This document shows, piece after piece, positions 1 to 64,000 of a stretch of 64,000 bases of DNA. Origin of the DNA: Promethearchaeota archaeon (GTDB lineage Archaea; Asgardarchaeota; Lokiarchaeia; Sigyniarchaeales; SOKP01); contig JBHLOC010000008.1 of assembly GCA_048940925.1 (NCBI GenBank), positions 46,428 through 110,427 on the forward strand. The letters run 5' to 3'. Under the pieces are notes generated by a model. It had not been told where the DNA came from. It was given only the letters and a program-made list of their open reading frames with translations, and did no database searches. A program made the position numbers and the translations under genes. How positions within the stretch are numbered: position 1 is the stretch's first letter; every line of letters starts with the position of its first letter.

Positions 1-99
1 AAAGGTGAGATAGAAAATCTTGAAGATGGGGATTTTTTCGGAATTGCTTCAGTCTATCTTGAATCTCAATGGTGGGAAAGAGTTACTGGAAAAAAATAA
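1..99 (+). CDS. 3' end of a CDS entering the window (unknown product)
   Basis: Frame 1 is open from base 1 (KGEIENLEDGDFFGIASVYLESQWWERVTGKK) to TAA at 97-99. Confidence 0.55.
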   Translation, partial: KGEIENLEDGDFFGIASVYLESQWWERVTGKK

Positions 100-654
100 A
101 TTAAACTCAAGAATATTTTTAAAAATATCAAATACAAATTTTTAACCTTCTCTAAAATTTTTCACTATTAATAGAGATTAACCTGTAATATATTTAAATT
201 AAATGCCTCTTCTGTCTTCCATAATTATTGCCTTTAAAAACCAGAAATTTCAAAATTATCATAATCTCCAAGTATTTAAGGCAAGCGTTTGGATGATAAA
301 AGTGCTACAATATCCTTAATTGTAAGATTAGTTAGTTATTTTATTCTAGCATAAAATTATTAATCCTATTTCACAAAATAGGTCTATGAATGCCTTTATG
401 GGTATTGGAGTTGAATTGAATATATTGAGTAACGTTATATCCTTCTGGTGAAATGGTTACTGTCATGATGTTCTCCTTGTGTATGCCTATTACTTTAAAC
501 GGATACTTATAAAAATTAAAGAGGTTGTGGATTTTCTTCTTCTCCTTTTTTTTTATAAAATTATCTAATACTTTTTTTGACTCTTTAATAAAAATATAAA
601 TAGAAATAAAACACATCATTAATATATCCAGAATTCTATAAAAAAAAGAATTGG

Positions 655-1410
655 GTGAAATTAATTAGAGAATATAAAAATTATATTTGGATCATTGTTC
701 TAATTGGCGGAGTTCTTACACTTGTGTCATTCTTTACCCCCGCATTCTATTATGATCGATATCCATTAGAAGAACATTATTGGATGTGGGGATTATATTA
801 TAGTAAAAGTGTAGAGTATGGTTCTGATACATTATTCATTCCTATGGAAGAGCCCACACAATATACTATACCAATATTTCTATCGGGTATAATTCCTGCT
901 ATGATGATATTAATTGGCGCACTAATACTTATTGCGATAGCAAATAGCGTCAGGATTGGAAGAAAAGATATAAAAAATGTTGAAAATAAGGTAATTGGTG
1001 GAGGATTATATCTAATCACAGCCTCAGTAATTTATTTAATTGGTATACAAGTTACAATGGGTAATTACATTGAATATCTTTGGAAGATGCTAACTGATGA
1101 ATATGACTATTACGATATTGTTATACCTGACTTATGGGATATCTATGAACCAGGGTTTGCAATTATTGGTCCATTTATTGGAGCGGGTCTAGCGATTACG
1201 GCAGGGGTTGCTAGTAAAGTCACTCAACCACCAAAAGAAGTAATTAAAATTCAAGAAAGGCAAGATTTCATAGAAAAACAACCAACAACATCAATTTCAC
1301 AACCAGAACCGATTTCCAACGAAATTTTATTTTGTCCAGAATGCGGGAAAAAAAGAATATATAAAGAAAGTAAATTCTGTTCTCACTGCGGATTTGAATT
1401 TAAATCCTAA
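655..1410 (+). CDS. Membrane protein with C-terminal zinc ribbon
   Basis: About 4 hydrophobic helices and a C-terminal FCPECG...FCSHCG zinc ribbon. Confidence 0.8.
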   Translation: MKLIREYKNYIWIIVLIGGVLTLVSFFTPAFYYDRYPLEEHYWMWGLYYSKSVEYGSDTLFIPMEEPTQYTIPIFLSGIIPAMMILIGALILIAIANSVRIGRKDIKNVENKVIGGGLYLITASVIYLIGIQVTMGNYIEYLWKMLTDEYDYYDIVIPDLWDIYEPGFAIIGPFIGAGLAITAGVASKVTQPPKEVIKIQERQDFIEKQPTTSISQPEPISNEILFCPECGKKRIYKESKFCSHCGFEFKS

Positions 1411-1687
1411 TAGAAAAAATCATTATTAATTTTACTTTTATTATTCTTCTCTCCTCCTAAAATGTGAAAGTTTGCTAAATAAAGTTCAAATGAAAGAATT
1501 AATCACAGAACTGTATATGATTATAGTAGGGGATATGCAGTATAGTTCGATGAGTTACTATTGCAATCCGAAATTTAGGGAACTTAATCGTCTTATAATC
1601 TTAATTTTTAAGAAAAAAAAAATAAGTTTTTTAGAATATATATAATTCACTCTTGAGCTTTGAAAAAGAAAAAAAGTCCATTTAATA

Positions 1688-2002
1688 TTAACCTTTTATT
1701 TGTTTTTTCAAGTTTACCACAATTGGGAGTACCTTAACTACCTCGATAGCAGGAGTCGTTTTAATAAATTTAATAAATCCAGGTTTAGCAATTCTCCACA
1801 TATTAGCACTCTTTACCATAGCTTCTTCACTTTCGGCTTCATCTATCTCAATACCCCAATAATCCGTAGTACTAATATAATATGCTAGTTGTTTAACTCC
1901 TTCAGCTGGATAGAGTTTCTTACTAATAAGCTCTTGTGCTATCTCAGCCATTTCTCCTGGATCAAAATCAGGATTTAACTCCCAGTATGAAATAAATATC
2001 AT
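1688..2002 (-). CDS. Small DUF3303-like protein
   Basis: 104-aa ORF with AGGTGG Shine-Dalgarno upstream; the MIFISYWE...WGIEIDEAESEE pattern resembles DUF3303/GYD ferredoxin-like proteins. Confidence 0.6.
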   Translation of the reverse strand: MIFISYWELNPDFDPGEMAEIAQELISKKLYPAEGVKQLAYYISTTDYWGIEIDEAESEEAMVKSANMWRIAKPGFIKFIKTTPAIEVVKVLPIVVNLKKQIKG

Positions 2003-2141
2003 TTTTATTTACCACCTTAATATAATTTGATTTTTTAATTTGTTTTATTATTAGATTTCAGTGTAAAATACAAAGTGAAAAGTAGATATTTAAATTTATT
2101 CTAAAGTTAGGATCATAGACAAGAGATAATTTTCTATTATT

Positions 2142-2273
2142 TTACGATTTTATCAAAAATCGGTTTTTAAGTGTCCAAATAATAATCATACTCAATGCTA
2201 TTAATTAATTTAGAAGAATCATGATGTAATAACCATTTATGGCGGGTGTCTCTATAGGTGCTACACCTTCAGT
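2142..2273 (-). pseudogene. Remnant of a Loki-CTERM-like C-terminal sorting/anchor segment
   Basis: Minus strand reads TEGVAPIETPAINGYYIMILLN*LIALSMIIIWTLKNRFLIKS*: a PAIxGY motif, hydrophobic helix and basic tail, with an internal stop. Confidence 0.4.
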
Positions 2274-2748
2274 CTAAATTAATTTTACTTATATATACCA
2301 CGACTTATTAGCAGGTCTACTACAGATATTTGTTTATCATTAAGTTTTCTTAATTCCGATATAAGATTGTTATTGTGATATAATTAAAAAAAAAAAATTT
2401 AGATGCTCAATAGCTATTTTGTGATTATTGTTATCTATTAGATAGTTATATTCAAATGAATCTTCTAATGATGAAGTCATTTCTGGAATAAAAATTCTCT
2501 ATTATTCATAGAATTTTATCGTATTATTTCATCTCATACTCTTATTGTTCTATTGATACGTTTTGTAAATTCTTAGGAACGCTTAAGAGTGTAATTTGAG
2601 TTATTTTGTTTTCAAAAAGATTTAATTCTCTTAAATTAAGTAAGTAAATAATCCATTAATTGTAATTATATTTAATAGAGTAATTGACTTAATATATTAA
2701 TTATATCTTGAAATTTCTTGTCCCAAAATTCTCAAATCTTTTATAAGT

Positions 2749-4530
2749 ATGTATCAATTGAATCCTGAGGAATTAATTAAAGCAAAAAAACTCATCAACG
2801 ATGGCCAGTTAGATGAGGCTCTTCAATTAATCAACAATTACGAGGAAAAGGGTGAAACTACTATTGAGGCTCTAGTTTCATGTCATCTCCTCAAGTGTAA
2901 CCTTTTATATCAGCAGGGCTTATTTGAAAATATCGTTAAACTTGCCGAACAAACTTATAAAGAGAGTCTAGAATTAGGTAATAATCTCCTTTCGGTTGAT
3001 GCGATACTTCAAATAGCTTTGGCATTAATAAACCTTTATAAATTGGAAAAAGGTTATGATCTAATTAAACAGGGGGAAGAACTACTAAAATTACTAAAAT
3101 TTGAATTACCAACTGAGTATAAGCAAAGAGAGGCTAATCTAGCATATGTTAAAGGTATGTTTTACTGGCAACAAGGTGATGCTGATCAAGCATTAAAGCA
3201 CTTAGAACACAGTTTAGCTTTATGTGAAGAACTCGATATTGAACCGGGAGTTGCCCAATCTCTTTTTAGAATAGCATGGATACTTGGTGTTTTTAAAGGC
3301 GAACTTGATCGTGCTTTAGAATATGCAGAACGAAGTATGGTTCTTGCTAAGGAAATTAATAATAAATTTAATGTTGCATGGAGCCTTAATGTCATGGCGG
3401 TATTACACTCTTTTAAGGGGGATTTAGGTAATGCTAATATGCTCTTTAAGCAATCCTTGGTAATTTTTGAGGAACTTAACAATAAAATCATGACGGCAAG
3501 GGTTCTTAATAATATTACAAGTAACTATAGAAAAAGAGGGGAATTAAATCTTGCTTTAGAATCTATAGAAAAATGTATAGCAATAAACAAAGTATTAGGA
3601 GATTTAAGACATGTAGCTAATAATCATGATTTTTTAATTAAAACATTAATTGATATGGGCGATATAAATCGGGCACAACATGCCCTTTATGAATTGGAGC
3701 AATTGAAAAACCAGTTAAACGACAAAATAATAAATTTAATGTATATTCTTGATAAGGCTTTAGTATTAAAAACAAGCTTAAGAGCTCGCAATCGAGGTAA
3801 AGCTGAAGAATTATTTATCCAAATCCTTGAAGTTGAGGATATATCTTATGAAGACAAAATAGTAGCACTAATAAATTTATGTGAATTACTCCTAATTGAA
3901 TTGCGAATAACCAACGATTTGGAGGTGTTGGACGAATTAAAGCAGTATATTACTCAACTTTTAGATATTGCTGATCATATGCAGTCCTATTGGATTCTGT
4001 GCGAAACTTATCTTTTACAAGCAAAGTTATCACTTTTAACCTTTGATATAAAAAAAGCTAGACGATTTTTGATACAAGCCCAACAAATTGCTGAAAGATT
4101 TTATCTTACTCAGTTAAAAGTGAAAATTACCAATGAAAACATGGAATTACTTAAAAAGTTAGACTTATGGGAAAGATTAAAAGAAACAGATGCACCGATA
4201 GCAGAACGCATGAAATTAGCTCGTTTAGATGATAAAATTGAAATTGTGGTTCAGGACAGTACTATATTAACTGCTCAAGTCAGAGAAGAGAAAGTTGATA
4301 TTTATAAAAAGAAGAAAATTTGCTTGGTTTGTCGTGGTGAAGTGTTACGATTCTCATACATCTGTGAATGTGGGACAATTTATTGCGAGAATTGTGCTCG
4401 AGCATTAACGAATTTGGAAAATGCATGCTGGACATGTGAAGCCCCAATTGATTATACAAAACCTGTTAAATTATATAAAGAAGAAGAAAATAAGAAAATT
4501 GAGGAAAAAGGAAAGAAAAAACAAAATTAA
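2749..4530 (+). CDS. TPR repeat protein with C-terminal Cys8 RING-like zinc finger
   Basis: TPR-like repeats (ALKHLEHSLAL, ALEYAERSMVL) and a C-terminal CLVC..CEC..YCENC..CWTC. Confidence 0.85.
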   Translation: MYQLNPEELIKAKKLINDGQLDEALQLINNYEEKGETTIEALVSCHLLKCNLLYQQGLFENIVKLAEQTYKESLELGNNLLSVDAILQIALALINLYKLEKGYDLIKQGEELLKLLKFELPTEYKQREANLAYVKGMFYWQQGDADQALKHLEHSLALCEELDIEPGVAQSLFRIAWILGVFKGELDRALEYAERSMVLAKEINNKFNVAWSLNVMAVLHSFKGDLGNANMLFKQSLVIFEELNNKIMTARVLNNITSNYRKRGELNLALESIEKCIAINKVLGDLRHVANNHDFLIKTLIDMGDINRAQHALYELEQLKNQLNDKIINLMYILDKALVLKTSLRARNRGKAEELFIQILEVEDISYEDKIVALINLCELLLIELRITNDLEVLDELKQYITQLLDIADHMQSYWILCETYLLQAKLSLLTFDIKKARRFLIQAQQIAERFYLTQLKVKITNENMELLKKLDLWERLKETDAPIAERMKLARLDDKIEIVVQDSTILTAQVREEKVDIYKKKKICLVCRGEVLRFSYICECGTIYCENCARALTNLENACWTCEAPIDYTKPVKLYKEEENKKIEEKGKKKQN

Positions 4531-4833
4531 TCTGATAAATTCGACAAAAAAGAAAAGTAGATTTAGGATTAGCAGCAGCAACTTATAATTAAATAAAAAT
4601 TTCTTTTCTTTTTTTTTACTTCAAAAAAAATATATATTATCCATAGTTTTTTGTCGTATTATTACATCTCATACTCTTAATCTTCGAAATTATTATTCAT
4701 ATCGTTAATCTTAAATATGAATTTTTGATACTTCGTTTTAATTAGATAAGTTTTTGAATAAATAAATATTACATTTAATAATTGATCTTATCATTGAAAT
4801 AAAGGAAAATTAACACTATAAGCGATTCTATTA

Positions 4834-6468
4834 ATGCTATCTGACGACTATTTATTTTCTGACATTGGAATTGATTCAATTGGTTTTTATGCTCCAAGGA
4901 ACTACGTTAGCTTGAAAGAACTCGCATTGGAAAGAAAAGTTGATCCTGCTAAGTATGAGAAAGGACTTCTATCAAAAGAAATGCGCGTTCCTGAAGTGGA
5001 TGAAGATATTATTTCTCTTGGATTGAAAGCAGGATATAGCGCATTACAACGAGGTAATATTCCTCCTAAAACCATTGATGCATTATTTGTTGGTACTGAA
5101 ACAGAAGTATATGCTGCGAAGAGTATATCAAATATCTTCGCTGAGATGTTGAATATTTCTCCCAATTCTTTAACTCAAGATATCTATAATGCCTGTGCAG
5201 GTGGTACACTAGCAATTCTTAATGCAATTGCAATGATTGAAAAAGAAATAATTAACAAAGCTCTTATTATAAGCGCTGACATCTCATCATATCACCTAGG
5301 CTCTCCAGGTGAACCAACACAAGGCTCGGGAGCTATCGCTATGGTAATCTCAAAGGATCCTCGTATAGCATCATTCAGTAAAAAGTTTGGAAGGATCTCC
5401 GGAAATGTCAATGATTTTTTTAGACCCCCAAATGATAAAAATGCAAGAGCCTTTGGTCAATATTCTCAAGATAGTTATATTGATTTCCAATTAAAGGCTT
5501 ACGATGATTTAATTGATAATGCTGGAGATTTTCATGCAGATTTCTATACATTTCATGCTCCTTTTAGTAAATTACCTTTAAAAATTATGCAACAAATCAT
5601 ATTGAAACGTTGGATAAAACACATAAGTGATTTACCAAAATTTGAACGAAATAAATTTAGATCCTCAATTTTAAAGAAAATTGATTCATTTTTACATGAT
5701 GTAACTGTTTTACCAGAATATATTTACTTAAAACTAAATGAAAGAGGATTTTCTTCCTCCACACTGGAACGACTTTCAATGTGGGTGAATACAAATGTTA
5801 AAGCACGAGTACTTCCTCAATTACGAGTTCCTATGCATTTTGGTAATATGTACAATGCGAGTGTTTGGGCACAAATAATTTTTCTTCTAGAGAATCATGT
5901 TCATGCTAATGATATAATTTATTTTGGATCTTACGGCTCCGGAGCAACATGTATTTCAGGTTTATTAAAAGTCCAAGATGATTACAATGATGTTGTCCAA
6001 AATGGTCCGAAAATAAATGATTTCATTCATTTAAAGAAGAAGAAATCAGTATTAGAATATGAACTTATAAAAAACGGAGATGTAAAGCCAATAGTTTTAT
6101 TAGGAAAGATTGCTGAGCACGAACAAAACAATCATAGGGGTTTTACACTCCATTTTTGTGATGAGGGATGTATTATTCCGAACATAAAAGGATTAGATCG
6201 TTGTCCTAAAGGTCATACAGGCTACCATGAAAGATTTTTTCCACTTTTTGCTAAACTGACCTCTGACCCTATTGCTCAAAATGATATTGAGGACCTTAGT
6301 TATCTAAATAAAGGCCTTGTAAGAGTAGCAAGTAATGTAAGTAAGGGTAGCTCTCTAGAATATGAAATAAGGAGAGTTGAAAGAGAATTTGAAGAAAATC
6401 TCAATGCTAAAGGGCTCTTAAACTGGACTCCTTTCTATATTAATCTCCCAAATCACCATGTTTACTAG
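4834..6468 (+). CDS. mvaS: Hydroxymethylglutaryl-CoA synthase with C-terminal DUF35-like extension
   Basis: NACAGGT catalytic Cys, FHAPFSK, GNMYNAS and SYGSG motifs; first gene of the mevalonate operon. Confidence 0.9.
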   Translation: MLSDDYLFSDIGIDSIGFYAPRNYVSLKELALERKVDPAKYEKGLLSKEMRVPEVDEDIISLGLKAGYSALQRGNIPPKTIDALFVGTETEVYAAKSISNIFAEMLNISPNSLTQDIYNACAGGTLAILNAIAMIEKEIINKALIISADISSYHLGSPGEPTQGSGAIAMVISKDPRIASFSKKFGRISGNVNDFFRPPNDKNARAFGQYSQDSYIDFQLKAYDDLIDNAGDFHADFYTFHAPFSKLPLKIMQQIILKRWIKHISDLPKFERNKFRSSILKKIDSFLHDVTVLPEYIYLKLNERGFSSSTLERLSMWVNTNVKARVLPQLRVPMHFGNMYNASVWAQIIFLLENHVHANDIIYFGSYGSGATCISGLLKVQDDYNDVVQNGPKINDFIHLKKKKSVLEYELIKNGDVKPIVLLGKIAEHEQNNHRGFTLHFCDEGCIIPNIKGLDRCPKGHTGYHERFFPLFAKLTSDPIAQNDIEDLSYLNKGLVRVASNVSKGSSLEYEIRRVEREFEENLNAKGLLNWTPFYINLPNHHVY

Positions 6469-6570
6469 AATTTATCCAGTTTTTTACCTGTATTGAATCT
6501 ACAAAAGGTAAAGTAAAGTGTAAGAAAATTTAGACAAAACTTATTAAATTTTTGAATTTATGAAAAATTA

Positions 6571-7851
6571 ATGAAAGATTTTCATTCAGATATTTCTGGG
6601 TTTTATAAATTATCAATTGATGAACGTCTAAAATTATTATCTGAACTTATTAATTTAAGTCAAGATGAAATTGAAATACTAAAGACATTAGGTTATTTTA
6701 CATCAACTCAGATTGATACATTAATCGAGAATGTAGTAGGAAGCTATCAGTTACCATTTGGTCTTGCCTTTAACTTTAGAATTAATAACAGAGACTATAT
6801 CATACCCATGGTTATTGAAGAACCTTCGGTGGTGGCAGCTGCTTCAAATGCTGCTAAAATGGCCCGAGAGCATGGTGGATTTCACTCAGAGGAGGTAAAA
6901 TCAGTAATGATCTCTCAGATTCAAATAACTCAAATTCAAGATATTGAGTATGTACGACAGCAAATTTTAAATAACAAAGACCAAATCTTAAAAATCGCCA
7001 ACGAACAAGATCCTTTATTAAATAAATTAGGTGGTGGTGCACTTGATCTTGAACTTCGAGAGTTAGATACAAATAGAGGTAAGATGATGATAATTCATTT
7101 ATTGGTTAATGTTCTAGATGCCATGGGCGCCAACATAGTTAACACAATGGCAGAAGCTATAAGCCCTTTTATTGAAGAAATCACAGAAGGAAAAATTTAT
7201 TTGCGAATTTTATCGAATCTAGCTACTCATCGAATTGCTAAGAGTAAAGCAACTTTTGATAAAGAGTTATTAGGGGGAGAAGAAGTAGTGGAAGGAATAC
7301 TAAATGCTTATGAATTTGCTTTAGCTGATCCATATCGTGCGACCACTCATAATAAAGGAATAATGAATGGTATTATTGCCTTAACATTAGCAACTGGAAA
7401 TGATACTCGCGCTATTGAATCAGGTGCTCATGCATTTGCCTCTTTGAGTGGAAAGTACTCTCCGTTAACTAAATTCGGATTAGATTCAAAAGGAAATTTA
7501 GTTGGAGAAATTGAGCTACCTCTTGCTTTAGGAATTGTTGGAGGTATGACAAAAATACATCCTATGGCACGACTAGCTTTAAAAATATTAAATGTACAAA
7601 GTGCGAATGAGCTCTCACAGGTGGGTGCTGCTCTTGGTTTGGCACAAAATGTGGCAGCTTTAAGAGCCTTAGCAGCAGAAGGTATTCAAAAGGGTCATAT
7701 GGCACTCCATTCTCGTAATATTGCAAAAGTCGCAGGAGTACCTGATAAATTAGTAGAGAGAGTTGCCAAAAAAATGATAGAAGAGAAAAAAATAAGAGTT
7801 GATTATGCAAGAGAAATTTTACAAAAAATAAATGATGATGAAAACCTTTAG
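6571..7851 (+). CDS. mvaA: HMG-CoA reductase, class II
   Basis: IENVVG, EEPSVVAAAS, DAMGAN, HNKGIMNG and GIQKGHMALH motifs. Confidence 0.95.
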   Translation: MKDFHSDISGFYKLSIDERLKLLSELINLSQDEIEILKTLGYFTSTQIDTLIENVVGSYQLPFGLAFNFRINNRDYIIPMVIEEPSVVAAASNAAKMAREHGGFHSEEVKSVMISQIQITQIQDIEYVRQQILNNKDQILKIANEQDPLLNKLGGGALDLELRELDTNRGKMMIIHLLVNVLDAMGANIVNTMAEAISPFIEEITEGKIYLRILSNLATHRIAKSKATFDKELLGGEEVVEGILNAYEFALADPYRATTHNKGIMNGIIALTLATGNDTRAIESGAHAFASLSGKYSPLTKFGLDSKGNLVGEIELPLALGIVGGMTKIHPMARLALKILNVQSANELSQVGAALGLAQNVAALRALAAEGIQKGHMALHSRNIAKVAGVPDKLVERVAKKMIEEKKIRVDYAREILQKINDDENL

Positions 7852-7932
7852 TTTTATAAAAAGTGGTTCTGTAACTCCTCTAAGAAAAACCACAATTATT
7901 ATTCATATTATCAAGATAACCATGTATAGAAG

Positions 7933-9243
7933 ATGAGTTATATGGGATTTAGAGAATATATAAATAAAATAGATAAAGAAGGAATACTCCGAAAGGTGGA
8001 TGTAGAAGTTTCCAAAAGACTAGAAATTGCTGGTATTTTGAAAGAGATTGAACCAACTCCCGTAATATTTAATAATATAAGAGAATCTGATTTTCGTGTT
8101 GTAGGTAATGTGTTCTGTACTAAGAATGTTATTGCTTCATATTTCGGTGTGACTCCTGCAGATCTCATACCAATGCTTTCAAAAGCAATAACAGAACGTT
8201 CTGAACCGGAAATCGTATCTAATGCCCCTTGTCAAGAAGTGATCGAATCAAGTGTAGATTTAGATAAAATACCCATTTTATTTCATTGTGAAAAAGATGG
8301 TGGAAACTACATTAGTTCTGCAGTTGTTGTAACCAGAGATCCGGATTATGGGCAAAACTTAGATTTTCATCGAGCAATGCAATATTCTAAAGACAAATTT
8401 GCTACTCGAATAGTCAAAGGACGCCACTTTTATAAATTTTTAGAAAAAAATGGCGAAGTAGAAGTTGCATATTGTGTAGGTAATACCCCCAACATTCTGA
8501 TAGCCGGAGCTACGTCTGTAGATATTGGTGTTGATGAATTACACATTGCTAATGCACTAGAACCAATTAAAGTTGTAAAGGCAAATTCAGTGGATCTTAT
8601 AATACCCGCAGAAGCTGAGTTTGTATTAGAAGGTCGTGTTTACTTTGAAGAAAGACATGTTGAAGGTCCTTTTATTGATCTGACTGAAACATATGATGTA
8701 ATTAGAGAAGAACCTATTTTTGAAGTTAAGAGAATTACTCATAGAAAAGATGCGATTTGGCAAGCCTTATTACCAGGAGCACTTGAACATAAAATATTAA
8801 TGGGTATGCCTAGGGAACCCACTATTTTCAATAAAGTAAATGAAGCAGGAGTTAAGTGTTTGGATGTAAATATTAGTCCTGGTGGGTCTTCTTGGTTGCA
8901 TGCAATAGTCCAAATTGATAAAAAATCAGAAGAAGATGGAAGAAAGGCAATTGAAGGAACTTTTGCAGGGCATACAAGCTGTAAACATGCTTTTATTGTC
9001 GATAAAGATATTAATATCTATGATCCTTTATCAGTAGAATGGGCGATGGCGACTCGTTTTCAAGGAGATACTAGAATGATTGTGAAAGATAAAGAACCAG
9101 GTAGCAGTTTAGACCCAAGCGCGGAACCTGGAACAAAAATGACCACAAAAATTGGTTTTGATTTAACAAAACCTTTGGTTGTGAAAGGGAAAAGTTTTGA
9201 CATTGCAGAGTTTCCTAAAGTAGATATTAATAAATATTTTTAA
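7933..9243 (+). CDS. ubiD: UbiD-family decarboxylase, probable trans-anhydromevalonate 5-phosphate decarboxylase
   Basis: DGGNYISS, AEFVLEG, EGPF and VEWAMATRF UbiD motifs; adjacent to acnX genes within the MVA operon. Confidence 0.9.
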   Translation: MSYMGFREYINKIDKEGILRKVDVEVSKRLEIAGILKEIEPTPVIFNNIRESDFRVVGNVFCTKNVIASYFGVTPADLIPMLSKAITERSEPEIVSNAPCQEVIESSVDLDKIPILFHCEKDGGNYISSAVVVTRDPDYGQNLDFHRAMQYSKDKFATRIVKGRHFYKFLEKNGEVEVAYCVGNTPNILIAGATSVDIGVDELHIANALEPIKVVKANSVDLIIPAEAEFVLEGRVYFEERHVEGPFIDLTETYDVIREEPIFEVKRITHRKDAIWQALLPGALEHKILMGMPREPTIFNKVNEAGVKCLDVNISPGGSSWLHAIVQIDKKSEEDGRKAIEGTFAGHTSCKHAFIVDKDINIYDPLSVEWAMATRFQGDTRMIVKDKEPGSSLDPSAEPGTKMTTKIGFDLTKPLVVKGKSFDIAEFPKVDINKYF

Positions 9244-9261
9244 TATTGGAGTAGTTGGAAA

Positions 9262-10455
9262 ATGAAATTAACATCTGAAGAACAGGATATGTTAGAGGGC
9301 AAGTATGGAAAAGCTGCTAAAAAATCAATGGAAATTTTAACCACACTGGGGGAAATATTTGATGCAGAGGATATGATCGATATAGTTGGTGTTCAGATAG
9401 CAGGCGTCTCTTATGATAATCTTGGTGAAGCAGGATTAGAATTTTTGAGTGAAATGGCAGAAGATGGTAAAATTCGCGTTTTAACCACCTTAAATCCTGC
9501 TGGAATGGATCGTGAAAATTGGCAAAGGTTAGGTATTGATGAAGAATTTGCCAAAAACCAAAATCGTGCTATAGATGCATTTGCTAAAATGGGTATAATT
9601 ACCACCTGTTCTTGTACTCCATACTTAATTGGAATTAGCCCACATTATGGACAACATCTCGCTTGGGCAGAGAGTAGTGCTGTATGTTATGCAAATTCTG
9701 TTATTGGCGCTCGAACTAATCGTGAAGGAGGGCCAAGCGCATTGGCATCAGCATTAACAGGAAAAACACCTAGATATGGTTATCACTTGGATGAAAATCG
9801 CCACGGGCAAGTTTTAATCAAAGTGAATACTTCTGTTAATGGAACTGATGAATTTGGAGTTCTTGGAAAAATTATTGGTGATAAATTGGGGGAATTAGGC
9901 AAAAAAATTCCCTATATAATTGGAATTCTAGCAGCTACTGTTGAAGAACTTAAGTCCTTTTGTGCATCTGTTGCTACTTATGGTGGAACAGCTTTGTTTC
10001 ATATGGAGGGTATTACTCCCGAGTCTGAAAAATATCCCAAACCAAGTGATACCGTTTTTGAAATAAATCAATCTGATTTAGAAAAAACGCGAACTGAACT
10101 TATTGATGAAGATAGCGAAATTGATTTTGTCAGTATTGGTTGTCCTCACGCCTCAATCCATGAAATCGCAACAATCGCAAATTTATTAGAAGGCAAGAAA
10201 GTAAAGAAAGAATTTTGGATAACTACTGCTCGACCAACAAAGAAAATTGCTGATGAAGCTGGGTATTCCAAAATTATTGAAGAAGCAGGAGCGAAATTTG
10301 CAGCAGATACATGTTGTGTAGTAGCTCCTATTAAAGGACGTTTTAAAGGAATTATGGTAGATTCAGCTAAAGCATGTTATTATGGTCGTGCAAGAAATAA
10401 ATTTAAAGTAAAAATTGGCACAGTTGAAGAATGTGTTGAGGAGGCAACAAAATGA
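9262..10455 (+). CDS. acnX1: Aconitase X large subunit, phosphomevalonate dehydratase large subunit
   Basis: TTLNPAG, CSCTPY, WAESSA, GARTNREGG, IGCPH, DTCCVV and DSAKAC motifs (DUF521). Confidence 0.92.
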   Translation: MKLTSEEQDMLEGKYGKAAKKSMEILTTLGEIFDAEDMIDIVGVQIAGVSYDNLGEAGLEFLSEMAEDGKIRVLTTLNPAGMDRENWQRLGIDEEFAKNQNRAIDAFAKMGIITTCSCTPYLIGISPHYGQHLAWAESSAVCYANSVIGARTNREGGPSALASALTGKTPRYGYHLDENRHGQVLIKVNTSVNGTDEFGVLGKIIGDKLGELGKKIPYIIGILAATVEELKSFCASVATYGGTALFHMEGITPESEKYPKPSDTVFEINQSDLEKTRTELIDEDSEIDFVSIGCPHASIHEIATIANLLEGKKVKKEFWITTARPTKKIADEAGYSKIIEEAGAKFAADTCCVVAPIKGRFKGIMVDSAKACYYGRARNKFKVKIGTVEECVEEATK

Positions 10456-10844
10456 AGTTACAAGGAAGAAAAATATATAATGGAATAGTTGAGGCAGAAG
10501 CTCTAGTAACTAAGGATGGTATTTCATTTTATGGAGGGGTTGATCCTGATACTGGTAAGGTAGTCGAAGTTGGTCATGAACTTGAAGGTCAATCAGTCTC
10601 AGGAAAGGTCTTAGTATTTCCAACCGGTAAAGGTTCCACAGTAGGATCATATACAATGTATCGAATGATGAAAAACAATACTGCACCAGCTGCTATCGTA
10701 AATGAACAAATAGATACCATTATAGCCGTCGGGTGTATAATTAGTGAAATTCCTTGTGTGGACAAAATTAATATTGATGACATAAAAACAGGTCAAAAAC
10801 TCGTTGTCAATGGTTCAGATGGAACAATTGAATTAATAGATTAG
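10452..10844 (+). CDS. acnX2: Aconitase X swivel subunit, phosphomevalonate dehydratase small subunit
   Basis: ISFYGGVDP and GKGSTVGSY motifs (DUF126); ATGA overlap with the large subunit. Confidence 0.92.
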   Translation: MKLQGRKIYNGIVEAEALVTKDGISFYGGVDPDTGKVVEVGHELEGQSVSGKVLVFPTGKGSTVGSYTMYRMMKNNTAPAAIVNEQIDTIIAVGCIISEIPCVDKINIDDIKTGQKLVVNGSDGTIELID

Positions 10845-10860
10845 TTTTATTTTGATATTA

Positions 10861-11871
10861 ATGAAATCTTCTGCAATTGCCCATTCAAATATAGCGTTGA
10901 TAAAATATTGGGGTCATTGGGATAAAGTTTCCCCCGAATTAAATATACCTTTAAATGATAGCGTAAGCATGACAAAATATGGGCTATCAGAAAATACTCA
11001 CTTACAAGCTCATACAACAATTGAATTCTCAGAGAATTTCAAAGAAAATCAGGCAATATTAAATAATAACCTTTTGAAAGGAAGAGATTTAGAAAGAATA
11101 TTAAAAATCATAAATCCATTAAAAAAACTGAAAAAAATTGATTACAATTTTAAAATGGTGAGTTTTAATGATTTTCCCACCCAAGCAGGTCTAGCATCTT
11201 CCGCAGCTGGGTTTGCTGCACTTACCATTGCCACTGCAAAAGCTTTGGATTTGGATCTAGCCCAAAAAGAATTATCAACATTTGCTAGATTAGGTTCTGG
11301 TTCTGCAGCACGCTCAATTCATGGTGGGTTTGTATATTGGCATCGTGGTTTCTCCCATGAGACTTCTTATACTGAGCAGATATGTAGTTCAGAACACTTT
11401 GATATAAATGCAGTTATTGCAATAGTTGATGAAGGAAGAAAGGATGTCACCTCTGACCTTGGACATGAATTAGCAAAGACAAGTATATTTAATGCAATTC
11501 GAGTTAAAAAATCGCATGAAGAAGCTAAAGAAATTAAGAGTGCAATTCTAGACGATGATTTTAAGAAAGTTGGAATGATTGCTGAGAAAAATTGCTTATA
11601 TATGCATGCTGTAATGATGACTTCTGAACCCGCTTTATTTTATTGGAATCCACTTACTTTAAAAGTAATAAAGAAAGTGTTGTATATACGAAAATCAGAA
11701 AAAATAGATTGCTTCTTTACAATCGATGCAGGTCCAAATGTACATTGTTTTTGCAGACCAGAAAATATTGATTGTATTCAAAAAATGCTAGGATCTATAG
11801 AAGGTATTGAAAAAACTATCCTTATAAAACCTGCTAATGATTCTTATCCGACAAATGAACATTTGTTTTAA
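10861..11871 (+). CDS. mvaD: GHMP-family (di)phosphomevalonate decarboxylase
   Basis: NIALIKYWG, GLASSAAG, RLGSGSAARS and TIDAGPNVH motifs. Confidence 0.9.
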   Translation: MKSSAIAHSNIALIKYWGHWDKVSPELNIPLNDSVSMTKYGLSENTHLQAHTTIEFSENFKENQAILNNNLLKGRDLERILKIINPLKKLKKIDYNFKMVSFNDFPTQAGLASSAAGFAALTIATAKALDLDLAQKELSTFARLGSGSAARSIHGGFVYWHRGFSHETSYTEQICSSEHFDINAVIAIVDEGRKDVTSDLGHELAKTSIFNAIRVKKSHEEAKEIKSAILDDDFKKVGMIAEKNCLYMHAVMMTSEPALFYWNPLTLKVIKKVLYIRKSEKIDCFFTIDAGPNVHCFCRPENIDCIQKMLGSIEGIEKTILIKPANDSYPTNEHLF

Positions 11872-12014
11872 AAATATACATAATTAGTATCTCTCTGATC
11901 CAACTGTTCAAATAAAATTAAAAATTATCAAAATAAGTTATAGGTTAAGAAATTTAAATAGATTTGAATATTTTCAAATTTTATCATATCATACAAAATT
12001 AATTGGTGAAAAAT

Positions 12015-12981
12015 TTGGGAACTGGAAAAGGCTTTGGAAAGACCATACTTTTTGGCGAAATTTTATCCCTCTTTCAGGTATAAACGCAAACATTTTGTAG
12101 TGTATGGCTTACCAGCAATTGCTTCAGCATTAAGTTCTTTTACTACAGCTAAAGTAAAAGTTGTTAAAGGAAATGGTTGGGTGGTTGATGATCAAAGACC
12201 TGCTACACCTGGATATAAGGAACAAAAATATAATGATGCTATGCAATCTATTGTAAATGTGATTCAGCATTTAAACATTGATTCGGAGAATCAAAAACTT
12301 GAAATAACTTTTGCTGGTGACTTAATAGCTGCGAGTGGTGTCGGTGCATCGGCAGCTCAATGTACTTCTTTAGCTCGTGCAATAAATAATACTTTTAATC
12401 TAAACCTAAATAATGAAGAGATTAACGAAGCAGCATATGAAGGAGAGAAAGCATATCATGGGACGCCATCAGGAATTGATAATACAGCTTCTACATATGG
12501 TGGTTTGATTTGGTTCATTAAGAATTTAAGCGGTGGAAAGAATAAGATGGATTTACTACAATCACCAAAAAGGATCCCCCTTGTGATCGGGAATACTGGA
12601 ATAACTGCCTCGACTACAGAGGTTGTTTCGGATGTAAGAAGCCAAAAAGAAGAAAATCCAGAAAAGTATGAGAAAATCTTTAATGACTATAAAATATTAG
12701 CAACTAAAGCAAAGGATGCGTTATTAAGGGGTGATATCAATGAGATTGGAAGACTTATGAATCAAAATCATAAATTATTACAAGATATAACCGTATCTGG
12801 AGAATTAAATGATAAATTAGTGGATGTAGCACTTAAAAATGGTGCTGTTGGTGCAAAAATGACTGGAACTGGACGTGGAGGCTTGATAATAGCATTAGCT
12901 GAAAATGAAGAAATACAAGGGCAAATAGCAAATGCAATCAAGAGAGAGGGATATGATGCTTGGGAAACTATGATTGGATGA
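12015..12981 (+). CDS. mvk: Mevalonate kinase, spliced: exons 12015-12059 and 12091-12981 (311 aa)
   Basis: GGTGA SD then TTG start gives MGTGKGFGKTILFGE; removing 31 nt joins it to HFVVYGLPAIA, restoring the GKxILFGEH motif. SGVGASAA, HGTPSGIDN and KMTGTGRGG motifs follow. Confidence 0.9.
12060..12090 (+). other. Putative BHB-type mRNA intron (31 nt) in mvk
   Basis: GGCG AA|A TTTTATCCCTCTTTCAGGTATAAA CGCA AA|C; it shifts the frame and contains an in-frame TAA. Confidence 0.8.
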
Positions 12982-13030
12982 GAAAAAAGTTACCTAAAAT
13001 TAAACACTCTGAAATTATATTTTATTTATC

Positions 13031-13735
13031 ATGAATGATCTCGACCTTGATATTCGACCAATCACTATGGACGAATGGTTACCAGATCGTTGTCTCGGAG
13101 GTGGCAAACCAATTGATCCTTCCAAACTCACACTTCAAGCTGGCTGCACCAGTCTTTGCTTGTTCTATACCGCTACCGCACTAGGGATATCACGTCAAGA
13201 ATCACTTACTCAACCAGCAGATGAAATTAAGAAAAAGGCTGATCGAGAACCTGCATGTCGTAGCATGTTGGTTGAATTATATCGTGAAACAATCGAAAAA
13301 CATGGAGGTTGTGGTTTTGTTGCTTGGTATGAAGGTAAAATCGTAGGGTACCATAATTTCTTCCCTCGGAATATTGCACGCAGGATTAAGTTCTTTGGTT
13401 GGGGAGAAGATATTGACAGTTCTAAACTAACACTCATACACAATTGCATTACCCATATACGTGGAGATTACCGTCGTAAGAAGATTGGAACACGACTTGC
13501 CCGGACATCCTTGACATGGGCGAAAGAAAACGGATGGGAACGGTTTGAGGTACATCTTGTACTCCCGGACGTTGAAAATGGTTTCCGCAATGAGCAAAAG
13601 TCATGTCGTACCTTCTGGGAAAAACTGGGATTGACGGTATTTAGAACATTTTCTTCAGATGAAGAAACACAAAAAGTTTATGGTGTACCAGTCCGACACT
13701 CTATGGCGGTTGATCTGACAACGTGGAAACCCTGA
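13031..13735 (+). CDS. GNAT-family acetyltransferase
   Basis: YRRKKIGTRL acetyl-CoA motif A and FWEKLG; GC visibly higher than the flanks. Confidence 0.75.
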   Translation: MNDLDLDIRPITMDEWLPDRCLGGGKPIDPSKLTLQAGCTSLCLFYTATALGISRQESLTQPADEIKKKADREPACRSMLVELYRETIEKHGGCGFVAWYEGKIVGYHNFFPRNIARRIKFFGWGEDIDSSKLTLIHNCITHIRGDYRRKKIGTRLARTSLTWAKENGWERFEVHLVLPDVENGFRNEQKSCRTFWEKLGLTVFRTFSSDEETQKVYGVPVRHSMAVDLTTWKP

Positions 13736-13874
13736 AACTCCCAACATTAATAATATAAATAATAATTGAAAGAAATTAAATCTAAATATTACAGGTTTTA
13801 TGTAATATCTTTGATTAAAAAATTTGTGGATTTATAGCTTAACAAAGAAGACCTGTTAAATTATTCCTTATTAA

Positions 13875-14086
13875 GATATAGGAGGATTTGCTTATAACTT
13901 CCTTCGTTCTGCATGGAAAGACCGAAAAGAAAATTCCATTTCTAATACTGTTAAAGAAATAAAAATTTTAAAAAATGAATTAAGATCTCGTGTATGGTTA
14001 ATGAATTTAGATAAGATTGAAAAATTAATAGGTAGACGAGATAAATATGTTATTTTTGGGGTTTATATAGGTGGTTTCATCAATAG
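13875..14086 (+). pseudogene. C-terminal remnant of a second type 2 IPP isomerase gene
   Basis: Reads DIGGFAYNFLRSAWKDRKENSISNTVKEIKILKNELRSRVWLMN...(frameshift)LYRWFHQ*, which aligns with the end of 20745-22643 (NIGGFAFKFLKTAWKDYK...ELRSSLWLMN...LYQWINQ*). No start codon. Confidence 0.85.
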
Positions 14087-14088
14087 CT

Positions 14089-14640
14089 CTATACTGATCC
14101 CCATCTTTTTATATTGGTTTCTAAACCTATCTGGTCAAGTATTCTTCCTACAGTATGTTCAATTAATTCAGTAACATCTTTAGGTTTAATATAGTAAGAA
14201 GGAACAGGTGGAGCGATTATAACTCCTAACCTCGCCAGTTTTAGCATATTTTCTAAATGAATTGCATTTAATGGACTTTCTCTTACAACTAATATGAGTT
14301 TTCTTTGTTCTTTTATCATTACATCTGCTGCCCGAGTAATCAAATTATCTGCATATCCGTTTGCAATTGCTGCTAATGTTTTCATTGAACAAGGCACTAT
14401 AATCATATTCTCTATTTTGTATGAGCCACTCGCTGGTGGAGCAGCCAAATCGTCTACTGTGTAATTCTTTGAAGCTAAATTACGGATCTTAGAAATAGAG
14501 TAATCTGTTTCAAGCTCAATTATTTTTTGAGCACTATCAGATATAATTAATTCTCGGTTAATTTCATTTTCTTTAAGGATTTCTAATAATCGTATGGCAA
14601 TTTGAACACCAGTTGCCCCTGAAATCGCAATTAACACCAT
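14089..14640 (-). CDS. ubiX: Flavin prenyltransferase UbiX
   Basis: ISGATG, ASGS, PCSMKTLA, NLITRAADV and RESPL motifs. Confidence 0.95.
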   Translation of the reverse strand: MVLIAISGATGVQIAIRLLEILKENEINRELIISDSAQKIIELETDYSISKIRNLASKNYTVDDLAAPPASGSYKIENMIIVPCSMKTLAAIANGYADNLITRAADVMIKEQRKLILVVRESPLNAIHLENMLKLARLGVIIAPPVPSYYIKPKDVTELIEHTVGRILDQIGLETNIKRWGSV

Positions 14641-14892
14641 AAGTTTGAAGTAGACCTTAATTTTTGTCTAATAAAATGTTTCAATTATTTTTAGGTTTTT
14701 CTAATTTTTATTATAATTCCGAAATCTAAAATGATAATCAACCTAATAAAATTTTATAATATTTAATTTAAAACAAAAAATAATGTCATTTTAAGCTTTA
14801 TAATAAAATTTAGTAATTCTCCAATCTCTATATGCATTAGTAAATGTTCTTCTTTTTCCTTTACATAAATAGAATTATTTAGCTATAATAAA

Positions 14893-16260
14893 GTGAAATT
14901 ATTTATTATTACAAATAACCAAATTGAGGAAATTCAAAAACTAATAAAAATAGAAATTGACTCCTATTACTCCAAATGTAAAAAACCTAATAGTTATTCT
15001 CAGATAGCTAAAGATCTCGGATTTAGCCCTCCGACTATTCGTAAATATGCAAAGAGATATTTAATTAGAGAATATGGAGAAAATGGTGGTTTAGAATTAT
15101 ACAATCAATACAAAAAGTTAAGTCGTAAAACACCAAATAAATGGACTTATGAGTATTTACAGGAATTAGCAAAAAGAAGAGGATTAGAAGAAAATAACAT
15201 TGAAGGAAAGTTAATTACAACTAAAGATGAATTTTTCGAATCTATAAAAAGTCAATATCCAAGTGGTGTTAAGTTAAAATGGTGGTGTGGAAAAAAAAAT
15301 CATGACCCATGGGAAACTTCTGGGAGTGAGGTAAAACGTAGTTGGTGTCCTAGATGTTTTAGAGAAAGAGTGAGCTTTTCATATAGTTATCTACATGCTT
15401 TAGCAAAAAAAAGAGGTTTTGAAGAAACTCGAATCGAAGGGATACTTATTACAAATAGGAAAGAATTCGCAAGACTAATAAAAAAAGGTATCGAGCCAAG
15501 TAAAATAAAATTAAAATGGTGTTGTTGCATAAAAGATCATAATCCTTGGGAAGCTTCAGCTAAAGATATAAAAGGATATAACTCAAGAAAAGGATCTTGG
15601 TGCCCTAGATGTGCTATAGAAAAGAATAGTCTTTCATATGAAGACCTACGAGCTCTAGCCAAGAAAAGGGGCATTGAAGAGACAGGAATAAAAGGAACGC
15701 TTATTACTAGTAAGCAAAAGTTCGAGAAATTAGCAAAAAGAGGTACTGAGCCAAGTAAAACAAAACTAAAGTGGTGGTGCTGTAATAAAGATCATGAACC
15801 ATGGAAAGCTACTCCTAATAGCATAAGCAGAGGGACTTGGTGTCCGTATTGTTCACAAGGTAAGTATGAAAGGATTTGTCGCCGTTTTTTCCAGATAATA
15901 TTTAAAGAGAAATTTCGGAAAATTTCGTTATCAAATTTAATTAAGGATAGCGATATAAAAATGCACTTAGATGGGTATGCTAAAGTAAACATTCATGGTA
16001 AATTGATAAAACTAGCCTTTGAATACAATGGATATCAACATTACATATGGCCCAATGTGTACCATAACACTGTACAAAAATTCCTTGAACAGCAAGACCG
16101 AGATATTCTAAAAAGAAAAATATGTGAAGAAAATGGAATCATTCTAATCGAGTTTCCATATAAGATAAGTCCTAGGATGAAAGAACCTGAAAAAATAAAG
16201 AATTTTATCATTAGTGGATTTGAGAATAAAACAGGTATAAAATTACCAAAATTACAATAA
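14893..16260 (+). CDS. HTH + 3x zinc-ribbon repeat + PD-(D/E)xK endonuclease protein (homing/restriction-endonuclease-like)
   Basis: N-terminal SYSQIAKDLGFSPPTI HTH; three ~80-aa repeats with KWWC..H.PW...WCPxC; C-terminal HLDGY...AFEYNGYQHY. Confidence 0.75.
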   Translation: MKLFIITNNQIEEIQKLIKIEIDSYYSKCKKPNSYSQIAKDLGFSPPTIRKYAKRYLIREYGENGGLELYNQYKKLSRKTPNKWTYEYLQELAKRRGLEENNIEGKLITTKDEFFESIKSQYPSGVKLKWWCGKKNHDPWETSGSEVKRSWCPRCFRERVSFSYSYLHALAKKRGFEETRIEGILITNRKEFARLIKKGIEPSKIKLKWCCCIKDHNPWEASAKDIKGYNSRKGSWCPRCAIEKNSLSYEDLRALAKKRGIEETGIKGTLITSKQKFEKLAKRGTEPSKTKLKWWCCNKDHEPWKATPNSISRGTWCPYCSQGKYERICRRFFQIIFKEKFRKISLSNLIKDSDIKMHLDGYAKVNIHGKLIKLAFEYNGYQHYIWPNVYHNTVQKFLEQQDRDILKRKICEENGIILIEFPYKISPRMKEPEKIKNFIISGFENKTGIKLPKLQ

Positions 16261-16314
16261 CATAACTGTTCAAACTAGTAAATCTATTTTTAAGGTGTGA
16301 TAGAAATGCAAGAA

Positions 16315-17421
16315 TTAAATAAGTCCCCTTGCGACAATTTGCGATGACCTATATTTTTCCCACAGTGATAAAAATTTCTTCAATGTCTCATCACTTGTAT
16401 AAATTCTATTTCTTGCCTCTCTTTTAGCTTTTAATATTTTAAGAAACCTTTTATCTAAATTTCGGATATAATAATCGCCTAATTTGTCTAATCTATCTCT
16501 TTTTTCCCCTAGTTTGATAGTATCTATCGCAATCTCACCTGACATCATTGCATAAGGGATCCCTTTACCACTTATTGGATCTACAAATCCTCCAGCATCC
16601 CCTACAGCAAACACATTTTCTTTGTATAGCTGTTGTTTTAATCCAACTGGAATCAAATGAGGTTTGAAAATTTCCAGTGTTGCATCTTTTAAAGCTTGTT
16701 TTACGAAGGGGAGTGAAATGAATTTATCAAACTCTTTTCTTGAATTTTTTATTAAATTAATTTGATTACCCCAACCTACGGTAATAGTTTCCGCTTTTGG
16801 GAATAACCATGAATAACCAATAGGTATTAAATTCTCAATTCCAAAAAACAAATGTACAGTGTCATCCCCGAGAACTTCAGCAATTTTTGATTTAGTGCTT
16901 TTCATTTCTTTAGTGATCGTTAAAATAATATTAGTATTGTTAAAATTCGGCCAATTTAGTGATTTCAACGTTGGGGATGTAACCCCATCAGCGGCTATTA
17001 CATATTTAGAAGTATATGTATCTTTTTTAGTCGTTATAAGGTATGAATCCCCTTTTCTATCTATACTAATTAATGGTTCGTCTTCTTTTAGAATTGCTCC
17101 GCAATCTACAGCCCAATCTGTTAAAAATTTATCAAATGTGCTTCGCCAAATGACAGCACCTTTACCTTTTTTAGAGTAATCTTCTCCATCAACATGATGT
17201 AGTTCTAAAGATTCTATTATACGACTAATTTTTTCTTCAGGATAATCAATTTCTTCTACTAATTCCCAAGCTATAGCCCCTCCACATGCCTTATATCGAC
17301 CTTCTTTATTTAATTTCTCTTTCTCAAGTATACATGTTGAATATCCATTATCTGCTGCAATCTTTCCTGCAACTGATCCTCCTGGACCTGCCCCAACAAC
17401 CAAAATATCAAAATTGTTCAT
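16315..17421 (-). CDS. Geranylgeranyl reductase family FAD oxidoreductase
   Basis: VVGAGPGG, KACGG, AADG, GYSWLFPK and GDAGGFVDPISGKGI motifs; ATG at 17421 preferred. Confidence 0.88.
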   Translation of the reverse strand: MNNFDILVVGAGPGGSVAGKIAADNGYSTCILEKEKLNKEGRYKACGGAIAWELVEEIDYPEEKISRIIESLELHHVDGEDYSKKGKGAVIWRSTFDKFLTDWAVDCGAILKEDEPLISIDRKGDSYLITTKKDTYTSKYVIAADGVTSPTLKSLNWPNFNNTNIILTITKEMKSTKSKIAEVLGDDTVHLFFGIENLIPIGYSWLFPKAETITVGWGNQINLIKNSRKEFDKFISLPFVKQALKDATLEIFKPHLIPVGLKQQLYKENVFAVGDAGGFVDPISGKGIPYAMMSGEIAIDTIKLGEKRDRLDKLGDYYIRNLDKRFLKILKAKREARNRIYTSDETLKKFLSLWEKYRSSQIVARGLI

Positions 17422-17526
17422 AAGGATTTTCTCTATTTTTATGAGATTCTTATAAGAAAGTGAAGCTGTATTAAAAATATTATACAATAATACATACTTA
17501 TTTTGAAATTTCTATTTATAAAAAAA

Positions 17527-18333
17527 CTAATCTTTTTGCTCAGTAAGAAAAGAAAGCAAAATATTGTTGAATTCATCAGAATTTTCCATATTACTCATAT
17601 GTCCTGCACCGCTGATTATTACTTTTTTCGCTCCCTTTATTCCAGAGCTAAGGATATTAGCATTTTCTTGAAATTGCGGGATATCAAGTTCACCAACTAT
17701 TATAAGGGTCGGTATGTTTATTTCACTTAGTCTTTTTTCAGGAGGAGGTCTCGGAGCGATAGCATTTGTTGCTTTAAGAAAGAATGCGCCTTGACCTTGC
17801 GCAACATGTCCATTCAATACCATTTCTTCCATCCTTTTTTTAACATTAGGAATCCTCATTGCCGGTTCAAAAAGAGGGTCACTCAACCAGTCTTTAAGGG
17901 CAGATTTCAAGTCTTGATTAATACCTTTCATAATATAGTTAAAAATTCGTTTATCGCATTCGCGTGAAGGATTAAAGGTGATGGCAGAGTCTGCAACGAC
18001 TAATGAGTGCACCAATTCTGGATATTCTATCGTAAAAATGGTTGCTACATGCCCACCCATAGATAAACCCACAACATGAGCGGAATCTATTTTTAAGGTT
18101 TCAAATAATCCCTTAAGATCATCTTCTTGTTTAAAGCGGTTGGAAACTCCTTCAGATCGACCATGACCCCTCTGATCGAATCGTATTACTTGGTAAGATT
18201 TAGCAAGCAAATCAAACTGGTCATTCCACATTCGATTATCAAGAGTAAAACCATGGATAAGAACCACAACTTCACCCTCTCCTTTTTTTTCATAAAATAA
18301 TTCGGGTTTTTTATTTCCTTCATCGCTACTCAT
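17527..18333 (-). CDS. Alpha/beta hydrolase
   Basis: LIHG, DQRGHG, GLSMGG nucleophile, GELD and AGH motifs. Confidence 0.9.
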   Translation of the reverse strand: MSSDEGNKKPELFYEKKGEGEVVVLIHGFTLDNRMWNDQFDLLAKSYQVIRFDQRGHGRSEGVSNRFKQEDDLKGLFETLKIDSAHVVGLSMGGHVATIFTIEYPELVHSLVVADSAITFNPSRECDKRIFNYIMKGINQDLKSALKDWLSDPLFEPAMRIPNVKKRMEEMVLNGHVAQGQGAFFLKATNAIAPRPPPEKRLSEINIPTLIIVGELDIPQFQENANILSSGIKGAKKVIISGAGHMSNMENSDEFNNILLSFLTEQKD

Positions 18334-18420
18334 AGTAATACAGCTCTTAGAAAGATTGTAATTATAGAAACCTGTATGGTTTTTAAATTTTAGCTTCAGA
18401 GTATATTTAAACATTTTCAT

Positions 18421-20094
18421 TTATGAAAATTTAAGTATTGCTCCTTTCGAAGCAGAAGAGACAAGATGTCTGTATTTTAAAAGTGCTTTGCTTCTAATAT
18501 CTTTTTCAAAGGGTTTCCATTTTTTTAATCTTTCTTGAATTTCTTCATTTGAAATCTCTATGTCAAGTCTTCTATTAGGTATATCAATCTTGATTAAATC
18601 CCCATCTCTCACTAAAGCAATTGGTCCTCCGACGTATGCTTCTGGAGTCACATGACCAATACAAGGACCTGAAGTATACCCTGAAAAACGTCCATCAGTA
18701 ATCAATGCAACTTTATCTAATTTGGGTTTGCCTACTAAAGTCATAGTTACAGCAAGTAATTCAGGCATACCAGGACCTCCTTTCGGACCCTCATACCGAA
18801 CAATAAGTATAGAATTATTTTGAATTTGTTCAGATGTTAGAGCGTCAAGAACATCTTGTTCTGAATTAAAACATAATGCTGGTCCATCGAATTTCAACAT
18901 ATGCTTATTTTTAATTGCCGATTGCTTAACAATAGCCCCTTCTGGTGCTAGAGTGCCCTTTAATACTACAGTTCCTCCTTCAGGGAAAATAGGATTAGTC
19001 AAAGGTCGTATTATATTTTCATCTAGAACTTCAATTTTTCTTATAATTTTTCCAATAGTTTTTCCAGAAACAGTTAAACAATCTAAATGAAGAAAGTCTT
19101 TTAATCTACTCATTACAGCAGGGATCCCTCCTGCTTTATATAAATCTGGAGTACCAAAATCTCCCGAGGGAGCAATATTTGCAATGGTTGGAATTTTTTT
19201 ATTATATTCATTAAATATTTCTAAATCAAGATCTATCCCCATCTCATTTGCAATTGCAGGAAGATGTAATGTTGAGTTCGTTGATCCTCCAATTGCTAAA
19301 TCTACTATTACAACATTTTCTAAAGAATCTTTGGTCATGATTTGAGATGGAGTTATGTTTTCTTTCAATAACTCAATTATTCTTTTTCCTGAATTTTTAG
19401 CAATCATATATTTCATTTGAGTCATTGCTGGGATAGTAGCAGCGTTTGGTAATGTCATTCCAAACGCTTCCATTAAACATTGAGTAGTATTTGCAGTACC
19501 CATGGCTTCACATGCTCCATATGTGGCACAAGTTATGCATCCAAACTTATGAGTAAAATCTTCATAAACATCCGTTGTAATACCTTTATAACCTGGCATG
19601 AATCTTACTTCATATAAATTAGATCCTCCTGGAACACATATAGTTGGGATATCTAATCGTACCGCTGCCATTAGAATTGCCGGGTTGATTTTATCGCAAC
19701 TAGATAAAGTAACCATAGCATCTAATCGATGTGCATCGGCCATTAATTCAATTGAATCAACTATTACCTCTCTATGGGGTAAAATAGAACGCATACCTAC
19801 ATTTCCCATAGCTATTCCATCACACGCTCCAATGGTACAGAACTCAAAGGGTACTCCTCCTGCTTCTATGATTCCATACTTTACTGCTTCGGCAAGAGTT
19901 CTTAAATGTTTATGACCTGGATTGAGCTCATTCCAAGTATTTACTACTCCTATGAAAGGTTTTTTATCAATATCTTGATCATCTAAACCTAAAGCCTTTA
20001 ATAATTCTACTTTACCATTTCTAAAAGGTGTCTTATCAATACCATCAAAAAGGCTTTTACTTCTTATTTTTAAGTTAACTTCTTCTTCATCCAT
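18421..20094 (-). CDS. ilvD: Dihydroxy-acid dehydratase (IlvD/Edd family)
   Basis: CDGIAMG, CDK, GTANT, GGSTN, YEGPKGGPGMPE, TDGRFSG and GHVTPEA motifs. Confidence 0.92.
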   Translation of the reverse strand: MDEEEVNLKIRSKSLFDGIDKTPFRNGKVELLKALGLDDQDIDKKPFIGVVNTWNELNPGHKHLRTLAEAVKYGIIEAGGVPFEFCTIGACDGIAMGNVGMRSILPHREVIVDSIELMADAHRLDAMVTLSSCDKINPAILMAAVRLDIPTICVPGGSNLYEVRFMPGYKGITTDVYEDFTHKFGCITCATYGACEAMGTANTTQCLMEAFGMTLPNAATIPAMTQMKYMIAKNSGKRIIELLKENITPSQIMTKDSLENVVIVDLAIGGSTNSTLHLPAIANEMGIDLDLEIFNEYNKKIPTIANIAPSGDFGTPDLYKAGGIPAVMSRLKDFLHLDCLTVSGKTIGKIIRKIEVLDENIIRPLTNPIFPEGGTVVLKGTLAPEGAIVKQSAIKNKHMLKFDGPALCFNSEQDVLDALTSEQIQNNSILIVRYEGPKGGPGMPELLAVTMTLVGKPKLDKVALITDGRFSGYTSGPCIGHVTPEAYVGGPIALVRDGDLIKIDIPNRRLDIEISNEEIQERLKKWKPFEKDIRSKALLKYRHLVSSASKGAILKFS

Positions 20095-20744
20095 TTCCTA
20101 TTCCTCTTTTTTTAATAATAAGTATGAAATAAACCAGTTCTAATTTTACTAATACTTTTCTTTTTAAATATCATATCAAATCTAAAATTAGTTTATCTTC
20201 AAATTGAAAAGATATTTAAAAGATAAAAAAAGAAACTATTTTTCTTATTATTATAAATCAATTTAATATCATAAACAATAAAATTTTTCATATGAAATAC
20301 TAAACTGGCTTTAAATCTTGATTTTTTTTTAAAATAACTTAAGATTAGAAGATGGAATTGGAAAATATATTAGCATTATTTATATTCAAAAAAATAGTCA
20401 AAAATTTAAGATTCACCTGGAAACATTTGAAATTAGGAATTTCTTAACTGGTATAAGTAAACATGAAACTGCTACAATGATTAATTATGATGAAGATTCA
20501 AGTTTTCTGTCATATCACGTTGCAAGTTTTTACTTTAGACTTCTTAGAGTTTTTATTGAATATAACTATAACTTTAGTGAAAAATCATGAACATTTTTAA
20601 AAATTGAATATAATGAAGTCTCCTCGCTAGAATCTAATTAATGTAAAATTGGTCCTTGGAAAATTAAAACCTTTAAATTCTAAAAAAAACATTCACTTTT
20701 AATGAATAAAAGATTTGTAAGATTTTTCTCATAAATTTATCAGG

Positions 20745-22643
20745 ATGCGATTAAAATTGGATGATATCCTCATTTTAAAGTTAGGTGGAAGCTTATTAAC
20801 TGACAAATCTGAACCATTTTCTATAAGGGAACAAATTTTAAATGATTCAATTCAACAAATTGTTGATTGTCGTAAGAAATTAGTTTTGATTCATGGTGGT
20901 GGATCATTTGGCCATCCAGTTGCAAGAGAATATAATATTTCTAATGGTATAAATCCAGCTATTCAAAATCAATTATTTGGGCTCACAAAAACCCATGATG
21001 TAATGAACCAACTTAATTCAAAAATTATTGAGACTTTTTTAAAGAAAGATTTTCCAGCAATCTCAATTCAACCATCAAGTATTTTTATGATAAGATCAAA
21101 AAAAATAACTATTCAAGCAATCGAAGTAATTGAAGCAGCATTGGAGTTAGAGATTTTGCCTGTTTTGTATGGAGATATAATTTTAGATTCAGATGGTTCT
21201 TTTTCAATTATCTCGGGAGATCAAATCATTTTGGAAATTTGCAAGAAATTAAAAAACTTCAGAATTAAGAAAGTGATATTTACAATTGAAAAAGATGGAG
21301 TTTTCATAAAGGATACAAATAATAATATAAAATTAGCAACAAAAATTGATTCAAATACTATAAGTAGTTTAAATTTAGCAAATCTTGAAGATAAAATTGA
21401 TGTTACGGGGGGTATTAAAAAAAAACTTGAAATTGTAGAAAAAATTTGCAATTTAGGCATACCTGTTCAAATAATAAACGGTTTAGAAAACAAGAATATC
21501 CTTAAAGTATTAAATAATCAACATATAGAATGTACTAGTTTTAAACCAATATTGAAGAGAGAAATTGAAAGTAAATTGTATAATAGAAAGATAGAACATA
21601 TAAGAATACCTTTAAAATATAATGTACAACATTCAAAGAATCATTTTGATGAAATTAATTTAATACATCATGCTTTACCTGAACATGAATTAGATGATAT
21701 TAACCTTTCAGTTGATTTCTTTGATAAGAACATATCTGCTCCTATATGCATTGCAGCAATTACAGGAGGACATGAGATTTCTAAAGCAATTAATAACATT
21801 TTAGCAAACGCTGCTAATTTAGAGAATATAATTATGAGTGTTGGGAGCCAAAGAATAGGAGTAGAAGATCCTAATACAATTGATTCATTTAAAATTGTAC
21901 GTGATGTTGCACCTGATATTCCAATAATAGGAAATTTAGGAATTGGACAGATTTGTTCTTCGAAGTTTAATATTGATTATTTCTTTAAGTGTATTGAAAT
22001 GATTAATGCGGATGTTATGGCTATACATTTCAATGCACTACATGAACTTGTCCAAACTGATGGTAATATTTCCTATAAAAATTTTGAAGAAATTTTTAAA
22101 GAAATTAGAAAGAAAAGTAAAATTCCAATTATAGCTAAAGAAGTTGGAACAGGATTTAATAAAGATCTAGCATTAAAGCTTGATTTATTAGGATTTGATG
22201 GTTTTGACGTTGGAGGAACAGGTGGTACTAGTTTTGCTGCAATAGAATCTTTTCGGGATGCAACAAGTTATGAAGCATATTCTCGTAAAATTGCTGACAC
22301 ATTTCGTGAATGGGGAATTCCAACACCAGTTAGTATTGTGAATGTTAGAGAAGTATCTAAAAAGTTAATAATCGCAACTGGTGGTTTACGCTCTGGGATT
22401 GATATTGCCAAAGCTATTGTATTAGGTGCAAACATTGGTGGTTTTGCCTTTAAATTTCTAAAAACAGCATGGAAGGATTACAAACACAATACTTTAGCAA
22501 ATTCAATCAAAGAAATAAAAACTTTAAAGCAAGAATTAAGATCTTCCTTATGGTTAATGAATATTAAAAATATTGGTGATCTTAGAAGTAAAACTGGTAA
22601 GGCTGTTTTATTGGGTGAATTATATCAATGGATAAATCAATAG
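20745..22643 (+). CDS. fni: Fusion of isopentenyl phosphate kinase and type 2 IPP isomerase
   Basis: N-half has KLGGSLLTDK, HGGGSFGH and DVTGG (IPK); C-half has RKIEHI, AITGG, GSQR, KEVGTG, GGTSF, WGIPT and TGGLRSG (IDI-2). Confidence 0.92.
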   Translation: MRLKLDDILILKLGGSLLTDKSEPFSIREQILNDSIQQIVDCRKKLVLIHGGGSFGHPVAREYNISNGINPAIQNQLFGLTKTHDVMNQLNSKIIETFLKKDFPAISIQPSSIFMIRSKKITIQAIEVIEAALELEILPVLYGDIILDSDGSFSIISGDQIILEICKKLKNFRIKKVIFTIEKDGVFIKDTNNNIKLATKIDSNTISSLNLANLEDKIDVTGGIKKKLEIVEKICNLGIPVQIINGLENKNILKVLNNQHIECTSFKPILKREIESKLYNRKIEHIRIPLKYNVQHSKNHFDEINLIHHALPEHELDDINLSVDFFDKNISAPICIAAITGGHEISKAINNILANAANLENIIMSVGSQRIGVEDPNTIDSFKIVRDVAPDIPIIGNLGIGQICSSKFNIDYFFKCIEMINADVMAIHFNALHELVQTDGNISYKNFEEIFKEIRKKSKIPIIAKEVGTGFNKDLALKLDLLGFDGFDVGGTGGTSFAAIESFRDATSYEAYSRKIADTFREWGIPTPVSIVNVREVSKKLIIATGGLRSGIDIAKAIVLGANIGGFAFKFLKTAWKDYKHNTLANSIKEIKTLKQELRSSLWLMNIKNIGDLRSKTGKAVLLGELYQWINQ

Positions 22644-22770
22644 TAATTTAATTTTTATTAGAATTTAGAATCAAATATTTTGTTAACCAAATGGTAACCT
22701 CGATTATTTCTCATCAACAATCTATAAATGAATTCTTTAGTCCTAGTATTAAACGAAAAATAAAAAATTT

Positions 22771-23157
22771 CTATTCTGGCTTTTCTTCTAATGCATCTTC
22801 AATTTCATTTTTAAATCCATCGAATGAGCTGATTTTTCCGGTAGATAAATCTATTTTATCAGAATAAAGTTTTAGAAACTTTTTAGCTAGTTTTTCTAAC
22901 TCTTTATTGACCTTTTTTTGAGGAAATCTTTTCGAAGAATTAGCAATAAAAATAAGGTCATGTTTTTTAATAAAGGTAAATCTTCTATTATTTAATTCAA
23001 AATTAGATAAACCACCATCAGATATATGATCAGCAAATGTATTTAATGCACTCATCATTGCTCCAAACATCTGAGGTGCTATAGATTTATCAAAAGCTCT
23101 GTGGAAGATTACAATCCCCGACCTTTCCATAATCCACACATTTTGGAGTACTTTCAA
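22771..23157 (-). CDS. Longin-like domain protein
   Basis: VWIMERSGIVIF...MFGAMMSALNTFA pattern typical of Asgard longin/roadblock-like proteins; AGGAGG SD. Confidence 0.7.
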   Translation of the reverse strand: MKVLQNVWIMERSGIVIFHRAFDKSIAPQMFGAMMSALNTFADHISDGGLSNFELNNRRFTFIKKHDLIFIANSSKRFPQKKVNKELEKLAKKFLKLYSDKIDLSTGKISSFDGFKNEIEDALEEKPE

Positions 23158-23258
23158 ATGAAGCCTCCTTAAATTATTTTCTTTCAGAAAGTAAAATTAA
23201 AAGTATATAAAAGAAGAATTATTAAATAAATTTTAAAACTTTTTATTTAAAATAAATT

Positions 23259-24326
23259 TCAAAAGCTTCTATTTAATACAAAGGTTAATAAATTTTCATA
23301 AAACTCTGTTTCAGATTTATTAATTATCGGTTTTAAATGCTCAATGGAAATTTTTGCTTTTTCAAAATAAAAATTGGCTAACTCTTTACTTGAATCTTTT
23401 ACTTCAGCTTCCCTAAATAAATTCTTTACTTCTTGAACATCTTCATCACTCATTTCCTGTTGCTCAATTAATTGATTAAGATGTTCTTTCTTTCTTTTTT
23501 CTAATTTATTTAAAGCACTTATTAGTAGACATGTTTTTTTACCTTCTCTAATATCCCCGTCGGTAGGCTTTCCTGTAACTTTTTCGTCTCCAAAGGTGCC
23601 TAAAATATCATCAATAATCTGAAAGGTAATACCCAGATTAATTCCATATACAGAAAGATGTTTTTTATACTTTTCATCAGCCTTTGAGTAGTTTGCTCCA
23701 ATTAAAATGGATTTTTCTAAAAGAGCGCCAGTTTTAAGAGAGATCATATTAATATAGTCTTGAATTGAGATTTCTTTCTGATTTACCATATCTAACTCAA
23801 TCAATACCCCATTTGCTATATCTGTGAATGCTTGCTCATAATAATTGATTGCATTTAGGTTTAATTCCTTTTCAAAGTTGTTGTTAAAATAAGCCTCCAA
23901 ACCTAAAAAAAATGCGGAATCCCCTCCAATTATTCCGATGGAGTTCCCAAAATCCGTAGCGTTCATTTTTTTTAAATTATATTTTTTATAGTAATTTTTA
24001 AATCTAAAATGAAATGCAGGTTTCCCTCTCCTAAAATCATCCTTATCGATAATATCATCATGAACTAATGAAGCATTATGAAGGAATTCAGTTCCTACAC
24101 TTGGAATTATGATCCTATCATCATTTTTAGTGTTAAAAGCATTATAAGTTGCAATGCATAATAAAGGACGGATCCTCTTGCCTCCCGCTAAAAAATAATC
24201 TCTTAATTCTGAATAATAATCCTTTAGAAACGAATTCTCTACGCTTTTTAATTTTTCATTGTAAATAGTTTCAATTGCATAATTAATCTTGGATTTATAT
24301 TTGGTTACATAATCTGTGAATTTTAT
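23259..24326 (-). CDS. idsA: Polyprenyl (geranylgeranyl) diphosphate synthase, ATA start (355 aa)
   Basis: The frame extends 120 codons upstream of the listed ORF and includes GGKRIRP and HDDIIDKDDFRRG (FARM); SARM FQIIDDILG. The only plausible start is ATA after the AAGGTGA SD. Confidence 0.88.
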   Translation of the reverse strand: MKFTDYVTKYKSKINYAIETIYNEKLKSVENSFLKDYYSELRDYFLAGGKRIRPLLCIATYNAFNTKNDDRIIIPSVGTEFLHNASLVHDDIIDKDDFRRGKPAFHFRFKNYYKKYNLKKMNATDFGNSIGIIGGDSAFFLGLEAYFNNNFEKELNLNAINYYEQAFTDIANGVLIELDMVNQKEISIQDYINMISLKTGALLEKSILIGANYSKADEKYKKHLSVYGINLGITFQIIDDILGTFGDEKVTGKPTDGDIREGKKTCLLISALNKLEKRKKEHLNQLIEQQEMSDEDVQEVKNLFREAEVKDSSKELANFYFEKAKISIEHLKPIINKSETEFYENLLTFVLNRSF

Positions 24327-24524
24327 ATAAGTTCACCTTAATTCTTGATAAATAATAACATTTATTTTAAATTATAAGACATATATTTTACTAGAATAAA
24401 AGTAAAATCAAATTATCAATATTCTTAATTACTAGAAAAGATAATATTTAAATTTTAAAATCAAAATTATGAATGCTGACTTTCTCTTAGATAAAGAATT
24501 TAATATTATAGGCGGAATAGCTTT

Positions 24525-26213
24525 TTGAACAATCTAATCCATTTACGATCCGATAGGAAAAAATTAGGAATAATAATTAGCGTATTAATAATAATTATTG
24601 GTGTAATTCCACTATTAATTTTAACTTACTTTCCAGAATTAAAACACTCCTATACAATTGAACCTTTGGCGCTTAGATCTGAGGATGGAGTCTATATAAG
24701 TGCCTATAAATACACACCAGAAATAGAAAAGAGTCATGCTGGAATAGTAGTTTGTCATGGCTTTTTTGGTAATAAACTTAATATGCAACCATTAAGTATA
24801 GAACTTGTTAAACGCGGATTCACTGTCTTAAGTTTTGATTTTCGTGGACATGGAGCTTCTGGAGGATATTTTTTACGTAAAGATTTAATCAAAGATCTTA
24901 AAGCTGCTGTTGATTATTTTGAATACCATCTACCATATATTACTGAAATTGGACTAGTTGGTCATTCCATAGGTGCTGAAATAGCGTCATTATTTTCAAG
25001 AACCAACCCAAATAAAGTCAATGTAACCGTTTGTATTGGTAGTGTTTCTTCTAATTTTAGCGGTGTATCGAATCTTCTTTTAGTTACGGGATTATATGAT
25101 CCAGGTGTAAGTGAAGAGAAAATCATTGAGGTCTTACAGGCATACACCGGAAAAGAAAATGTATACGTTGATGAGACATATTGGGGTGATTTTACAAACG
25201 GAACAAACATTAGGGCTTACATCAGCCCTTTTTCGGGGCATTTATCTGAAGTAGTAGATTCTGCAATTCTTTATCAGATAGTACAGTGGTTTGAACAAGC
25301 TTTTAATGGTGAAAAGGGCGAGAATATTTTCATAACAGCAACAATATTACAAATATTTTCTTATGTTGCCTTATTTGGAGTTATTTTCCTTAACGCTACC
25401 TTAATAGTTTATCTTAGTAATTATCTATTTAAAAATAAATTTGAATTTCCTGAAAAAGAAATATTTAGAGGTGAAGTAGATTACTCTATCAAAAAATTAA
25501 TTGAATATTATGCTATTCCCGCAGTAATTATCCAAATTATTATTTTTTTAATTTTATTAGATATTTTAGGGGAAATTATCCCATATTCTACAATAAGTAT
25601 AACATTATCGCTTATTATTGGGGCTGCTATTGGAGCTTTTTTAATATATATATTCATTCTTTTAAGCTGGGAAGAAAGGTTTTTCTTTAAACATTTATCT
25701 TTGAGAATTAAGAAGATGTGCTCAGTACATCCTGGACGTTCACTAATTTATGGAACTCTTGTTGCGTTACTGGTAATATTTTCGATAGCTGCTATTTGGC
25801 AGTGGTCTGTTCAAAATACGCTCCCTACTGTACGTGAGGTTGGAACAATGATAATTATAACTCTTATTTCATTTCCTTTTTTCTTGATTAGAGAATTCTA
25901 TTTTAGGAGCGTTCAAGGGCGATTAAAAACTTCTTATAAATATGAGGAATATTTCATTATGGTAGGTATAGGGATTTTCATGGATAATTTTGTTATTATA
26001 TCAATTATCATTATTGGGAGACTTAATTTAGCTTACTTACCAGCATATGCTCTTTATTTATTTGTATGGATTATATTCTCAATAATCCAAAACATATCAG
26101 TGACTTGGGTCTATATAAATTCAGGAAGAAACATTCTAGGTTCAACTATCTTCTTAAGTATACTCTACTCTTGGATGCTAGTTGTGTTCTTCCCCTCATA
26201 TGGGTTTCTATGA
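24525..26213 (+). CDS. Alpha/beta hydrolase fused to a multi-pass membrane domain
   Basis: N-terminal TM, CHGF, DFRGHG and GHSIG motifs; about 8 C-terminal TM helices. Confidence 0.8.
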   Translation: MNNLIHLRSDRKKLGIIISVLIIIIGVIPLLILTYFPELKHSYTIEPLALRSEDGVYISAYKYTPEIEKSHAGIVVCHGFFGNKLNMQPLSIELVKRGFTVLSFDFRGHGASGGYFLRKDLIKDLKAAVDYFEYHLPYITEIGLVGHSIGAEIASLFSRTNPNKVNVTVCIGSVSSNFSGVSNLLLVTGLYDPGVSEEKIIEVLQAYTGKENVYVDETYWGDFTNGTNIRAYISPFSGHLSEVVDSAILYQIVQWFEQAFNGEKGENIFITATILQIFSYVALFGVIFLNATLIVYLSNYLFKNKFEFPEKEIFRGEVDYSIKKLIEYYAIPAVIIQIIIFLILLDILGEIIPYSTISITLSLIIGAAIGAFLIYIFILLSWEERFFFKHLSLRIKKMCSVHPGRSLIYGTLVALLVIFSIAAIWQWSVQNTLPTVREVGTMIIITLISFPFFLIREFYFRSVQGRLKTSYKYEEYFIMVGIGIFMDNFVIISIIIIGRLNLAYLPAYALYLFVWIIFSIIQNISVTWVYINSGRNILGSTIFLSILYSWMLVVFFPSYGFL

Positions 26214-26348
26214 GTTAATTTTTGTCTTTATATAGTTAAAGTTTTTTATAATATTATCGCTTTTTTTTTATTCTGAATACACAAGATAAGAATAAATAAA
26301 AAATTGCAATAATTTTTATCATAGGAAAAATGGGATAAATTTTATCAG

Positions 26349-26837
26349 TTGACAAATTCAATGGTTGAAATAATACGAGAAATCCAGAAAAGAGACAGGA
26401 AAAAGTGTCTTGGGATTATTATTACTTGTTTAAATGAAATAAATAGTAGAAATTATACTTCAGAATTCATAAAGCACTTAGTAAAGAGCTATAAAAAGAA
26501 TTTTATGAATAGACGAGAGATTCACACTTTTGTGTTTGAAAAAGAAGGAAATATCTTAGGTACTGGAAGTATTTCAGCAGAGGGTCAAATCCTTGATGTT
26601 TTTGTTGATGTAAAAAATCATAGAAGAGGAATTGGTAAAAAAATTATGAAAACACTCGAAATAGAAGCAAATCAGAAAAAGATGAAAACTATTTTTTTAT
26701 ATTCAGCAATATCAGCTGTTGATTTTTACAAAAACCTTGGATATTTTGAGATGGACAGGTTAGTTCATAAAAATAAAGATGTTGAAATTAGAATGGAAAA
26801 ACCTTTAGATAAAATTGATTCAAACAGTTTAATTTGA
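26349..26837 (+). CDS. GNAT acetyltransferase
   Basis: VFVD..HRRGIGK and AVDFYKNLGY motifs. Confidence 0.85.
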   Translation: MTNSMVEIIREIQKRDRKKCLGIIITCLNEINSRNYTSEFIKHLVKSYKKNFMNRREIHTFVFEKEGNILGTGSISAEGQILDVFVDVKNHRRGIGKKIMKTLEIEANQKKMKTIFLYSAISAVDFYKNLGYFEMDRLVHKNKDVEIRMEKPLDKIDSNSLI

Positions 26838-26901
26838 TTTTAAGCAGGATACTCAAATCATTAGTGAGATCAGATAGTCTTTATCTCTATATTTCTTTGA
26901 A

Positions 26902-29721
26902 TCACGCAACTAAGCTCAGTTCAATTTTAAATGTAGCAATTACATGTGCTTGTAATGTTATTTCCAGTATATTTTTATCAAACCTATCAATATTTGCTTT
27001 AATTACTTGTTTTGGTATATCTTCCAACAAATTTACAATTTTAACATCGCTAATTGTGATCTTTTCATAAAAAGTTAAAATTGTCTTTTGAGGGATAGAG
27101 GAAATATTATAAACTCTGATAACCAAATAATCTCCCTCCTCTGCTTTTTTAAGAGCACTTAAAATTACGCTTTTATTATTTATCTCAAGAAAACTTAAAG
27201 CAAAAGGAAGATAAGGCTCAAATTGTTCTTTTTTGGATGTACGATAGTAAGATAAAGGTCCAGATGGTCTTAATATAACTTTATCCGAGGCTCTAAAAGG
27301 GGTTTGAACCATTGCTGGAAAAATTGGCTTAAGTGGGCTATTAAATTCTTTTCCTCTCATATGTACTTCTGAATCTAACCAGTTGGTTTTTTGGCTAGTT
27401 ATAATTGACAATTCAAATATGTGTGTACCAAGGCATTGTGCACCAGGTGTGTTCAAACCTGGTCCTGCATGAGACATTCTAGTAATAAAATCATCACGAG
27501 AAAGCCATTCAACACATCTTAAGAGTGTGATTGCAAATATTATAGTATTATCTTTATTAATTATCCCTTCATATTCCGGTAAACCTTTGTTTAATACAGC
27601 AAAAGTTCTTGAATTATCATTAATACATACAAAATCCTTCTGATGGTTTGTAGGTAGCGGTTTTTGAACCCACTTGTCTGCTTTTGGCATTTTAACCCTC
27701 CTAGGAACGACATAAAAGTGTCCATCAGCAAAGATTGTGTCTGATCTTATCTTAGTAGGAAACAAGACACGAATTCGATGATCTTTGCTATTATTTTCTA
27801 ATTCAATCTTAAAATCAATTCGTTTAATCCCTTTATATAATGAGATATATAACGTTATTTTATTATCAACTAACCAGTCTTTTCTATTATATCTATCCTC
27901 TGTAAGCGAGTGTGGAAGCTTTAGGTTTAATCTTAATTTAAATGTCTTTTGAGATGGGCCATCTATATAAACTGATCTTTCGAATATAGCAGCATCTTCA
28001 GTTGTGAAAACCAGATCATTTTGATTCTCTCTTGGACCAGAAAAGTCATATTCATCACCCCAATCACCCACATCCTCGAATTCACAAATATTTTCATAGC
28101 ACACTCCTGTTGTTTTATCAGTAACTTTGATAAATCCATCTGATTTTATATCAATTCGATAAAACTCATTTTCTAAATATTCTCGTGTTATCTTAAAATT
28201 TATGTTTTCGACAGTATATAACGTTGCTGATTCCACTGGTATAACGTAATAAACTTTATAGCCACATGGAGGAACTTCTGCTAAAAATGTTAACTTATGA
28301 CTTATGCCAAACTTTCTGGTAAATCGAGGCTGTTCTTTAATAACACAAGTTTGATATTCAATTTCTTGTTCATCAGAATCAATCACTTTGATATTAAATG
28401 GTAATTTTTCACCTTTAGTCTTACGTGAAATCATATTGAATTCTACAACATCTTTTCGTTTCCATGGGAGTGGATTATAAACAATTAAAGAGTTTAAATC
28501 CTTGTATTTAATATTCCCATTAATAAAATTGGATAAATAGATAAAAGAGTTTTTAAAAATCTCACTTGCAATTTGCTCTGCCCAGTCAAATCTCGTGTTC
28601 ATTTCATCATGAACTTCATCAATGCTACAACCACATATACTATCATGGGGGGCATTTTTCTGAAGCCATTTTAAGCCTGTTAGTATGTAATCCTTTGGGT
28701 AAATAAAGCTCCTATATTTATCTAGAACCCACGTAATTGTAGAAATCGGTTCTGAGTACTTTTCATAAAGATTTTCAATTACTGTATTTCTTTGCTTAAT
28801 CCAAATTCGAGCGGACAATACTCCTGATAATAAATGACCATATCTTCCGCCTCTTAATTCTCCTTCAAATGATTTTAAATTTGGATTTGATTCTAAAACT
28901 TTGCCTACATAATATTCAAAGTCCGCTTGTTCTATATATTTTTCAGGATATAAATTATTCCATTGTTTTATGATTTCTGGTATTTCTGGTTGAGCTTCAT
29001 CGTGATCTGAACCATTATTAAGGAGTACATGTGGAGTACTAGTATAATTTTCTAAATTTTTAACCATATATTTTATCCTTCTCAATGCAGGTTTATATTC
29101 TCCCTTGATTTTTTGTGTATTGAGCTTTTCTAATGACCCATAACCAAATATTAAATGAATTCCTAAAATAGATGCGGCATTTCCAGGGGCTTTCCATAAA
29201 TATTCCATATTCAAATTGTTTTCTTCAAATTCATTACCAAATCCTCTCTTAAATATTACAGAAGAGATTTCAAAACCACTTAAAACTTGAGGCAATTGTG
29301 CAATATGCCCAAATGGATCAGGTATATAACCTGCTTTCATTACACGTCCAAACTTTCTGCTAATTTGGTGTCCGATTATTAAATTTCTTATTAAAGATTC
29401 ACTACTAACCAAAAATTCATCTGGCAACACATACATTGGACCTATAGAAAGCCTTCCTTCTTTTACATATTTTTTAATTTCCTCCTCTCTCTCAGGTCGA
29501 ACTTCTAAATAATCCTCTATTGGAATGGTTTGCCCGTCGAACGTGAAATTTTTGTAATCAGGGTCATTTTTTAGAACATCCAACAATTTATCCATCATTA
29601 TAACAAGTCTAGCACGAAACTCTTGAAAAGGGAGATACCAATCATGCTTTATACATCAATTGTATAAAGTTTCACGGTCCCAATGAGTTTCTGGAACAAT
29701 TATTATGTTATTCGCTTTCAA
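26902..29721 (-). CDS. GH38 alpha-mannosidase (MngB-like), spliced: exons 29721-29671 and 29640-26902 (929 aa)
   Basis: TTG start gives MKANNIIIVPETHWDRE; removing 30 nt joins WYLPFQEFR, restoring the GH38 HWDREWY Zn-binding motif. FDGQ, PDPFGH and HDSICGCS motifs follow. Confidence 0.9.
29641..29670 (-). other. Putative BHB-type mRNA intron (30 nt) in the GH38 gene
   Basis: CGTG AA|A CTTTATACA ATTGA TGTATAAAG CATG AT|T: 4-bp helix, two 3-nt bulges and a perfect 9-bp intron stem; contains an in-frame TGA. Confidence 0.88.
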
Positions 29722-29812
29722 AATAATGGCATTCTCATCAAAATTTTTAATTTGAGTTTCTAAAAGAATAGTGTTATATAAACTAATTGAATATTCAAAG
29801 AATTAAGGACAT

Positions 29813-31339
29813 TTAATGATGTTTTAATAATGATTTCCCTATAACACTTGAATGAGGTTTTTTACCTAATAAATCTAATAAAGTTGGGACCATATCGGTT
29901 GTCTTACAATATGATAGTTCCATTAATGGAATTTCTGGTGAGCCCCCAATTATAAATGGTACGATCATCGATTCCTTTAGTGCTATATCGTGGCCATAAA
30001 TATGATCATTAATAGTTTTACCATGCTCATAATTAAATGCAAATTCGCCTAACGTTGATACCATTATATCGCAAGATCTAGGATTTTTGAAATAACGAGG
30101 TATTTGATCAACAATAATTGGAAAATCTATATGATTCGTAGCCTCTAGCCATTCATCAATCGTATGAAATCTATTATCAAGAATTCTCGCTGAAATTTCA
30201 TTTTTACTATAACCATAGAACTCATAATTATCAAATGTATATCTTGTTTTTTGTTCTATACCAAAACCCTGATATTCAATCATTCCATTGAATTTTTTTC
30301 CAGACTTTTTTTCTAGATACTCAATGTGAATTTTTCCTTTTTCTGGTTTATTATTATCATCTCTATAATACATAAATTTGACTCCTGGAATTTCCCATAA
30401 TATCTCAAAGAGATTTAAACTATTTTGTCCATTACCAGAAGGTTTAAAATTTTGCATATCTTTATTTGTTGGATGATGATGCCAAGTTTCTCCTGGAAAA
30501 TTAAAAAAGCCTACTGATCCAAAATTACAATCAAAATCTCCAATCGCTTTTGAAGGTATATATGGTATTAATCCTTTTTGTTGAAAGTATGGTTCAAGGT
30601 CAACTACCTCCTCTGCTTTAAAATTCCCATGATCTGTTGTTATAGCAATGGCAGTATTATCATAATATCCCCCAATTTTTAAAGTATTCATCAAAGATCC
30701 AATATATTTATCACAATTAATTATTTGATTAATATAATCAATATGGTCAAATCCCAAATCATGCATAAGATCATCAGTATGAGGAACGTATCCTATTGTA
30801 ATTAACGGAACCTCTTTATTAGAAAAAAATTCTCCTGGATTTTTAAAAGCCTTTTCAATATTTGTAAATATAGGCTCTACATCAAAATAATTTTCTGCAA
30901 TAGTAAAATGAGCTCCGCGAAATAAAAAACAAGTAGAGCTTAACATATTTTCTCCAGGTACTTGTTCAAAAATAGTTTTTACATTATTCCCAATATCATT
31001 ATTTATTCGTAATAATTGACTTCTATCTCCATAATTACGAATAAAAGGAAGTTTTTTCTTCGTTGATGGAGGGTCTGTTCTATTTACCCAATGATACATA
31101 GGAACAGCGCTTCCTTCTTTAGGAAAATATCCTGAATAAGAACCTGTTACAATATTACCGTAACAAGGAAAAGTGATAGAAGGATAAGATGTTACGCAAT
31201 TTGAGCATCTAATACCAGTTTTTGCAATTTTTGCCATATTTGGAAGTCTTCCTTCATTCATCAATTTAAATAGATGTTCAGCACGAATATCATCAAAGAT
31301 AATTAATATTACTTGGTTAACTTTAGCGCTACGACTCAT
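29813..31339 (-). CDS. Alkaline phosphatase superfamily / nucleotide pyrophosphatase-phosphodiesterase
   Basis: IIFDD, YPSITFP nucleophile Thr, DDLMH, TTDHG, GH and DMVPTLL motifs. Confidence 0.85.
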   Translation of the reverse strand: MSRSAKVNQVILIIFDDIRAEHLFKLMNEGRLPNMAKIAKTGIRCSNCVTSYPSITFPCYGNIVTGSYSGYFPKEGSAVPMYHWVNRTDPPSTKKKLPFIRNYGDRSQLLRINNDIGNNVKTIFEQVPGENMLSSTCFLFRGAHFTIAENYFDVEPIFTNIEKAFKNPGEFFSNKEVPLITIGYVPHTDDLMHDLGFDHIDYINQIINCDKYIGSLMNTLKIGGYYDNTAIAITTDHGNFKAEEVVDLEPYFQQKGLIPYIPSKAIGDFDCNFGSVGFFNFPGETWHHHPTNKDMQNFKPSGNGQNSLNLFEILWEIPGVKFMYYRDDNNKPEKGKIHIEYLEKKSGKKFNGMIEYQGFGIEQKTRYTFDNYEFYGYSKNEISARILDNRFHTIDEWLEATNHIDFPIIVDQIPRYFKNPRSCDIMVSTLGEFAFNYEHGKTINDHIYGHDIALKESMIVPFIIGGSPEIPLMELSYCKTTDMVPTLLDLLGKKPHSSVIGKSLLKHH

Positions 31340-31460
31340 AATTATCTAATCCTTGATAAGAATTTATATAAATTTTAAATGAAATATTCTTGTATAAAAT
31401 TTGTATTTTAAGTTTTTTTAAAAAGTGATATAGACAATTTAGTAAAACTATCAAATAATA

Positions 31461-32543
31461 ATGGAAACAGTTCATAAGATATATTTTAAAAATTCATCTG
31501 ATATGAGTGAATTAGATTCCAATTCTATAGATTTGGTGATAACATCGCCCCCTTATCCCATGATTGAGATGTGGGATTTTCTATATTCTTCTTTAAATAA
31601 TGAGATAAAAAAAGCACTAGAAAAAGAAGATGGGAAAAGATCATTCAATTTGATGCATAAAGAATTAGATAAAGTATGGCAAGAAGTAATGCGAGTTGTA
31701 AAACCTGGTGGAATCGCTTGTATAAATATAGGCGATGCTACAAGAAAAATTGGTAAAAATTTTCAATTATATCCTAATCATGTGAAAATAACTAATTTTT
31801 TCTTAAACAAAGATTTTGTTGAATTACCTTGTATTTTATGGAGAAAACCGACGAATAGCCCTAATAAATTTTTGGGCTCTGGAATGTTACCCCCCAATGC
31901 GTACGTCACACTGGAACATGAATATATTTTAATTTTTAGGAAGGGAAATATCAAAAGGGAAATCCAACCTAAATCGAAAAATAGATATAATAGCGTGTTT
32001 TTTTGGGAAGAAAGAAATAAATGGTTTACAGATATTTGGGAAGATATAAGGGGTACCCCTCAGGATTTATATAGAAACTACAATAATCAAAAAAAATTAA
32101 GGGAACGTTCTGCAGCATTTCCTTTAGAAATACCTTATCGTTTGATTAATATGTTTTCATTATATGAAGATAGAATATTAGATCCATTCTGGGGAACAGG
32201 AACAACTACATTAGCAGCAATGATATCTGCGAGAAATTCAGTAGGATATGAAATTAACTCAGGGTTTTTAGAACTATTTAAAAAAAATATAAGAAATCTC
32301 AAAAAATTAAGCAATTATATTAATAAGAATAGAATAAATCGACATATTGAATTCATTAAAAAGTATATGAAAGAAGATAAAGATGTGAAATATTCTTCAG
32401 AACACTACAAATTTCCAATTATAACAAAACAGGAGATAGATCTTTTATTATACTCAGTAAAAAAATATAGTGAAAATAAGAATCAATTTTTGCTTAACTA
32501 TGATAAATATGAATTTGAAAATATAAAAAATTATGATTTATAA
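31461..32543 (+). CDS. DNA methyltransferase, beta class (N4-C/N6-A)
   Basis: TSPPY precedes DPFWGTGTT; no adjacent restriction enzyme seen. Confidence 0.9.
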   Translation: METVHKIYFKNSSDMSELDSNSIDLVITSPPYPMIEMWDFLYSSLNNEIKKALEKEDGKRSFNLMHKELDKVWQEVMRVVKPGGIACINIGDATRKIGKNFQLYPNHVKITNFFLNKDFVELPCILWRKPTNSPNKFLGSGMLPPNAYVTLEHEYILIFRKGNIKREIQPKSKNRYNSVFFWEERNKWFTDIWEDIRGTPQDLYRNYNNQKKLRERSAAFPLEIPYRLINMFSLYEDRILDPFWGTGTTTLAAMISARNSVGYEINSGFLELFKKNIRNLKKLSNYINKNRINRHIEFIKKYMKEDKDVKYSSEHYKFPIITKQEIDLLLYSVKKYSENKNQFLLNYDKYEFENIKNYDL

Positions 32544-32713
32544 ACTTGTATATATATCTTCTACAGAAGTTGAAATAACATTAAACATTATAATATATTT
32601 AAAATATTTACATATTCAAATTGACCTAAATTTATTTAGTAAAAAATGAAAAATTATAATATTTTAACCAATAATTAAGTAGATTTTTTTACATTTTCAT
32701 AAGGAGGGTCATT

Positions 32714-33499
32714 ATGCTTGATCATGATGGTGATGTTGAGTTGTTAAAAAGTCAGATAAACAAGCTAAATTTCGAAATAAATAAAAAAAATCAAGAAATA
32801 AATCTTTACCTTGATAAGCTCAATGATTATGAGGAAGAACTAATGAAACTTCATGAACTTATATCAAAAACACCACCGCACATAGATATTGAAAAAATTA
32901 TTGAAGCTAAATTTAATTTTGAATTAAAAGATAAAGAAAGAGAAATTAGAGATTTGAAAAATCGTATGGGATTTTTAAGGCAAGAAAAAATAAACTTTCA
33001 ACGAGAATTATCAGAATTTAAAAAAAAAAGTAAACCTTCTAAGGAATCTATAGAGGAAATAAGGGAAAAACAAAACCTTATTAATGCTTTGCTAAATCGT
33101 GAGTCTTTAACTAATGAATTAAGAAAAAAGCTATATACACAAGAAATTATAACAGGAAATTTAAGAAAAGAAATTGAAGGAAAAGATGATGAAATTGAAT
33201 ATTTGAAATTACTAATAAAAGAATTAAATGAAGAAATTAGAAATAAAAATTCAATAATAGAAGGTACAATAGATAAAAAAATAAAGAGCGAGTTAAAAAA
33301 TAAATGGCAAAACGAGCTTAAAAAAAGTAAAGAACTGATTGAAGATTTAACCCAAGAATTGAATAAATACAGAGTATTTCAAAAAGATAAAATATTGCAT
33401 GAGATTCAAATACGTGATCTTCAAAATAAAATTAATTTGTTTGAAAAAGAATTGGTAAAAAAAGATAAAATAATTAATGAATTGAAATTAGAAAAATAA
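32714..33499 (+). CDS. Coiled-coil protein
   Basis: K/E/L heptad-rich 261-aa ORF; AGGAGG SD. Confidence 0.75.
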   Translation: MLDHDGDVELLKSQINKLNFEINKKNQEINLYLDKLNDYEEELMKLHELISKTPPHIDIEKIIEAKFNFELKDKEREIRDLKNRMGFLRQEKINFQRELSEFKKKSKPSKESIEEIREKQNLINALLNRESLTNELRKKLYTQEIITGNLRKEIEGKDDEIEYLKLLIKELNEEIRNKNSIIEGTIDKKIKSELKNKWQNELKKSKELIEDLTQELNKYRVFQKDKILHEIQIRDLQNKINLFEKELVKKDKIINELKLEK

Positions 33500-33547
33500 G
33501 TTACAATACCAAAAACTATTCATTCCAAAACATTTGGATTTTAAATT

Positions 33548-35608
33548 TTAAACAGATTCTAAAAATTTATAGGCAACATATAAAAAAGCGTCATTCACAT
33601 TTTCACCAGATTTTGCAGATGTAAGTATATAATGAAAATCATGTTTATCAGCTACTCTTTTTATATCTGATTCACTAATTATAAACTGATCAGTTAGATC
33701 CGATTTATTTCCTATTAATATAATATCAATATCTGTTTTAACATAATTTTTAATTTCATCATACCATTTATCAACACTCTTTAAACTATCTAAACGCGTT
33801 CTGTCGATTACTATAAAAGCAAATTTTGCTCCTTCATAAAACTTTTTTCTATAAGGTGCCATCTTAGGTAATTGGCCACCAATATCCCATATTACGAATT
33901 TTATTTTTGTATTTTCACTTAATTCTATTTCCCTTTGCGAAATATCTACTCCCACTGTAGAATGATAATCTTCTTTGAAGAGATTTAGGACATATCTCTG
34001 AATTAATGATGTTTTACCTACTGCATAATCACCTGTTAAAATTAATTTAAAAGAAAACTGCCCCTCTGGAATTTTGCCTTCTTTGGTTTTAGATAAAATT
34101 CTTACAATCTCTGGGATCTCAAGAGATATATTTTCATTTCCTTCCAAAATTAGTTCGATTTTTGTAGCAACATGTTCAGAATAGACCCTTAATTCTGTAT
34201 CTGAAGGAGAAAGGTTAGAAATCGTCAATAAAATTGACTTTGAACCTTTTGAACAATAAGCAAATTTGTTATCTTGAATAGTTGTTACATTAAAAAAACT
34301 ACTTTCATCGCCAAATTCTCTTTTTATTCTCTCAATAAATGTATCAATTGTAACTGCTAATGCTCCTAATAAAGATTCATCTTCCGTTTGTTCACTGCTG
34401 ACTGAAGTAATGATGAAACCGTCTCGATCACTTACTATTACCGATATAATTCCCTCAGTATTTTTCATATAATTCTTTAATAATGTCGTTAAAAGTTTAT
34501 CTAACGAAGATATTCTTTTTGGGCTATATTGTTCTGCTATAGTCGAAGTTGTTGATATTACTAATTCTTGTTGAGATTCAGATCTTTTTAATCTATTTTG
34601 TATTTCTTGATATTTATTATAAAATTCTAATTCTTGAAGATTTTCTCCAAGTTCTATGCATATATTTACAATTTTTTCATAAATTGAATCTGCTTTCTCA
34701 AGATTAACCTCAATTAAGGCAATTTCAAATTCATTAATTAATATTTCTTTATCATACATTAATTTTAATATAGGTGCAATTTGTTCAAACATCTCTAAGG
34801 TTTTTAAAATAATTCTCAATAACGTATCTTGATATTCTGAATCCGTGGCAATTACAGGATATACTTTTAGGTTTAAGATCTCTTCTATTTGAGCTGGTTC
34901 TAATATATCTTTTAAATCCTGTTTATTGCCTAAACCACAAGTGTAAGCTAAAGGTGTTTCTTCTTTTGTTTTATTTAAGAAAAATTTACTTTTATTTATA
35001 TTTTCTAAGCTAGAATCAGTTATTATAATTACTGCATCACTTCCCTTGATGAAATTATTCCATAAAAAGCCAATTTCTTCTTGTTCAGTAAAATCTCTCA
35101 ATAGAAAGTGTATTTTTCCAATCTTTAATAGTGCAATATCTCCTCCGATTTGAGAGTCATGTTTTAGTGGAATTTCTTTTGTCCTTATTAAATTGAAAAT
35201 TGTAGTTTTTCCAACTTCTTTATACCCTACTAACGAAATTTTGGGCGGAAATTTATTTTGGAATGAATAGATTACGGGATCAAAACTCTTTAAACTATTT
35301 GCATCAAATTTCTGGAGTAGATTATCTTTAAATAAATTTACAAAATTTTCTTTACACTTTACTAATTCTCTTTCAATAATTACAGGATCATCAACTATAG
35401 TATTAATAAATAAAAATAATAAATTGAATTCTTCATCTCCTAAATATGATATACGGTCTCTTTTATGATCCCAATATTGAAATGTATTAATAATGCCTGA
35501 AAATATCTCTTTTTTTAAGAATTCAAAATTTTCTTTCTCAAGAGCTTTTCCGAAAAGTTTTTTATATATGAGGATCTTATTTTTAAAAATATAAACTTGC
35601 CTTAAAAT
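33548..35608 (-). CDS. Multidomain longin / degenerate GTPase / roadblock / Rab-like GTPase protein, ATT start (686 aa)
   Basis: The frame extends 169 codons upstream (ILRQVYIF... and KISLVGYKEVGKTT); roadblock SDRDGFII; C-terminal GDYAVGKT, WDIGGQ, GNKSD and TSAK. AAGGTGA SD precedes ATT at 35608. Confidence 0.85.
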   Translation of the reverse strand: MLRQVYIFKNKILIYKKLFGKALEKENFEFLKKEIFSGIINTFQYWDHKRDRISYLGDEEFNLLFLFINTIVDDPVIIERELVKCKENFVNLFKDNLLQKFDANSLKSFDPVIYSFQNKFPPKISLVGYKEVGKTTIFNLIRTKEIPLKHDSQIGGDIALLKIGKIHFLLRDFTEQEEIGFLWNNFIKGSDAVIIITDSSLENINKSKFFLNKTKEETPLAYTCGLGNKQDLKDILEPAQIEEILNLKVYPVIATDSEYQDTLLRIILKTLEMFEQIAPILKLMYDKEILINEFEIALIEVNLEKADSIYEKIVNICIELGENLQELEFYNKYQEIQNRLKRSESQQELVISTTSTIAEQYSPKRISSLDKLLTTLLKNYMKNTEGIISVIVSDRDGFIITSVSSEQTEDESLLGALAVTIDTFIERIKREFGDESSFFNVTTIQDNKFAYCSKGSKSILLTISNLSPSDTELRVYSEHVATKIELILEGNENISLEIPEIVRILSKTKEGKIPEGQFSFKLILTGDYAVGKTSLIQRYVLNLFKEDYHSTVGVDISQREIELSENTKIKFVIWDIGGQLPKMAPYRKKFYEGAKFAFIVIDRTRLDSLKSVDKWYDEIKNYVKTDIDIILIGNKSDLTDQFIISESDIKRVADKHDFHYILTSAKSGENVNDAFLYVAYKFLESV

Positions 35609-35894
35609 AGAATTTTCACCTTAATATTGATATTTTCGATTTCACATGTTTAATTGAATTATTAATTATTATTAATTTAATAATGGTTAAAACGAAATAA
35701 TATATTTTTCTACATTTATTTTTACTCATTTAATATTATCCAAAAACTATAGATATAAAAATCTGTATTAGTATAATATTTTACAAATAAGTTAGGGTAT
35801 ATAATTGAACTAGCTTATCACTTATTTAATATAAAACAGAGTTAAGAAAATTTATTTTATAAGATATAAATAAACAACGGTAAAACTTTTTAAA

Positions 35895-38800
35895 ATGACA
35901 GTTAGAAAAAATAAATCAAAAAAAAGAATAAAATCTCTTGGAATTCTTTTTCTTACAATAATTTTACCAGCCATTATTAGCACACCACTATTTTCAATTT
36001 TTAATGAACCAAACCAAACTATTGAACAAGACAATACTGAAAAGGATGAAAGTAGGGAACCACAATTCCCAACCCCCTCAAGTAATCTTCCTAATGCCCA
36101 TTATTTTAGTTATTATAAAACTATTACAATTGATCACACAAAAGTCAATGGTGATCATTCTAATTTTCCTGTGTTAATTTCTATAATCGACTCAGACTTG
36201 GACGATAAGGCTCAGTTTGATGGGGATGATATTGCTTTTGCAAATAGTACTGCATGGCTAGATCACGAAATAGAGCTATATGACCCAAGTTATAGTTTCG
36301 ATGAAGCCCAACTTATTGCATGGGTCCAGATACCTTTTTTATATAATTCAACTGATACATTTATATTCATGTTTTATGGTAATTCCACTATAGGGCCCCA
36401 AGAACATGCAACAGGAGTTTGGGATTCCTATTATAAGGGTGTATGGCATTTAAAAGAAGATCCTGGAGGTCCAAATGATATTAAAGATTCAACTTCGAAT
36501 GATAAACATGGAACTTCAAACTCAATGTGGATGTCTAATCAGGTGTCAGGAAAGATTGATGGTAGTTTAAATTTTGATGGAAACTATGATTATATAAGTG
36601 TGGGTGATGTTGGACCAGAAATAAAAACTATTGAATTTTGGATGAACCCCGATTCTCTCGCAAGTTATGGTGATGTGGATAACTCAGGTCCTCACAGCCC
36701 AACTGCAACTGGAGAAACATATGATCAGTGGAACGCCCCAACTAATGCTTATGCTAGTGATGATTTATTTGCAAATGCATCAGGATATTATCCAGATCAA
36801 GATTATTACAACTTTTCTTTTAATATACCTGCTGATGCTCTTATTCAAGGTATTGAGGTATCTATTGAGGGAATGTCTGGAACACAATATCAGACAGCTA
36901 GATGTAGAATAAGGCTTTCCGGAAATGGCGGGAGTACTTATACCGATTATTATGAGTTAAGTTGGTGGAGTAGTTATTATGACGATTATGATACAGCTGG
37001 AGGTTCCACAAATACATGGGGCAAACTTGGAGGATGGTCGCCATCTGAGTTTAATAATGCTAACTTCAGAGTTCGGCTTGAAGAATCAGGTCAGGCTATT
37101 TTACTTGTTGATCATCTCATTGTTACAGTATATTATAGGATACCTGGTGATATAGCAGTGATTGACCTAAATGGAAATGCTCAAATTTCAATTGATAAGG
37201 ATGGTGGTGAAATAAAAGCTTTTGGTTTTCCGGGTACAACCAATATTTATATTAATGGAACAATGGAGACTAAAGTAGGTATAGGAACATGGTATCATGT
37301 AGTAATTATTAATACAATTGGAGTCCTTGGTTCGGATTTTGTTATTGCGGGAAATATTTCAGTGAACTTTGATGGTCTTTTCGACGAGGTTCGTCTCTCC
37401 AATATAACTCGCTCACCAGAGTGGATTGCCACTGAATATAATAATCAGTACGATCCAGATAACTTTTACTTTATTAGTGAAGAAAGAACTTCGGTGACTG
37501 ATGTTCGAGTTAATGCTTTTGATCTATATGGTCATATCATTCCAAATGTAAATATTTCCCTAATTCAAAATAATATAATAATTAGGAGTGCTATAGCAAA
37601 TGCTAGTGGGGCTGTTATGTTTGAAGGTGTACTTTCAATAGATTATAAATATAATTTTAGCGTATCCATGACATCAAATATCGCACCTTATCACACAATT
37701 ATCATTAATAGAACATCTGAAGCAATCCTAATAGAAGGAGAATCTCAAACTATTAATTTAATATGCAATATATCCAGAAATATCTTTAATGTGGTAGATA
37801 CTGATGGAATTCCACTTGATTCTGGATGGATTATAGTTGGTAATTATTCAGATCCAATTCAGAATTGTACTATTGACCAAAATGGACAAGCTACATTTAG
37901 GTGGTTAAATAATAGCGCTTATAATTATACAGTATGGTATCGTGATGTTGATTATAATCATGAAAATCAGCATAAAATTGAAGTAGCAACAGGAGACATA
38001 TTCAAAAGTCAATATGATTCAGAGATCAATATAACTACAATCTTAACAACAGTCAATTTTACACTTTTTACTAAGAATAATCCTCAACCCGTTGATGGCG
38101 CCAAATTAATATTGGGCAATGCTAACTTAGACAGAAGTATTGTAAATTTAACCACAGACATAGATGGAAAAGCAACGCTTAGGTGGGTAAATTCTTCTGG
38201 TATTAATTCAGATTATTCATTGCAAGTTAGTTTCTATGGAAAGCTATGGGACATTGAAATAGAAGATCTTATGACAGGTGTGAAAAAACAAATCAATTTT
38301 ACAGTGAAAGCTAAAGCAGCTTATAATGTGAGCATTATTCTTGAACCAACTGAGCTAGAAAAATTTGAAACAGACCTAATATCATTAAATCCAATAAGCA
38401 ATATTCAAGTAGAATGGGGTTCGAATGTAACATTCAGAGCATTATTCAATGTAACTAAAGTACCTTCAGGATATGAAAATTTAACTGGACCAACCTATGC
38501 AGAACCGATGTCATATAAAATATTTGAAGATTCAACCCTCATTCTTTCTGGAATAATACCCACAGAAGATGATTATATTGGGAGACATAAGAAAGAAATT
38601 AGAACAGATGAGTTAGAAACTGGGATAGTTTATATAATTATAATAACAGCTCAAAAACCTGGATATGTTTTGCCTTCAGAGGACATTATAATGTCATTGT
38701 ACCTTTTAGAAAATGAACTAATATTAAACCAATCCGAAAATGATGATTCACCTCAATCAATACCTTGGCAGGAGTTTACCAACATGTCAGTAAAACCATA

Positions 38801-41800
38801 TGGTATAATCTCTGAAGATTTCAGTATAGACTATAATATGTATAATTGTAATAATGGTACATTTCAATTTTCAATCCCAAGTATCTCAAACGAGTGGGTT
38901 TTATCTCGGATTGTATTTAATGTTTATGATGTGACTTTTGGAGTGGGCCCTGGAGAAATAAATTTAAACATTACTGATGATTTTGGTGTAAGACATGATT
39001 TTGATTCAAATTGGGATCATTATTATTATGACCCATTGGCTACTAATGGGAGTTGGAGCAATTTAGAAGTTATTTTAAATAAAGGGGAAGTAACTGGCGG
39101 TGATACTTTTAATTTTACATTTGATGGAACTTTTGTAGGAGATATAGATATCATTGCTACATCTTATTTTATTCGGGATAAAATTAATGTTCAATATTCA
39201 AAATTCAATGTTACAGATTCCATACCTATTTTAACTGACCTTGAAGGATGGGCAATTCAAAACATAACATTTCTAATTTATGACTGCTATAATTTTTCTG
39301 CAGGAAGTAAAGCAAATTTAGCATCTCTGTCAAATCTCAATATAACTACCAATGAAGGTTATACGTATTCACTAGACTCTGGCGATATTTTTGGAAATGG
39401 AAACCTCACTATAGATGATAGAATAATCTATCCTTTAGATAATCAATTCTTATTTACAATAGAAGCTAATGGAAATCTAACATTTCATGTAATAATTAAA
39501 GTTGAATATATCCAAGAATTTTTACAAAATCAATATATTGAGAAAATTAATATATCAAAAACAGAACACGATTTTGGTAAAACAGATACTTTTCAAGTCA
39601 AGTTTATCGAGAAAAAATGGACTGAGGATTATGCAACCTTAGTATTTAGTGGGATATCCCCATTAGGTGGGCTCAGTTTACTTCCATCAGAAATAAATAT
39701 GACTATTACAATAGAAGGTGAAACATATAATATTGAGGACTTAATGGTTGGACAAGGAATCTTTTCTTTGGAAGGGCTTGAAAAGGATAAAATATTAACA
39801 GCCATCATAGACACAAATTTAACGTCTTCTATTATTTTCAATTTGTCTTTCATGATTAAATATTCCAGAATTGTGACTTATGAAACTAAAGGACAAGTTA
39901 ATTTTTCTATTATAGAGAAACCTGAAATATTTGGCGGAGTTCAATATAATGAGGATTTGGGATATTATTTACTGTTTATAAACACATCCTTACTAGATGC
40001 TAATGATTATACTATAAGGTTTACTATCACTAAAGAGAATTATAAATTATCAACAAAGGATCTGGAATTATTTGTATTAGAAAGATTTACTTTACTTAAT
40101 GGCTCTGCTGACTTCTTTAGAACTTTTGAGCAAATGTATGTTATGGAACCAGTAAACTTCACATTCTACTATATAGATGCTTTAACATATCAACCAATTA
40201 CAGATTTAGACCAAAAAACTTATGTTTGGGAGTATTATGATGATGAGGGGAATGTGATAAAAACAGGACAAGGTACTCTTTTTACTCAAGGATATTACCA
40301 TATACTAGACATAGATACGGAAAAATTCAAACTAGGTGAATATTTAATAGTTATTACTTTAAGTAAAGATAACTACGAATACAAAACAGGAATAATTACA
40401 TTAACCGTTTTAGAACGCCCAACCTTGATTAATGGTGAGTCTGTATTATCAGTTATTCAAGAGAATATTTATATAGGTGATGCAATCAATTTTACATTTA
40501 CTTACATAGATGAAATAACAAATATGAATATAAAAAATCTTGCTGTACAATCCTTTATATGGGAAGAATTTAATGCCACAGGTGCTTTAATAAACAATGG
40601 TACAGGATCGTTGGTATCAAGCCTAAATGATCTATATGTTTTAGATTTTGATACCAAGACAAGAGATCCTAACACTTTCAAATTAGTTATCACATTAGAT
40701 AAAGAAAATTATACTTTTCAATCAGCTACAATTTTATTAAATATCAACTTGAGAGAATTCAGTTATACTTTGGGTGATAATTTCAGGAATAACAAAATTA
40801 ACATTGGTAAAGGAAAAAATGTTGTTATTGAAATTCATCTCATTGATTTAACTCGAAATAATTTTGATTTATTAGATGCCATAGTCCAGATATCAATTAA
40901 AGGCCATGTGTATACATTTCAACAAGTAGAAAATGGGATATATCGTTATGAATTAAGTACAAATAATATCGATACCTTCTTTGCTTCAAAGATACTTACT
41001 GGTGTTATAATGATCTCTAAAGAAAATTATGTATCAGAAGAATTTAGCATTACGATTGTTGTTGAAATGGAAGAGATCTTCTCAGGTATACCTATATTTT
41101 ACTTTCTATTAGGATTAATTACTAGTATTAGTCTAGCTGGTAGTATTGTTGGATATAGAGTGTATAAAAATGTTACAACCCCTACATTTGTGAAAAGAGT
41201 ACGAGCGATGAAAAAGGCAATTGAAGGAGAAAAAGAAATCTCTGAATCTCTATTATATCCCAGTAAGATTGAATTTATTGGTCGACGAGTAAAAAGTAAA
41301 TGGGATAAGCTTGGATTATCTTTAGCTGATATTCTTAGAATTAAAATTGAAAAAGAAACACTAAAAAGAAAAATTAGTGAAGATGTTACACGACGTGAGT
41401 TTACGCCACTTGGATTATTATTAATGCAATGGGATGAAAAAATGGGTACTAAAGTTTTAGCTAAATACCCCGAAAATCTTGATGCATCTGAAAAAACCTT
41501 AATGCAAATATACGGTACACATGAATACAGTGGAGAAAAAGGAATAATAACTCTAACAGTAGGGATGACAAATATTATTTCATATTATACAGGACCTGAA
41601 CAAGCATTTTATTTACTGTTATTCCTGAACTTGGATGATGACCCTGATGTTTATGAGGGCGGTATGGCAAATATTATTTCAATAATCTTAGAAAATCTTA
41701 AAGATGATTCTTATTTACAAATGATCCCTTATCTCTTCCAACGCTTATCTATATATCCATCGCTTAGTGATGAAGAAATTCTAGCATTGAATTATCAAGA

Positions 41801-42497
41801 TGAAATCAAACGATTGATTATAAACATGTTAAGAGATGATGGAGCAATCATCAAATCAGAATTATCTATATGGCTCAGAGAAAAAGCTTTAGAGGGATTT
41901 ATTGATTTAGATGCTATTCTTCTAGAACTAGCTAAAAAAGATATTATAAAGCAAATTGCTATCAAGGGTATACCTTCAGCATTAATTGTTCTTACTACTG
42001 ATATTTTTATGCTGCGAGTTCCTCCTGTAAAATTATTAGAAGATCCAGTAAACCGTGGTTTACCATCACAATTTGCCAAAACATATCCTTCAGAAGTTAA
42101 GAAATTTTTCCAAGAATATCATCCTACTGAAGAAGATAACCTTAAAATCATAGAACTCTTCATTAATCCCCAAGTTTATGAAACACTACGTTTACTCAGA
42201 ACCGCTATTGTTACAAGACAAGACCTCGAAAAGTTAAGTAAAAAAGGGGTGGAAGATATCTACGGTGTTTTAAAAATACTCTGGGATAATCACATGATTA
42301 AAGTATATCAAGATGAAAATGATATAGAATATTACGCGCTCCTTTCCGATTTCTATATGGATCTTTTATTCCCTAAATATATGTTGGAAACTATTAAAAC
42401 ATCTTATGAGCAAAAATCTAAAACTAATAAAGTACTTATTGAATACCTAAAGGCACTTGAGGATACATATTTTGAATTAAAGAAACAAGAAAAATAA
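35895..42497 (+). CDS. Giant single-pass surface protein: DUF2341/LamG-like and Ig-like ectodomain, TM helix, cytoplasmic longin/uDENN-like domain
   Basis: Signal/TM N-terminus; NFPVLI..DGDDIAF..WVQIP (DUF2341); FDGLFDEVRLS (LamG); TM near 41090-41160; cytoplasmic GLLLMQWDEKMGTKVLAKYP. Confidence 0.8.
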   Translation: MTVRKNKSKKRIKSLGILFLTIILPAIISTPLFSIFNEPNQTIEQDNTEKDESREPQFPTPSSNLPNAHYFSYYKTITIDHTKVNGDHSNFPVLISIIDSDLDDKAQFDGDDIAFANSTAWLDHEIELYDPSYSFDEAQLIAWVQIPFLYNSTDTFIFMFYGNSTIGPQEHATGVWDSYYKGVWHLKEDPGGPNDIKDSTSNDKHGTSNSMWMSNQVSGKIDGSLNFDGNYDYISVGDVGPEIKTIEFWMNPDSLASYGDVDNSGPHSPTATGETYDQWNAPTNAYASDDLFANASGYYPDQDYYNFSFNIPADALIQGIEVSIEGMSGTQYQTARCRIRLSGNGGSTYTDYYELSWWSSYYDDYDTAGGSTNTWGKLGGWSPSEFNNANFRVRLEESGQAILLVDHLIVTVYYRIPGDIAVIDLNGNAQISIDKDGGEIKAFGFPGTTNIYINGTMETKVGIGTWYHVVIINTIGVLGSDFVIAGNISVNFDGLFDEVRLSNITRSPEWIATEYNNQYDPDNFYFISEERTSVTDVRVNAFDLYGHIIPNVNISLIQNNIIIRSAIANASGAVMFEGVLSIDYKYNFSVSMTSNIAPYHTIIINRTSEAILIEGESQTINLICNISRNIFNVVDTDGIPLDSGWIIVGNYSDPIQNCTIDQNGQATFRWLNNSAYNYTVWYRDVDYNHENQHKIEVATGDIFKSQYDSEINITTILTTVNFTLFTKNNPQPVDGAKLILGNANLDRSIVNLTTDIDGKATLRWVNSSGINSDYSLQVSFYGKLWDIEIEDLMTGVKKQINFTVKAKAAYNVSIILEPTELEKFETDLISLNPISNIQVEWGSNVTFRALFNVTKVPSGYENLTGPTYAEPMSYKIFEDSTLILSGIIPTEDDYIGRHKKEIRTDELETGIVYIIIITAQKPGYVLPSEDIIMSLYLLENELILNQSENDDSPQSIPWQEFTNMSVKPYGIISEDFSIDYNMYNCNNGTFQFSIPSISNEWVLSRIVFNVYDVTFGVGPGEINLNITDDFGVRHDFDSNWDHYYYDPLATNGSWSNLEVILNKGEVTGGDTFNFTFDGTFVGDIDIIATSYFIRDKINVQYSKFNVTDSIPILTDLEGWAIQNITFLIYDCYNFSAGSKANLASLSNLNITTNEGYTYSLDSGDIFGNGNLTIDDRIIYPLDNQFLFTIEANGNLTFHVIIKVEYIQEFLQNQYIEKINISKTEHDFGKTDTFQVKFIEKKWTEDYATLVFSGISPLGGLSLLPSEINMTITIEGETYNIEDLMVGQGIFSLEGLEKDKILTAIIDTNLTSSIIFNLSFMIKYSRIVTYETKGQVNFSIIEKPEIFGGVQYNEDLGYYLLFINTSLLDANDYTIRFTITKENYKLSTKDLELFVLERFTLLNGSADFFRTFEQMYVMEPVNFTFYYIDALTYQPITDLDQKTYVWEYYDDEGNVIKTGQGTLFTQGYYHILDIDTEKFKLGEYLIVITLSKDNYEYKTGIITLTVLERPTLINGESVLSVIQENIYIGDAINFTFTYIDEITNMNIKNLAVQSFIWEEFNATGALINNGTGSLVSSLNDLYVLDFDTKTRDPNTFKLVITLDKENYTFQSATILLNINLREFSYTLGDNFRNNKINIGKGKNVVIEIHLIDLTRNNFDLLDAIVQISIKGHVYTFQQVENGIYRYELSTNNIDTFFASKILTGVIMISKENYVSEEFSITIVVEMEEIFSGIPIFYFLLGLITSISLAGSIVGYRVYKNVTTPTFVKRVRAMKKAIEGEKEISESLLYPSKIEFIGRRVKSKWDKLGLSLADILRIKIEKETLKRKISEDVTRREFTPLGLLLMQWDEKMGTKVLAKYPENLDASEKTLMQIYGTHEYSGEKGIITLTVGMTNIISYYTGPEQAFYLLLFLNLDDDPDVYEGGMANIISIILENLKDDSYLQMIPYLFQRLSIYPSLSDEEILALNYQDEIKRLIINMLRDDGAIIKSELSIWLREKALEGFIDLDAILLELAKKDIIKQIAIKGIPSALIVLTTDIFMLRVPPVKLLEDPVNRGLPSQFAKTYPSEVKKFFQEYHPTEEDNLKIIELFINPQVYETLRLLRTAIVTRQDLEKLSKKGVEDIYGVLKILWDNHMIKVYQDENDIEYYALLSDFYMDLLFPKYMLETIKTSYEQKSKTNKVLIEYLKALEDTYFELKKQEK

Positions 42498-42559
42498 CAA
42501 AAATCTTCTATTCTTTTTATTTTTTTTAAACTTCTTATTTTTTTATTATTGTTTGTTGA

Positions 42560-42639
42560 TAAATCCACACCCGAGCAGAGTTTTCATCAAATAACTTTCC
42601 ATAAGAGGTTTTTTTATTTGATTCATTATGATGGATTTA
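42560..42639 (-). promoter_or_regulatory. Putative eukaryote/Loki-type SECIS element
   Basis: Just 3' of the TAG: outer helix TAAATCCA/TGGATTTA, core ATGA...GA flanking a perfect 9-bp ATCAAATAA/TTATTTGAT, apical AAAAA and a CC/GG mini-stem. Confidence 0.75.
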
Positions 42640-42644
42640 CTTTA

Positions 42645-43594
42645 CTAGCAACCATCCGATTGCTGGAGATTGATTTTTATAAATGCTTCCTCTTGAAAGT
42701 TGCGTTGTTCTGATTTGACAGATCTATTTACTTGATGTAAATGTTTCATAGCGTCATTTTTTCCTTCTTTAATGTTTTTAATTAGTTCTTCTTTACTAAA
42801 TCCGCCAGAAATTACTAATGCTGTTTGAAAGGACTGTTCAGGTTCTAAAGTTTTAAATTCAATCTGTAATGCAGATAAAATTTCATCAGGGCCCTCATGC
42901 AAAGTATTAGAAAGATTCAATCTATTTTGATCGATTTTGAAATCTTTTGTTAAACATGACTCGTAATTTGTCGATCTTGAAATGGGTGAAAACCCACCGT
43001 ATAAACCAGTATCATCATATTGGTAAATTATATCATTTTCCTCATCGTAACCTGAAAGATCATTGTTATAACCTTCAAGTCCATTTATATCAAAATCAAA
43101 CACAAAATACATTGAAAAGTCTTTCATGTTATAATCCGAGATATTTTTCATTGTAAAGAACGTGCTGATATAAGGAACCTGAGGTGGATTGAATATATCC
43201 TTATACACACGAATAAATTCCTTTTTTTTCAGATTAATAGCAGGTAACTTTTTTTCTCTAACCAATTTCTTTAGATATTCTGTAATGTTAAAATCTAAAG
43301 TAATTCTGCTTATAACAGTGCCTTTACGGGTGTTAACTAAATTATAAATTGGTGTTGGTTCAATATTTCTTAGAATCACCGGAATAGTTCCAATTTTTTT
43401 TCCTTCTAGCTTAAAGCTAAACCACGGACCAGTAAATTCCTGCTCACTAAGATATATAAGATATTTTCCCTTGTATGTTAGTTCTTTAATTGAAAACCCC
43501 ATGACATATCCAGCAGCATTTCTTGTTTCAAATTTTAATTAAAATTGAAGATTCAAGTCGCCAGTACATCATGCCAGTGAACCTTAAGGACTAT
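42645..43594 (-). CDS. Putative selenoprotein of unknown function, spliced: exons 43594-43552 and 43519-42645 (305 aa, Sec14)
   Basis: GGAGGT SD and ATA start give MVLKVHWHDVLAT-TGA; the canonical BHB cut joins in frame to NAAGYVMGFS; SECIS-like hairpin in the 3' UTR. Confidence 0.7.
43520..43551 (-). other. Putative BHB-type mRNA intron (32 nt)
   Basis: CTTG AA|T CTTCAATTTTAATTAAAATTTGAAA CAAG AA|A: perfect 4-bp central helix, two 3-nt bulges and an intron hairpin. Confidence 0.8.
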
Positions 43595-43701
43595 TTTTTT
43601 TCTAACCTCCTATGAATTGTTTTAAATTTTTTATTTATATCAGATAATTTACCAATTATTAAAAAGAGATAGGATTCATAAAAAAGTTTGTAATGAAAAG
43701 A

Positions 43702-44682
43702 TTAAAGAGTTTCTACAACTCTGTAAGCAATATATAAGAATGCATCATTAACATTTTCACCCGTTAAAGCTGATGTAAAAATATAATGAAATCCCAATTT
43801 TTTAGCAATTTTTTTTATTTCTTCCTCAGTTATAACAATTTCTTCAATTAGATCAGATTTATTTCCAACAATTACAATCGGAATATTATATAGGATCGAT
43901 TTTTTAATTTCATTAAACCATTTTTCGATACTTTTTAAAGGATCGGGACGAGTTCTATCAACTACTATCATGGCAGCATTAGCACCATTATAAAAATTTG
44001 TTCTATTCAAATTTAAATGCTGTTGACCTCCTATATCCCATATAATAAAATTGATTTTGACATTTTCACTTAAATTTACTGTTTTTTGGCTAATTTGGAC
44101 ACCTAATGTAGAGATGTAATCTTCTTCAAATCTATTTTCTACAAATCGTCTAACTAACGATGTTTTTCCAACCTTAAAATTGCCAGTTAGTATTAATTTA
44201 TTCGAATATTCTCCCTCTAAATTTGGCAGTTGACCTACTCTGGTTTGTGATAATGCTTTTATTATTTCAGGGATCTTTGGAGATACATCTTCATTTCCAT
44301 CCAAAACTAGTTCAATTTTAGAAGCTACATGTTCCGAATATACTTTTAATTCAATATCTGTTGTAGATTGGTCAGTAACTGTAGTCAATATTGAGTTTGA
44401 GCCCTTAGAGCTAAACGCAAACTTCTTATCTCCTGTTGTTGTAATGTTGAAAAAGTGATCTGTTGTTCCAAATTCAGCTTTGATTCTGTCAATGTAAGTA
44501 TCAAGCATAGCAGATAATGCTCCAATTATAGCATCTGACTCTTCTTCATTTTCTAGTGTAGTTTCTGACGCTATAATAAAACCATCTCTATCACATATTG
44601 CTACTCCTAAAATACCTTCTACTTCATTGAAGTAATATTTTATAATTTCTTTTAGTAGCTTAATATTTGGAAGCCTTTTCAT
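43702..44682 (-). CDS. Roadblock/LC7 domain fused to Rab-like small GTPase
   Basis: AICDRDGFIIA roadblock; GNFKVGKT, WDIGGQ, GNKSD and TSAL motifs; paralogous to the C-terminal half of 33548-35608. Confidence 0.9.
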   Translation of the reverse strand: MKRLPNIKLLKEIIKYYFNEVEGILGVAICDRDGFIIASETTLENEEESDAIIGALSAMLDTYIDRIKAEFGTTDHFFNITTTGDKKFAFSSKGSNSILTTVTDQSTTDIELKVYSEHVASKIELVLDGNEDVSPKIPEIIKALSQTRVGQLPNLEGEYSNKLILTGNFKVGKTSLVRRFVENRFEEDYISTLGVQISQKTVNLSENVKINFIIWDIGGQQHLNLNRTNFYNGANAAMIVVDRTRPDPLKSIEKWFNEIKKSILYNIPIVIVGNKSDLIEEIVITEEEIKKIAKKLGFHYIFTSALTGENVNDAFLYIAYRVVETL

Positions 44683-44827
44683 AAGTATTTACTCCTCTAA
44701 TATAAGTTATAAGGAATATAATATCTCTAAATAATAAATATATGTATTCAGATATTATTATAATCATATTTTAGAAGACATCTCGATACCACACTATTTT
44801 TTATTTATTTTTTAGGATTTTTTCCTT

Positions 44828-44995
44828 ATGATAACTAATTCATCATATAAAGATAAGGAATCAGATATTCTGAAATGTGAGGAAAGTATAGCTAAAATCC
44901 TAGATCGTGCAGTAAAGTTATTTAGAAGAACAAATCTTAACGAACTTGCTGAAAAATGGGATAGAATCCTAAAGACTTATCGGTCCAAAAAGTAA
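44828..44995 (+). CDS. Small ORF or gene remnant (55 aa, helical)
   Basis: ATG..TAA ORF MITNSSYKDKESDILKCEESIAKILDRAVKLFRRTNLNELAEKWDRILKTYRSKK, which looks protein-like. Confidence 0.35.
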   Translation: MITNSSYKDKESDILKCEESIAKILDRAVKLFRRTNLNELAEKWDRILKTYRSKK

Positions 44996-45011
44996 TAGAT
45001 TCAAAACTAAA

Positions 45012-45584
45012 TTAGAGAATCTCCTTAGTCGAGGGAATCTCATCTGAAGTTATTTTTTTTGCAATTGCGATTGCTCTGGCTAAAGCTTTAAAAGCTGCTT
45101 CTACTTTATGATGTTGATCTTTTCCATAAAGGACATGAAGATGAAGATTGATTTTTGCTGATTCTGCGAAGGAATTAAAAAAATGTTTAACATCATCCAC
45201 AGCAACATCCTCTATGTCACATTCATTTACATTTAAATCTAATATTAAAGCTTTGCGACCAGAGAAATCTATCGCACATCTAGCAAGCGCCTCATCCATA
45301 GGAATTAAGGCAAATCCATACCGGTTTATTCCCTTTTTGTCACCTAAAGCCTTGAGAAAGCATTCACCAAGTGTAATTCCAATATCTTCAATAATATGAT
45401 GAGTTAAATCTCCAGTTGCGTGAACTTTAAGATAACAATTTGAGTGCTTTGCTAATAATTGTAGCATATGATCCATAAATTTAAAACCAGTTTCAATTTG
45501 ACTTTTACCTTTACCATCTAAATTTAACTCTGTCATTACTTCTGTTTCAGTAGTCTTTCTTGAAAGCTTAGCCGTTCTTGCCAT
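45012..45584 (-). CDS. hisB: Imidazoleglycerol-phosphate dehydratase
   Basis: RKTTET, DHML, HHIIED, PMDEAL and HHKVEAAFKA motifs. Confidence 0.97.
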   Translation of the reverse strand: MARTAKLSRKTTETEVMTELNLDGKGKSQIETGFKFMDHMLQLLAKHSNCYLKVHATGDLTHHIIEDIGITLGECFLKALGDKKGINRYGFALIPMDEALARCAIDFSGRKALILDLNVNECDIEDVAVDDVKHFFNSFAESAKINLHLHVLYGKDQHHKVEAAFKALARAIAIAKKITSDEIPSTKEIL

Positions 45585-45700
45585 TTTAGTTTTACCTATG
45601 CAATAATATTTTTCTAAAGATTATAATTTTTAAGAATTTTCAATTAATTAAATATATTTAAAACACATCAAAAAAAAAGATTATAAGGAATTAATTTGTT

Positions 45701-47074
45701 ATGAAAAAAATTACATTCATAGGAGCGGGATCTATCGAATTTGCCGATAATGTCCTCACTGATATCCTTAATTTCCCTTCGTTACAAAAAGATACTCTTA
45801 TCTGTTTAGAAGATATCGATCCAAATCGTTTGGATTTAATGTATCAATACATTAGGAAGATTATTGAAGATAATTTTCAAGTTCTTAATGGGGTAGAAGT
45901 TGAGAAGACCACTAACCAACGGAAGGCCATTAAAGATGCTAAATATTTAATCAATGCAATACAAGTTGGCCGGTTAGACGTCATGAAATATGATTTTGAA
46001 ATCCCCTTAAAATATGGAGTCACTCAATGTGTTAGTGATACATTAGGTCCTGGGGGTATTTTTCGTTTTCTTAGGACCGTGCCTGCTCTTAAGTCAATCA
46101 TGGAAGATATTCGAGATGTGGGATATAATTTAGGAAAAAATGGTGATAAGCCGATTTTCTTAAATTATACCAATCCAATGGCAATGAATACATGGTATTG
46201 TAACACATTAGAGCCCCATTCTACTATAGGTCTTTGTCATGGTGTCCAAGATACAGCTAGAATATTAAAGCGGGTGATTGGAGTAAAAGAGGAGAATTTT
46301 GAATTTTTTTGTGCAGGTATTAATCACATGGCATGGTTTCTTGAAGTATGGTATAGAAAAAGCGAGACTTCTCCTTGGCAAGACGCCTATCCAGAGATAA
46401 ATAGCGAAATGAATAATAATCCTAAATACGTTGAAACGGATAAAGTGCGTAAAGACATGTTAAAAGCTTGTGGATTTTTTATGACTGAATCCTCAGGTCA
46501 TCTTAGTGAGTATGTACCCTATTATCGAAAAAGAAAAGATTTATTAGAAAAGTTCAAGGGAAATAAAGGATTATATGCACATCTAAAACATGGGTCATAT
46601 TATGATTTATGTGTTAATAATGAGGGGATGATGGAAAAAGGTCTCGAACAAAGAATAAAAACACCGAATCTAAAAATGAAAAAAAAACCTACAACAGAAT
46701 ATGCTTCACACATCATAAATGCAATGGAAACTAATAAGCCATTTAGATTCAATGGTAATGTGATTAATAAAGATGGTGGCTTAATTACAAATCTACCAAA
46801 AGGATGTTGCGTAGAAGTTCCTGTATTTGCAGATTCACATGGATTACATCCACAAGGAGGAATTGATTTACCAACAATTTGTCAAGCACTTTGCATGTCA
46901 AATATAATGGTACAAAAAGCAGCAGTAGAAGGTGTGCTTGAACTAAACAAAGAAAAAATATATCATGCTATATTATTAGATCCCAACACCGCTAGTGTTT
47001 GTTCTCCTGGAGAAATTAGGGACATGGTTGAAGAAATGTTTGAAAAAGAAGCTAAATGGCTGCCAAATTTTTAA
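45701..47074 (+). CDS. melA: GH4 alpha-galactosidase/glucosidase
   Basis: IGAGS, DTLGPGG, NYTNPM, GLCHG, GINHMAW and TESSGHLSEY motifs. Confidence 0.9.
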   Translation: MKKITFIGAGSIEFADNVLTDILNFPSLQKDTLICLEDIDPNRLDLMYQYIRKIIEDNFQVLNGVEVEKTTNQRKAIKDAKYLINAIQVGRLDVMKYDFEIPLKYGVTQCVSDTLGPGGIFRFLRTVPALKSIMEDIRDVGYNLGKNGDKPIFLNYTNPMAMNTWYCNTLEPHSTIGLCHGVQDTARILKRVIGVKEENFEFFCAGINHMAWFLEVWYRKSETSPWQDAYPEINSEMNNNPKYVETDKVRKDMLKACGFFMTESSGHLSEYVPYYRKRKDLLEKFKGNKGLYAHLKHGSYYDLCVNNEGMMEKGLEQRIKTPNLKMKKKPTTEYASHIINAMETNKPFRFNGNVINKDGGLITNLPKGCCVEVPVFADSHGLHPQGGIDLPTICQALCMSNIMVQKAAVEGVLELNKEKIYHAILLDPNTASVCSPGEIRDMVEEMFEKEAKWLPNF

Positions 47075-48991
47075 TTACAGATATTCCATAAATTCTAAGA
47101 TATATTGACTTTGCAAATTTGAAATTTTATAAAGAGCAAATACTAAAAAATCTATTTCTTGCTGTAATTTTTCAAAATTTTTATTCTTATAACCATTCAC
47201 TTCTAATAATTTTTTAACTTTTCTAGCAATCTTGGAAGCCAATTCTCTTTCTATATCGCTTTGAGGAATCTTAATTGGCAGATCTTTCACTTTTTCAATT
47301 AAAATTCTTGGAAACAACTTTTTATAGGAACCAAAAACTTTTATAAAATAAAAAGATAAAAGTAAAGAATTAATAATTCCTAAAAGATATAAATTATTGA
47401 ATTCTTTAATAGGAGATTGACTTATTTTTAGGTTATATAATGATTGAGATGTTAAAGATAATTTTTCATCCATTGTTGCACATATTAGATTATTTTGGCT
47501 TAATTGTCTTATAATAATTCGATTATCATAAATATTTAAATCCTTGTAGTTAATTCCATCTTTAGTAATATCAATAAATCTATAATCTTTTATTCTATAT
47601 CGTTCGATAGAGTAAATGAAAAGCTTGAAATCACCATTGCTATTGTTGGGAATTTTATCATATATTATTCCTTCAATCTTCTCTGAATTTAATTTAGATT
47701 TGCAATTTGGACATTCTAAACGTCTTTTTGGAACAGGAAAATAAGATTTACACAATTCACAATAAATTACTTCTCCTGTTTTTGCTAATTCGACTCCTCT
47801 ACTAATGTTGATCTTAAAACCTTCTATATTATTTAAATCTTTTAACTTAGGAAATTTGGTGTTCAAATATTTTATTATTTGAATATCGGTTTCATTTAAA
47901 TGTATAAGGAATTTATAATCCCAAATTTTGAATTTTTCTTGTCTGATCTGTGTTTCTTCCTTATTAGTGAATCTAATTTTAATCTTATTTTGTTCTCTCG
48001 CATTGTTATCTCTTTCTCTTTTTAAAACTAAAATTATGTTTGATACAACAGGATCCTCAAATTTAGGACCTGTGTAATAAATTTCCTTTATTTTAGTTGT
48101 TTCATAGATAAACTTCCTAATAACACTACGATTTGATAATGCTAAAATAGAATCTGGAACAATATATCCTAGTTTCCCATTTATGTTCAATAAATTAATA
48201 CCAATTTCGATAAACATTTGATAATAATCATATTGTCCTTTTTTAGTAACAAATTTTCCTTCCTCAATGATTTTTCTATGTGCATATGGAATATCTCTAA
48301 TAAAGAGATATGGAGGGTTGCCAATAACAAAATCATATTTTTCTTTATCCTCTAATAATAAGGCATTTTCATTTCTTATGTTAAATTGAGGTAATTTAAA
48401 ATCGTATACTGAATTTTTTATTACTTTTAAAATATTAAATAAAATGAAATGTATATTAATCTGACACAAAATACAAGCAATTGGATTTATATCAATACCA
48501 TAAATATTATTTTGAATAGCTTTAACAACTGACTTAGCTTCTACTTCTGATAACTCAAACAGATTTTTTTTTTGAAATACCTCTAAAAATCTTTCAATCA
48601 AAATCTGAATAGCTTGAATTAAGAAACTTCCTGAACCACAACTGATATCTATTATTTTCTTATCTTCTATATTTTGTTGATAGACATATTTAATCGAATT
48701 TAATATTTCCTTTACAATTGGTTGGGGAGTATAGAATTCACCCAATATTTTTCTCTCTTTATGACTTACTAAATTCTCATAAGAGCTTCTAAAAATTTCA
48801 AAATCAGAATATAGTTGATTGAATTCATTAAATCTAGTAAAACCTTTTCTAATAATCTTAAAATTTTCTATATCATTAATGACTTTTTCAATGATATATT
48901 TATGAGTTTCAACTTTAATGTTTTCCTTATATATATTCAATAAATTCTCAAGGATCTTCTCCTTCTTTAAATATTCTACGAATTCACTCAT
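47075..48991 (-). CDS. N6-adenine DNA methyltransferase with TaqI-like target recognition domain
   Basis: GEFYTP, DISCGSG and GNPPY motifs; YLLGIINS..LPIK C-terminal TRD; CxxC zinc insert. Confidence 0.88.
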   Translation of the reverse strand: MSEFVEYLKKEKILENLLNIYKENIKVETHKYIIEKVINDIENFKIIRKGFTRFNEFNQLYSDFEIFRSSYENLVSHKERKILGEFYTPQPIVKEILNSIKYVYQQNIEDKKIIDISCGSGSFLIQAIQILIERFLEVFQKKNLFELSEVEAKSVVKAIQNNIYGIDINPIACILCQINIHFILFNILKVIKNSVYDFKLPQFNIRNENALLLEDKEKYDFVIGNPPYLFIRDIPYAHRKIIEEGKFVTKKGQYDYYQMFIEIGINLLNINGKLGYIVPDSILALSNRSVIRKFIYETTKIKEIYYTGPKFEDPVVSNIILVLKRERDNNAREQNKIKIRFTNKEETQIRQEKFKIWDYKFLIHLNETDIQIIKYLNTKFPKLKDLNNIEGFKINISRGVELAKTGEVIYCELCKSYFPVPKRRLECPNCKSKLNSEKIEGIIYDKIPNNSNGDFKLFIYSIERYRIKDYRFIDITKDGINYKDLNIYDNRIIIRQLSQNNLICATMDEKLSLTSQSLYNLKISQSPIKEFNNLYLLGIINSLLLSFYFIKVFGSYKKLFPRILIEKVKDLPIKIPQSDIERELASKIARKVKKLLEVNGYKNKNFEKLQQEIDFLVFALYKISNLQSQYILEFMEYL

Positions 48992-49089
48992 ATCTATGGA
49001 TTATATTATTTTCAAGAACTATTTCTTTTTTGCTATTTATTCTTTAATAATCTAAGTAAATCTTTTTACTTTATTAAGTTAAAAGAAGT

Positions 49090-49596
49090 ATGGAAATTAC
49101 AATAAGAGAAATTTATCCTTTCAAGGAACGCACGTTTCCTGATAAAATATGCTTTGAACCGATTGGAATTATTCATACCCCTTTTAAATCATTAAAAGGA
49201 ATTCCTATTCAATTCTCGATATCTAAATATGAAGGAGAAATTGAGGTTTTTACTAAGTTTACTCCTGCGTTAAGGGATTTAGATGGATTTTCTCATTTTT
49301 ACTGTTTATATTATTTTGATATGGTAAAGCTGCCTGTTCCTTTACAATCTAAACTTTTTTTAGAAAATGATATTAAAGGAGTCTTTGCGATACGTACTCC
49401 CTTTAGACCGAATCCAATTAGACTCTCTATTCTCGAAGTTCTTGAGATAAAGAAGTATTTTAATCATATCAAAAACGTTGATATTCTTATTAAAACTCCC
49501 CGAATTGATATTAAACCATATGCATCCCTATTTGATTCAGTACAGTCTACTAAGATTGGCTGGCTAAAAGGAAAAATAATGAAAAAAACAATCTAG
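49090..49596 (+). CDS. tsaA: TsaA/TrmO-family tRNA methyltransferase (divergent)
   Basis: PIGIIHTPF, LDGFSH, GVFAIRTPFRPNPI and DIKPY motifs. Confidence 0.8.
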   Translation: MEITIREIYPFKERTFPDKICFEPIGIIHTPFKSLKGIPIQFSISKYEGEIEVFTKFTPALRDLDGFSHFYCLYYFDMVKLPVPLQSKLFLENDIKGVFAIRTPFRPNPIRLSILEVLEIKKYFNHIKNVDILIKTPRIDIKPYASLFDSVQSTKIGWLKGKIMKKTI

Positions 49597-49716
49597 GTTC
49601 CTATAATTCAATTATTAAAAGTCATAGGAATTAGATATATATCAAACCAATATTTATATATCATAGTGTTATATGAATCTTAATTTTCTTAGAAATTCAT
49701 TATTAAGTCTAACTAA

Positions 49717-50832
49717 TTGCATATGATAGTAAGTATAGTCTTTATTATTCTTTCAGTATCATTCTCCGTACTTAGTATTGGATATGTAATTTTACATAAA
49801 GAAAAGTATTTTAATCAACTTATTTTTTTCATTTTAACTCTGGGATATTTTTCTTTAGACGTTATTTTTATTATCACATTCTCTTTCTCAACATTAACTG
49901 TTTTTCCTGAAAATTTAGCACTTTCCTTATGGAACACATCTATAGTTTTATTTATTTTTGAATTGAGTATGATGAGTGTTGCACATGGTTATATTCTATT
50001 AAAAAGTCATAAAAGTATCCTTCCTGGATTTTTTTATTTATTATTAGGAGGTATAATTATTAGTTTTTTATATCTTGAGAATATTTTTACCATAGAAATT
50101 TCAGGGTTGTATTATCGCTATCTATTTCATAATATTTCTATTTTGATACTGCTAATTTTGTTCATTATGATAATTAATATCTCAGTTATCTATATCCAGA
50201 TTAAAGAACACAAAAATATAAGTTCACAAAAATTAAGACAATTCTTTATTCGTCTTATATTCTTTTTTTCTCTGAATAATATTTTATATATTGTTTATTT
50301 ATTCAACCAAATTCTACCTTTACAAATTATTTTTTTATCAATTTACCTTCTTTTATCTTGTTATATCCTTATCATGATATTATATAGGCCAAATTTATTT
50401 TTAGTAATAACTAATAAAATTTTCGATTTCATTATCTTCCATAAATCAGGAATTCTTCTTTATTCTTTTAACTTTGAAACAGATCAAGAAACAGACGAAT
50501 CTTTACTAAAAGGTAGTATTTTAATAGGAATTAATCACATTCTTAGTAGCTTCATTGATAAAAAAGATAAATTAAATGTGATTAAAATGAAAGAAAAAGA
50601 TTTATTATTAGAATATGATAGTAAATTTGGATACGCCCTTTTACTTGTCGCAAAACATAAGAATATGGTTATGGAACGCGCTGTCCAACAATTTATGTTG
50701 AGATTTAATGAATATTTTAAAGACCTCTTAATAAGAATAAAAGATTTTAGCCAATTAATTGATATATCTGAATTCAAAGACACAAAAAAAATTATTGACG
50801 AAGTTTTTTCTCCATATTTGATGAAGAAATGA
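49717..50832 (+). CDS. 7TM membrane protein with C-terminal longin-like domain
   Basis: About 7 TM helices, then IFHKSGILLYS...ILIGINHILS. Confidence 0.75.
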   Translation: MHMIVSIVFIILSVSFSVLSIGYVILHKEKYFNQLIFFILTLGYFSLDVIFIITFSFSTLTVFPENLALSLWNTSIVLFIFELSMMSVAHGYILLKSHKSILPGFFYLLLGGIIISFLYLENIFTIEISGLYYRYLFHNISILILLILFIMIINISVIYIQIKEHKNISSQKLRQFFIRLIFFFSLNNILYIVYLFNQILPLQIIFLSIYLLLSCYILIMILYRPNLFLVITNKIFDFIIFHKSGILLYSFNFETDQETDESLLKGSILIGINHILSSFIDKKDKLNVIKMKEKDLLLEYDSKFGYALLLVAKHKNMVMERAVQQFMLRFNEYFKDLLIRIKDFSQLIDISEFKDTKKIIDEVFSPYLMKK

Positions 50833-50993
50833 ATTATCAGAGTTGCATTTTCTGAGATATATTTAAAGAAAAATCTTATAAATGAATATTGTTTCTTAAT
50901 TTAAAGAGATAATTAGATTGTCTATAGATATTTTGTGAAATCTAGAAGTAATCAGAATATTTTAAATAATAAATTAAAGAATTACTTATAAAT

Positions 50994-52106
50994 ATGAATC
51001 TCTTTTTATTTTTTGGGATAATACTTGGATACTTTTTTTCAATAAGCCTATGTGTATTTACCACTGTTTATCTTATCCGAAATTATAGAAAGTATGGAAC
51101 TCTTCTTATGACTTTATTGATTGTAATAACTCTTGTGAGTTTTGGAGTAATATATTCAACTTTATTTGTTATATCAATTGCTTTTTATTATTCAGATATA
51201 ATAAATATATTCTTATGGAAGAGCTCTATGATTAATTACATAATTGTTCTTTTAGAGCTTTCTTTGCTTTTCAGTTTTATAAAAGAGTATAAAAAAATTC
51301 CAATTATACCTTATTTCTTGTTTACTGTCCTTTTAGGACTCTTAATAGGATCAATTCTCTCTTATGGTTCAAGTCTTATTTTAAATATCAATACTGATGG
51401 TGTAGAATACTCCTTTAGTTTTATATTTAGTTTGATCTCTATCATTTTTCAAATTTCTATAATAATTTACCTTTCTTATATCAATATAATTATATATGAA
51501 AGAGCCCGTAGCAAAAGAATAAGTTTTTTCTTAAATTTCTCAGCATTCTTTTTAAACATTACAATTATCTTTTCGATACTTTACATTTCTTTCGAGTTGG
51601 CACTTTTTAGAACAATTTATATCTTTTTGGCTTGGGGGGGATTCAGTTTTGTATGTTATATTTTAATAAAAGCACCTAGTTCTTTTATTGTAGTTACTAA
51701 TAAGATCTATTTTATCAATATTTACCATAAATCTGGTGTTTTGCTTTATTCTTATAACTTTACCGCTATGAAAAATGAGATAGAATCTACAATATGGGGT
51801 AATATATTAATCGGCTTAAATCATATACTTTCTGAATTTACCGAAAAGTCTAGTCAAATTGATGTGCTTCAAACAAAAACTTCAGATCTTGTAGTTCATT
51901 ATGATAACTTAGGATTTGCGGTTGTTATAGCTACAAATAGAAAAAATGCAATCTTAGAGATAATTATGAATAACTTTGCAAATGAATTTAAACTCAAATA
52001 TCATAATGAGTTAAATTTACTTCAGGATTTAAATAAGTTAATCAATATATCGGAATTTAAAGAAACTACTGAAATTATTGAGAAGTTCTTTAAAATGTAC
52101 TTATAA
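50994..52106 (+). CDS. 7TM membrane protein with C-terminal longin-like domain (paralog)
   Basis: About 7 TM helices, then IYHKSGVLLYS...ILIGLNHILS. Confidence 0.75.
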   Translation: MNLFLFFGIILGYFFSISLCVFTTVYLIRNYRKYGTLLMTLLIVITLVSFGVIYSTLFVISIAFYYSDIINIFLWKSSMINYIIVLLELSLLFSFIKEYKKIPIIPYFLFTVLLGLLIGSILSYGSSLILNINTDGVEYSFSFIFSLISIIFQISIIIYLSYINIIIYERARSKRISFFLNFSAFFLNITIIFSILYISFELALFRTIYIFLAWGGFSFVCYILIKAPSSFIVVTNKIYFINIYHKSGVLLYSYNFTAMKNEIESTIWGNILIGLNHILSEFTEKSSQIDVLQTKTSDLVVHYDNLGFAVVIATNRKNAILEIIMNNFANEFKLKYHNELNLLQDLNKLINISEFKETTEIIEKFFKMYL

Positions 52107-52273
52107 ATTCAGAAATTTTAATCTTTTTCTTCATTCTAACTTCTCAATAGAGAAATATATAGTTTTTATAGACTGAACTAAAAATGGACTATACAAAACT
52201 TTTATAAGTTAAAGAATCTAAATTTCTTAAGAAAATTATCTATAATTAAATATGAAATAAGGTTAAGTATAAA

Positions 52274-52864
52274 ATGTCACTAAAATTTTGCCCAAAATGT
52301 GGCAATAAGCTAGAACCAGATGCATCTTTCTGTGATGCTTGCGGTGCAGATTTAAGAACTAGGACTGGAACAGTAGAAATGCCCTCTCCTCTAAGAACAG
52401 AGACAATTTCTGAACAGAAGGTACAACCATCTGTAGAAAGGGGAGCTATAAGTGTAGAATATGCCGAATTTTTACCCAGACTTGCAGCTTTTATTATCGA
52501 TATAATTATTATTGCTATCATTGGATGGATTATTACTATACCTTTTGCCTTTAATCTGATAAGAATGTGGTGGGCATCTTTCTTAATTGATTATGCAATT
52601 GGATTTGTATACTTTTGGTTATTAGAATCTTATAATAATGGTCAAACTCTAGGAAAGGCTGCTTTAAGGTTAAGAACTGTAGATGAGAATACTTTTGAGA
52701 CAACTACTCCAACAAAATATGCTGTTAATAATCTACTTAAACCAGGTTTCTTCTTTTTCCTTTTAGACTTCATAGTAGGTATTCTTATGAATTCTGGTAA
52801 ACCTGAAAGAAGATTAAGGCTAATGCAGAATGTTTCTGAGACTGTTGTTATTGTATCCAGATAG
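52274..52864 (+). CDS. Zinc-ribbon + RDD family membrane protein
   Basis: FCPKCG..FCDACG; RLAAFIID and GQTLGK motifs. Confidence 0.88.
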   Translation: MSLKFCPKCGNKLEPDASFCDACGADLRTRTGTVEMPSPLRTETISEQKVQPSVERGAISVEYAEFLPRLAAFIIDIIIIAIIGWIITIPFAFNLIRMWWASFLIDYAIGFVYFWLLESYNNGQTLGKAALRLRTVDENTFETTTPTKYAVNNLLKPGFFFFLLDFIVGILMNSGKPERRLRLMQNVSETVVIVSR

Positions 52865-52993
52865 AATTTTACCAAAAGTTGAATAAAATTTTTATATCTC
52901 TTTTTTTTCTTTAATTCATTAGAAAATTATGACTATCTAAAAATTTAAAAAGCTATATTTTTATAAATACCCTCAGAGAATATATTATCATAA

Positions 52994-53215
52994 GTGGTTA
53001 TTAAAATGGAGATAGTAGAATATAATAAAGATTATGAATGGGAAAATGATTGGAAAACGATTGTGGGAATTTTTGATACTATAGATTATCTAAAATCTTT
53101 GTTTAAGAAATTAGATGTCCCATATTTAAGAGAAATCCAACAGAAATTATTAATTCTTAATCTTGAAAAATATGCATGGTCTTTACAGAATTATATTATT
53201 GAAAAATATTCCTAA
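52994..53215 (+). CDS. Small hypothetical protein
   Basis: 73-aa ORF (ATG at 53006 also possible) that fills the intergenic space with coding-like composition. Confidence 0.6.
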   Translation: MVIKMEIVEYNKDYEWENDWKTIVGIFDTIDYLKSLFKKLDVPYLREIQQKLLILNLEKYAWSLQNYIIEKYS

Positions 53216-53371
53216 TACGGTATATATTTATAACTTAATCTATAGAGACTAAATTGTCTAATCTGCTTCTTACCCTCTAAAAAAAGGTAATATTTATTAA
53301 AACTCAGATAGATTAAATATCTAATTTAATAATTTAATGAATAACTTATAAGGAAAGGTGCTAATTTTCGA

Positions 53372-54739
53372 ATGAGTGAAGAACCACGGTTTAGGAGTGG
53401 TCAGAAATGGAGTTATGGAATGGGAACCTTCGCACAATGGTTTATAAATGGTGCTTTTAACACTTGGGTATTATCTTTTTATTTTGCTGCGGTTGGATTA
53501 CGTATTGAATATATAATGCTTGCTTTTGTCTTCTGGACAATATGGAATTCCATTAACGATCCATTGATTGGATATTTATCTGATAGAACGAGAACTCGTA
53601 TAGGTCGTAGGAAACCCTTTATAATACTCGGTTCAATTCCCATTTTAATAATAGAGATTATTGTATGGCTTCCTCCAACAGGCAACCAATTCATAACATT
53701 CATTTACCTCCTAATTATCCTTATATGTTTCGATACGTTCTATACTATGGTTACTCTAATTGATTCAGTTTTCCCTGAGCTATATACATCAGTAGAAGAA
53801 CGAGCTATAGTCAATACGATTAGACAAATTCTTGCAACTATAGGGCTGATAATGGCATTTCTAATTCCTGGAATATTCATTGGAGAATTATCTGATCCAA
53901 GCGGATATCCCCTTAATGGTATTGTAACTACTATTCTTGTAGGGATTGCATTATTCATATGTCTTAGGTGGGGAGTAATGGAGAAAGAAGAATTTAAGTT
54001 GGATCATAAACATGAATTCTCTTTTCTTAAAGGTATAAGGTATACTCTCAGTAACAAGGGATTTGTGCTTTATACTATAATGTTCTTCTTATATGAATAT
54101 ATTTTATTGTTATATGCCTCAGTTATACCTTTGTGGAATCAAAATGTGTTGATGGAAAGTACATTTATGGCTTCTCTTTTATTAGGCAGTATTTTTATTG
54201 TTGGAATAATTTCAGTACCTCTCTGGAAATATTTAGATGTAAGACTTGGTAGTCGAATTTCTTTTGCAATTTCTTTAATAATATTTGCAGTAGCGATTTT
54301 GCCACTTTTGTTTGTTTCTGACTTTATGACAGCGTTGATCACTATTTCTACAGCAGGAATCGGATTTGGGGGAATGCTTTATTTCATTTATTTAATTATT
54401 GCTGACGTGATTGATGAAGACGAGTTGAAAACAGGAGTAAGGCGTGAAGGTACATTTTTTGGAGTTACTAATTTCTTTATGCGACTTGCAATGGTATTTT
54501 CTGTGCTATCTATATCACTAGTATTTATATCCACTGGTTGGGAAACTTATGAACCTAATCCTGATTTAAATACATTATTAGGATTACGACTTCTAATGGT
54601 ATTATTCCCAATAATAGCAATTGCTCTAAGTCTTATTTGCCTTTACTTTTACCCCTTTACAAAAAGTAAAGTTAAAGAAATGAAATCTCAATTAGTAGAG
54701 CTACACCAGAAAAAATTGGACACAGTTAGATCTAAATAA
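53372..54739 (+). CDS. MFS transporter, glycoside-pentoside-hexuronide (MelB-like) family
   Basis: NDPLIGYLSDRTRTRIGRRKPF and ADVIDEDELKTGVRREG motifs; 12 TM. Confidence 0.92.
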   Translation: MSEEPRFRSGQKWSYGMGTFAQWFINGAFNTWVLSFYFAAVGLRIEYIMLAFVFWTIWNSINDPLIGYLSDRTRTRIGRRKPFIILGSIPILIIEIIVWLPPTGNQFITFIYLLIILICFDTFYTMVTLIDSVFPELYTSVEERAIVNTIRQILATIGLIMAFLIPGIFIGELSDPSGYPLNGIVTTILVGIALFICLRWGVMEKEEFKLDHKHEFSFLKGIRYTLSNKGFVLYTIMFFLYEYILLLYASVIPLWNQNVLMESTFMASLLLGSIFIVGIISVPLWKYLDVRLGSRISFAISLIIFAVAILPLLFVSDFMTALITISTAGIGFGGMLYFIYLIIADVIDEDELKTGVRREGTFFGVTNFFMRLAMVFSVLSISLVFISTGWETYEPNPDLNTLLGLRLLMVLFPIIAIALSLICLYFYPFTKSKVKEMKSQLVELHQKKLDTVRSK

Positions 54740-54807
54740 TTTAATTTCTTATTAATTTTTATTTCTTTTATAACATATCATTATACAATAAAGTTTTACT
54801 AATAATT

Positions 54808-56319
54808 TTACTCATTTAATCCTGGTAAATCAACTGATTTATCTGAATCTTCCATACCTTCTAATCTACGATACTCATCATAAGTGCGCACTGAAATTAT
54901 TTTGAAATATTCATTTAACTCTTTTTCAACAGCCTCAGTTAAACGTGGTCCTATTTGAGTTTCTAATATCTCATCTACTTTTCTTTTCGCTCGTTCCATA
55001 ATGTCTGAAGCACCAGCTCTCTGCCATACTCCTCTTCGATTTCTGTCTGCAAGTAAGGGAACAAAAAGTTCTTTTCTTGTATTTTTCGCTGTGTGTTTTA
55101 AACTTAAATATGATTTTCCTGTAGTTGCTACTCTCTTAATCTGTTCTATTGCTAATGTTTCCTCATTTACTTTGATACCTTCCAAACCTCTTTTTACCAT
55201 ACTACATAACTCATCATCAATAACCAAAAGCTCTAAGGCTTCTGAAAGTGAAGATTCATAGGTACCTGCACATGTTATATAATTAATCCCTGCTTGGGCT
55301 GCAAAGATAAGTGTTTGATAACGTTCAAATCCATTTTGAAGGTCAAAACATTTTGATTCAGTAACAGCTCCAGGTCCTCTTGAGGGGATATTATAAAATC
55401 TAGCTAACTGAGCGGTTGCTGTTGTGATTAAACCCGTCTCAATGGACCCCCATGCGACATTTCCGGTGGGAGGGTCCATAGGTGCTGACATAGACGAATA
55501 AAGAACAGGGGCTCCTGGATTAATAAGTTGCGTAAGTACAATTGCTGATAAAGTTTCCATGTTGGCTTGGATAAGTAATCCTGCAAGTGTTACAGGAGCT
55601 GTTGACCCTGCACTAGCAGCAGGAGCAATAATTAATGGTTGTTTGTATTTTGCAAATATAAAAAGGCCATTCAATAGAATTTGATTATGAATTAAAGGAC
55701 TAGTTGGATTATAGAAACCAATGAGTCTTGGTCTTTTTGTGAGTTCTTTTTCACTACCTACGATTATAGAAAGTAGGTTCATCATATCCTGAGATGGTGT
55801 TCTTCCAAGACAGCCAAGCCCATAAGGTTTAAAACTATTTTCTGCCCATGCTTTTATCGCATGCCAGTGAAGCTCTGTATACGGCACATCATTAGGCCAG
55901 ACATCTACATGACTACAATGTATATTCTTTAAACTATCTACAATGCGAATTTGCTTGATAGTGTCATTAAGTACTGTTTTTCTAATCCCATTTTTGCTTT
56001 CTGGATCATATATTTTTACTGGAGTTCCGACCGTAGCAAAATTTATAGTGTTCGTATCAATATTAAGTTGAAAGGTTCCATCGTGCCCCCATAAAGAAAA
56101 GGAGTTTGGAACAGTTTTAAGTTGTTTTTCAACTAAATCTTTAGGATATTTAATGTAATGATTATTTTCATTATTTTTAAAACACCCATGTTCTATAAGA
56201 AAAGCTCGAGCTTCTGGAGATTCTACCTTGACACCTATTGTTTCTAAAAGTTCAATGGTATTTACATGTATGAGTTCAATCTCTTCCTTTGTTAACACTT
56301 CTAATTTATTTAATTTCAT
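54808..56319 (-). CDS. Non-pyrrolysine MttB-family corrinoid methyltransferase
   Basis: PTSPL, GSTAPVTLAG, PGAPV and ARFYNIPSR motifs; no in-frame TAG. Confidence 0.88.
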   Translation of the reverse strand: MKLNKLEVLTKEEIELIHVNTIELLETIGVKVESPEARAFLIEHGCFKNNENNHYIKYPKDLVEKQLKTVPNSFSLWGHDGTFQLNIDTNTINFATVGTPVKIYDPESKNGIRKTVLNDTIKQIRIVDSLKNIHCSHVDVWPNDVPYTELHWHAIKAWAENSFKPYGLGCLGRTPSQDMMNLLSIIVGSEKELTKRPRLIGFYNPTSPLIHNQILLNGLFIFAKYKQPLIIAPAASAGSTAPVTLAGLLIQANMETLSAIVLTQLINPGAPVLYSSMSAPMDPPTGNVAWGSIETGLITTATAQLARFYNIPSRGPGAVTESKCFDLQNGFERYQTLIFAAQAGINYITCAGTYESSLSEALELLVIDDELCSMVKRGLEGIKVNEETLAIEQIKRVATTGKSYLSLKHTAKNTRKELFVPLLADRNRRGVWQRAGASDIMERAKRKVDEILETQIGPRLTEAVEKELNEYFKIISVRTYDEYRRLEGMEDSDKSVDLPGLNE

Positions 56320-56379
56320 TGAAATTCATCAATTTTTATGTTATTCTTATTTCAATTAATGTTCATTAACTTATAGAGA

Positions 56380-57666
56380 TTATAGTTGTTTTAATGCTTG
56401 ATCTAAATCTGCTATTAAATCATCTGAATCTTCTAAACCTACTGAAAATCTGAAATGAGTGTTTGATGTATTCATTGCTTTGCGTTCCCATGGTGCGAGC
56501 TCTAAACCTGTCATAATAGAGGTATATTCAATAAGAGAAGTTAAATCGCCTAAAGAAACTCCAACTTTAATTAATTTCAAGAGTTCTATAAATTTATTGC
56601 TTGTTTCCACCGTTTCTAATTCAAAACCAATCATTCCACTAAAATCTTTCATTTGTTTCTTTGCAATTTCATGACCTGGATGAGATTTTAATCCTGGATA
56701 TGCAACATTTACAATTTTAGGATGCTTTTCTAAAAATTGAGCCAATCTCATGGCATTTAATGAATGTCGTGCCATACGTAGATTTAGAGTTTTAATACCT
56801 CGTAAAATTAGCCATGCATTAAATGGACTCAATACAGGACCCTCCATTTCATGCCAAAATAAGCGAATATTTTGAATTTCGTGTTTAGGACCAACTATAG
56901 CTCCTCCTAAACAATCTCCATGACCATTAATATATTTTGTAAGACTCTCGACAACAAGATCAGCACCTAAATCGAGAGGACACTGAAGTGCTGGAGATGC
57001 AAATGTATTATCGACGATACATTTACCATTAACTTCATGAATTAGATTTGCACAAGCTTCAATATCTATTATATCAATAGAAGGATTTGCAGGTGATTCT
57101 AGAAAAATAAACTTGGTGTTTTCATCAATATTTTTCTTTACTTCAGATAAATCACACATATTAACTCTTTTACATTCAAATCCCATTTGAGGATATAATT
57201 TTGTGAGAAGTCGGTATATATCTACATATTGATTAATATGAATAATTCCATTGGGTATTTCTTTGGATTTAGATTCTAAGAATAATTTCTTAATCTTATT
57301 TGGTCGAATACGTTCAACACGTTGTTGTAAAACACTTGAACAAGCAAGATGAACAGCAGCCATTCCCGATGCGACAGAGAGTGCACTTTCTCCTCTGTGT
57401 AGAGTCGCTAATTTATTATCTAGTGCGTAAACCGTAGGATTTTCTACCCGGGAGTAATGATAATGATTTCTCATTAGTTCACTAAGTGAAGAATAAGTAT
57501 ATGATTTTGAAGCATAAATGGGTGTTCGTATACTATGTGATGTTTCAGGATAGGGATCTTCGCCAGCACGAATTAACTGAGTATCAAATTTTAATTTATC
57601 CCATTCAATTCGATTCTCTTTATTTATGTCTTGGAATGTTTTTTTCATTTCTGGCATAGTTTTCAT
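56380..57666 (-). CDS. Cys/Met metabolism PLP-dependent enzyme (methionine gamma-lyase-like)
   Basis: YSRVENPT, ASGMAA, ESPANP, VDNTFASP, ESLTKYINGHGD and VSLG motifs; start uncertain. Confidence 0.88.
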   Translation of the reverse strand: MKTMPEMKKTFQDINKENRIEWDKLKFDTQLIRAGEDPYPETSHSIRTPIYASKSYTYSSLSELMRNHYHYSRVENPTVYALDNKLATLHRGESALSVASGMAAVHLACSSVLQQRVERIRPNKIKKLFLESKSKEIPNGIIHINQYVDIYRLLTKLYPQMGFECKRVNMCDLSEVKKNIDENTKFIFLESPANPSIDIIDIEACANLIHEVNGKCIVDNTFASPALQCPLDLGADLVVESLTKYINGHGDCLGGAIVGPKHEIQNIRLFWHEMEGPVLSPFNAWLILRGIKTLNLRMARHSLNAMRLAQFLEKHPKIVNVAYPGLKSHPGHEIAKKQMKDFSGMIGFELETVETSNKFIELLKLIKVGVSLGDLTSLIEYTSIMTGLELAPWERKAMNTSNTHFRFSVGLEDSDDLIADLDQALKQL

Positions 57667-57788
57667 TATGTTTTGTTTAGTTAATTTAGTATATTTGCCA
57701 TAGCATTTCAATATTGAATATTTAGGTAAACTTTTTTACATATTTTCAATTATAAATAGAAAGTTATAATTACTCCAACCAAAATGAA

Positions 57789-58430
57789 ATGACATTAGAA
57801 GATAATATTAAAGAAGCTATTATAGAATGGGATGAAGATGGCCTAAAAGAGATTTGCCGTGTTACGCTTGAAAATAATGAAGCTTCAGCAGTTGAATTAT
57901 TGAAAATTATGGGACGTATAATGCAATTCATAGGGAAGCAATTTGAAGATGAGGAAATTTTTCTTCCTGATTTAGTAGGATCTGCAAATATAGTGAAAAA
58001 TACCATTGATGAAATATTAGATCCAGTTATTACTGAATCTGGATATGATAAAAAAACCGCTGGAAAAGTTGTCATTGGAACCGTAGAGGGAGATGTGCAC
58101 AGTATTGGAAAGGATCTTGTAGGAAGCTTTCTTTTTTCAAATGGATTCGAAGTGTTTAATCTAGGAGAAGAAGTTCCTGCAAGTAAATTTGTAGATAAAG
58201 CAGAAGAGGTTAATGCTCAAGTGATTGGACTATCATCACTATTAACAATGTCTATGGACTTTCAACGACAGGTTATTGATGAATTGAAAAAAAGAGGAAT
58301 TCGAGATAAATACAAAGTAGTTGTTGGTGGAGCTCCAACATCAGAAGAATGGGCTGATCGAATTGGTGCAGATGGTTGGGCTGATGATGCTATTGAAGCA
58401 GTAAATCTAATAAAAAAATTATTAGATTAA
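57789..58430 (+). CDS. Corrinoid (B12-binding) protein, MttC/MtbC-like
   Basis: IFLPDL, GTVEGDVHSIGK (DxHxxG) and VGGAP motifs. Confidence 0.92.
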   Translation: MTLEDNIKEAIIEWDEDGLKEICRVTLENNEASAVELLKIMGRIMQFIGKQFEDEEIFLPDLVGSANIVKNTIDEILDPVITESGYDKKTAGKVVIGTVEGDVHSIGKDLVGSFLFSNGFEVFNLGEEVPASKFVDKAEEVNAQVIGLSSLLTMSMDFQRQVIDELKKRGIRDKYKVVVGGAPTSEEWADRIGADGWADDAIEAVNLIKKLLD

Positions 58431-58453
58431 CATGAAAGAGGTATTAGAAAACC

Positions 58454-59983
58454 ATGAAAATGAAGAAATTAGAAGTACTTTCAAAAGATGAAATCGGATT
58501 AATTCATTCATCGTCACTCGATCTTTTATCATCAGTTGGAATTAAAATTGATTCAAAGGATACGCGAGATTTGCTTGAGAAAAATGGAGCAGAAACAGAT
58601 TCTAATAATAACTTTGTCAGATTTCCTGAAAATCTTGTTAAGGATCAATTGAAAAAGGTTCCTAATTCCTTTAAAGTATATGGCCCAGATGGAAGTTTTA
58701 ATTTTGAAATTAATTCAGAGAGTATGGTATTTGCTACAATAGGCACTCCTGTGAAAATTTTTGACTCTTCTCGCAAAAGTGGAGTTAAAAAGACTATATT
58801 GGAAGACACAATTAAACAGATCCGTATAGTAGATTATTTAGACAACATTGCCTGCTCTAATTTAGACGTATGGCCAAATGATGTTCAATATACAGCAATT
58901 CATGCTCACTGTATTTATCAATGGGCTAAAAATACAAAAAAGCCATATGGAATGGGGTGTATTGGTAAATTAGCTTCTCAAGATATGATGAATATGGCAT
59001 CAATAGTAGTTGGAGGTGATGATGAACTCATAAATAGACCAAGATTAATTGGCTATTTCAGTCCAACTAGTCCTTTACATTTTCCCCAAATAATGACAAA
59101 TGGATTTGAAGTTTTTGCGAAATTTAAACAACCTACAATTATTCCACCTGAAGCACTTGCGGGTACTTCTGCCCCTGTTACCCTAGCAGGCCTGCTTACT
59201 CAAACAAATGCCGAAATTATAGGTGGTGCTGTACTTTCTCAGCTTTATAATCCTGGAGCGCCAATTTTTTATGGTACTGTGTCTCATATTACAGATATGC
59301 GGACAGGTAATTCCGCTATGGGAAGTGTTGAAACAGGTCTAATTACTGCCGGAATTGGTCAATTAGCTAGATTTTATAATATCCCCTCAAGAGGACCTGG
59401 AGCTGTTACGGACTCGAAATTACTTGATCTTCAAAATGGGTTTGAACGATATCAAACGCTTTTACTTGCAGCTCAAGCAGGGATTAATTATATCACCTGT
59501 GCTGGAACCTATGAAGCTACATTGGTTGAAGCTCTAGAACTTCTAGTGATTGATGATGAATTAGCGGGAATGGTTAAACGAGCAATTGAGGGTGTTAACG
59601 TAAATGAAGAGACTATAGGATTAGATACAATAAAAAAAGTAGCGACAAGTGAAAAATCTGGAGTAAATTTCTTAGCTGAAAAACATACCCGAAAGTATAT
59701 GAAAGAAGAATTATACATGCCTATTCATAAACTCACTGATAGAAGTAGAAGATCTACTTGGCGTAAAAAAGGATCAAAAGATATTATAGAAGTAGCGAAG
59801 GAAAAAGTTGATCAAATACTAAATCAATTCACTCCTAAGGATATGTCCTCTGATATTGACCATAAGCTTCAAGAATATATAAAAAATGTTGAAAAACGTT
59901 CACTTGACTATTATATGAAAATTGAGGGATTAAGAAGTGGGGCTGTCACTCTTCCAGGGATAAATGTTACAGTTGATAAGTAA
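58454..59983 (+). CDS. Non-pyrrolysine MttB-family corrinoid methyltransferase (paralog)
   Basis: Closely similar to 54808-56319; GTSAPVTLAG motif. Confidence 0.88.
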   Translation: MKMKKLEVLSKDEIGLIHSSSLDLLSSVGIKIDSKDTRDLLEKNGAETDSNNNFVRFPENLVKDQLKKVPNSFKVYGPDGSFNFEINSESMVFATIGTPVKIFDSSRKSGVKKTILEDTIKQIRIVDYLDNIACSNLDVWPNDVQYTAIHAHCIYQWAKNTKKPYGMGCIGKLASQDMMNMASIVVGGDDELINRPRLIGYFSPTSPLHFPQIMTNGFEVFAKFKQPTIIPPEALAGTSAPVTLAGLLTQTNAEIIGGAVLSQLYNPGAPIFYGTVSHITDMRTGNSAMGSVETGLITAGIGQLARFYNIPSRGPGAVTDSKLLDLQNGFERYQTLLLAAQAGINYITCAGTYEATLVEALELLVIDDELAGMVKRAIEGVNVNEETIGLDTIKKVATSEKSGVNFLAEKHTRKYMKEELYMPIHKLTDRSRRSTWRKKGSKDIIEVAKEKVDQILNQFTPKDMSSDIDHKLQEYIKNVEKRSLDYYMKIEGLRSGAVTLPGINVTVDK

Positions 59984-60039
59984 ACAAAAAATATTTACTC
60001 TTTTCTACGTTAAACTTAGAAAAGTTAAAAAACAAGATT

Positions 60040-60723
60040 CTAATTATCTTTATCTTTATCATCAACTTTTTCTAAAAGTTCCGTCAATACAACATTGTTA
60101 AAGGAGAAAAGCATCCTTGGTATATATTTTTCAGCCAAATAAGGTCCATCTTCTACGTCTTCCTTTAAAGGAAATAATCTCTTCTCCTTTATGACAGAAC
60201 CTAAGTAATCACGGTCATATTCTTTATATCCAAAGATCTTATTATTAACTATCACCATTTTTCTTTCATACCCTTCAGGTATACCTGTCTTTTCTAATAA
60301 CAATAATATTTTTTCTCTGGATAAAGATTCAAGTAATTCAAGATCCTCTGTGGTTCCTTCATAAGTGGGTCCAGTTTGCACTTCAGCATATTCAATCTCT
60401 TCTTCTAAACCTACCATTACTTTAAAACCTAACATTTCATTGCCTTCATCAACAGCAGTTATTCTGAAAGCAATCCCAAACCTATCCCTTATAGTAGGTG
60501 CTAATTTTGCAGCAATAAACTTCATTCTTGTAGTAGATTCAGCTCCATGCCAAATCCAAACTCGATAACTTTTTGGATCTACAAAAAGTAATATAAATTC
60601 TGGATCTAATAACTCATATAAAGGAAATTCTTCTTCTATTTCTAACTCTTGAAATTCACCTAATTGATCATTATATTGAAATACTATAACTTTTTCCTTT
60701 TCTCTTTTAAGTGGATCTGGCAT
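60040..60723 (-). CDS. Gelsolin-domain protein (single gelsolin domain plus C-terminal extension)
   Basis: LDPEFILLFVD...VWIWHGAEST...AVDEGNE matches the gelsolin repeat consensus. Confidence 0.75.
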   Translation of the reverse strand: MPDPLKREKEKVIVFQYNDQLGEFQELEIEEEFPLYELLDPEFILLFVDPKSYRVWIWHGAESTTRMKFIAAKLAPTIRDRFGIAFRITAVDEGNEMLGFKVMVGLEEEIEYAEVQTGPTYEGTTEDLELLESLSREKILLLLEKTGIPEGYERKMVIVNNKIFGYKEYDRDYLGSVIKEKRLFPLKEDVEDGPYLAEKYIPRMLFSFNNVVLTELLEKVDDKDKDN

Positions 60724-60845
60724 AATAATTGTCTGATGAGTTTCAATATATAATACATTAATATTTCTTTAATATATTATTATTCTTATCTTTATAATTT
60801 TAATAAAGACTTATTATTTTTATTATCCATTTTTGTAGAAATTAA

Positions 60846-60985
60846 TGCGGGAAGGGAGATTTGAACTCCCGAACTCCTACGAGAATGGGTTGCAGGTCTT
60901 AAAGTAAAACATTCTGAGCCCATCGCCTGTAATCGGTTTTTAACCATACTTACTACAACCTTTGACCAAACTTGGCAATTCCCGC
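60846..60985 (-). tRNA. tRNA-Leu(CAG) with two introns (60929-60961 in the D-loop/arm; 60890-60911 in the anticodon loop)
   Basis: The mature 85-nt sequence GCGGGAATTGCCAAGTTTGGTCAAAGGCGATGGGCTCAGAACCCATTCTCGTAGGAGTTCGGGAGTTCAAATCTCCCTTCCCGCA folds as a cloverleaf with a long variable arm. Confidence 0.9.
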
Positions 60986-61082
60986 AGCTCAATTTTAATT
61001 GAACATTTTATATTCATCTAAATATAATGTAGCATATTAATTTTTTACTAAATAAATAAAAAATAAAAAGATAGGGTTCAAA

Positions 61083-61838
61083 TTAAATTCTATTCAACTC
61101 ATAACCACAGAACTCACAAAACTTTTTAGATCTTGGGGTTTTATTACCACAATTAGAGCATATTACTAAGTTTCTTCCTTTAAATTCTCTTCTGGGCTGT
61201 TCGATACTGCCTTCTTGCTTTTGTCGATACGGGTTTTGTGGGTTAACTCTAGCCCTCCATCTAGTTACACCACTATAATTTCTAAGATAAATAATAACTC
61301 CTGCAGAAATTATAAAAAGAACACCTATAACTATAGTTACGATTATGCTAATCATTTTAGTTTCTTGCCTTGCAATATATGCATCGTTATAGATATGTAT
61401 ATTGAAATAACCACTTCCAGATTTCGCTGTTACTTTAATATATATTGTCATTTCTTCTTCTATTGTTAAGTCAACTCTTTCTTTAGTATCCCCCAAATCA
61501 CTAAATCCAATACGATCTGTAAAATTCAAATTAGAAAATACCTCTAATTTTAAATCCATTCCCCAAAAACTATCCCATCCAACTTTTATATGAATATTAC
61601 CGATTGGAACTGTAATATAATATCGTGGTATGTCAATAAATCCTACATGCTGATTTTTTAATTTTTGATTTAATGTTAATTGCGTACCTTGACTGAATTT
61701 TAAGGTTTTATTATCTATTAACCTTTCAGTATTGATAGTTGAATGATTCAAGTTAAAGATTTCTGCTGAAAAGAAGCAGAGAAAAACAGTACATATTAAG
61801 AAATAATATTTAATCTTCTTTTGCATTTTCCACCACAT
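61083..61838 (-). CDS. Single-pass membrane protein with PPC-like ectodomain and cytoplasmic zinc ribbon
   Basis: Signal peptide, DLKLEVF..IYIKV beta domain, TM helix and CSNCG..FCEFCG. Confidence 0.75.
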   Translation of the reverse strand: MWWKMQKKIKYYFLICTVFLCFFSAEIFNLNHSTINTERLIDNKTLKFSQGTQLTLNQKLKNQHVGFIDIPRYYITVPIGNIHIKVGWDSFWGMDLKLEVFSNLNFTDRIGFSDLGDTKERVDLTIEEEMTIYIKVTAKSGSGYFNIHIYNDAYIARQETKMISIIVTIVIGVLFIISAGVIIYLRNYSGVTRWRARVNPQNPYRQKQEGSIEQPRREFKGRNLVICSNCGNKTPRSKKFCEFCGYELNRI

Positions 61839-62151
61839 TTTCAGATTTAATTATAATTTTTTCTCAGAGTATAATCTTTTTCATCAGATAAATTAATTTT
61901 CTTATATCAAATAAATAGTATATTTTAGATAAAAAAAAAGGAGATATGGATTTAAATTTCTATTTTTCAAGTTTTTGTGTAAATTGTGGTTATGAAATAA
62001 AAAAAGACTAAATCTCAAATTAACTCTTTAATAAAAAAAAATTGGTTTATTTGAACCTTTTTATTAAAATACAAATTTATCTTGATCAAGTACATTTAAA
62101 TATTAACAGATGAAATTCAACATTAATAAATGGAATTTGAAGAAGTGAATT

Positions 62152-64000
62152 ATGCCAAGATTACCAAATAATGTTTTAGAATTTTTAAAAAAAATTCCTC
62201 AGGAATATACCGGCATTATAAAAATAATTAAAAAAAATTACCAGAGGGTAAATTTTGATAATCTAAAACCATTTGATGGAACAGAAATACGGACATTTTA
62301 TAAAGAAATTATTGAAGAGATTTTCTCACCAAATTCAGAAGTATCTATATTACTTAAAAATTTATCTGTGATAAATACAGACGTGGAAACAAATATTGAT
62401 AGGAAAAGTGTTGAAACCAGCTATGAGTTGCCAAATATTGTGGGAATTTTTGATAAGATAGTAAATACAGGTATATTAATTAAGAAAAAGAAGAAAAAAA
62501 GAGAAATCTATAAGTTTATATCTCTACAAATTCAAGATTTTTTAGAAGGTTTAACGGATAAAGAATCTCATGAAAAAGCACTAAAATATTATGAGATAAA
62601 GAAAAAAGAATATGGAGATGATTTCACTGACGAAATTGAGATACTTTTTCATAATACAAAATTGAATCCTTCCGAGGAGTTGGTTAACCAATTTCTTATA
62701 GCTATTCATAACATAACTCAAGTTGATTATCGATTTAAAAGACTGGTTGATGTTGCAGAAACATTAATGCAACTTAACGATAAATACAAAGCACCAATAT
62801 TAATCTCACTCGGAAATCTATTTTCCTCTATAGGAAGAACTGAGGAAGCAGAGAAGATTTTCCTTAACGCTTTAAATATATATAAAAACTTGGCTAAACA
62901 ATATTATCGAATTTATTTACCCTATGTAGCAGCTACTCAAAAAAACCTTGGGACACTGTATCTTGATTCAAAGCAATTTGAAGAAGCAGAGAAGAATTAT
63001 CTTGATGCTTTAAATGCTTATAAAGACTTAAAAAAGCAATATTATGATGTACATTCACCTGATTTTGATTTAGAAGAATATGAAGATCTAGAAAAGTCAT
63101 ATAGTGTTGATTTAAAGATGTATAATGAAGCATTAAAAAAATATTATGATGTTTATTTACCTGAGGAGCCATCATTTACAAATGATTTGGGAAATGTTTG
63201 TATTGATTTAGATTTATTAGAAGATATTCAAGACGGATCCCTCGATTCTCTAGATAGTTATAGAAAGTTGGCAAAAATGTGTTATGACATGTATTTAGTA
63301 GATATTGCTAAGACCCAAAGCAATCTTGGACTTGTTTATAGTGAATTAAGTAAATTTGAAGAAGCTGAAAAAATGCATCTCAAAGCATTAAAAATAAAAA
63401 AGAAAGTTGCTGAAAATTATCCAGATCAAGTTTTACCAGAGCTAGTCCTTACTCTGATAGATCTTGGAGATTTGTATGCAAGCTTAAACAAATTTGAGAA
63501 GGCAGAAAAGAGATACCAGAATGCATTAAAAATTTCTAAAGGATTAGCAGAGCAAAATCCAGATATATATATGTATAACGTCGCTATAATCGCGAATTGC
63601 CTTGGAAATGTTTATCTCAGATTACAGGAATTTGAAGAAGCGGAGAAAAATTACCTTGGAGCTCTAGAAATCTTTAATATATATGCAAAACAAGATCGCA
63701 AAACCTATTTATACAATGTTGCTGAAGTTCAGAACAATCTTGGTAATTTGTATATGATCATTGAAGATCTTGAAAAAGCCGAACGCTATCTTAATAAAGC
63801 CTTGAAAGCTGACCCTACTAATAGCGAAATTTTTTATAATATCGCCTGTCTTGAATCACTAAAAAATAATCACACAAATGCTTTGGAACTGTTAGGAAAA
63901 GTAATAAAACTTGATAAAGCATATATTCAAAGAGCACTATCAGATAATAAATTTGATAATATTAGAGAACTGAAAGAATTTAAAGAGTTAACTGGTGAAT
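62152..64000 (+). CDS. TPR repeat protein (runs off window end)
   Basis: ATG at 62152 (MPRLPNNVLEF...), open to the end of the window, with repeated NLG..Y...FEEAE..YL.AL TPR units; absent from the ORF track because it has no stop. Confidence 0.85.
   Translation, partial: MPRLPNNVLEFLKKIPQEYTGIIKIIKKNYQRVNFDNLKPFDGTEIRTFYKEIIEEIFSPNSEVSILLKNLSVINTDVETNIDRKSVETSYELPNIVGIFDKIVNTGILIKKKKKKREIYKFISLQIQDFLEGLTDKESHEKALKYYEIKKKEYGDDFTDEIEILFHNTKLNPSEELVNQFLIAIHNITQVDYRFKRLVDVAETLMQLNDKYKAPILISLGNLFSSIGRTEEAEKIFLNALNIYKNLAKQYYRIYLPYVAATQKNLGTLYLDSKQFEEAEKNYLDALNAYKDLKKQYYDVHSPDFDLEEYEDLEKSYSVDLKMYNEALKKYYDVYLPEEPSFTNDLGNVCIDLDLLEDIQDGSLDSLDSYRKLAKMCYDMYLVDIAKTQSNLGLVYSELSKFEEAEKMHLKALKIKKKVAENYPDQVLPELVLTLIDLGDLYASLNKFEKAEKRYQNALKISKGLAEQNPDIYMYNVAIIANCLGNVYLRLQEFEEAEKNYLGALEIFNIYAKQDRKTYLYNVAEVQNNLGNLYMIIEDLEKAERYLNKALKADPTNSEIFYNIACLESLKNNHTNALELLGKVIKLDKAYIQRALSDNKFDNIRELKEFKELTGE

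What the first reader, a model, noticed from the sequence alone, without database searches (positions are those of the whole stretch)
12015..43594. A family of tRNA-type (bulge-helix-bulge) introns in protein-coding genes of an Asgard archaeon
Seen: three unrelated genes (mvk, GH38 mannosidase, unknown 42645-43594) each carry a 30-32 nt hairpin insert. All three inserts lie 43-51 nt after the start codon, follow the sequence GAA, and contain or cause a stop. In all three, cutting after the 2nd nucleotide of each 3-nt bulge restores the frame exactly, and all three genes use non-ATG starts. The tRNA-Leu introns in this window share the same AA|N 5' bulge. Established: the archaeal splicing endonuclease EndA and the RtcB ligase process BHB motifs, and archaeal mRNA introns are known from only a few cases such as crenarchaeal cbf5. 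Inference: this lineage splices many mRNAs (3 in 64 kb), possibly as a post-transcriptional switch. That would be a prokaryotic analogue of IRE1/RtcB-type non-spliceosomal mRNA splicing and bears on intron origins in eukaryote relatives.
Basis: partly seen in the sequence, partly recalled or inferred. Interest (0 to 1): 0.97.

Follow-up and report, generated by a model that had tools for sequence, protein, structure and literature searches.

The report
tRNA-type mini-introns in three Asgard genes
Three protein-coding genes of a Loki-type Asgard archaeon are each interrupted near their start by a 30-32-base hairpin shaped like the introns that the tRNA-splicing enzyme removes; relatives lacking the insert read exactly across the predicted cut sites, so these messenger RNAs almost certainly have to be cut and rejoined, something published so far for essentially one archaeal gene.

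Summary
Each insert holds a stop codon in the upstream frame.

In all three genes, orthologues from the same genus that lack the insert read exactly across the junction given by the bulge-helix-bulge (BHB) rule. They number 15 of 41, 26 of 30 and 26 of 30.

The mvk insert occurs in 26 species-level genomes. Its predicted helices covary, including a silent exon position that covaries with the intron. Exon 1 stays under purifying selection.

The genome encodes a catalytic and a non-catalytic EndA subunit, with the loop linked to broad specificity, and one RtcB ligase.

The third gene is an unannotated selenoprotein. Its in-frame TGA is conserved, it has a SECIS-like 3' element, and it starts at ATA.

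Not shown:
- splicing at the RNA level (no RNA data could be used);
- the number of such introns (my genome-wide scan gave no excess over controls);
- any regulatory role.

The non-ATG starts are unrelated to the introns.

All three introns are patchy on the gene trees. The GH38 intron travels with its 5' flank by recombination.

This scan had already reported such introns on other pieces of the same genome.

The parts
12015..12059 (+). mvk exon 1: TTG start and 15 codons ending ...ILFGE. The last six bases are the central-helix strand GGCG (12054-12057) and the first two bulge bases AA.
   Evidence: pN/pS is 0.16 among 26 intron-bearing orthologues.
12060..12090 (+). mvk intron, 31 nt. It comprises the third bulge base, an inner hairpin, the central-helix strand CGCA (12085-12088) and AA of the 3' bulge. 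It holds an in-frame TAA.
   Evidence: It is absent from 15 of 41 orthologues exactly at GAA|CAT. Covariation is shown.
12091..12981 (+). mvk exon 2 (HFVVYG..., GHMP kinase N and C domains).
   Evidence: Pfam PF00288 and PF08544.
29671..29721 (-). GH38 alpha-mannosidase exon 1: TTG start and 17 codons ending ...THWDRE. The central-helix strand CGUG lies in the Arg and Glu codons.
29641..29670 (-). GH38 intron, 30 nt. It has a 9-bp hairpin, the central-helix strand CAUG, bulges AAA and AUU, and an in-frame TGA.
   Evidence: It is absent from 26 of 30 orthologues exactly at GAA|TGG and appears as a 30-nt gap in blastn against relatives.
26902..29640 (-). GH38 exon 2 (WYLPFQEF...).
   Evidence: Pfam PF01074, PF07748, PF17677 and PF09261.
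43552..43594 (-). Third gene, exon 1. The ATA start lies 8 nt after GGAGGT. There are 13 codons, then TGA (43555-43553, probably selenocysteine), then one base of the next codon.
   Evidence: The ATA/ATT start and the TGA are conserved in 30 orthologues, with conservative amino-acid replacements.
43520..43551 (-). Third-gene intron, 32 nt. The central helix is CUUG/CAAG and the bulges are AAU and AAA. The inner hairpin closes with CUUC/GAAG. The outer exon-exon helix is long, about 15 bp.
   Evidence: It is absent from 26 of 30 orthologues exactly at TGAA|AT and appears as a 32-nt gap in blastn.
42645..43519 (-). Third-gene exon 2. The protein belongs to an Asgard-restricted family with no Pfam match.
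42561..42638 (-). SECIS-like element in the 3' UTR of the third gene. It has an AUGA core, the helix UCAAAUAA/UUAUUUGA, an A-rich apical loop and a GA.
   Evidence: Fold. It is conserved in all 30 orthologues. Its features match the Asgard eSECIS described in PMC11227280.
60845..60986 (-). tRNA-Leu gene with inserts. The anticodon-loop intron has a central helix of 3 bp plus one mismatch and bulges AAU and AAC, the same geometry as the mvk intron.
   Evidence: ARAGORN with introns; sequence read by eye.

Best explanation
The three inserts are bulge-helix-bulge (BHB) mini-introns in pre-mRNAs.

Proposed mechanism:
- In the transcript, four exon-1 bases pair with the last bases of the insert to form the 4-bp central helix.
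- An intron hairpin closes one side. Exon-exon pairing closes the other side; it is strong in the third gene and weak or absent in mvk and GH38, which makes those two relaxed forms of the motif.
- The heterotetrameric splicing endonuclease (catalytic alpha plus structural beta subunit) cuts after the second base of each 3-nt bulge.
- RtcB joins the exons and probably circularises the intron.
- Only the spliced mRNA encodes the full protein. The unspliced mRNA terminates inside the intron after 18-23 codons.

Shown here: the inserts exist in many independent genomes, the cut sites predicted from structure equal the junctions in intron-less orthologues, the helices covary, exon 1 is under selection, and the enzymes are encoded.

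Inferred: cleavage by EndA and ligation by RtcB in vivo.
For: Junctions:
- mvk: 15 of 41 same-genus orthologues, and all 11 from other genera and families, read GGN GAA|CAT. The other 26 carry a 30-31 nt insert at that site.
- GH38: 26 of 30 read GAA|TGG and 4 carry the 30-nt insert.
- Third gene: 26 of 30 read TGA A|AT (or A|AC), and 4 carry inserts of 28-32 nt with the same central helix and bulges.

Structure, on 26 mvk sequences:
- 87.6% of cells are paired, against 52.7% or less when the partner columns are slid.
- 5 of 12 pairs show changes on both sides (13 cells).
- 0 of 500 shuffles reach the observed covariation score.
- The silent third position of the exon Gly codon covaries with the intron (C-G 21, U-A 3, U-G 1).

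Selection: exon 1 of intron-bearing mvk has pN/pS 0.16. The motif GKTILFGE is invariant over several synonymous codons.

Enzymes:
- Two genes carry the PF01974 domain. One aligns over its full length to the Aeropyrum pernix catalytic subunit, including the loop region, at E 4e-33. The other lacks the catalytic Tyr and His.
- There is one RtcB.
- Asgard EndA was reported as (alpha-beta)2 with the L1 loop that goes with relaxed BHB cleavage (PMC5829648).

Other observations:
- The tRNA-Leu intron in the window has the same geometry.
- Further coding inserts of 30-31 nt split the aIF2-gamma P-loop, EF-2 and rpoN elsewhere in the genome.
Against: There is no RNA-level evidence.

The BHB is not canonical in two of the three introns. 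The mvk central helix has 3 bp plus a G-A (G-U in some species) and an extra unpaired U. mvk and GH38 have almost no outer helix, so they need a broad-specificity enzyme.

MFE folding energies of the 71-76-nt regions are not exceptional compared with shuffles (z = -0.06, -1.35 and -2.43).

A genome-wide scan combining the BHB motif with ORF joining found no excess over wrong-frame controls. The motif is therefore not distinctive by itself.
Confidence: 0.85

Rival explanations
1. Translational bypassing. The ribosome hops over the hairpin without RNA splicing, as in phage T4 gene 60 or the mitochondrial 'byp' elements of Magnusiomyces.
For: The inserts are short hairpins of about the size of known bypass elements. 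They hold a stop codon and must be skipped precisely for the protein to be made.
Against: There are no matching take-off and landing codons. After GAA, the landing regions read CGCAAA|CAT and GCATGAT|TGG, with no GAA or GAG. No stop codon directly follows the take-off codon in mvk or GH38. The third insert sits inside a codon (phase 1). The conserved, covarying feature is the exon-intron 4-bp helix with symmetric 3-nt bulges, which bypassing does not need.
Confidence: 0.04
2. The inserts are removed from the RNA by some other nuclease and ligase, or by self-cleavage, and the BHB-like shape is incidental.
For: Two of the three motifs are relaxed. No enzyme assay or RNA data exist.
Against: The exact junctions coincide with the BHB cut rule in all three genes. 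A tRNA intron in the same window has the same geometry. No known ribozyme or RNA family matches.
Confidence: 0.07
3. The interrupted genes are pseudogenes, or the inserts are assembly or sequencing artefacts.
For: Gene callers give truncated or wrong-frame N-termini. Intron-bearing mvk is recorded as a 315-aa protein in public databases, against 311 aa for intron-less forms.
Against: The same insert is at the same site in 26 independently assembled species-level genomes. Exon 1 is under purifying selection. The genes are single-copy and one is the essential mvk. The intron sequences diverge while keeping their pairing.
Confidence: 0.02

Closest known systems
cbf5 pre-mRNA intron of Crenarchaeota (Desulfurococcales and Sulfolobales; Watanabe 2002, Yoshinari 2006, Yokobori 2009 = PMC2738675)
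   Same: It is a short BHB-type intervening sequence inside a protein-coding gene that disrupts the frame. It occurs in a lineage with a heteromeric splicing endonuclease, and related species show lineage-specific presence and absence.
   Different: cbf5 is one gene in one phylum, and its splicing was shown experimentally. Here there are three unrelated genes in one 64-kb window of an Asgard archaeon, plus at least three more elsewhere in the genome. All are polymorphic within a single genus. One travels with its 5' flank by recombination. No RNA evidence exists yet.
Archaeal tRNA introns at canonical and non-canonical positions, cut by (alpha-beta)2 EndA with the Crenarchaea-specific (L1) loop (PMC5829648, PMC3241643)
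   Same: The motif geometry is the same: a 4-bp helix, 3-nt bulges and cuts after the second bulge base. The size range is the same and relaxed forms are tolerated. The same enzymes are encoded here.
   Different: The host RNA is an mRNA with no tRNA body, and the exon strand of the central helix is made of codons.
IRE1-dependent HAC1/XBP1 mRNA splicing in eukaryotes
   Same: It is non-spliceosomal, uses a protein-only endonuclease and RtcB-type ligation (in metazoa), and changes the reading frame of an mRNA.
   Different: The endonuclease is different (IRE1 kinase/RNase cutting two 7-nt loops). It is stress-regulated and confined to a single substrate. No homology or regulation is shown here. 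This is an analogy only.
Inteins and homing group I introns
   Same: The inserts sit in codons for highly conserved active-site motifs: mvk GE|H, GH38 HWDRE|W, next to the Sec codon, and the aIF2-gamma P-loop. Their phylogenetic distribution is patchy.
   Different: These inserts have no encoded endonuclease or protein-splicing domain and are only 30 nt long. Their mobility is inferred from one recombinant case.

Membership tests
Archaeal BHB (EndA-type) intron | Two 3-nt bulges on opposite strands, separated by a 4-bp helix | tested here: met
   GH38 has CGUG/CAUG and the third gene CUUG/CAAG, both 4 of 4 bp. mvk has GGCG/CGCA, 3 bp plus a G-A, which is G-U in 8 of 25 distinct sequences.
Archaeal BHB (EndA-type) intron | Cuts at symmetric positions in the bulges give the mature junction | tested here: met
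   The rule-predicted junctions GAA|CAT, GAA|TGG and TGAA|AT equal the sequences of intron-less orthologues.
Archaeal BHB (EndA-type) intron | Flanking helices on both sides (canonical hBHBh') | tested here: inconclusive
   All three have the inner helix. The outer helix is about 15 bp in the third gene but only about 1 bp in mvk and weak in GH38 (and by eye). Those two are relaxed forms.
Archaeal BHB (EndA-type) intron | The structure, rather than the sequence, is conserved | tested here: met
   for mvk. The third-gene introns of 28, 29, 31 and 32 nt keep the helix, the bulges and a self-complementary interior.
Archaeal BHB (EndA-type) intron | The host encodes a splicing endonuclease able to cut relaxed motifs, and an RtcB ligase | tested here: met
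   That the loop confers broad specificity is taken from the literature (PMC5829648), not assayed here.
Archaeal BHB (EndA-type) intron | The intron is excised and the exons ligated in RNA | not testable with these tools
Programmed translational bypass element | Matching take-off and landing codons, with a stop directly after the take-off codon | tested here: not met
   Sequence inspection.
Asgard selenoprotein gene (third gene) | A conserved in-frame UGA plus an eSECIS-like 3' element (AUGA_GA core and apical adenines), with tRNA-Sec in the genome | tested here: met
   The TGA is present in 30 of 30 orthologues. The element is conserved in 30 of 30. tRNA-SeC is on C3. The criteria come from PMC11227280.

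The most novel reading that the evidence does not exclude
The mini-introns are a population of selfish, laterally spreading elements. They lodge in codons for indispensable active-site motifs: mvk GE|H, GH38 HWDRE|W, the base after a selenocysteine codon, and the aIF2-gamma P-loop. They move between species of the genus by homologous recombination of the intron together with its flanks. They make expression of many housekeeping genes in a close relative of eukaryotes dependent on the tRNA-splicing machinery, and that dependence could be used for regulation.
Probability: 0.3. Interest if true: 0.92.

Novelty: new member of a known kind. Interest (0 to 1): 0.85.

Why it matters
For more than twenty years, cbf5 has been essentially the only documented archaeal protein-coding gene with an endonuclease-type intron.

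Here one 64-kb stretch of an Asgard genome holds three such introns, in unrelated genes. They are gained, lost or exchanged within a single genus.

If RNA work confirms splicing, several things follow:
- mRNA splicing by the tRNA machinery is a routine part of gene expression in a lineage close to the eukaryotic ancestor.
- There is a natural system, with intron-plus and intron-minus alleles, for studying gain and loss of protein-spliced introns.
- Many Asgard gene models are wrong. About half of the public mevalonate kinases of this genus are recorded with a false N-terminus that lacks the catalytic motif.
- The third gene shows that a selenoprotein can be missed entirely when a non-AUG start, a UGA codon and an intron coincide.

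Tried and rejected
- RNA evidence: no RNA holder was listed for this DNA.
- Rfam at gathering and at E-value thresholds found no tRNA, SECIS or intron family in the window, only two weak PYLIS_3 hits.
- De novo census: I scanned both strands of the 4.8-Mb genome for a 4-bp helix, 3-nt bulges and an inner hairpin (4.5 million loose hits). I then asked whether removal joins two open or coding-like frames more often than wrong-frame controls. No clear excess appeared. For 29-32 nt the counts were 30 against 27 with the coding-potential filter, and 13 against 4 with a stem of 6 bp or more. The 5'-proximal test with SD and start codon gave 21 against 18. The scan also mis-set the borders of the aIF2-gamma insert. 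It therefore cannot count the introns, and 'many' remains unquantified.
- A blastn comparison of the window with about 290 kb of syntenic DNA from seven relatives found no further coding insert of 28-34 nt beyond GH38 and the third gene. Introns fixed in all relatives would be missed.
- Reverse transcriptase, as a route to precise intron loss: PF00078 was not found in this genome.
- Search for a spliced-length (311-aa) mvk product nearly identical to this genome's: none. The closest proteins (88% and 85% identity) have the intron-bearing length.
- I could not fit a BHB to the D-arm insert of the tRNA-Leu.
- A 31-nt insert in relative G015 opposite window position ~35745 has a 3' end, on its reverse strand, like that of the mvk intron. 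It lies in an intergenic region and has no fitting helix, so I set it aside.
- Literature: seven full-text searches found no report of BHB introns in Asgard protein-coding genes. The library is incomplete.
- Bypassing, pseudogene and artefact readings are rejected under Rival explanations.
Full report
**Material**

The window is C43:46428-110427 of a 4.82-Mb assembly in 90 contigs with 29.6% GC. Protein matches place it in the Promethearchaeota, the Loki-type Asgard archaea. The collection holds 54 species-level genomes of its genus.

**The observation**

mvk (+ strand). A TTG at 12015 opens 15 codons ending in the kinase motif ...GKTILFGE. The motif's continuation, HFVVYGLPA..., resumes at 12091 in another frame. 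Between them lie 31 nt.

GH38 alpha-mannosidase (- strand). A TTG at 29721 opens ...IIIVPETHWDRE. The sequence WYLPFQEF resumes at 29640, after 30 nt that contain an in-frame TGA.

Third gene (- strand). A 32-nt palindromic stretch (43551-43520) lies 43 nt after an ATA that follows a GGAGGT.

All three inserts follow the letters GAA. All three share one architecture:
- four exon bases pair with four bases near the 3' end of the insert;
- three unpaired bases follow on each strand;
- the rest of the insert is a hairpin (and by eye).

This is the bulge-helix-bulge layout of archaeal tRNA introns, where the exon supplies the 5' strand of the central helix. Cutting after the second base of each bulge removes 31, 30 and 32 nt.

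**Junction test with relatives**

I searched the exon-2 proteins in related genomes and read the DNA upstream.

mvk:
- 15 of 41 same-genus orthologues, and all 11 from other genera or families, have no insert. They read GGN GAA|CAT TTT.
- 26 carry a 30-31-nt insert at exactly that place.

GH38:
- 26 of 30 read GAT/GAC AGR/CGN GAA|TGG TAY.
- 4 (G000, G002, G005, G019) carry the 30-nt insert.

Third gene:
- 26 of 30 read ACN TGA A|AT (or A|AC).
- 4 (G000, G023, G046, G047) carry inserts of 32, 29, 28 and 31 nt. All four have the same CUUG/CAAG helix, the same bulges and the same CUUC/GAAG closing pairs, with different self-complementary interiors.

In all three genes, the junction derived from structure alone equals the junction seen in intron-less genes. 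A blastn comparison of the window with syntenic DNA of seven relatives recovers the GH38 and third-gene inserts as clean 30- and 32-nt gaps. It shows no other such gap in coding sequence.

**Correction on the third gene**

With the strict cut, the only frame that joins to exon 2 contains TGA immediately before the junction.

- The TGA is present in all 30 orthologues.
- The 13 codons before it evolve like coding sequence. One example is WHD changing to FNE, and there are many silent changes.
- All begin with ATA or ATT, 7-9 nt after GGAGGT.

The 3' UTR holds an element conserved in all 30 orthologues. It has an AUGA core, the helix UCAAAUAA/UUAUUUGA, an A-rich apical loop and a GA. This matches the eukaryote-like SECIS described for Asgard archaea (PMC11227280; PMC4989117 appears). 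A tRNA-Sec is present in the genome.

The gene is therefore most likely a selenoprotein. It belongs to an Asgard-only family with no Pfam match. The intron starts one base after the Sec codon.

**Structure and selection**

On 26 intron-bearing mvk sequences (alignment A1), I counted the 12 pairs of the proposed central and inner helices:

| measure | result |
|---|---|
| cells forming a standard pair | 87.6% |
| same, with partner columns slid by 1-3 | 36-53% |
| pairs with changes on both sides | 5 of 12 (13 cells) |
| shuffles reaching the observed covariation score or paired percentage | 0 of 500 |

The sequences are related, so the shuffle count is not a probability. The slid controls keep relatedness and still fall far short.

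The most telling pair joins the silent third base of the exon's Gly codon to an intron base: C-G 21 times, U-A 3 times and U-G once.

Exon 1 of the intron-bearing genes has pN/pS 0.16, against 0.06 in intron-less genes. GKTILFGE is invariant over several synonymous codons. The 45 nt upstream of the insert are therefore translated as part of the kinase, and the insert must be removed or skipped.

**Enzymes**

Two genes carry the endonuclease catalytic-domain fold.
- One (C58, 198 aa) aligns end to end with the catalytic subunit of the Aeropyrum pernix heterotetramer (E 4e-33). The alignment covers the segment that corresponds to the Crenarchaea-specific loop and keeps the catalytic Tyr, His and Lys positions.
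- The other (C18, 200 aa) has Phe and Thr/Ala in place of the catalytic Tyr and His. It looks like a structural beta subunit.

This agrees with the published statement that Asgard archaea have (alpha-beta)2 EndA with the L1 insert associated with cleavage of relaxed motifs (PMC5829648). One RtcB is present.

This matters because mvk and GH38 have almost no outer exon-exon helix, and mvk has only three Watson-Crick pairs in the central helix. The third gene has a long outer helix.

The tRNA-Leu in the window (60845-60986, -) has an anticodon-loop intron with the same 3-bp-plus-mismatch helix and bulges AAU and AAC.

**Evolution**

On exon-2 trees the intron state needs several changes:

| gene | intron-bearing rows / rows in tree | changes needed | forced by well-supported branches |
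|---|---|---|---|
| GH38 | 4 / 30 | 4 | 3 |
| third gene | 4 / 30 | 4 | 4 |
| mvk | 13 / 19 | 3 | 3 |

For GH38 the cause is visible.
- G002 and G005 belong to the two deepest clades of the exon-2 tree. Yet they are 76-94% identical over the 400 nt upstream of exon 2 (upstream DNA, exon 1 and intron), against about 70% in the rest of the gene.
- Each has an intron-less sister that is more than 90% identical from about 150 nt into exon 2 onward and unrelated upstream.

The intron therefore moved together with its 5' flank by recombination.

The third-gene introns and their exon 1 sequences are much more diverged. This fits an old polymorphism with repeated precise losses. No RVT_1 reverse transcriptase was found in this genome, so exchange with intron-less alleles is the more economical route to loss. 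That last point is inference.

**How many?**

Elsewhere in the genome I confirmed by eye three more coding inserts:
- 30 nt in the aIF2-gamma P-loop, whose removal restores GHVDHG-K-TT;
- about 30 nt in EF-2;
- 31 nt in rpoN.

Earlier notes of this scan list these and others.

My own de novo census failed. BHB-like shapes are too common in this AT-rich genome, and joining of frames was not enriched over wrong-frame controls. I therefore cannot support 'many' beyond a handful of verified cases. Tens seem more likely than hundreds.

- The non-ATG starts are not linked to the introns. Intron-bearing orthologues start with ATG. TTG, ATA and ATT starts appear common in the genome.
- The 5'-proximal position is not general.
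- A regulatory switch is untested.

A shared feature worth testing is that each insert lies in codons of a conserved functional motif: GE|H in mvk, HWDRE|W in GH38, next to Sec in the third gene, and the P-loop in aIF2-gamma.

**Rivals**

- Ribosomal bypassing lacks matching take-off and landing codons and does not explain the covarying exon-intron helix.
- Pseudogenes or artefacts are excluded by the selection on exon 1 and by 26 independent assemblies.
- Another RNA-processing route cannot be excluded without enzymology.

**Comparison with what is known, and verdict**

The closest known case is the cbf5 pre-mRNA intron of Crenarchaeota. That intron was shown to be spliced and was also gained and lost among lineages (PMC2738675).

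The present introns work like it and meet its sequence-level criteria. They differ in lineage, in number of host genes, in being polymorphic within one genus, and in lacking RNA proof.

Full-text searches found no report of such introns in Asgard coding genes.

I rate them as new members of a known kind, of high interest. This scan had already flagged the phenomenon on other pieces of this genome.

Noticed in passing
window 42561-43594 (-): The third gene looks like an unannotated Asgard selenoprotein. It has an ATA/ATT start 7-9 nt after GGAGGT, a conserved in-frame TGA at codon 14, and an eSECIS-like element (AUGA...A-rich loop...GA) in the 3' UTR, all conserved in 30 orthologues. Gene callers start it at the ATG at 43502 and miss the N-terminus.
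   Followed up: partly
window 24324-24326 (-), 35606-35608 (-), and genome-wide: ATA and ATT appear to be used as start codons. The polyprenyl synthetase gene (23259-24326) and a small GTPase-like gene (33548-35608) have long coding leaders with no ATG, GTG or TTG. Each has AGGTGA 6-7 nt before an ATA or ATT. Genome-wide, codons found 5-9 nt after a strong SD at the head of long coding frames are ATG 138, TTG 45, ATA 31, ATT 28, GTG 10 and ATC 7. ATA and ATT are three to five times enriched over a control spacing.
   Followed up: partly
window 60845-60986 (-): A tRNA-Leu(CAG) is interrupted twice, by a 33-nt insert in the D-arm region and a 22-nt anticodon-loop intron. Rfam and plain ARAGORN do not see it. 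ARAGORN finds only 34 tRNAs in the whole genome even with introns allowed, so many tRNA genes are probably multiply interrupted.
   Followed up: partly
window 59405-59504 (+) and 55266-55365 (-): There are weak matches to the pyrrolysine insertion sequence family PYLIS_3 (E 0.005 and 0.24, below gathering). They lie inside two ORFs of about 505-511 codons that have no in-frame stop, possibly MttB-family methyltransferase genes.
   Followed up: no
public protein records of mvk orthologues: Intron-bearing mevalonate kinases of this genus are recorded in public databases as 315-aa proteins, one of them from the LCGC14 marine-sediment metagenome. Their first ~19 residues come from the wrong frame and lack the GKxILFGE motif. 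Intron-less ones are 311 aa.
   Followed up: partly
L117 (G015:C60) about position 6143, opposite window ~35745: A 31-nt insert relative to the window lies in the divergent promoter region between the GTPase-like gene and the 2200-aa ORF. On its reverse strand its 3' end (ATAAACGCAA) matches that of the mvk intron. No BHB fits.
   Followed up: no
window 35895-42497 (+): A single open frame of about 2200 codons with high coding score. I did not examine it.
   Followed up: no

What the first reader, a model, noticed from the sequence alone, without database searches (positions are those of the whole stretch)
12015..12110. Intron splits the GE|H motif of mevalonate kinase, a lipid-synthesis enzyme
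Seen: unspliced translation from TTG 12015 stops at TAA 12081. The ORF-track N-terminus (MERPYFLAKF...) is an artefact, and removing 12060-12090 gives GKTILFGE|HFVVYG. The BHB is relaxed: 3 bp plus a G-A mismatch in the central helix, like the anticodon intron of the tRNA here, with distal exon pairing CCATAC/GTATGG. Inference: the rest of the gene and operon is intact, so splicing is probably obligatory and could gate flux into isoprenoid lipids.
Basis: partly seen in the sequence, partly recalled or inferred. Interest (0 to 1): 0.85.

Follow-up and report, generated by a model that had tools for sequence, protein, structure and literature searches.

The report
tRNA-type mini-intron in Asgard mevalonate kinase
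The only mevalonate kinase gene of this Loki-type Asgard archaeon is broken inside its active-site motif by a 31-base insert shaped like a tRNA intron, so the mRNA very probably has to be cut and rejoined, which the papers I could search confirm inside an archaeal coding sequence for only one other gene (cbf5).

Summary
Observation confirmed. Bases 12060-12090 split motif 1 (K..GE|H) of the genome's only mevalonate kinase; unspliced reading stops after 22 codons, removal gives 311 aa. Among 111 close orthologs, 62 carry a 28-31-nt insert at exactly this junction, each with a stop; 49 lack it cleanly. The insert forms a relaxed bulge-helix-bulge: three central pairs are never broken in 54 distinct sequences and covary (C-G to U-A), and exon codons are constrained only when it is present. 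dN/dS is normal (0.135 vs 0.128). A two-subunit EndA and RtcB are encoded; aIF2-gamma and RNase HII are split likewise. Best reading: an obligatory EndA-spliced mRNA intron (0.87). No RNA evidence was obtainable, and this copy's predicted fold favours a competing helix. The 'flux gate' idea is unsupported. Added here: near-identical alleles gain or lose the intron together with a foreign 5' gene tract, and an HNH nuclease gene or remnant lies directly upstream in 4 intron-bearing loci, none intronless, suggesting homing-like spread (0.3). The scan found this intron before in other genomes; I found no paper on it.

The parts
12015..12059 (+). mvk exon 1 (15 codons, TTG start; holds the catalytic Lys and the Glu of motif 1)
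   Evidence: TTG aligns with ATG of orthologs; maps on Lys18/Glu24 of Leishmania MK
12060..12090 (+). 31-nt BHB-type intron, frameshifting, with in-frame TAA 12081-12083
12091..12981 (+). mvk exon 2 (His of motif 1 to stop; 296 codons)
   Evidence: TIGR00549 215 bits, cut-off 163, profile positions 11-276
12054..12057 (+). BHB central helix, exon strand (GGCG)
12085..12088 (+). BHB central helix, intron strand (CGCA); outermost pair is a G-A mismatch here, G-U or G-C in 21 of 54 distinct homologs
12058..12060 (+). 5' bulge; predicted cut between 12059 and 12060
   Evidence: BHB geometry; inferred
12089..12091 (+). 3' bulge; predicted cut between 12090 and 12091
   Evidence: BHB geometry; inferred
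12061..12084 (+). intron hairpin with 5-nt loop
   Evidence: 7 of 9 pairs show changes on both sides across homologs
12039..12048 (+). distal exon-exon helix, 5' arm
12102..12110 (+). distal exon-exon helix, 3' arm
12005..12009 (+). GGTGA ribosome-binding-like site before the TTG start
   Evidence: sequence; present before 22 of 25 TTG-start intron-bearing orthologs; function inferred
11953..11960 (+). TATA-like box (TTTAAATA) in the spacer before mvk
   Evidence: sequence, similar in several orthologs; inferred, not tested
12034..12036 (+). false TTG start of the annotated 315-aa ORF (wrong frame over exon 1)
   Evidence: this frame is closed by a stop directly before the His codon in 10 of 55 homologs
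10852..11871 (+). MVD-family decarboxylase gene, in the slot between AcnX small subunit and mvk that holds an HNH nuclease gene in some relatives
10452..10844 (+). AcnX small subunit; abuts mvk directly in 48 of 49 intronless orthologs but not here

Best explanation
The 31-nt insert is a tRNA-type pre-mRNA intron. The transcript folds into a relaxed bulge-helix-bulge held by an intron hairpin and a distal exon-exon helix (fold inferred from covariation). The cell's two-subunit splicing endonuclease EndA cuts after 12059 and after 12090, and RtcB joins the exons (inferred from motif geometry and presence of the genes). This restores motif 1 of mevalonate kinase; without it only a 22-residue peptide, or a protein lacking the catalytic Lys and Glu, can be made (shown from sequence). 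The intron is most likely a tolerated passenger kept because it sits in an invariant motif, and it is gained or lost by DNA recombination that swaps the 5' end of the gene (tract exchange shown; direction and driver inferred).
For: 62 of 111 close orthologs have an insert at exactly this junction (55 x 31, 6 x 30, 1 x 28 nt), all with a stop inside; 49 lack it to the base. Central pairs 2-4 are paired in 54 of 54 distinct sequences; the Gly codon change GGC to GGT is matched by intron G to A in 4 of 5 cases and is G-U in the fifth; GGT needs 4 changes on the tree. Whole structure 88.8% paired against 37-44% when slid, 8 pairs with two-sided change, 4/500 shuffles. Gly codon is GGC in 50/55 intron-bearing vs 3/35 intronless genes, against 8% GGC elsewhere in the gene; distal helix 8.1 vs 5.2 of 9 pairs; independent-pair sign test median p 0.016. 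dN/dS 0.135 with intron, 0.128 without; this copy 0.08-0.09. One mvk per genome. EndA subunits of 198 and 200 aa, both over the TIGR00324 cut-off, the first closest to 3p1z/3ajv; RtcB 556 bits. Same genome: 30-nt BHB inserts in the motifs of aIF2-gamma and RNase HII with no intact motif elsewhere. Lys18, Glu24, His25 are catalytic or substrate-binding in the closest solved structure (PMC1851959).
Against: In this copy the BHB is about 10% of the predicted ensemble; across homologs median 0.33, above 0.5 in 19 of 55. RNAalifold did not recover the structure. 33 of 54 have a mismatch at the outer central pair and the proximal exon helix is one pair; relaxed BHBs arise easily by chance (bioRxiv 10.64898/2026.10.13.758758). 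Part of the codon bias may be shared ancestry of the travelling tract rather than selection. An uncharacterised GHMP kinase (143 bits, under cut-off) exists and its substrate is unknown.
Confidence: 0.87

Rival explanations
1. No splicing: the ribosome bypasses or frameshifts over the insert.
For: The insert is a hairpin with a stop, superficially like recoding signals; 56 of 62 inserts share length mod 3 = 1.
Against: Six 30-nt inserts stay in frame but carry a stop, so no single shift serves all; the stop lies after 16, 18, 19, 20, 21 or 22 codons; the last insert triplet is AAT, TAT, AAA, TAA, TAG, CAA or TAC, never the GAA a hop would need to land on. A frameshift would put about 10 extra residues between Glu and His of motif 1.
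Confidence: 0.04
2. The gene is dead or bypassed; another GHMP kinase phosphorylates mevalonate, or the 315-aa or 293-aa internal-start product works.
For: A 315-aa GHMP kinase on C73 scores 143 bits on TIGR00549; 32 of 55 homologs have some in-frame start upstream in the exon-2 frame.
Against: All full-length intron-bearing genes are intact once spliced, with dN/dS equal to intronless ones; exon 1 is conserved in the spliced frame (pN 0.035); the exon-2 frame is closed directly before His in 10 of 55; the C73 kinase lacks the K..GEH motif, and weak (about 30%) GHMP matches of this kind also occur in intronless genomes.
Confidence: 0.04
3. The intron is real and also a regulatory gate on isoprenoid flux, for example through the switch between the BHB and the competing helix.
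For: A competing helix is predicted in this copy and dominates in 17 of 55 homologs; MVK is upstream of both lower routes in the cluster.
Against: The competing pairs are mostly fixed by the protein sequence; 49 orthologs do without the intron; near-identical alleles differ in it; inserts of the same kind sit in unrelated genes.
Confidence: 0.1
4. Assembly or sequencing artefact.
For: The genome is a metagenome assembly (90 contigs, 8.4% contamination).
Against: 62 sequences from separate assemblies carry divergent, covarying versions at the same site.
Confidence: 0.01

Closest known systems
cbf5 pre-mRNA intron of Desulfurococcales and Sulfolobales (Watanabe 2002; Yoshinari 2006; Yokobori 2009, PMC2738675)
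   Same: Short (16-44 nt there, 28-31 here), no ORF, relaxed BHB, interrupts a catalytic motif, patchy gain and loss, two-subunit EndA in the host.
   Different: Other gene, other phylum (Promethearchaeota/Lokiarchaeia by homolog labels); falls between codons, not inside the catalytic Asp codon; one of several such inserts per genome; presence travels with a foreign flanking tract; splicing shown for cbf5, not here.
HVO_1309 5' UTR intron of Haloferax volcanii (Schwarz 2020, PMC7714728)
   Same: EndA-cut BHB intron in an mRNA.
   Different: 46 nt, in the UTR, does not break a reading frame.
Asgard tRNA introns (bioRxiv 10.64898/2026.10.13.758758)
   Same: Same host group, same motif and enzyme, repeated gains; this window has a tRNA-Leu with two such introns.
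   Different: tRNA genes only; 'mRNA' and 'cbf5' do not occur in its main text; it found no general route of arrival.
Collaborative / trans homing of phage group I introns by free-standing endonucleases (review PMC2988022)
   Same: ORF-less intron in a conserved motif, neighbouring free-standing HNH gene in some relatives, co-converted flanks.
   Different: Those introns self-splice and live in phages; here cutting, target site and direction are untested and the nuclease is absent from most loci, including this one.

Membership tests
Archaeal BHB (EndA-spliced) intron | Two 3-nt bulges with cuts after the second base that give the required junction | tested here: met
   Only register 12060-12090 fits and it restores GE|H
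Archaeal BHB (EndA-spliced) intron | Canonical 4-bp central helix plus a flanking helix of 2 bp or more | tested here: not met
   This copy has 3 of 4 (G-A), so relaxed class; 18 of 55 homologs are canonical
Archaeal BHB (EndA-spliced) intron | Relaxed BHB with structure kept by selection | tested here: met
   Pairs 2-4 never broken, compensatory changes in central helix and hairpin
Archaeal BHB (EndA-spliced) intron | BHB is the fold the RNA adopts | tested here: inconclusive
   About 10% of ensemble here, median 0.33 in homologs; RNAalifold failed
Archaeal BHB (EndA-spliced) intron | Host encodes a two-subunit EndA and a ligase | tested here: met
Archaeal BHB (EndA-spliced) intron | Exon-joined RNA or in vitro cleavage | not testable with these tools
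Mevalonate kinase (TIGR00549) | Score over cut-off; motif 1 K..GEH intact after splicing | tested here: met
   215 bits vs 163 for exon 2 alone; intronless ortholog matches 2hfs at E 1.3e-70
Group I / group II / spliceosomal intron | Ribozyme core, or GU-AG ends | tested here: not met
   31 nt; no Rfam match in the window; no GU..AG ends in any of the three registers
Collaborative homing | Free-standing endonuclease gene next to the intron-bearing allele | tested here: inconclusive
   4 of 62 intron-bearing loci, 0 of 49 intronless; upstream DNA short for many; none in this genome
Collaborative homing | Co-conversion of flanking sequence | tested here: met
   Differences cluster in the first 75 nt in four close pairs, p 4.5e-13, 2.6e-14, 2.1e-7, 3.3e-5
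Collaborative homing | Nuclease cuts the intronless allele and spares the intron-bearing one | not testable with these tools
   Needs a cleavage assay

The most novel reading that the evidence does not exclude
Lokiarchaeia routinely splice mRNAs of essential genes with the tRNA machinery, and these ORF-less, protein-spliced mini-introns spread by collaborative homing: a free-standing double-HNH nuclease gene parked upstream cuts the intronless mvk allele, and repair copies in the intron, a new 5' gene end and cargo such as the MVD decarboxylase gene.
Probability: 0.3. Interest if true: 0.88.

Novelty: new member of a known kind. Interest (0 to 1): 0.72.

Why it matters
Archaeal pre-mRNA splicing inside a coding sequence is confirmed only for cbf5 in the papers I could read (PMC2738675, PMC7714728). 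An obligatory intron in a sole-copy lipid enzyme, in the archaeal group closest to eukaryotes and alongside several others in the same genome, would make EndA an mRNA-processing enzyme there and give a simple test system for how introns enter and persist in essential genes. It also exposes a systematic annotation error: public databases hold dozens of 293-319-aa 'mevalonate kinases' with a false or missing N-terminus. The tract-exchange and HNH pattern offers a testable answer to how BHB introns arrive, a question the 2026 Asgard tRNA preprint leaves open.

Tried and rejected
The spliced junction with intron-type flanks was not found in JGI contigs. Three intronless proteins 97-98% identical to intron-bearing ones (P0010, P0029, P0040) were fetched as possible cDNA; they have intronless-type flanks, so they are alleles (or chimeric contigs), not spliced transcripts. 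RNAalifold gave no BHB. A covariance model of the intron with its flanks found only this locus in the genome (next hit E 1.5), and BLAST found no other copy of the insert: not a repeat, MITE or CRISPR unit, and no donor found. L039 (119-nt 'insert') is a duplication of exon 1, left out; L038 duplicates L023. Loss through reverse-transcribed mRNA was considered: it would leave intron-type flanks, but none of 49 intronless genes has both GGC and 8 or more distal pairs. My motif scan found no purA motif, intact or split, and an intact rpoN and EF-2 motif, so those earlier leads are not confirmed here. Other members of the HNH family sit between many housekeeping genes, with no split neighbour visible within 1.5 kb. 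The careful protein tree did not finish; quick trees were used. Bacterial promoter scan was at chance level. Paper searches found nothing on an mvk intron; the library lacks most subscription journals.

Full report
Observation. The coordinates are right. From TTG 12015 the frame runs 15 codons to GAA 12057-12059, enters the insert and stops at TAA 12081 (22 aa). Removing 12060-12090 gives a 311-aa open frame. Exon 2 alone scores 215 bits on TIGR00549 (cut-off 163) from profile position 11. The gene lies in a mevalonate cluster: HMG-CoA reductase, UbiD, AcnX large and small, an MVD-family decarboxylase, mvk, with UbiX nearby. Named homologs are mostly labelled Promethearchaeota or Lokiarchaeota, so the host is a Loki-type Asgard archaeon (inferred). 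An intronless ortholog matches Leishmania MK (2hfs, E 1.3e-70); there Lys18 is catalytic and Glu24 and His25 are strictly conserved (PMC1851959). Exon 1 carries the Lys and Glu, exon 2 starts at the His. The 315-aa ORF from 12034 lacks both exon-1 residues.

Second copy. Only this locus passes the TIGR00549 cut-off in a genome rated 100% complete. The next GHMP kinase (C73, 143 bits) lacks K..GEH; the others look like galactokinase or sugar kinases. Across 135 genomes of the family there is one match per genome at E 1e-30, apart from one gene split over two contigs.

Relatives. Of 111 close orthologs (genomes plus metagenome contigs, not independent), 62 have an insert at exactly this junction: 55 of 31 nt, 6 of 30, 1 of 28. 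All 62 have a stop inside it; 49 lack it to the base. Spliced genes are intact, 310-311 aa. dN/dS is 0.135 among intron-bearing and 0.128 among intronless pairs, 0.08-0.09 for this copy. This excludes an artefact and makes a pseudogene very unlikely. Mixed lengths, varying stop positions and no matching landing codon argue against frameshifting or hopping.

Structure. Of three equivalent deletions only 12060-12090 fits BHB geometry: 3 central pairs plus G-A, a 3-bp inner helix, one proximal exon pair. 0.4% of local 31-nt boundaries meet that rule. On 54 distinct homologs the three inner central pairs are never broken; C-G becomes U-A in four and U-G in one; the outer pair is G-U or G-C in 21 and a mismatch in 33; 7 of 9 hairpin pairs change on both sides; 88.8% of cells pair, against 37-44% when slid. 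Exon codons follow the intron: GGC in 50/55 vs 3/35 (8% elsewhere in the gene), distal helix 8.1 vs 5.2 of 9 pairs, median p 0.016 on 8 independent pairs. Against this: the window's own copy prefers a competing helix (12055-12061 with 12092-12098), leaving the BHB at about 10%; the homolog median is 0.33; RNAalifold found no BHB. The enzyme would have to capture a minor fold, or the energy model underrates it. A 2026 preprint warns that relaxed BHBs are common by chance, so the weight rests on covariation, not on the motif match.

Machinery. The genome encodes two EndA subunits over the TIGR00324 cut-off and RtcB. The 198-aa subunit is closest to 3p1z/3ajv and aligns through the N-terminal loop and the catalytic Tyr, His and Lys; that these entries are the Aeropyrum enzyme with the broad-specificity loop is from my own knowledge. 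The window's tRNA-Leu(CAG) has a canonical 33-nt D-arm intron and a 22-nt anticodon intron with 3 of 4 pairs (U-C mismatch), so relaxed sites in a gene that must be spliced exist here. A motif scan confirmed 30-nt BHB inserts in aIF2-gamma (C68) and RNase HII (C40), with no intact motif elsewhere.

How it moves. Presence is patchy: 17-21 changes on trees of the gene body, at least 8 forced by starred branches, but 2 changes on a tree of the first 75 nt, against 17-25 for control windows. In four close pairs that differ in the intron, differences pile up at the 5' end: 16 of 23, 23 of 44, 16 of 45, 18 of 77 in the first 75 of 930 nt (p 4.5e-13 to 3.3e-5). In the three pairs examined, each tract resembles distant alleles of the same intron state. 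So the intron comes and goes with a recombined 5' tract, not by clean cDNA replacement. In one trio (L044, L045, L139) the pattern reads as loss; others are undecided. Three pairs rest on metagenome contigs that could be chimeric; one rests on separate genomes. Selection on the fold and shared tract ancestry both contribute to the codon bias and cannot be fully separated here.

Neighbourhood. 48 of 49 intronless genes abut the AcnX small subunit directly; 35 of 62 intron-bearing genes are separated from it by an inserted segment with its own leader (independent pairs, median p 0.03, range to 0.22). The segment often holds the MVD gene, as in this window. In four intron-bearing loci it holds a 425-583-aa double-HNH nuclease gene or its decayed tail (L145, L154, L146, L126; PHROG HNH E 1e-14). 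That family occurs in 52 of 135 genomes between many housekeeping genes and was not found in this genome. This fits collaborative homing as described for phage introns (PMC2988022), but cutting, target and direction are untested.

Mechanism and odds. Shown: interruption, conservation, covariation, sole copy, purifying selection, machinery, tract exchange. Inferred: folding into the BHB, cutting by EndA, ligation by RtcB (0.87). A regulatory gate is unlikely (0.1). No RNA evidence could be obtained.

Comparison. It works like the cbf5 intron (16-44 nt, relaxed BHB, catalytic site, gain and loss; PMC2738675). As of 2020 cbf5 and a Haloferax 5' UTR intron were the only archaeal mRNA cases (PMC7714728). 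It fails the canonical-BHB test but meets the relaxed one, which many cbf5 introns also use; the defining experiment is missing. I file it as a probable new member of that very small kind. The scan noted the same mvk intron in other genomes and more inserts in this genome; those notes are not used as evidence.

Noticed in passing
window 60846-60985 (-): tRNA-Leu(CAG) with two introns (60961-60929, 33 nt, canonical; 60911-60890, 22 nt, relaxed); missed by the tRNA tool and Rfam, miscalled Leu(aag) by ARAGORN with introns on.
   Followed up: yes
G000 C68 and C40: 30-nt BHB inserts split the P-loop of aIF2-gamma and the DEAGRG motif of RNase HII; no intact motif elsewhere.
   Followed up: partly
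L145:3472-4749; L154:2096-3847: Double-HNH zinc-finger nuclease family, free-standing between housekeeping genes in 52 of 135 genomes of the family, sometimes inside much longer frames; no Pfam hit over cut-off.
   Followed up: partly
window 10452-11871: MVD-family gene sits between AcnX small subunit and mvk only in intron-bearing loci among those examined, and the AcnX small C-terminus differs there; truncated MVD remnants in L148 and L159.
   Followed up: partly
window 14893-16260: 455-aa HTH plus repeated zinc-finger, nuclease-like ORF inside the lipid cluster, one paralog on C54; unrelated by BLAST to the HNH family above.
   Followed up: partly
The family holds two mvk types, one per genome; the intron-bearing type is much closer to Leishmania MK (E 1e-70) than to other solved MKs and has relatives labelled Iainarchaeum and Bathyarchaeia.
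   Followed up: no
L058, L060, L061, L063, L067, L070, L073, L050, L068: mvk has ACG at the codon where orthologs start with ATG, directly after the upstream stop: possible non-standard start or a start a few codons away.
   Followed up: no
L039:1358-1500: Partial tandem duplication of mvk exon-1-like sequence in an Iainarchaeum contig.
   Followed up: no
Dozens of public mevalonate kinase entries of 293-319 aa have a false or missing N-terminus because of this insert.
   Followed up: yes
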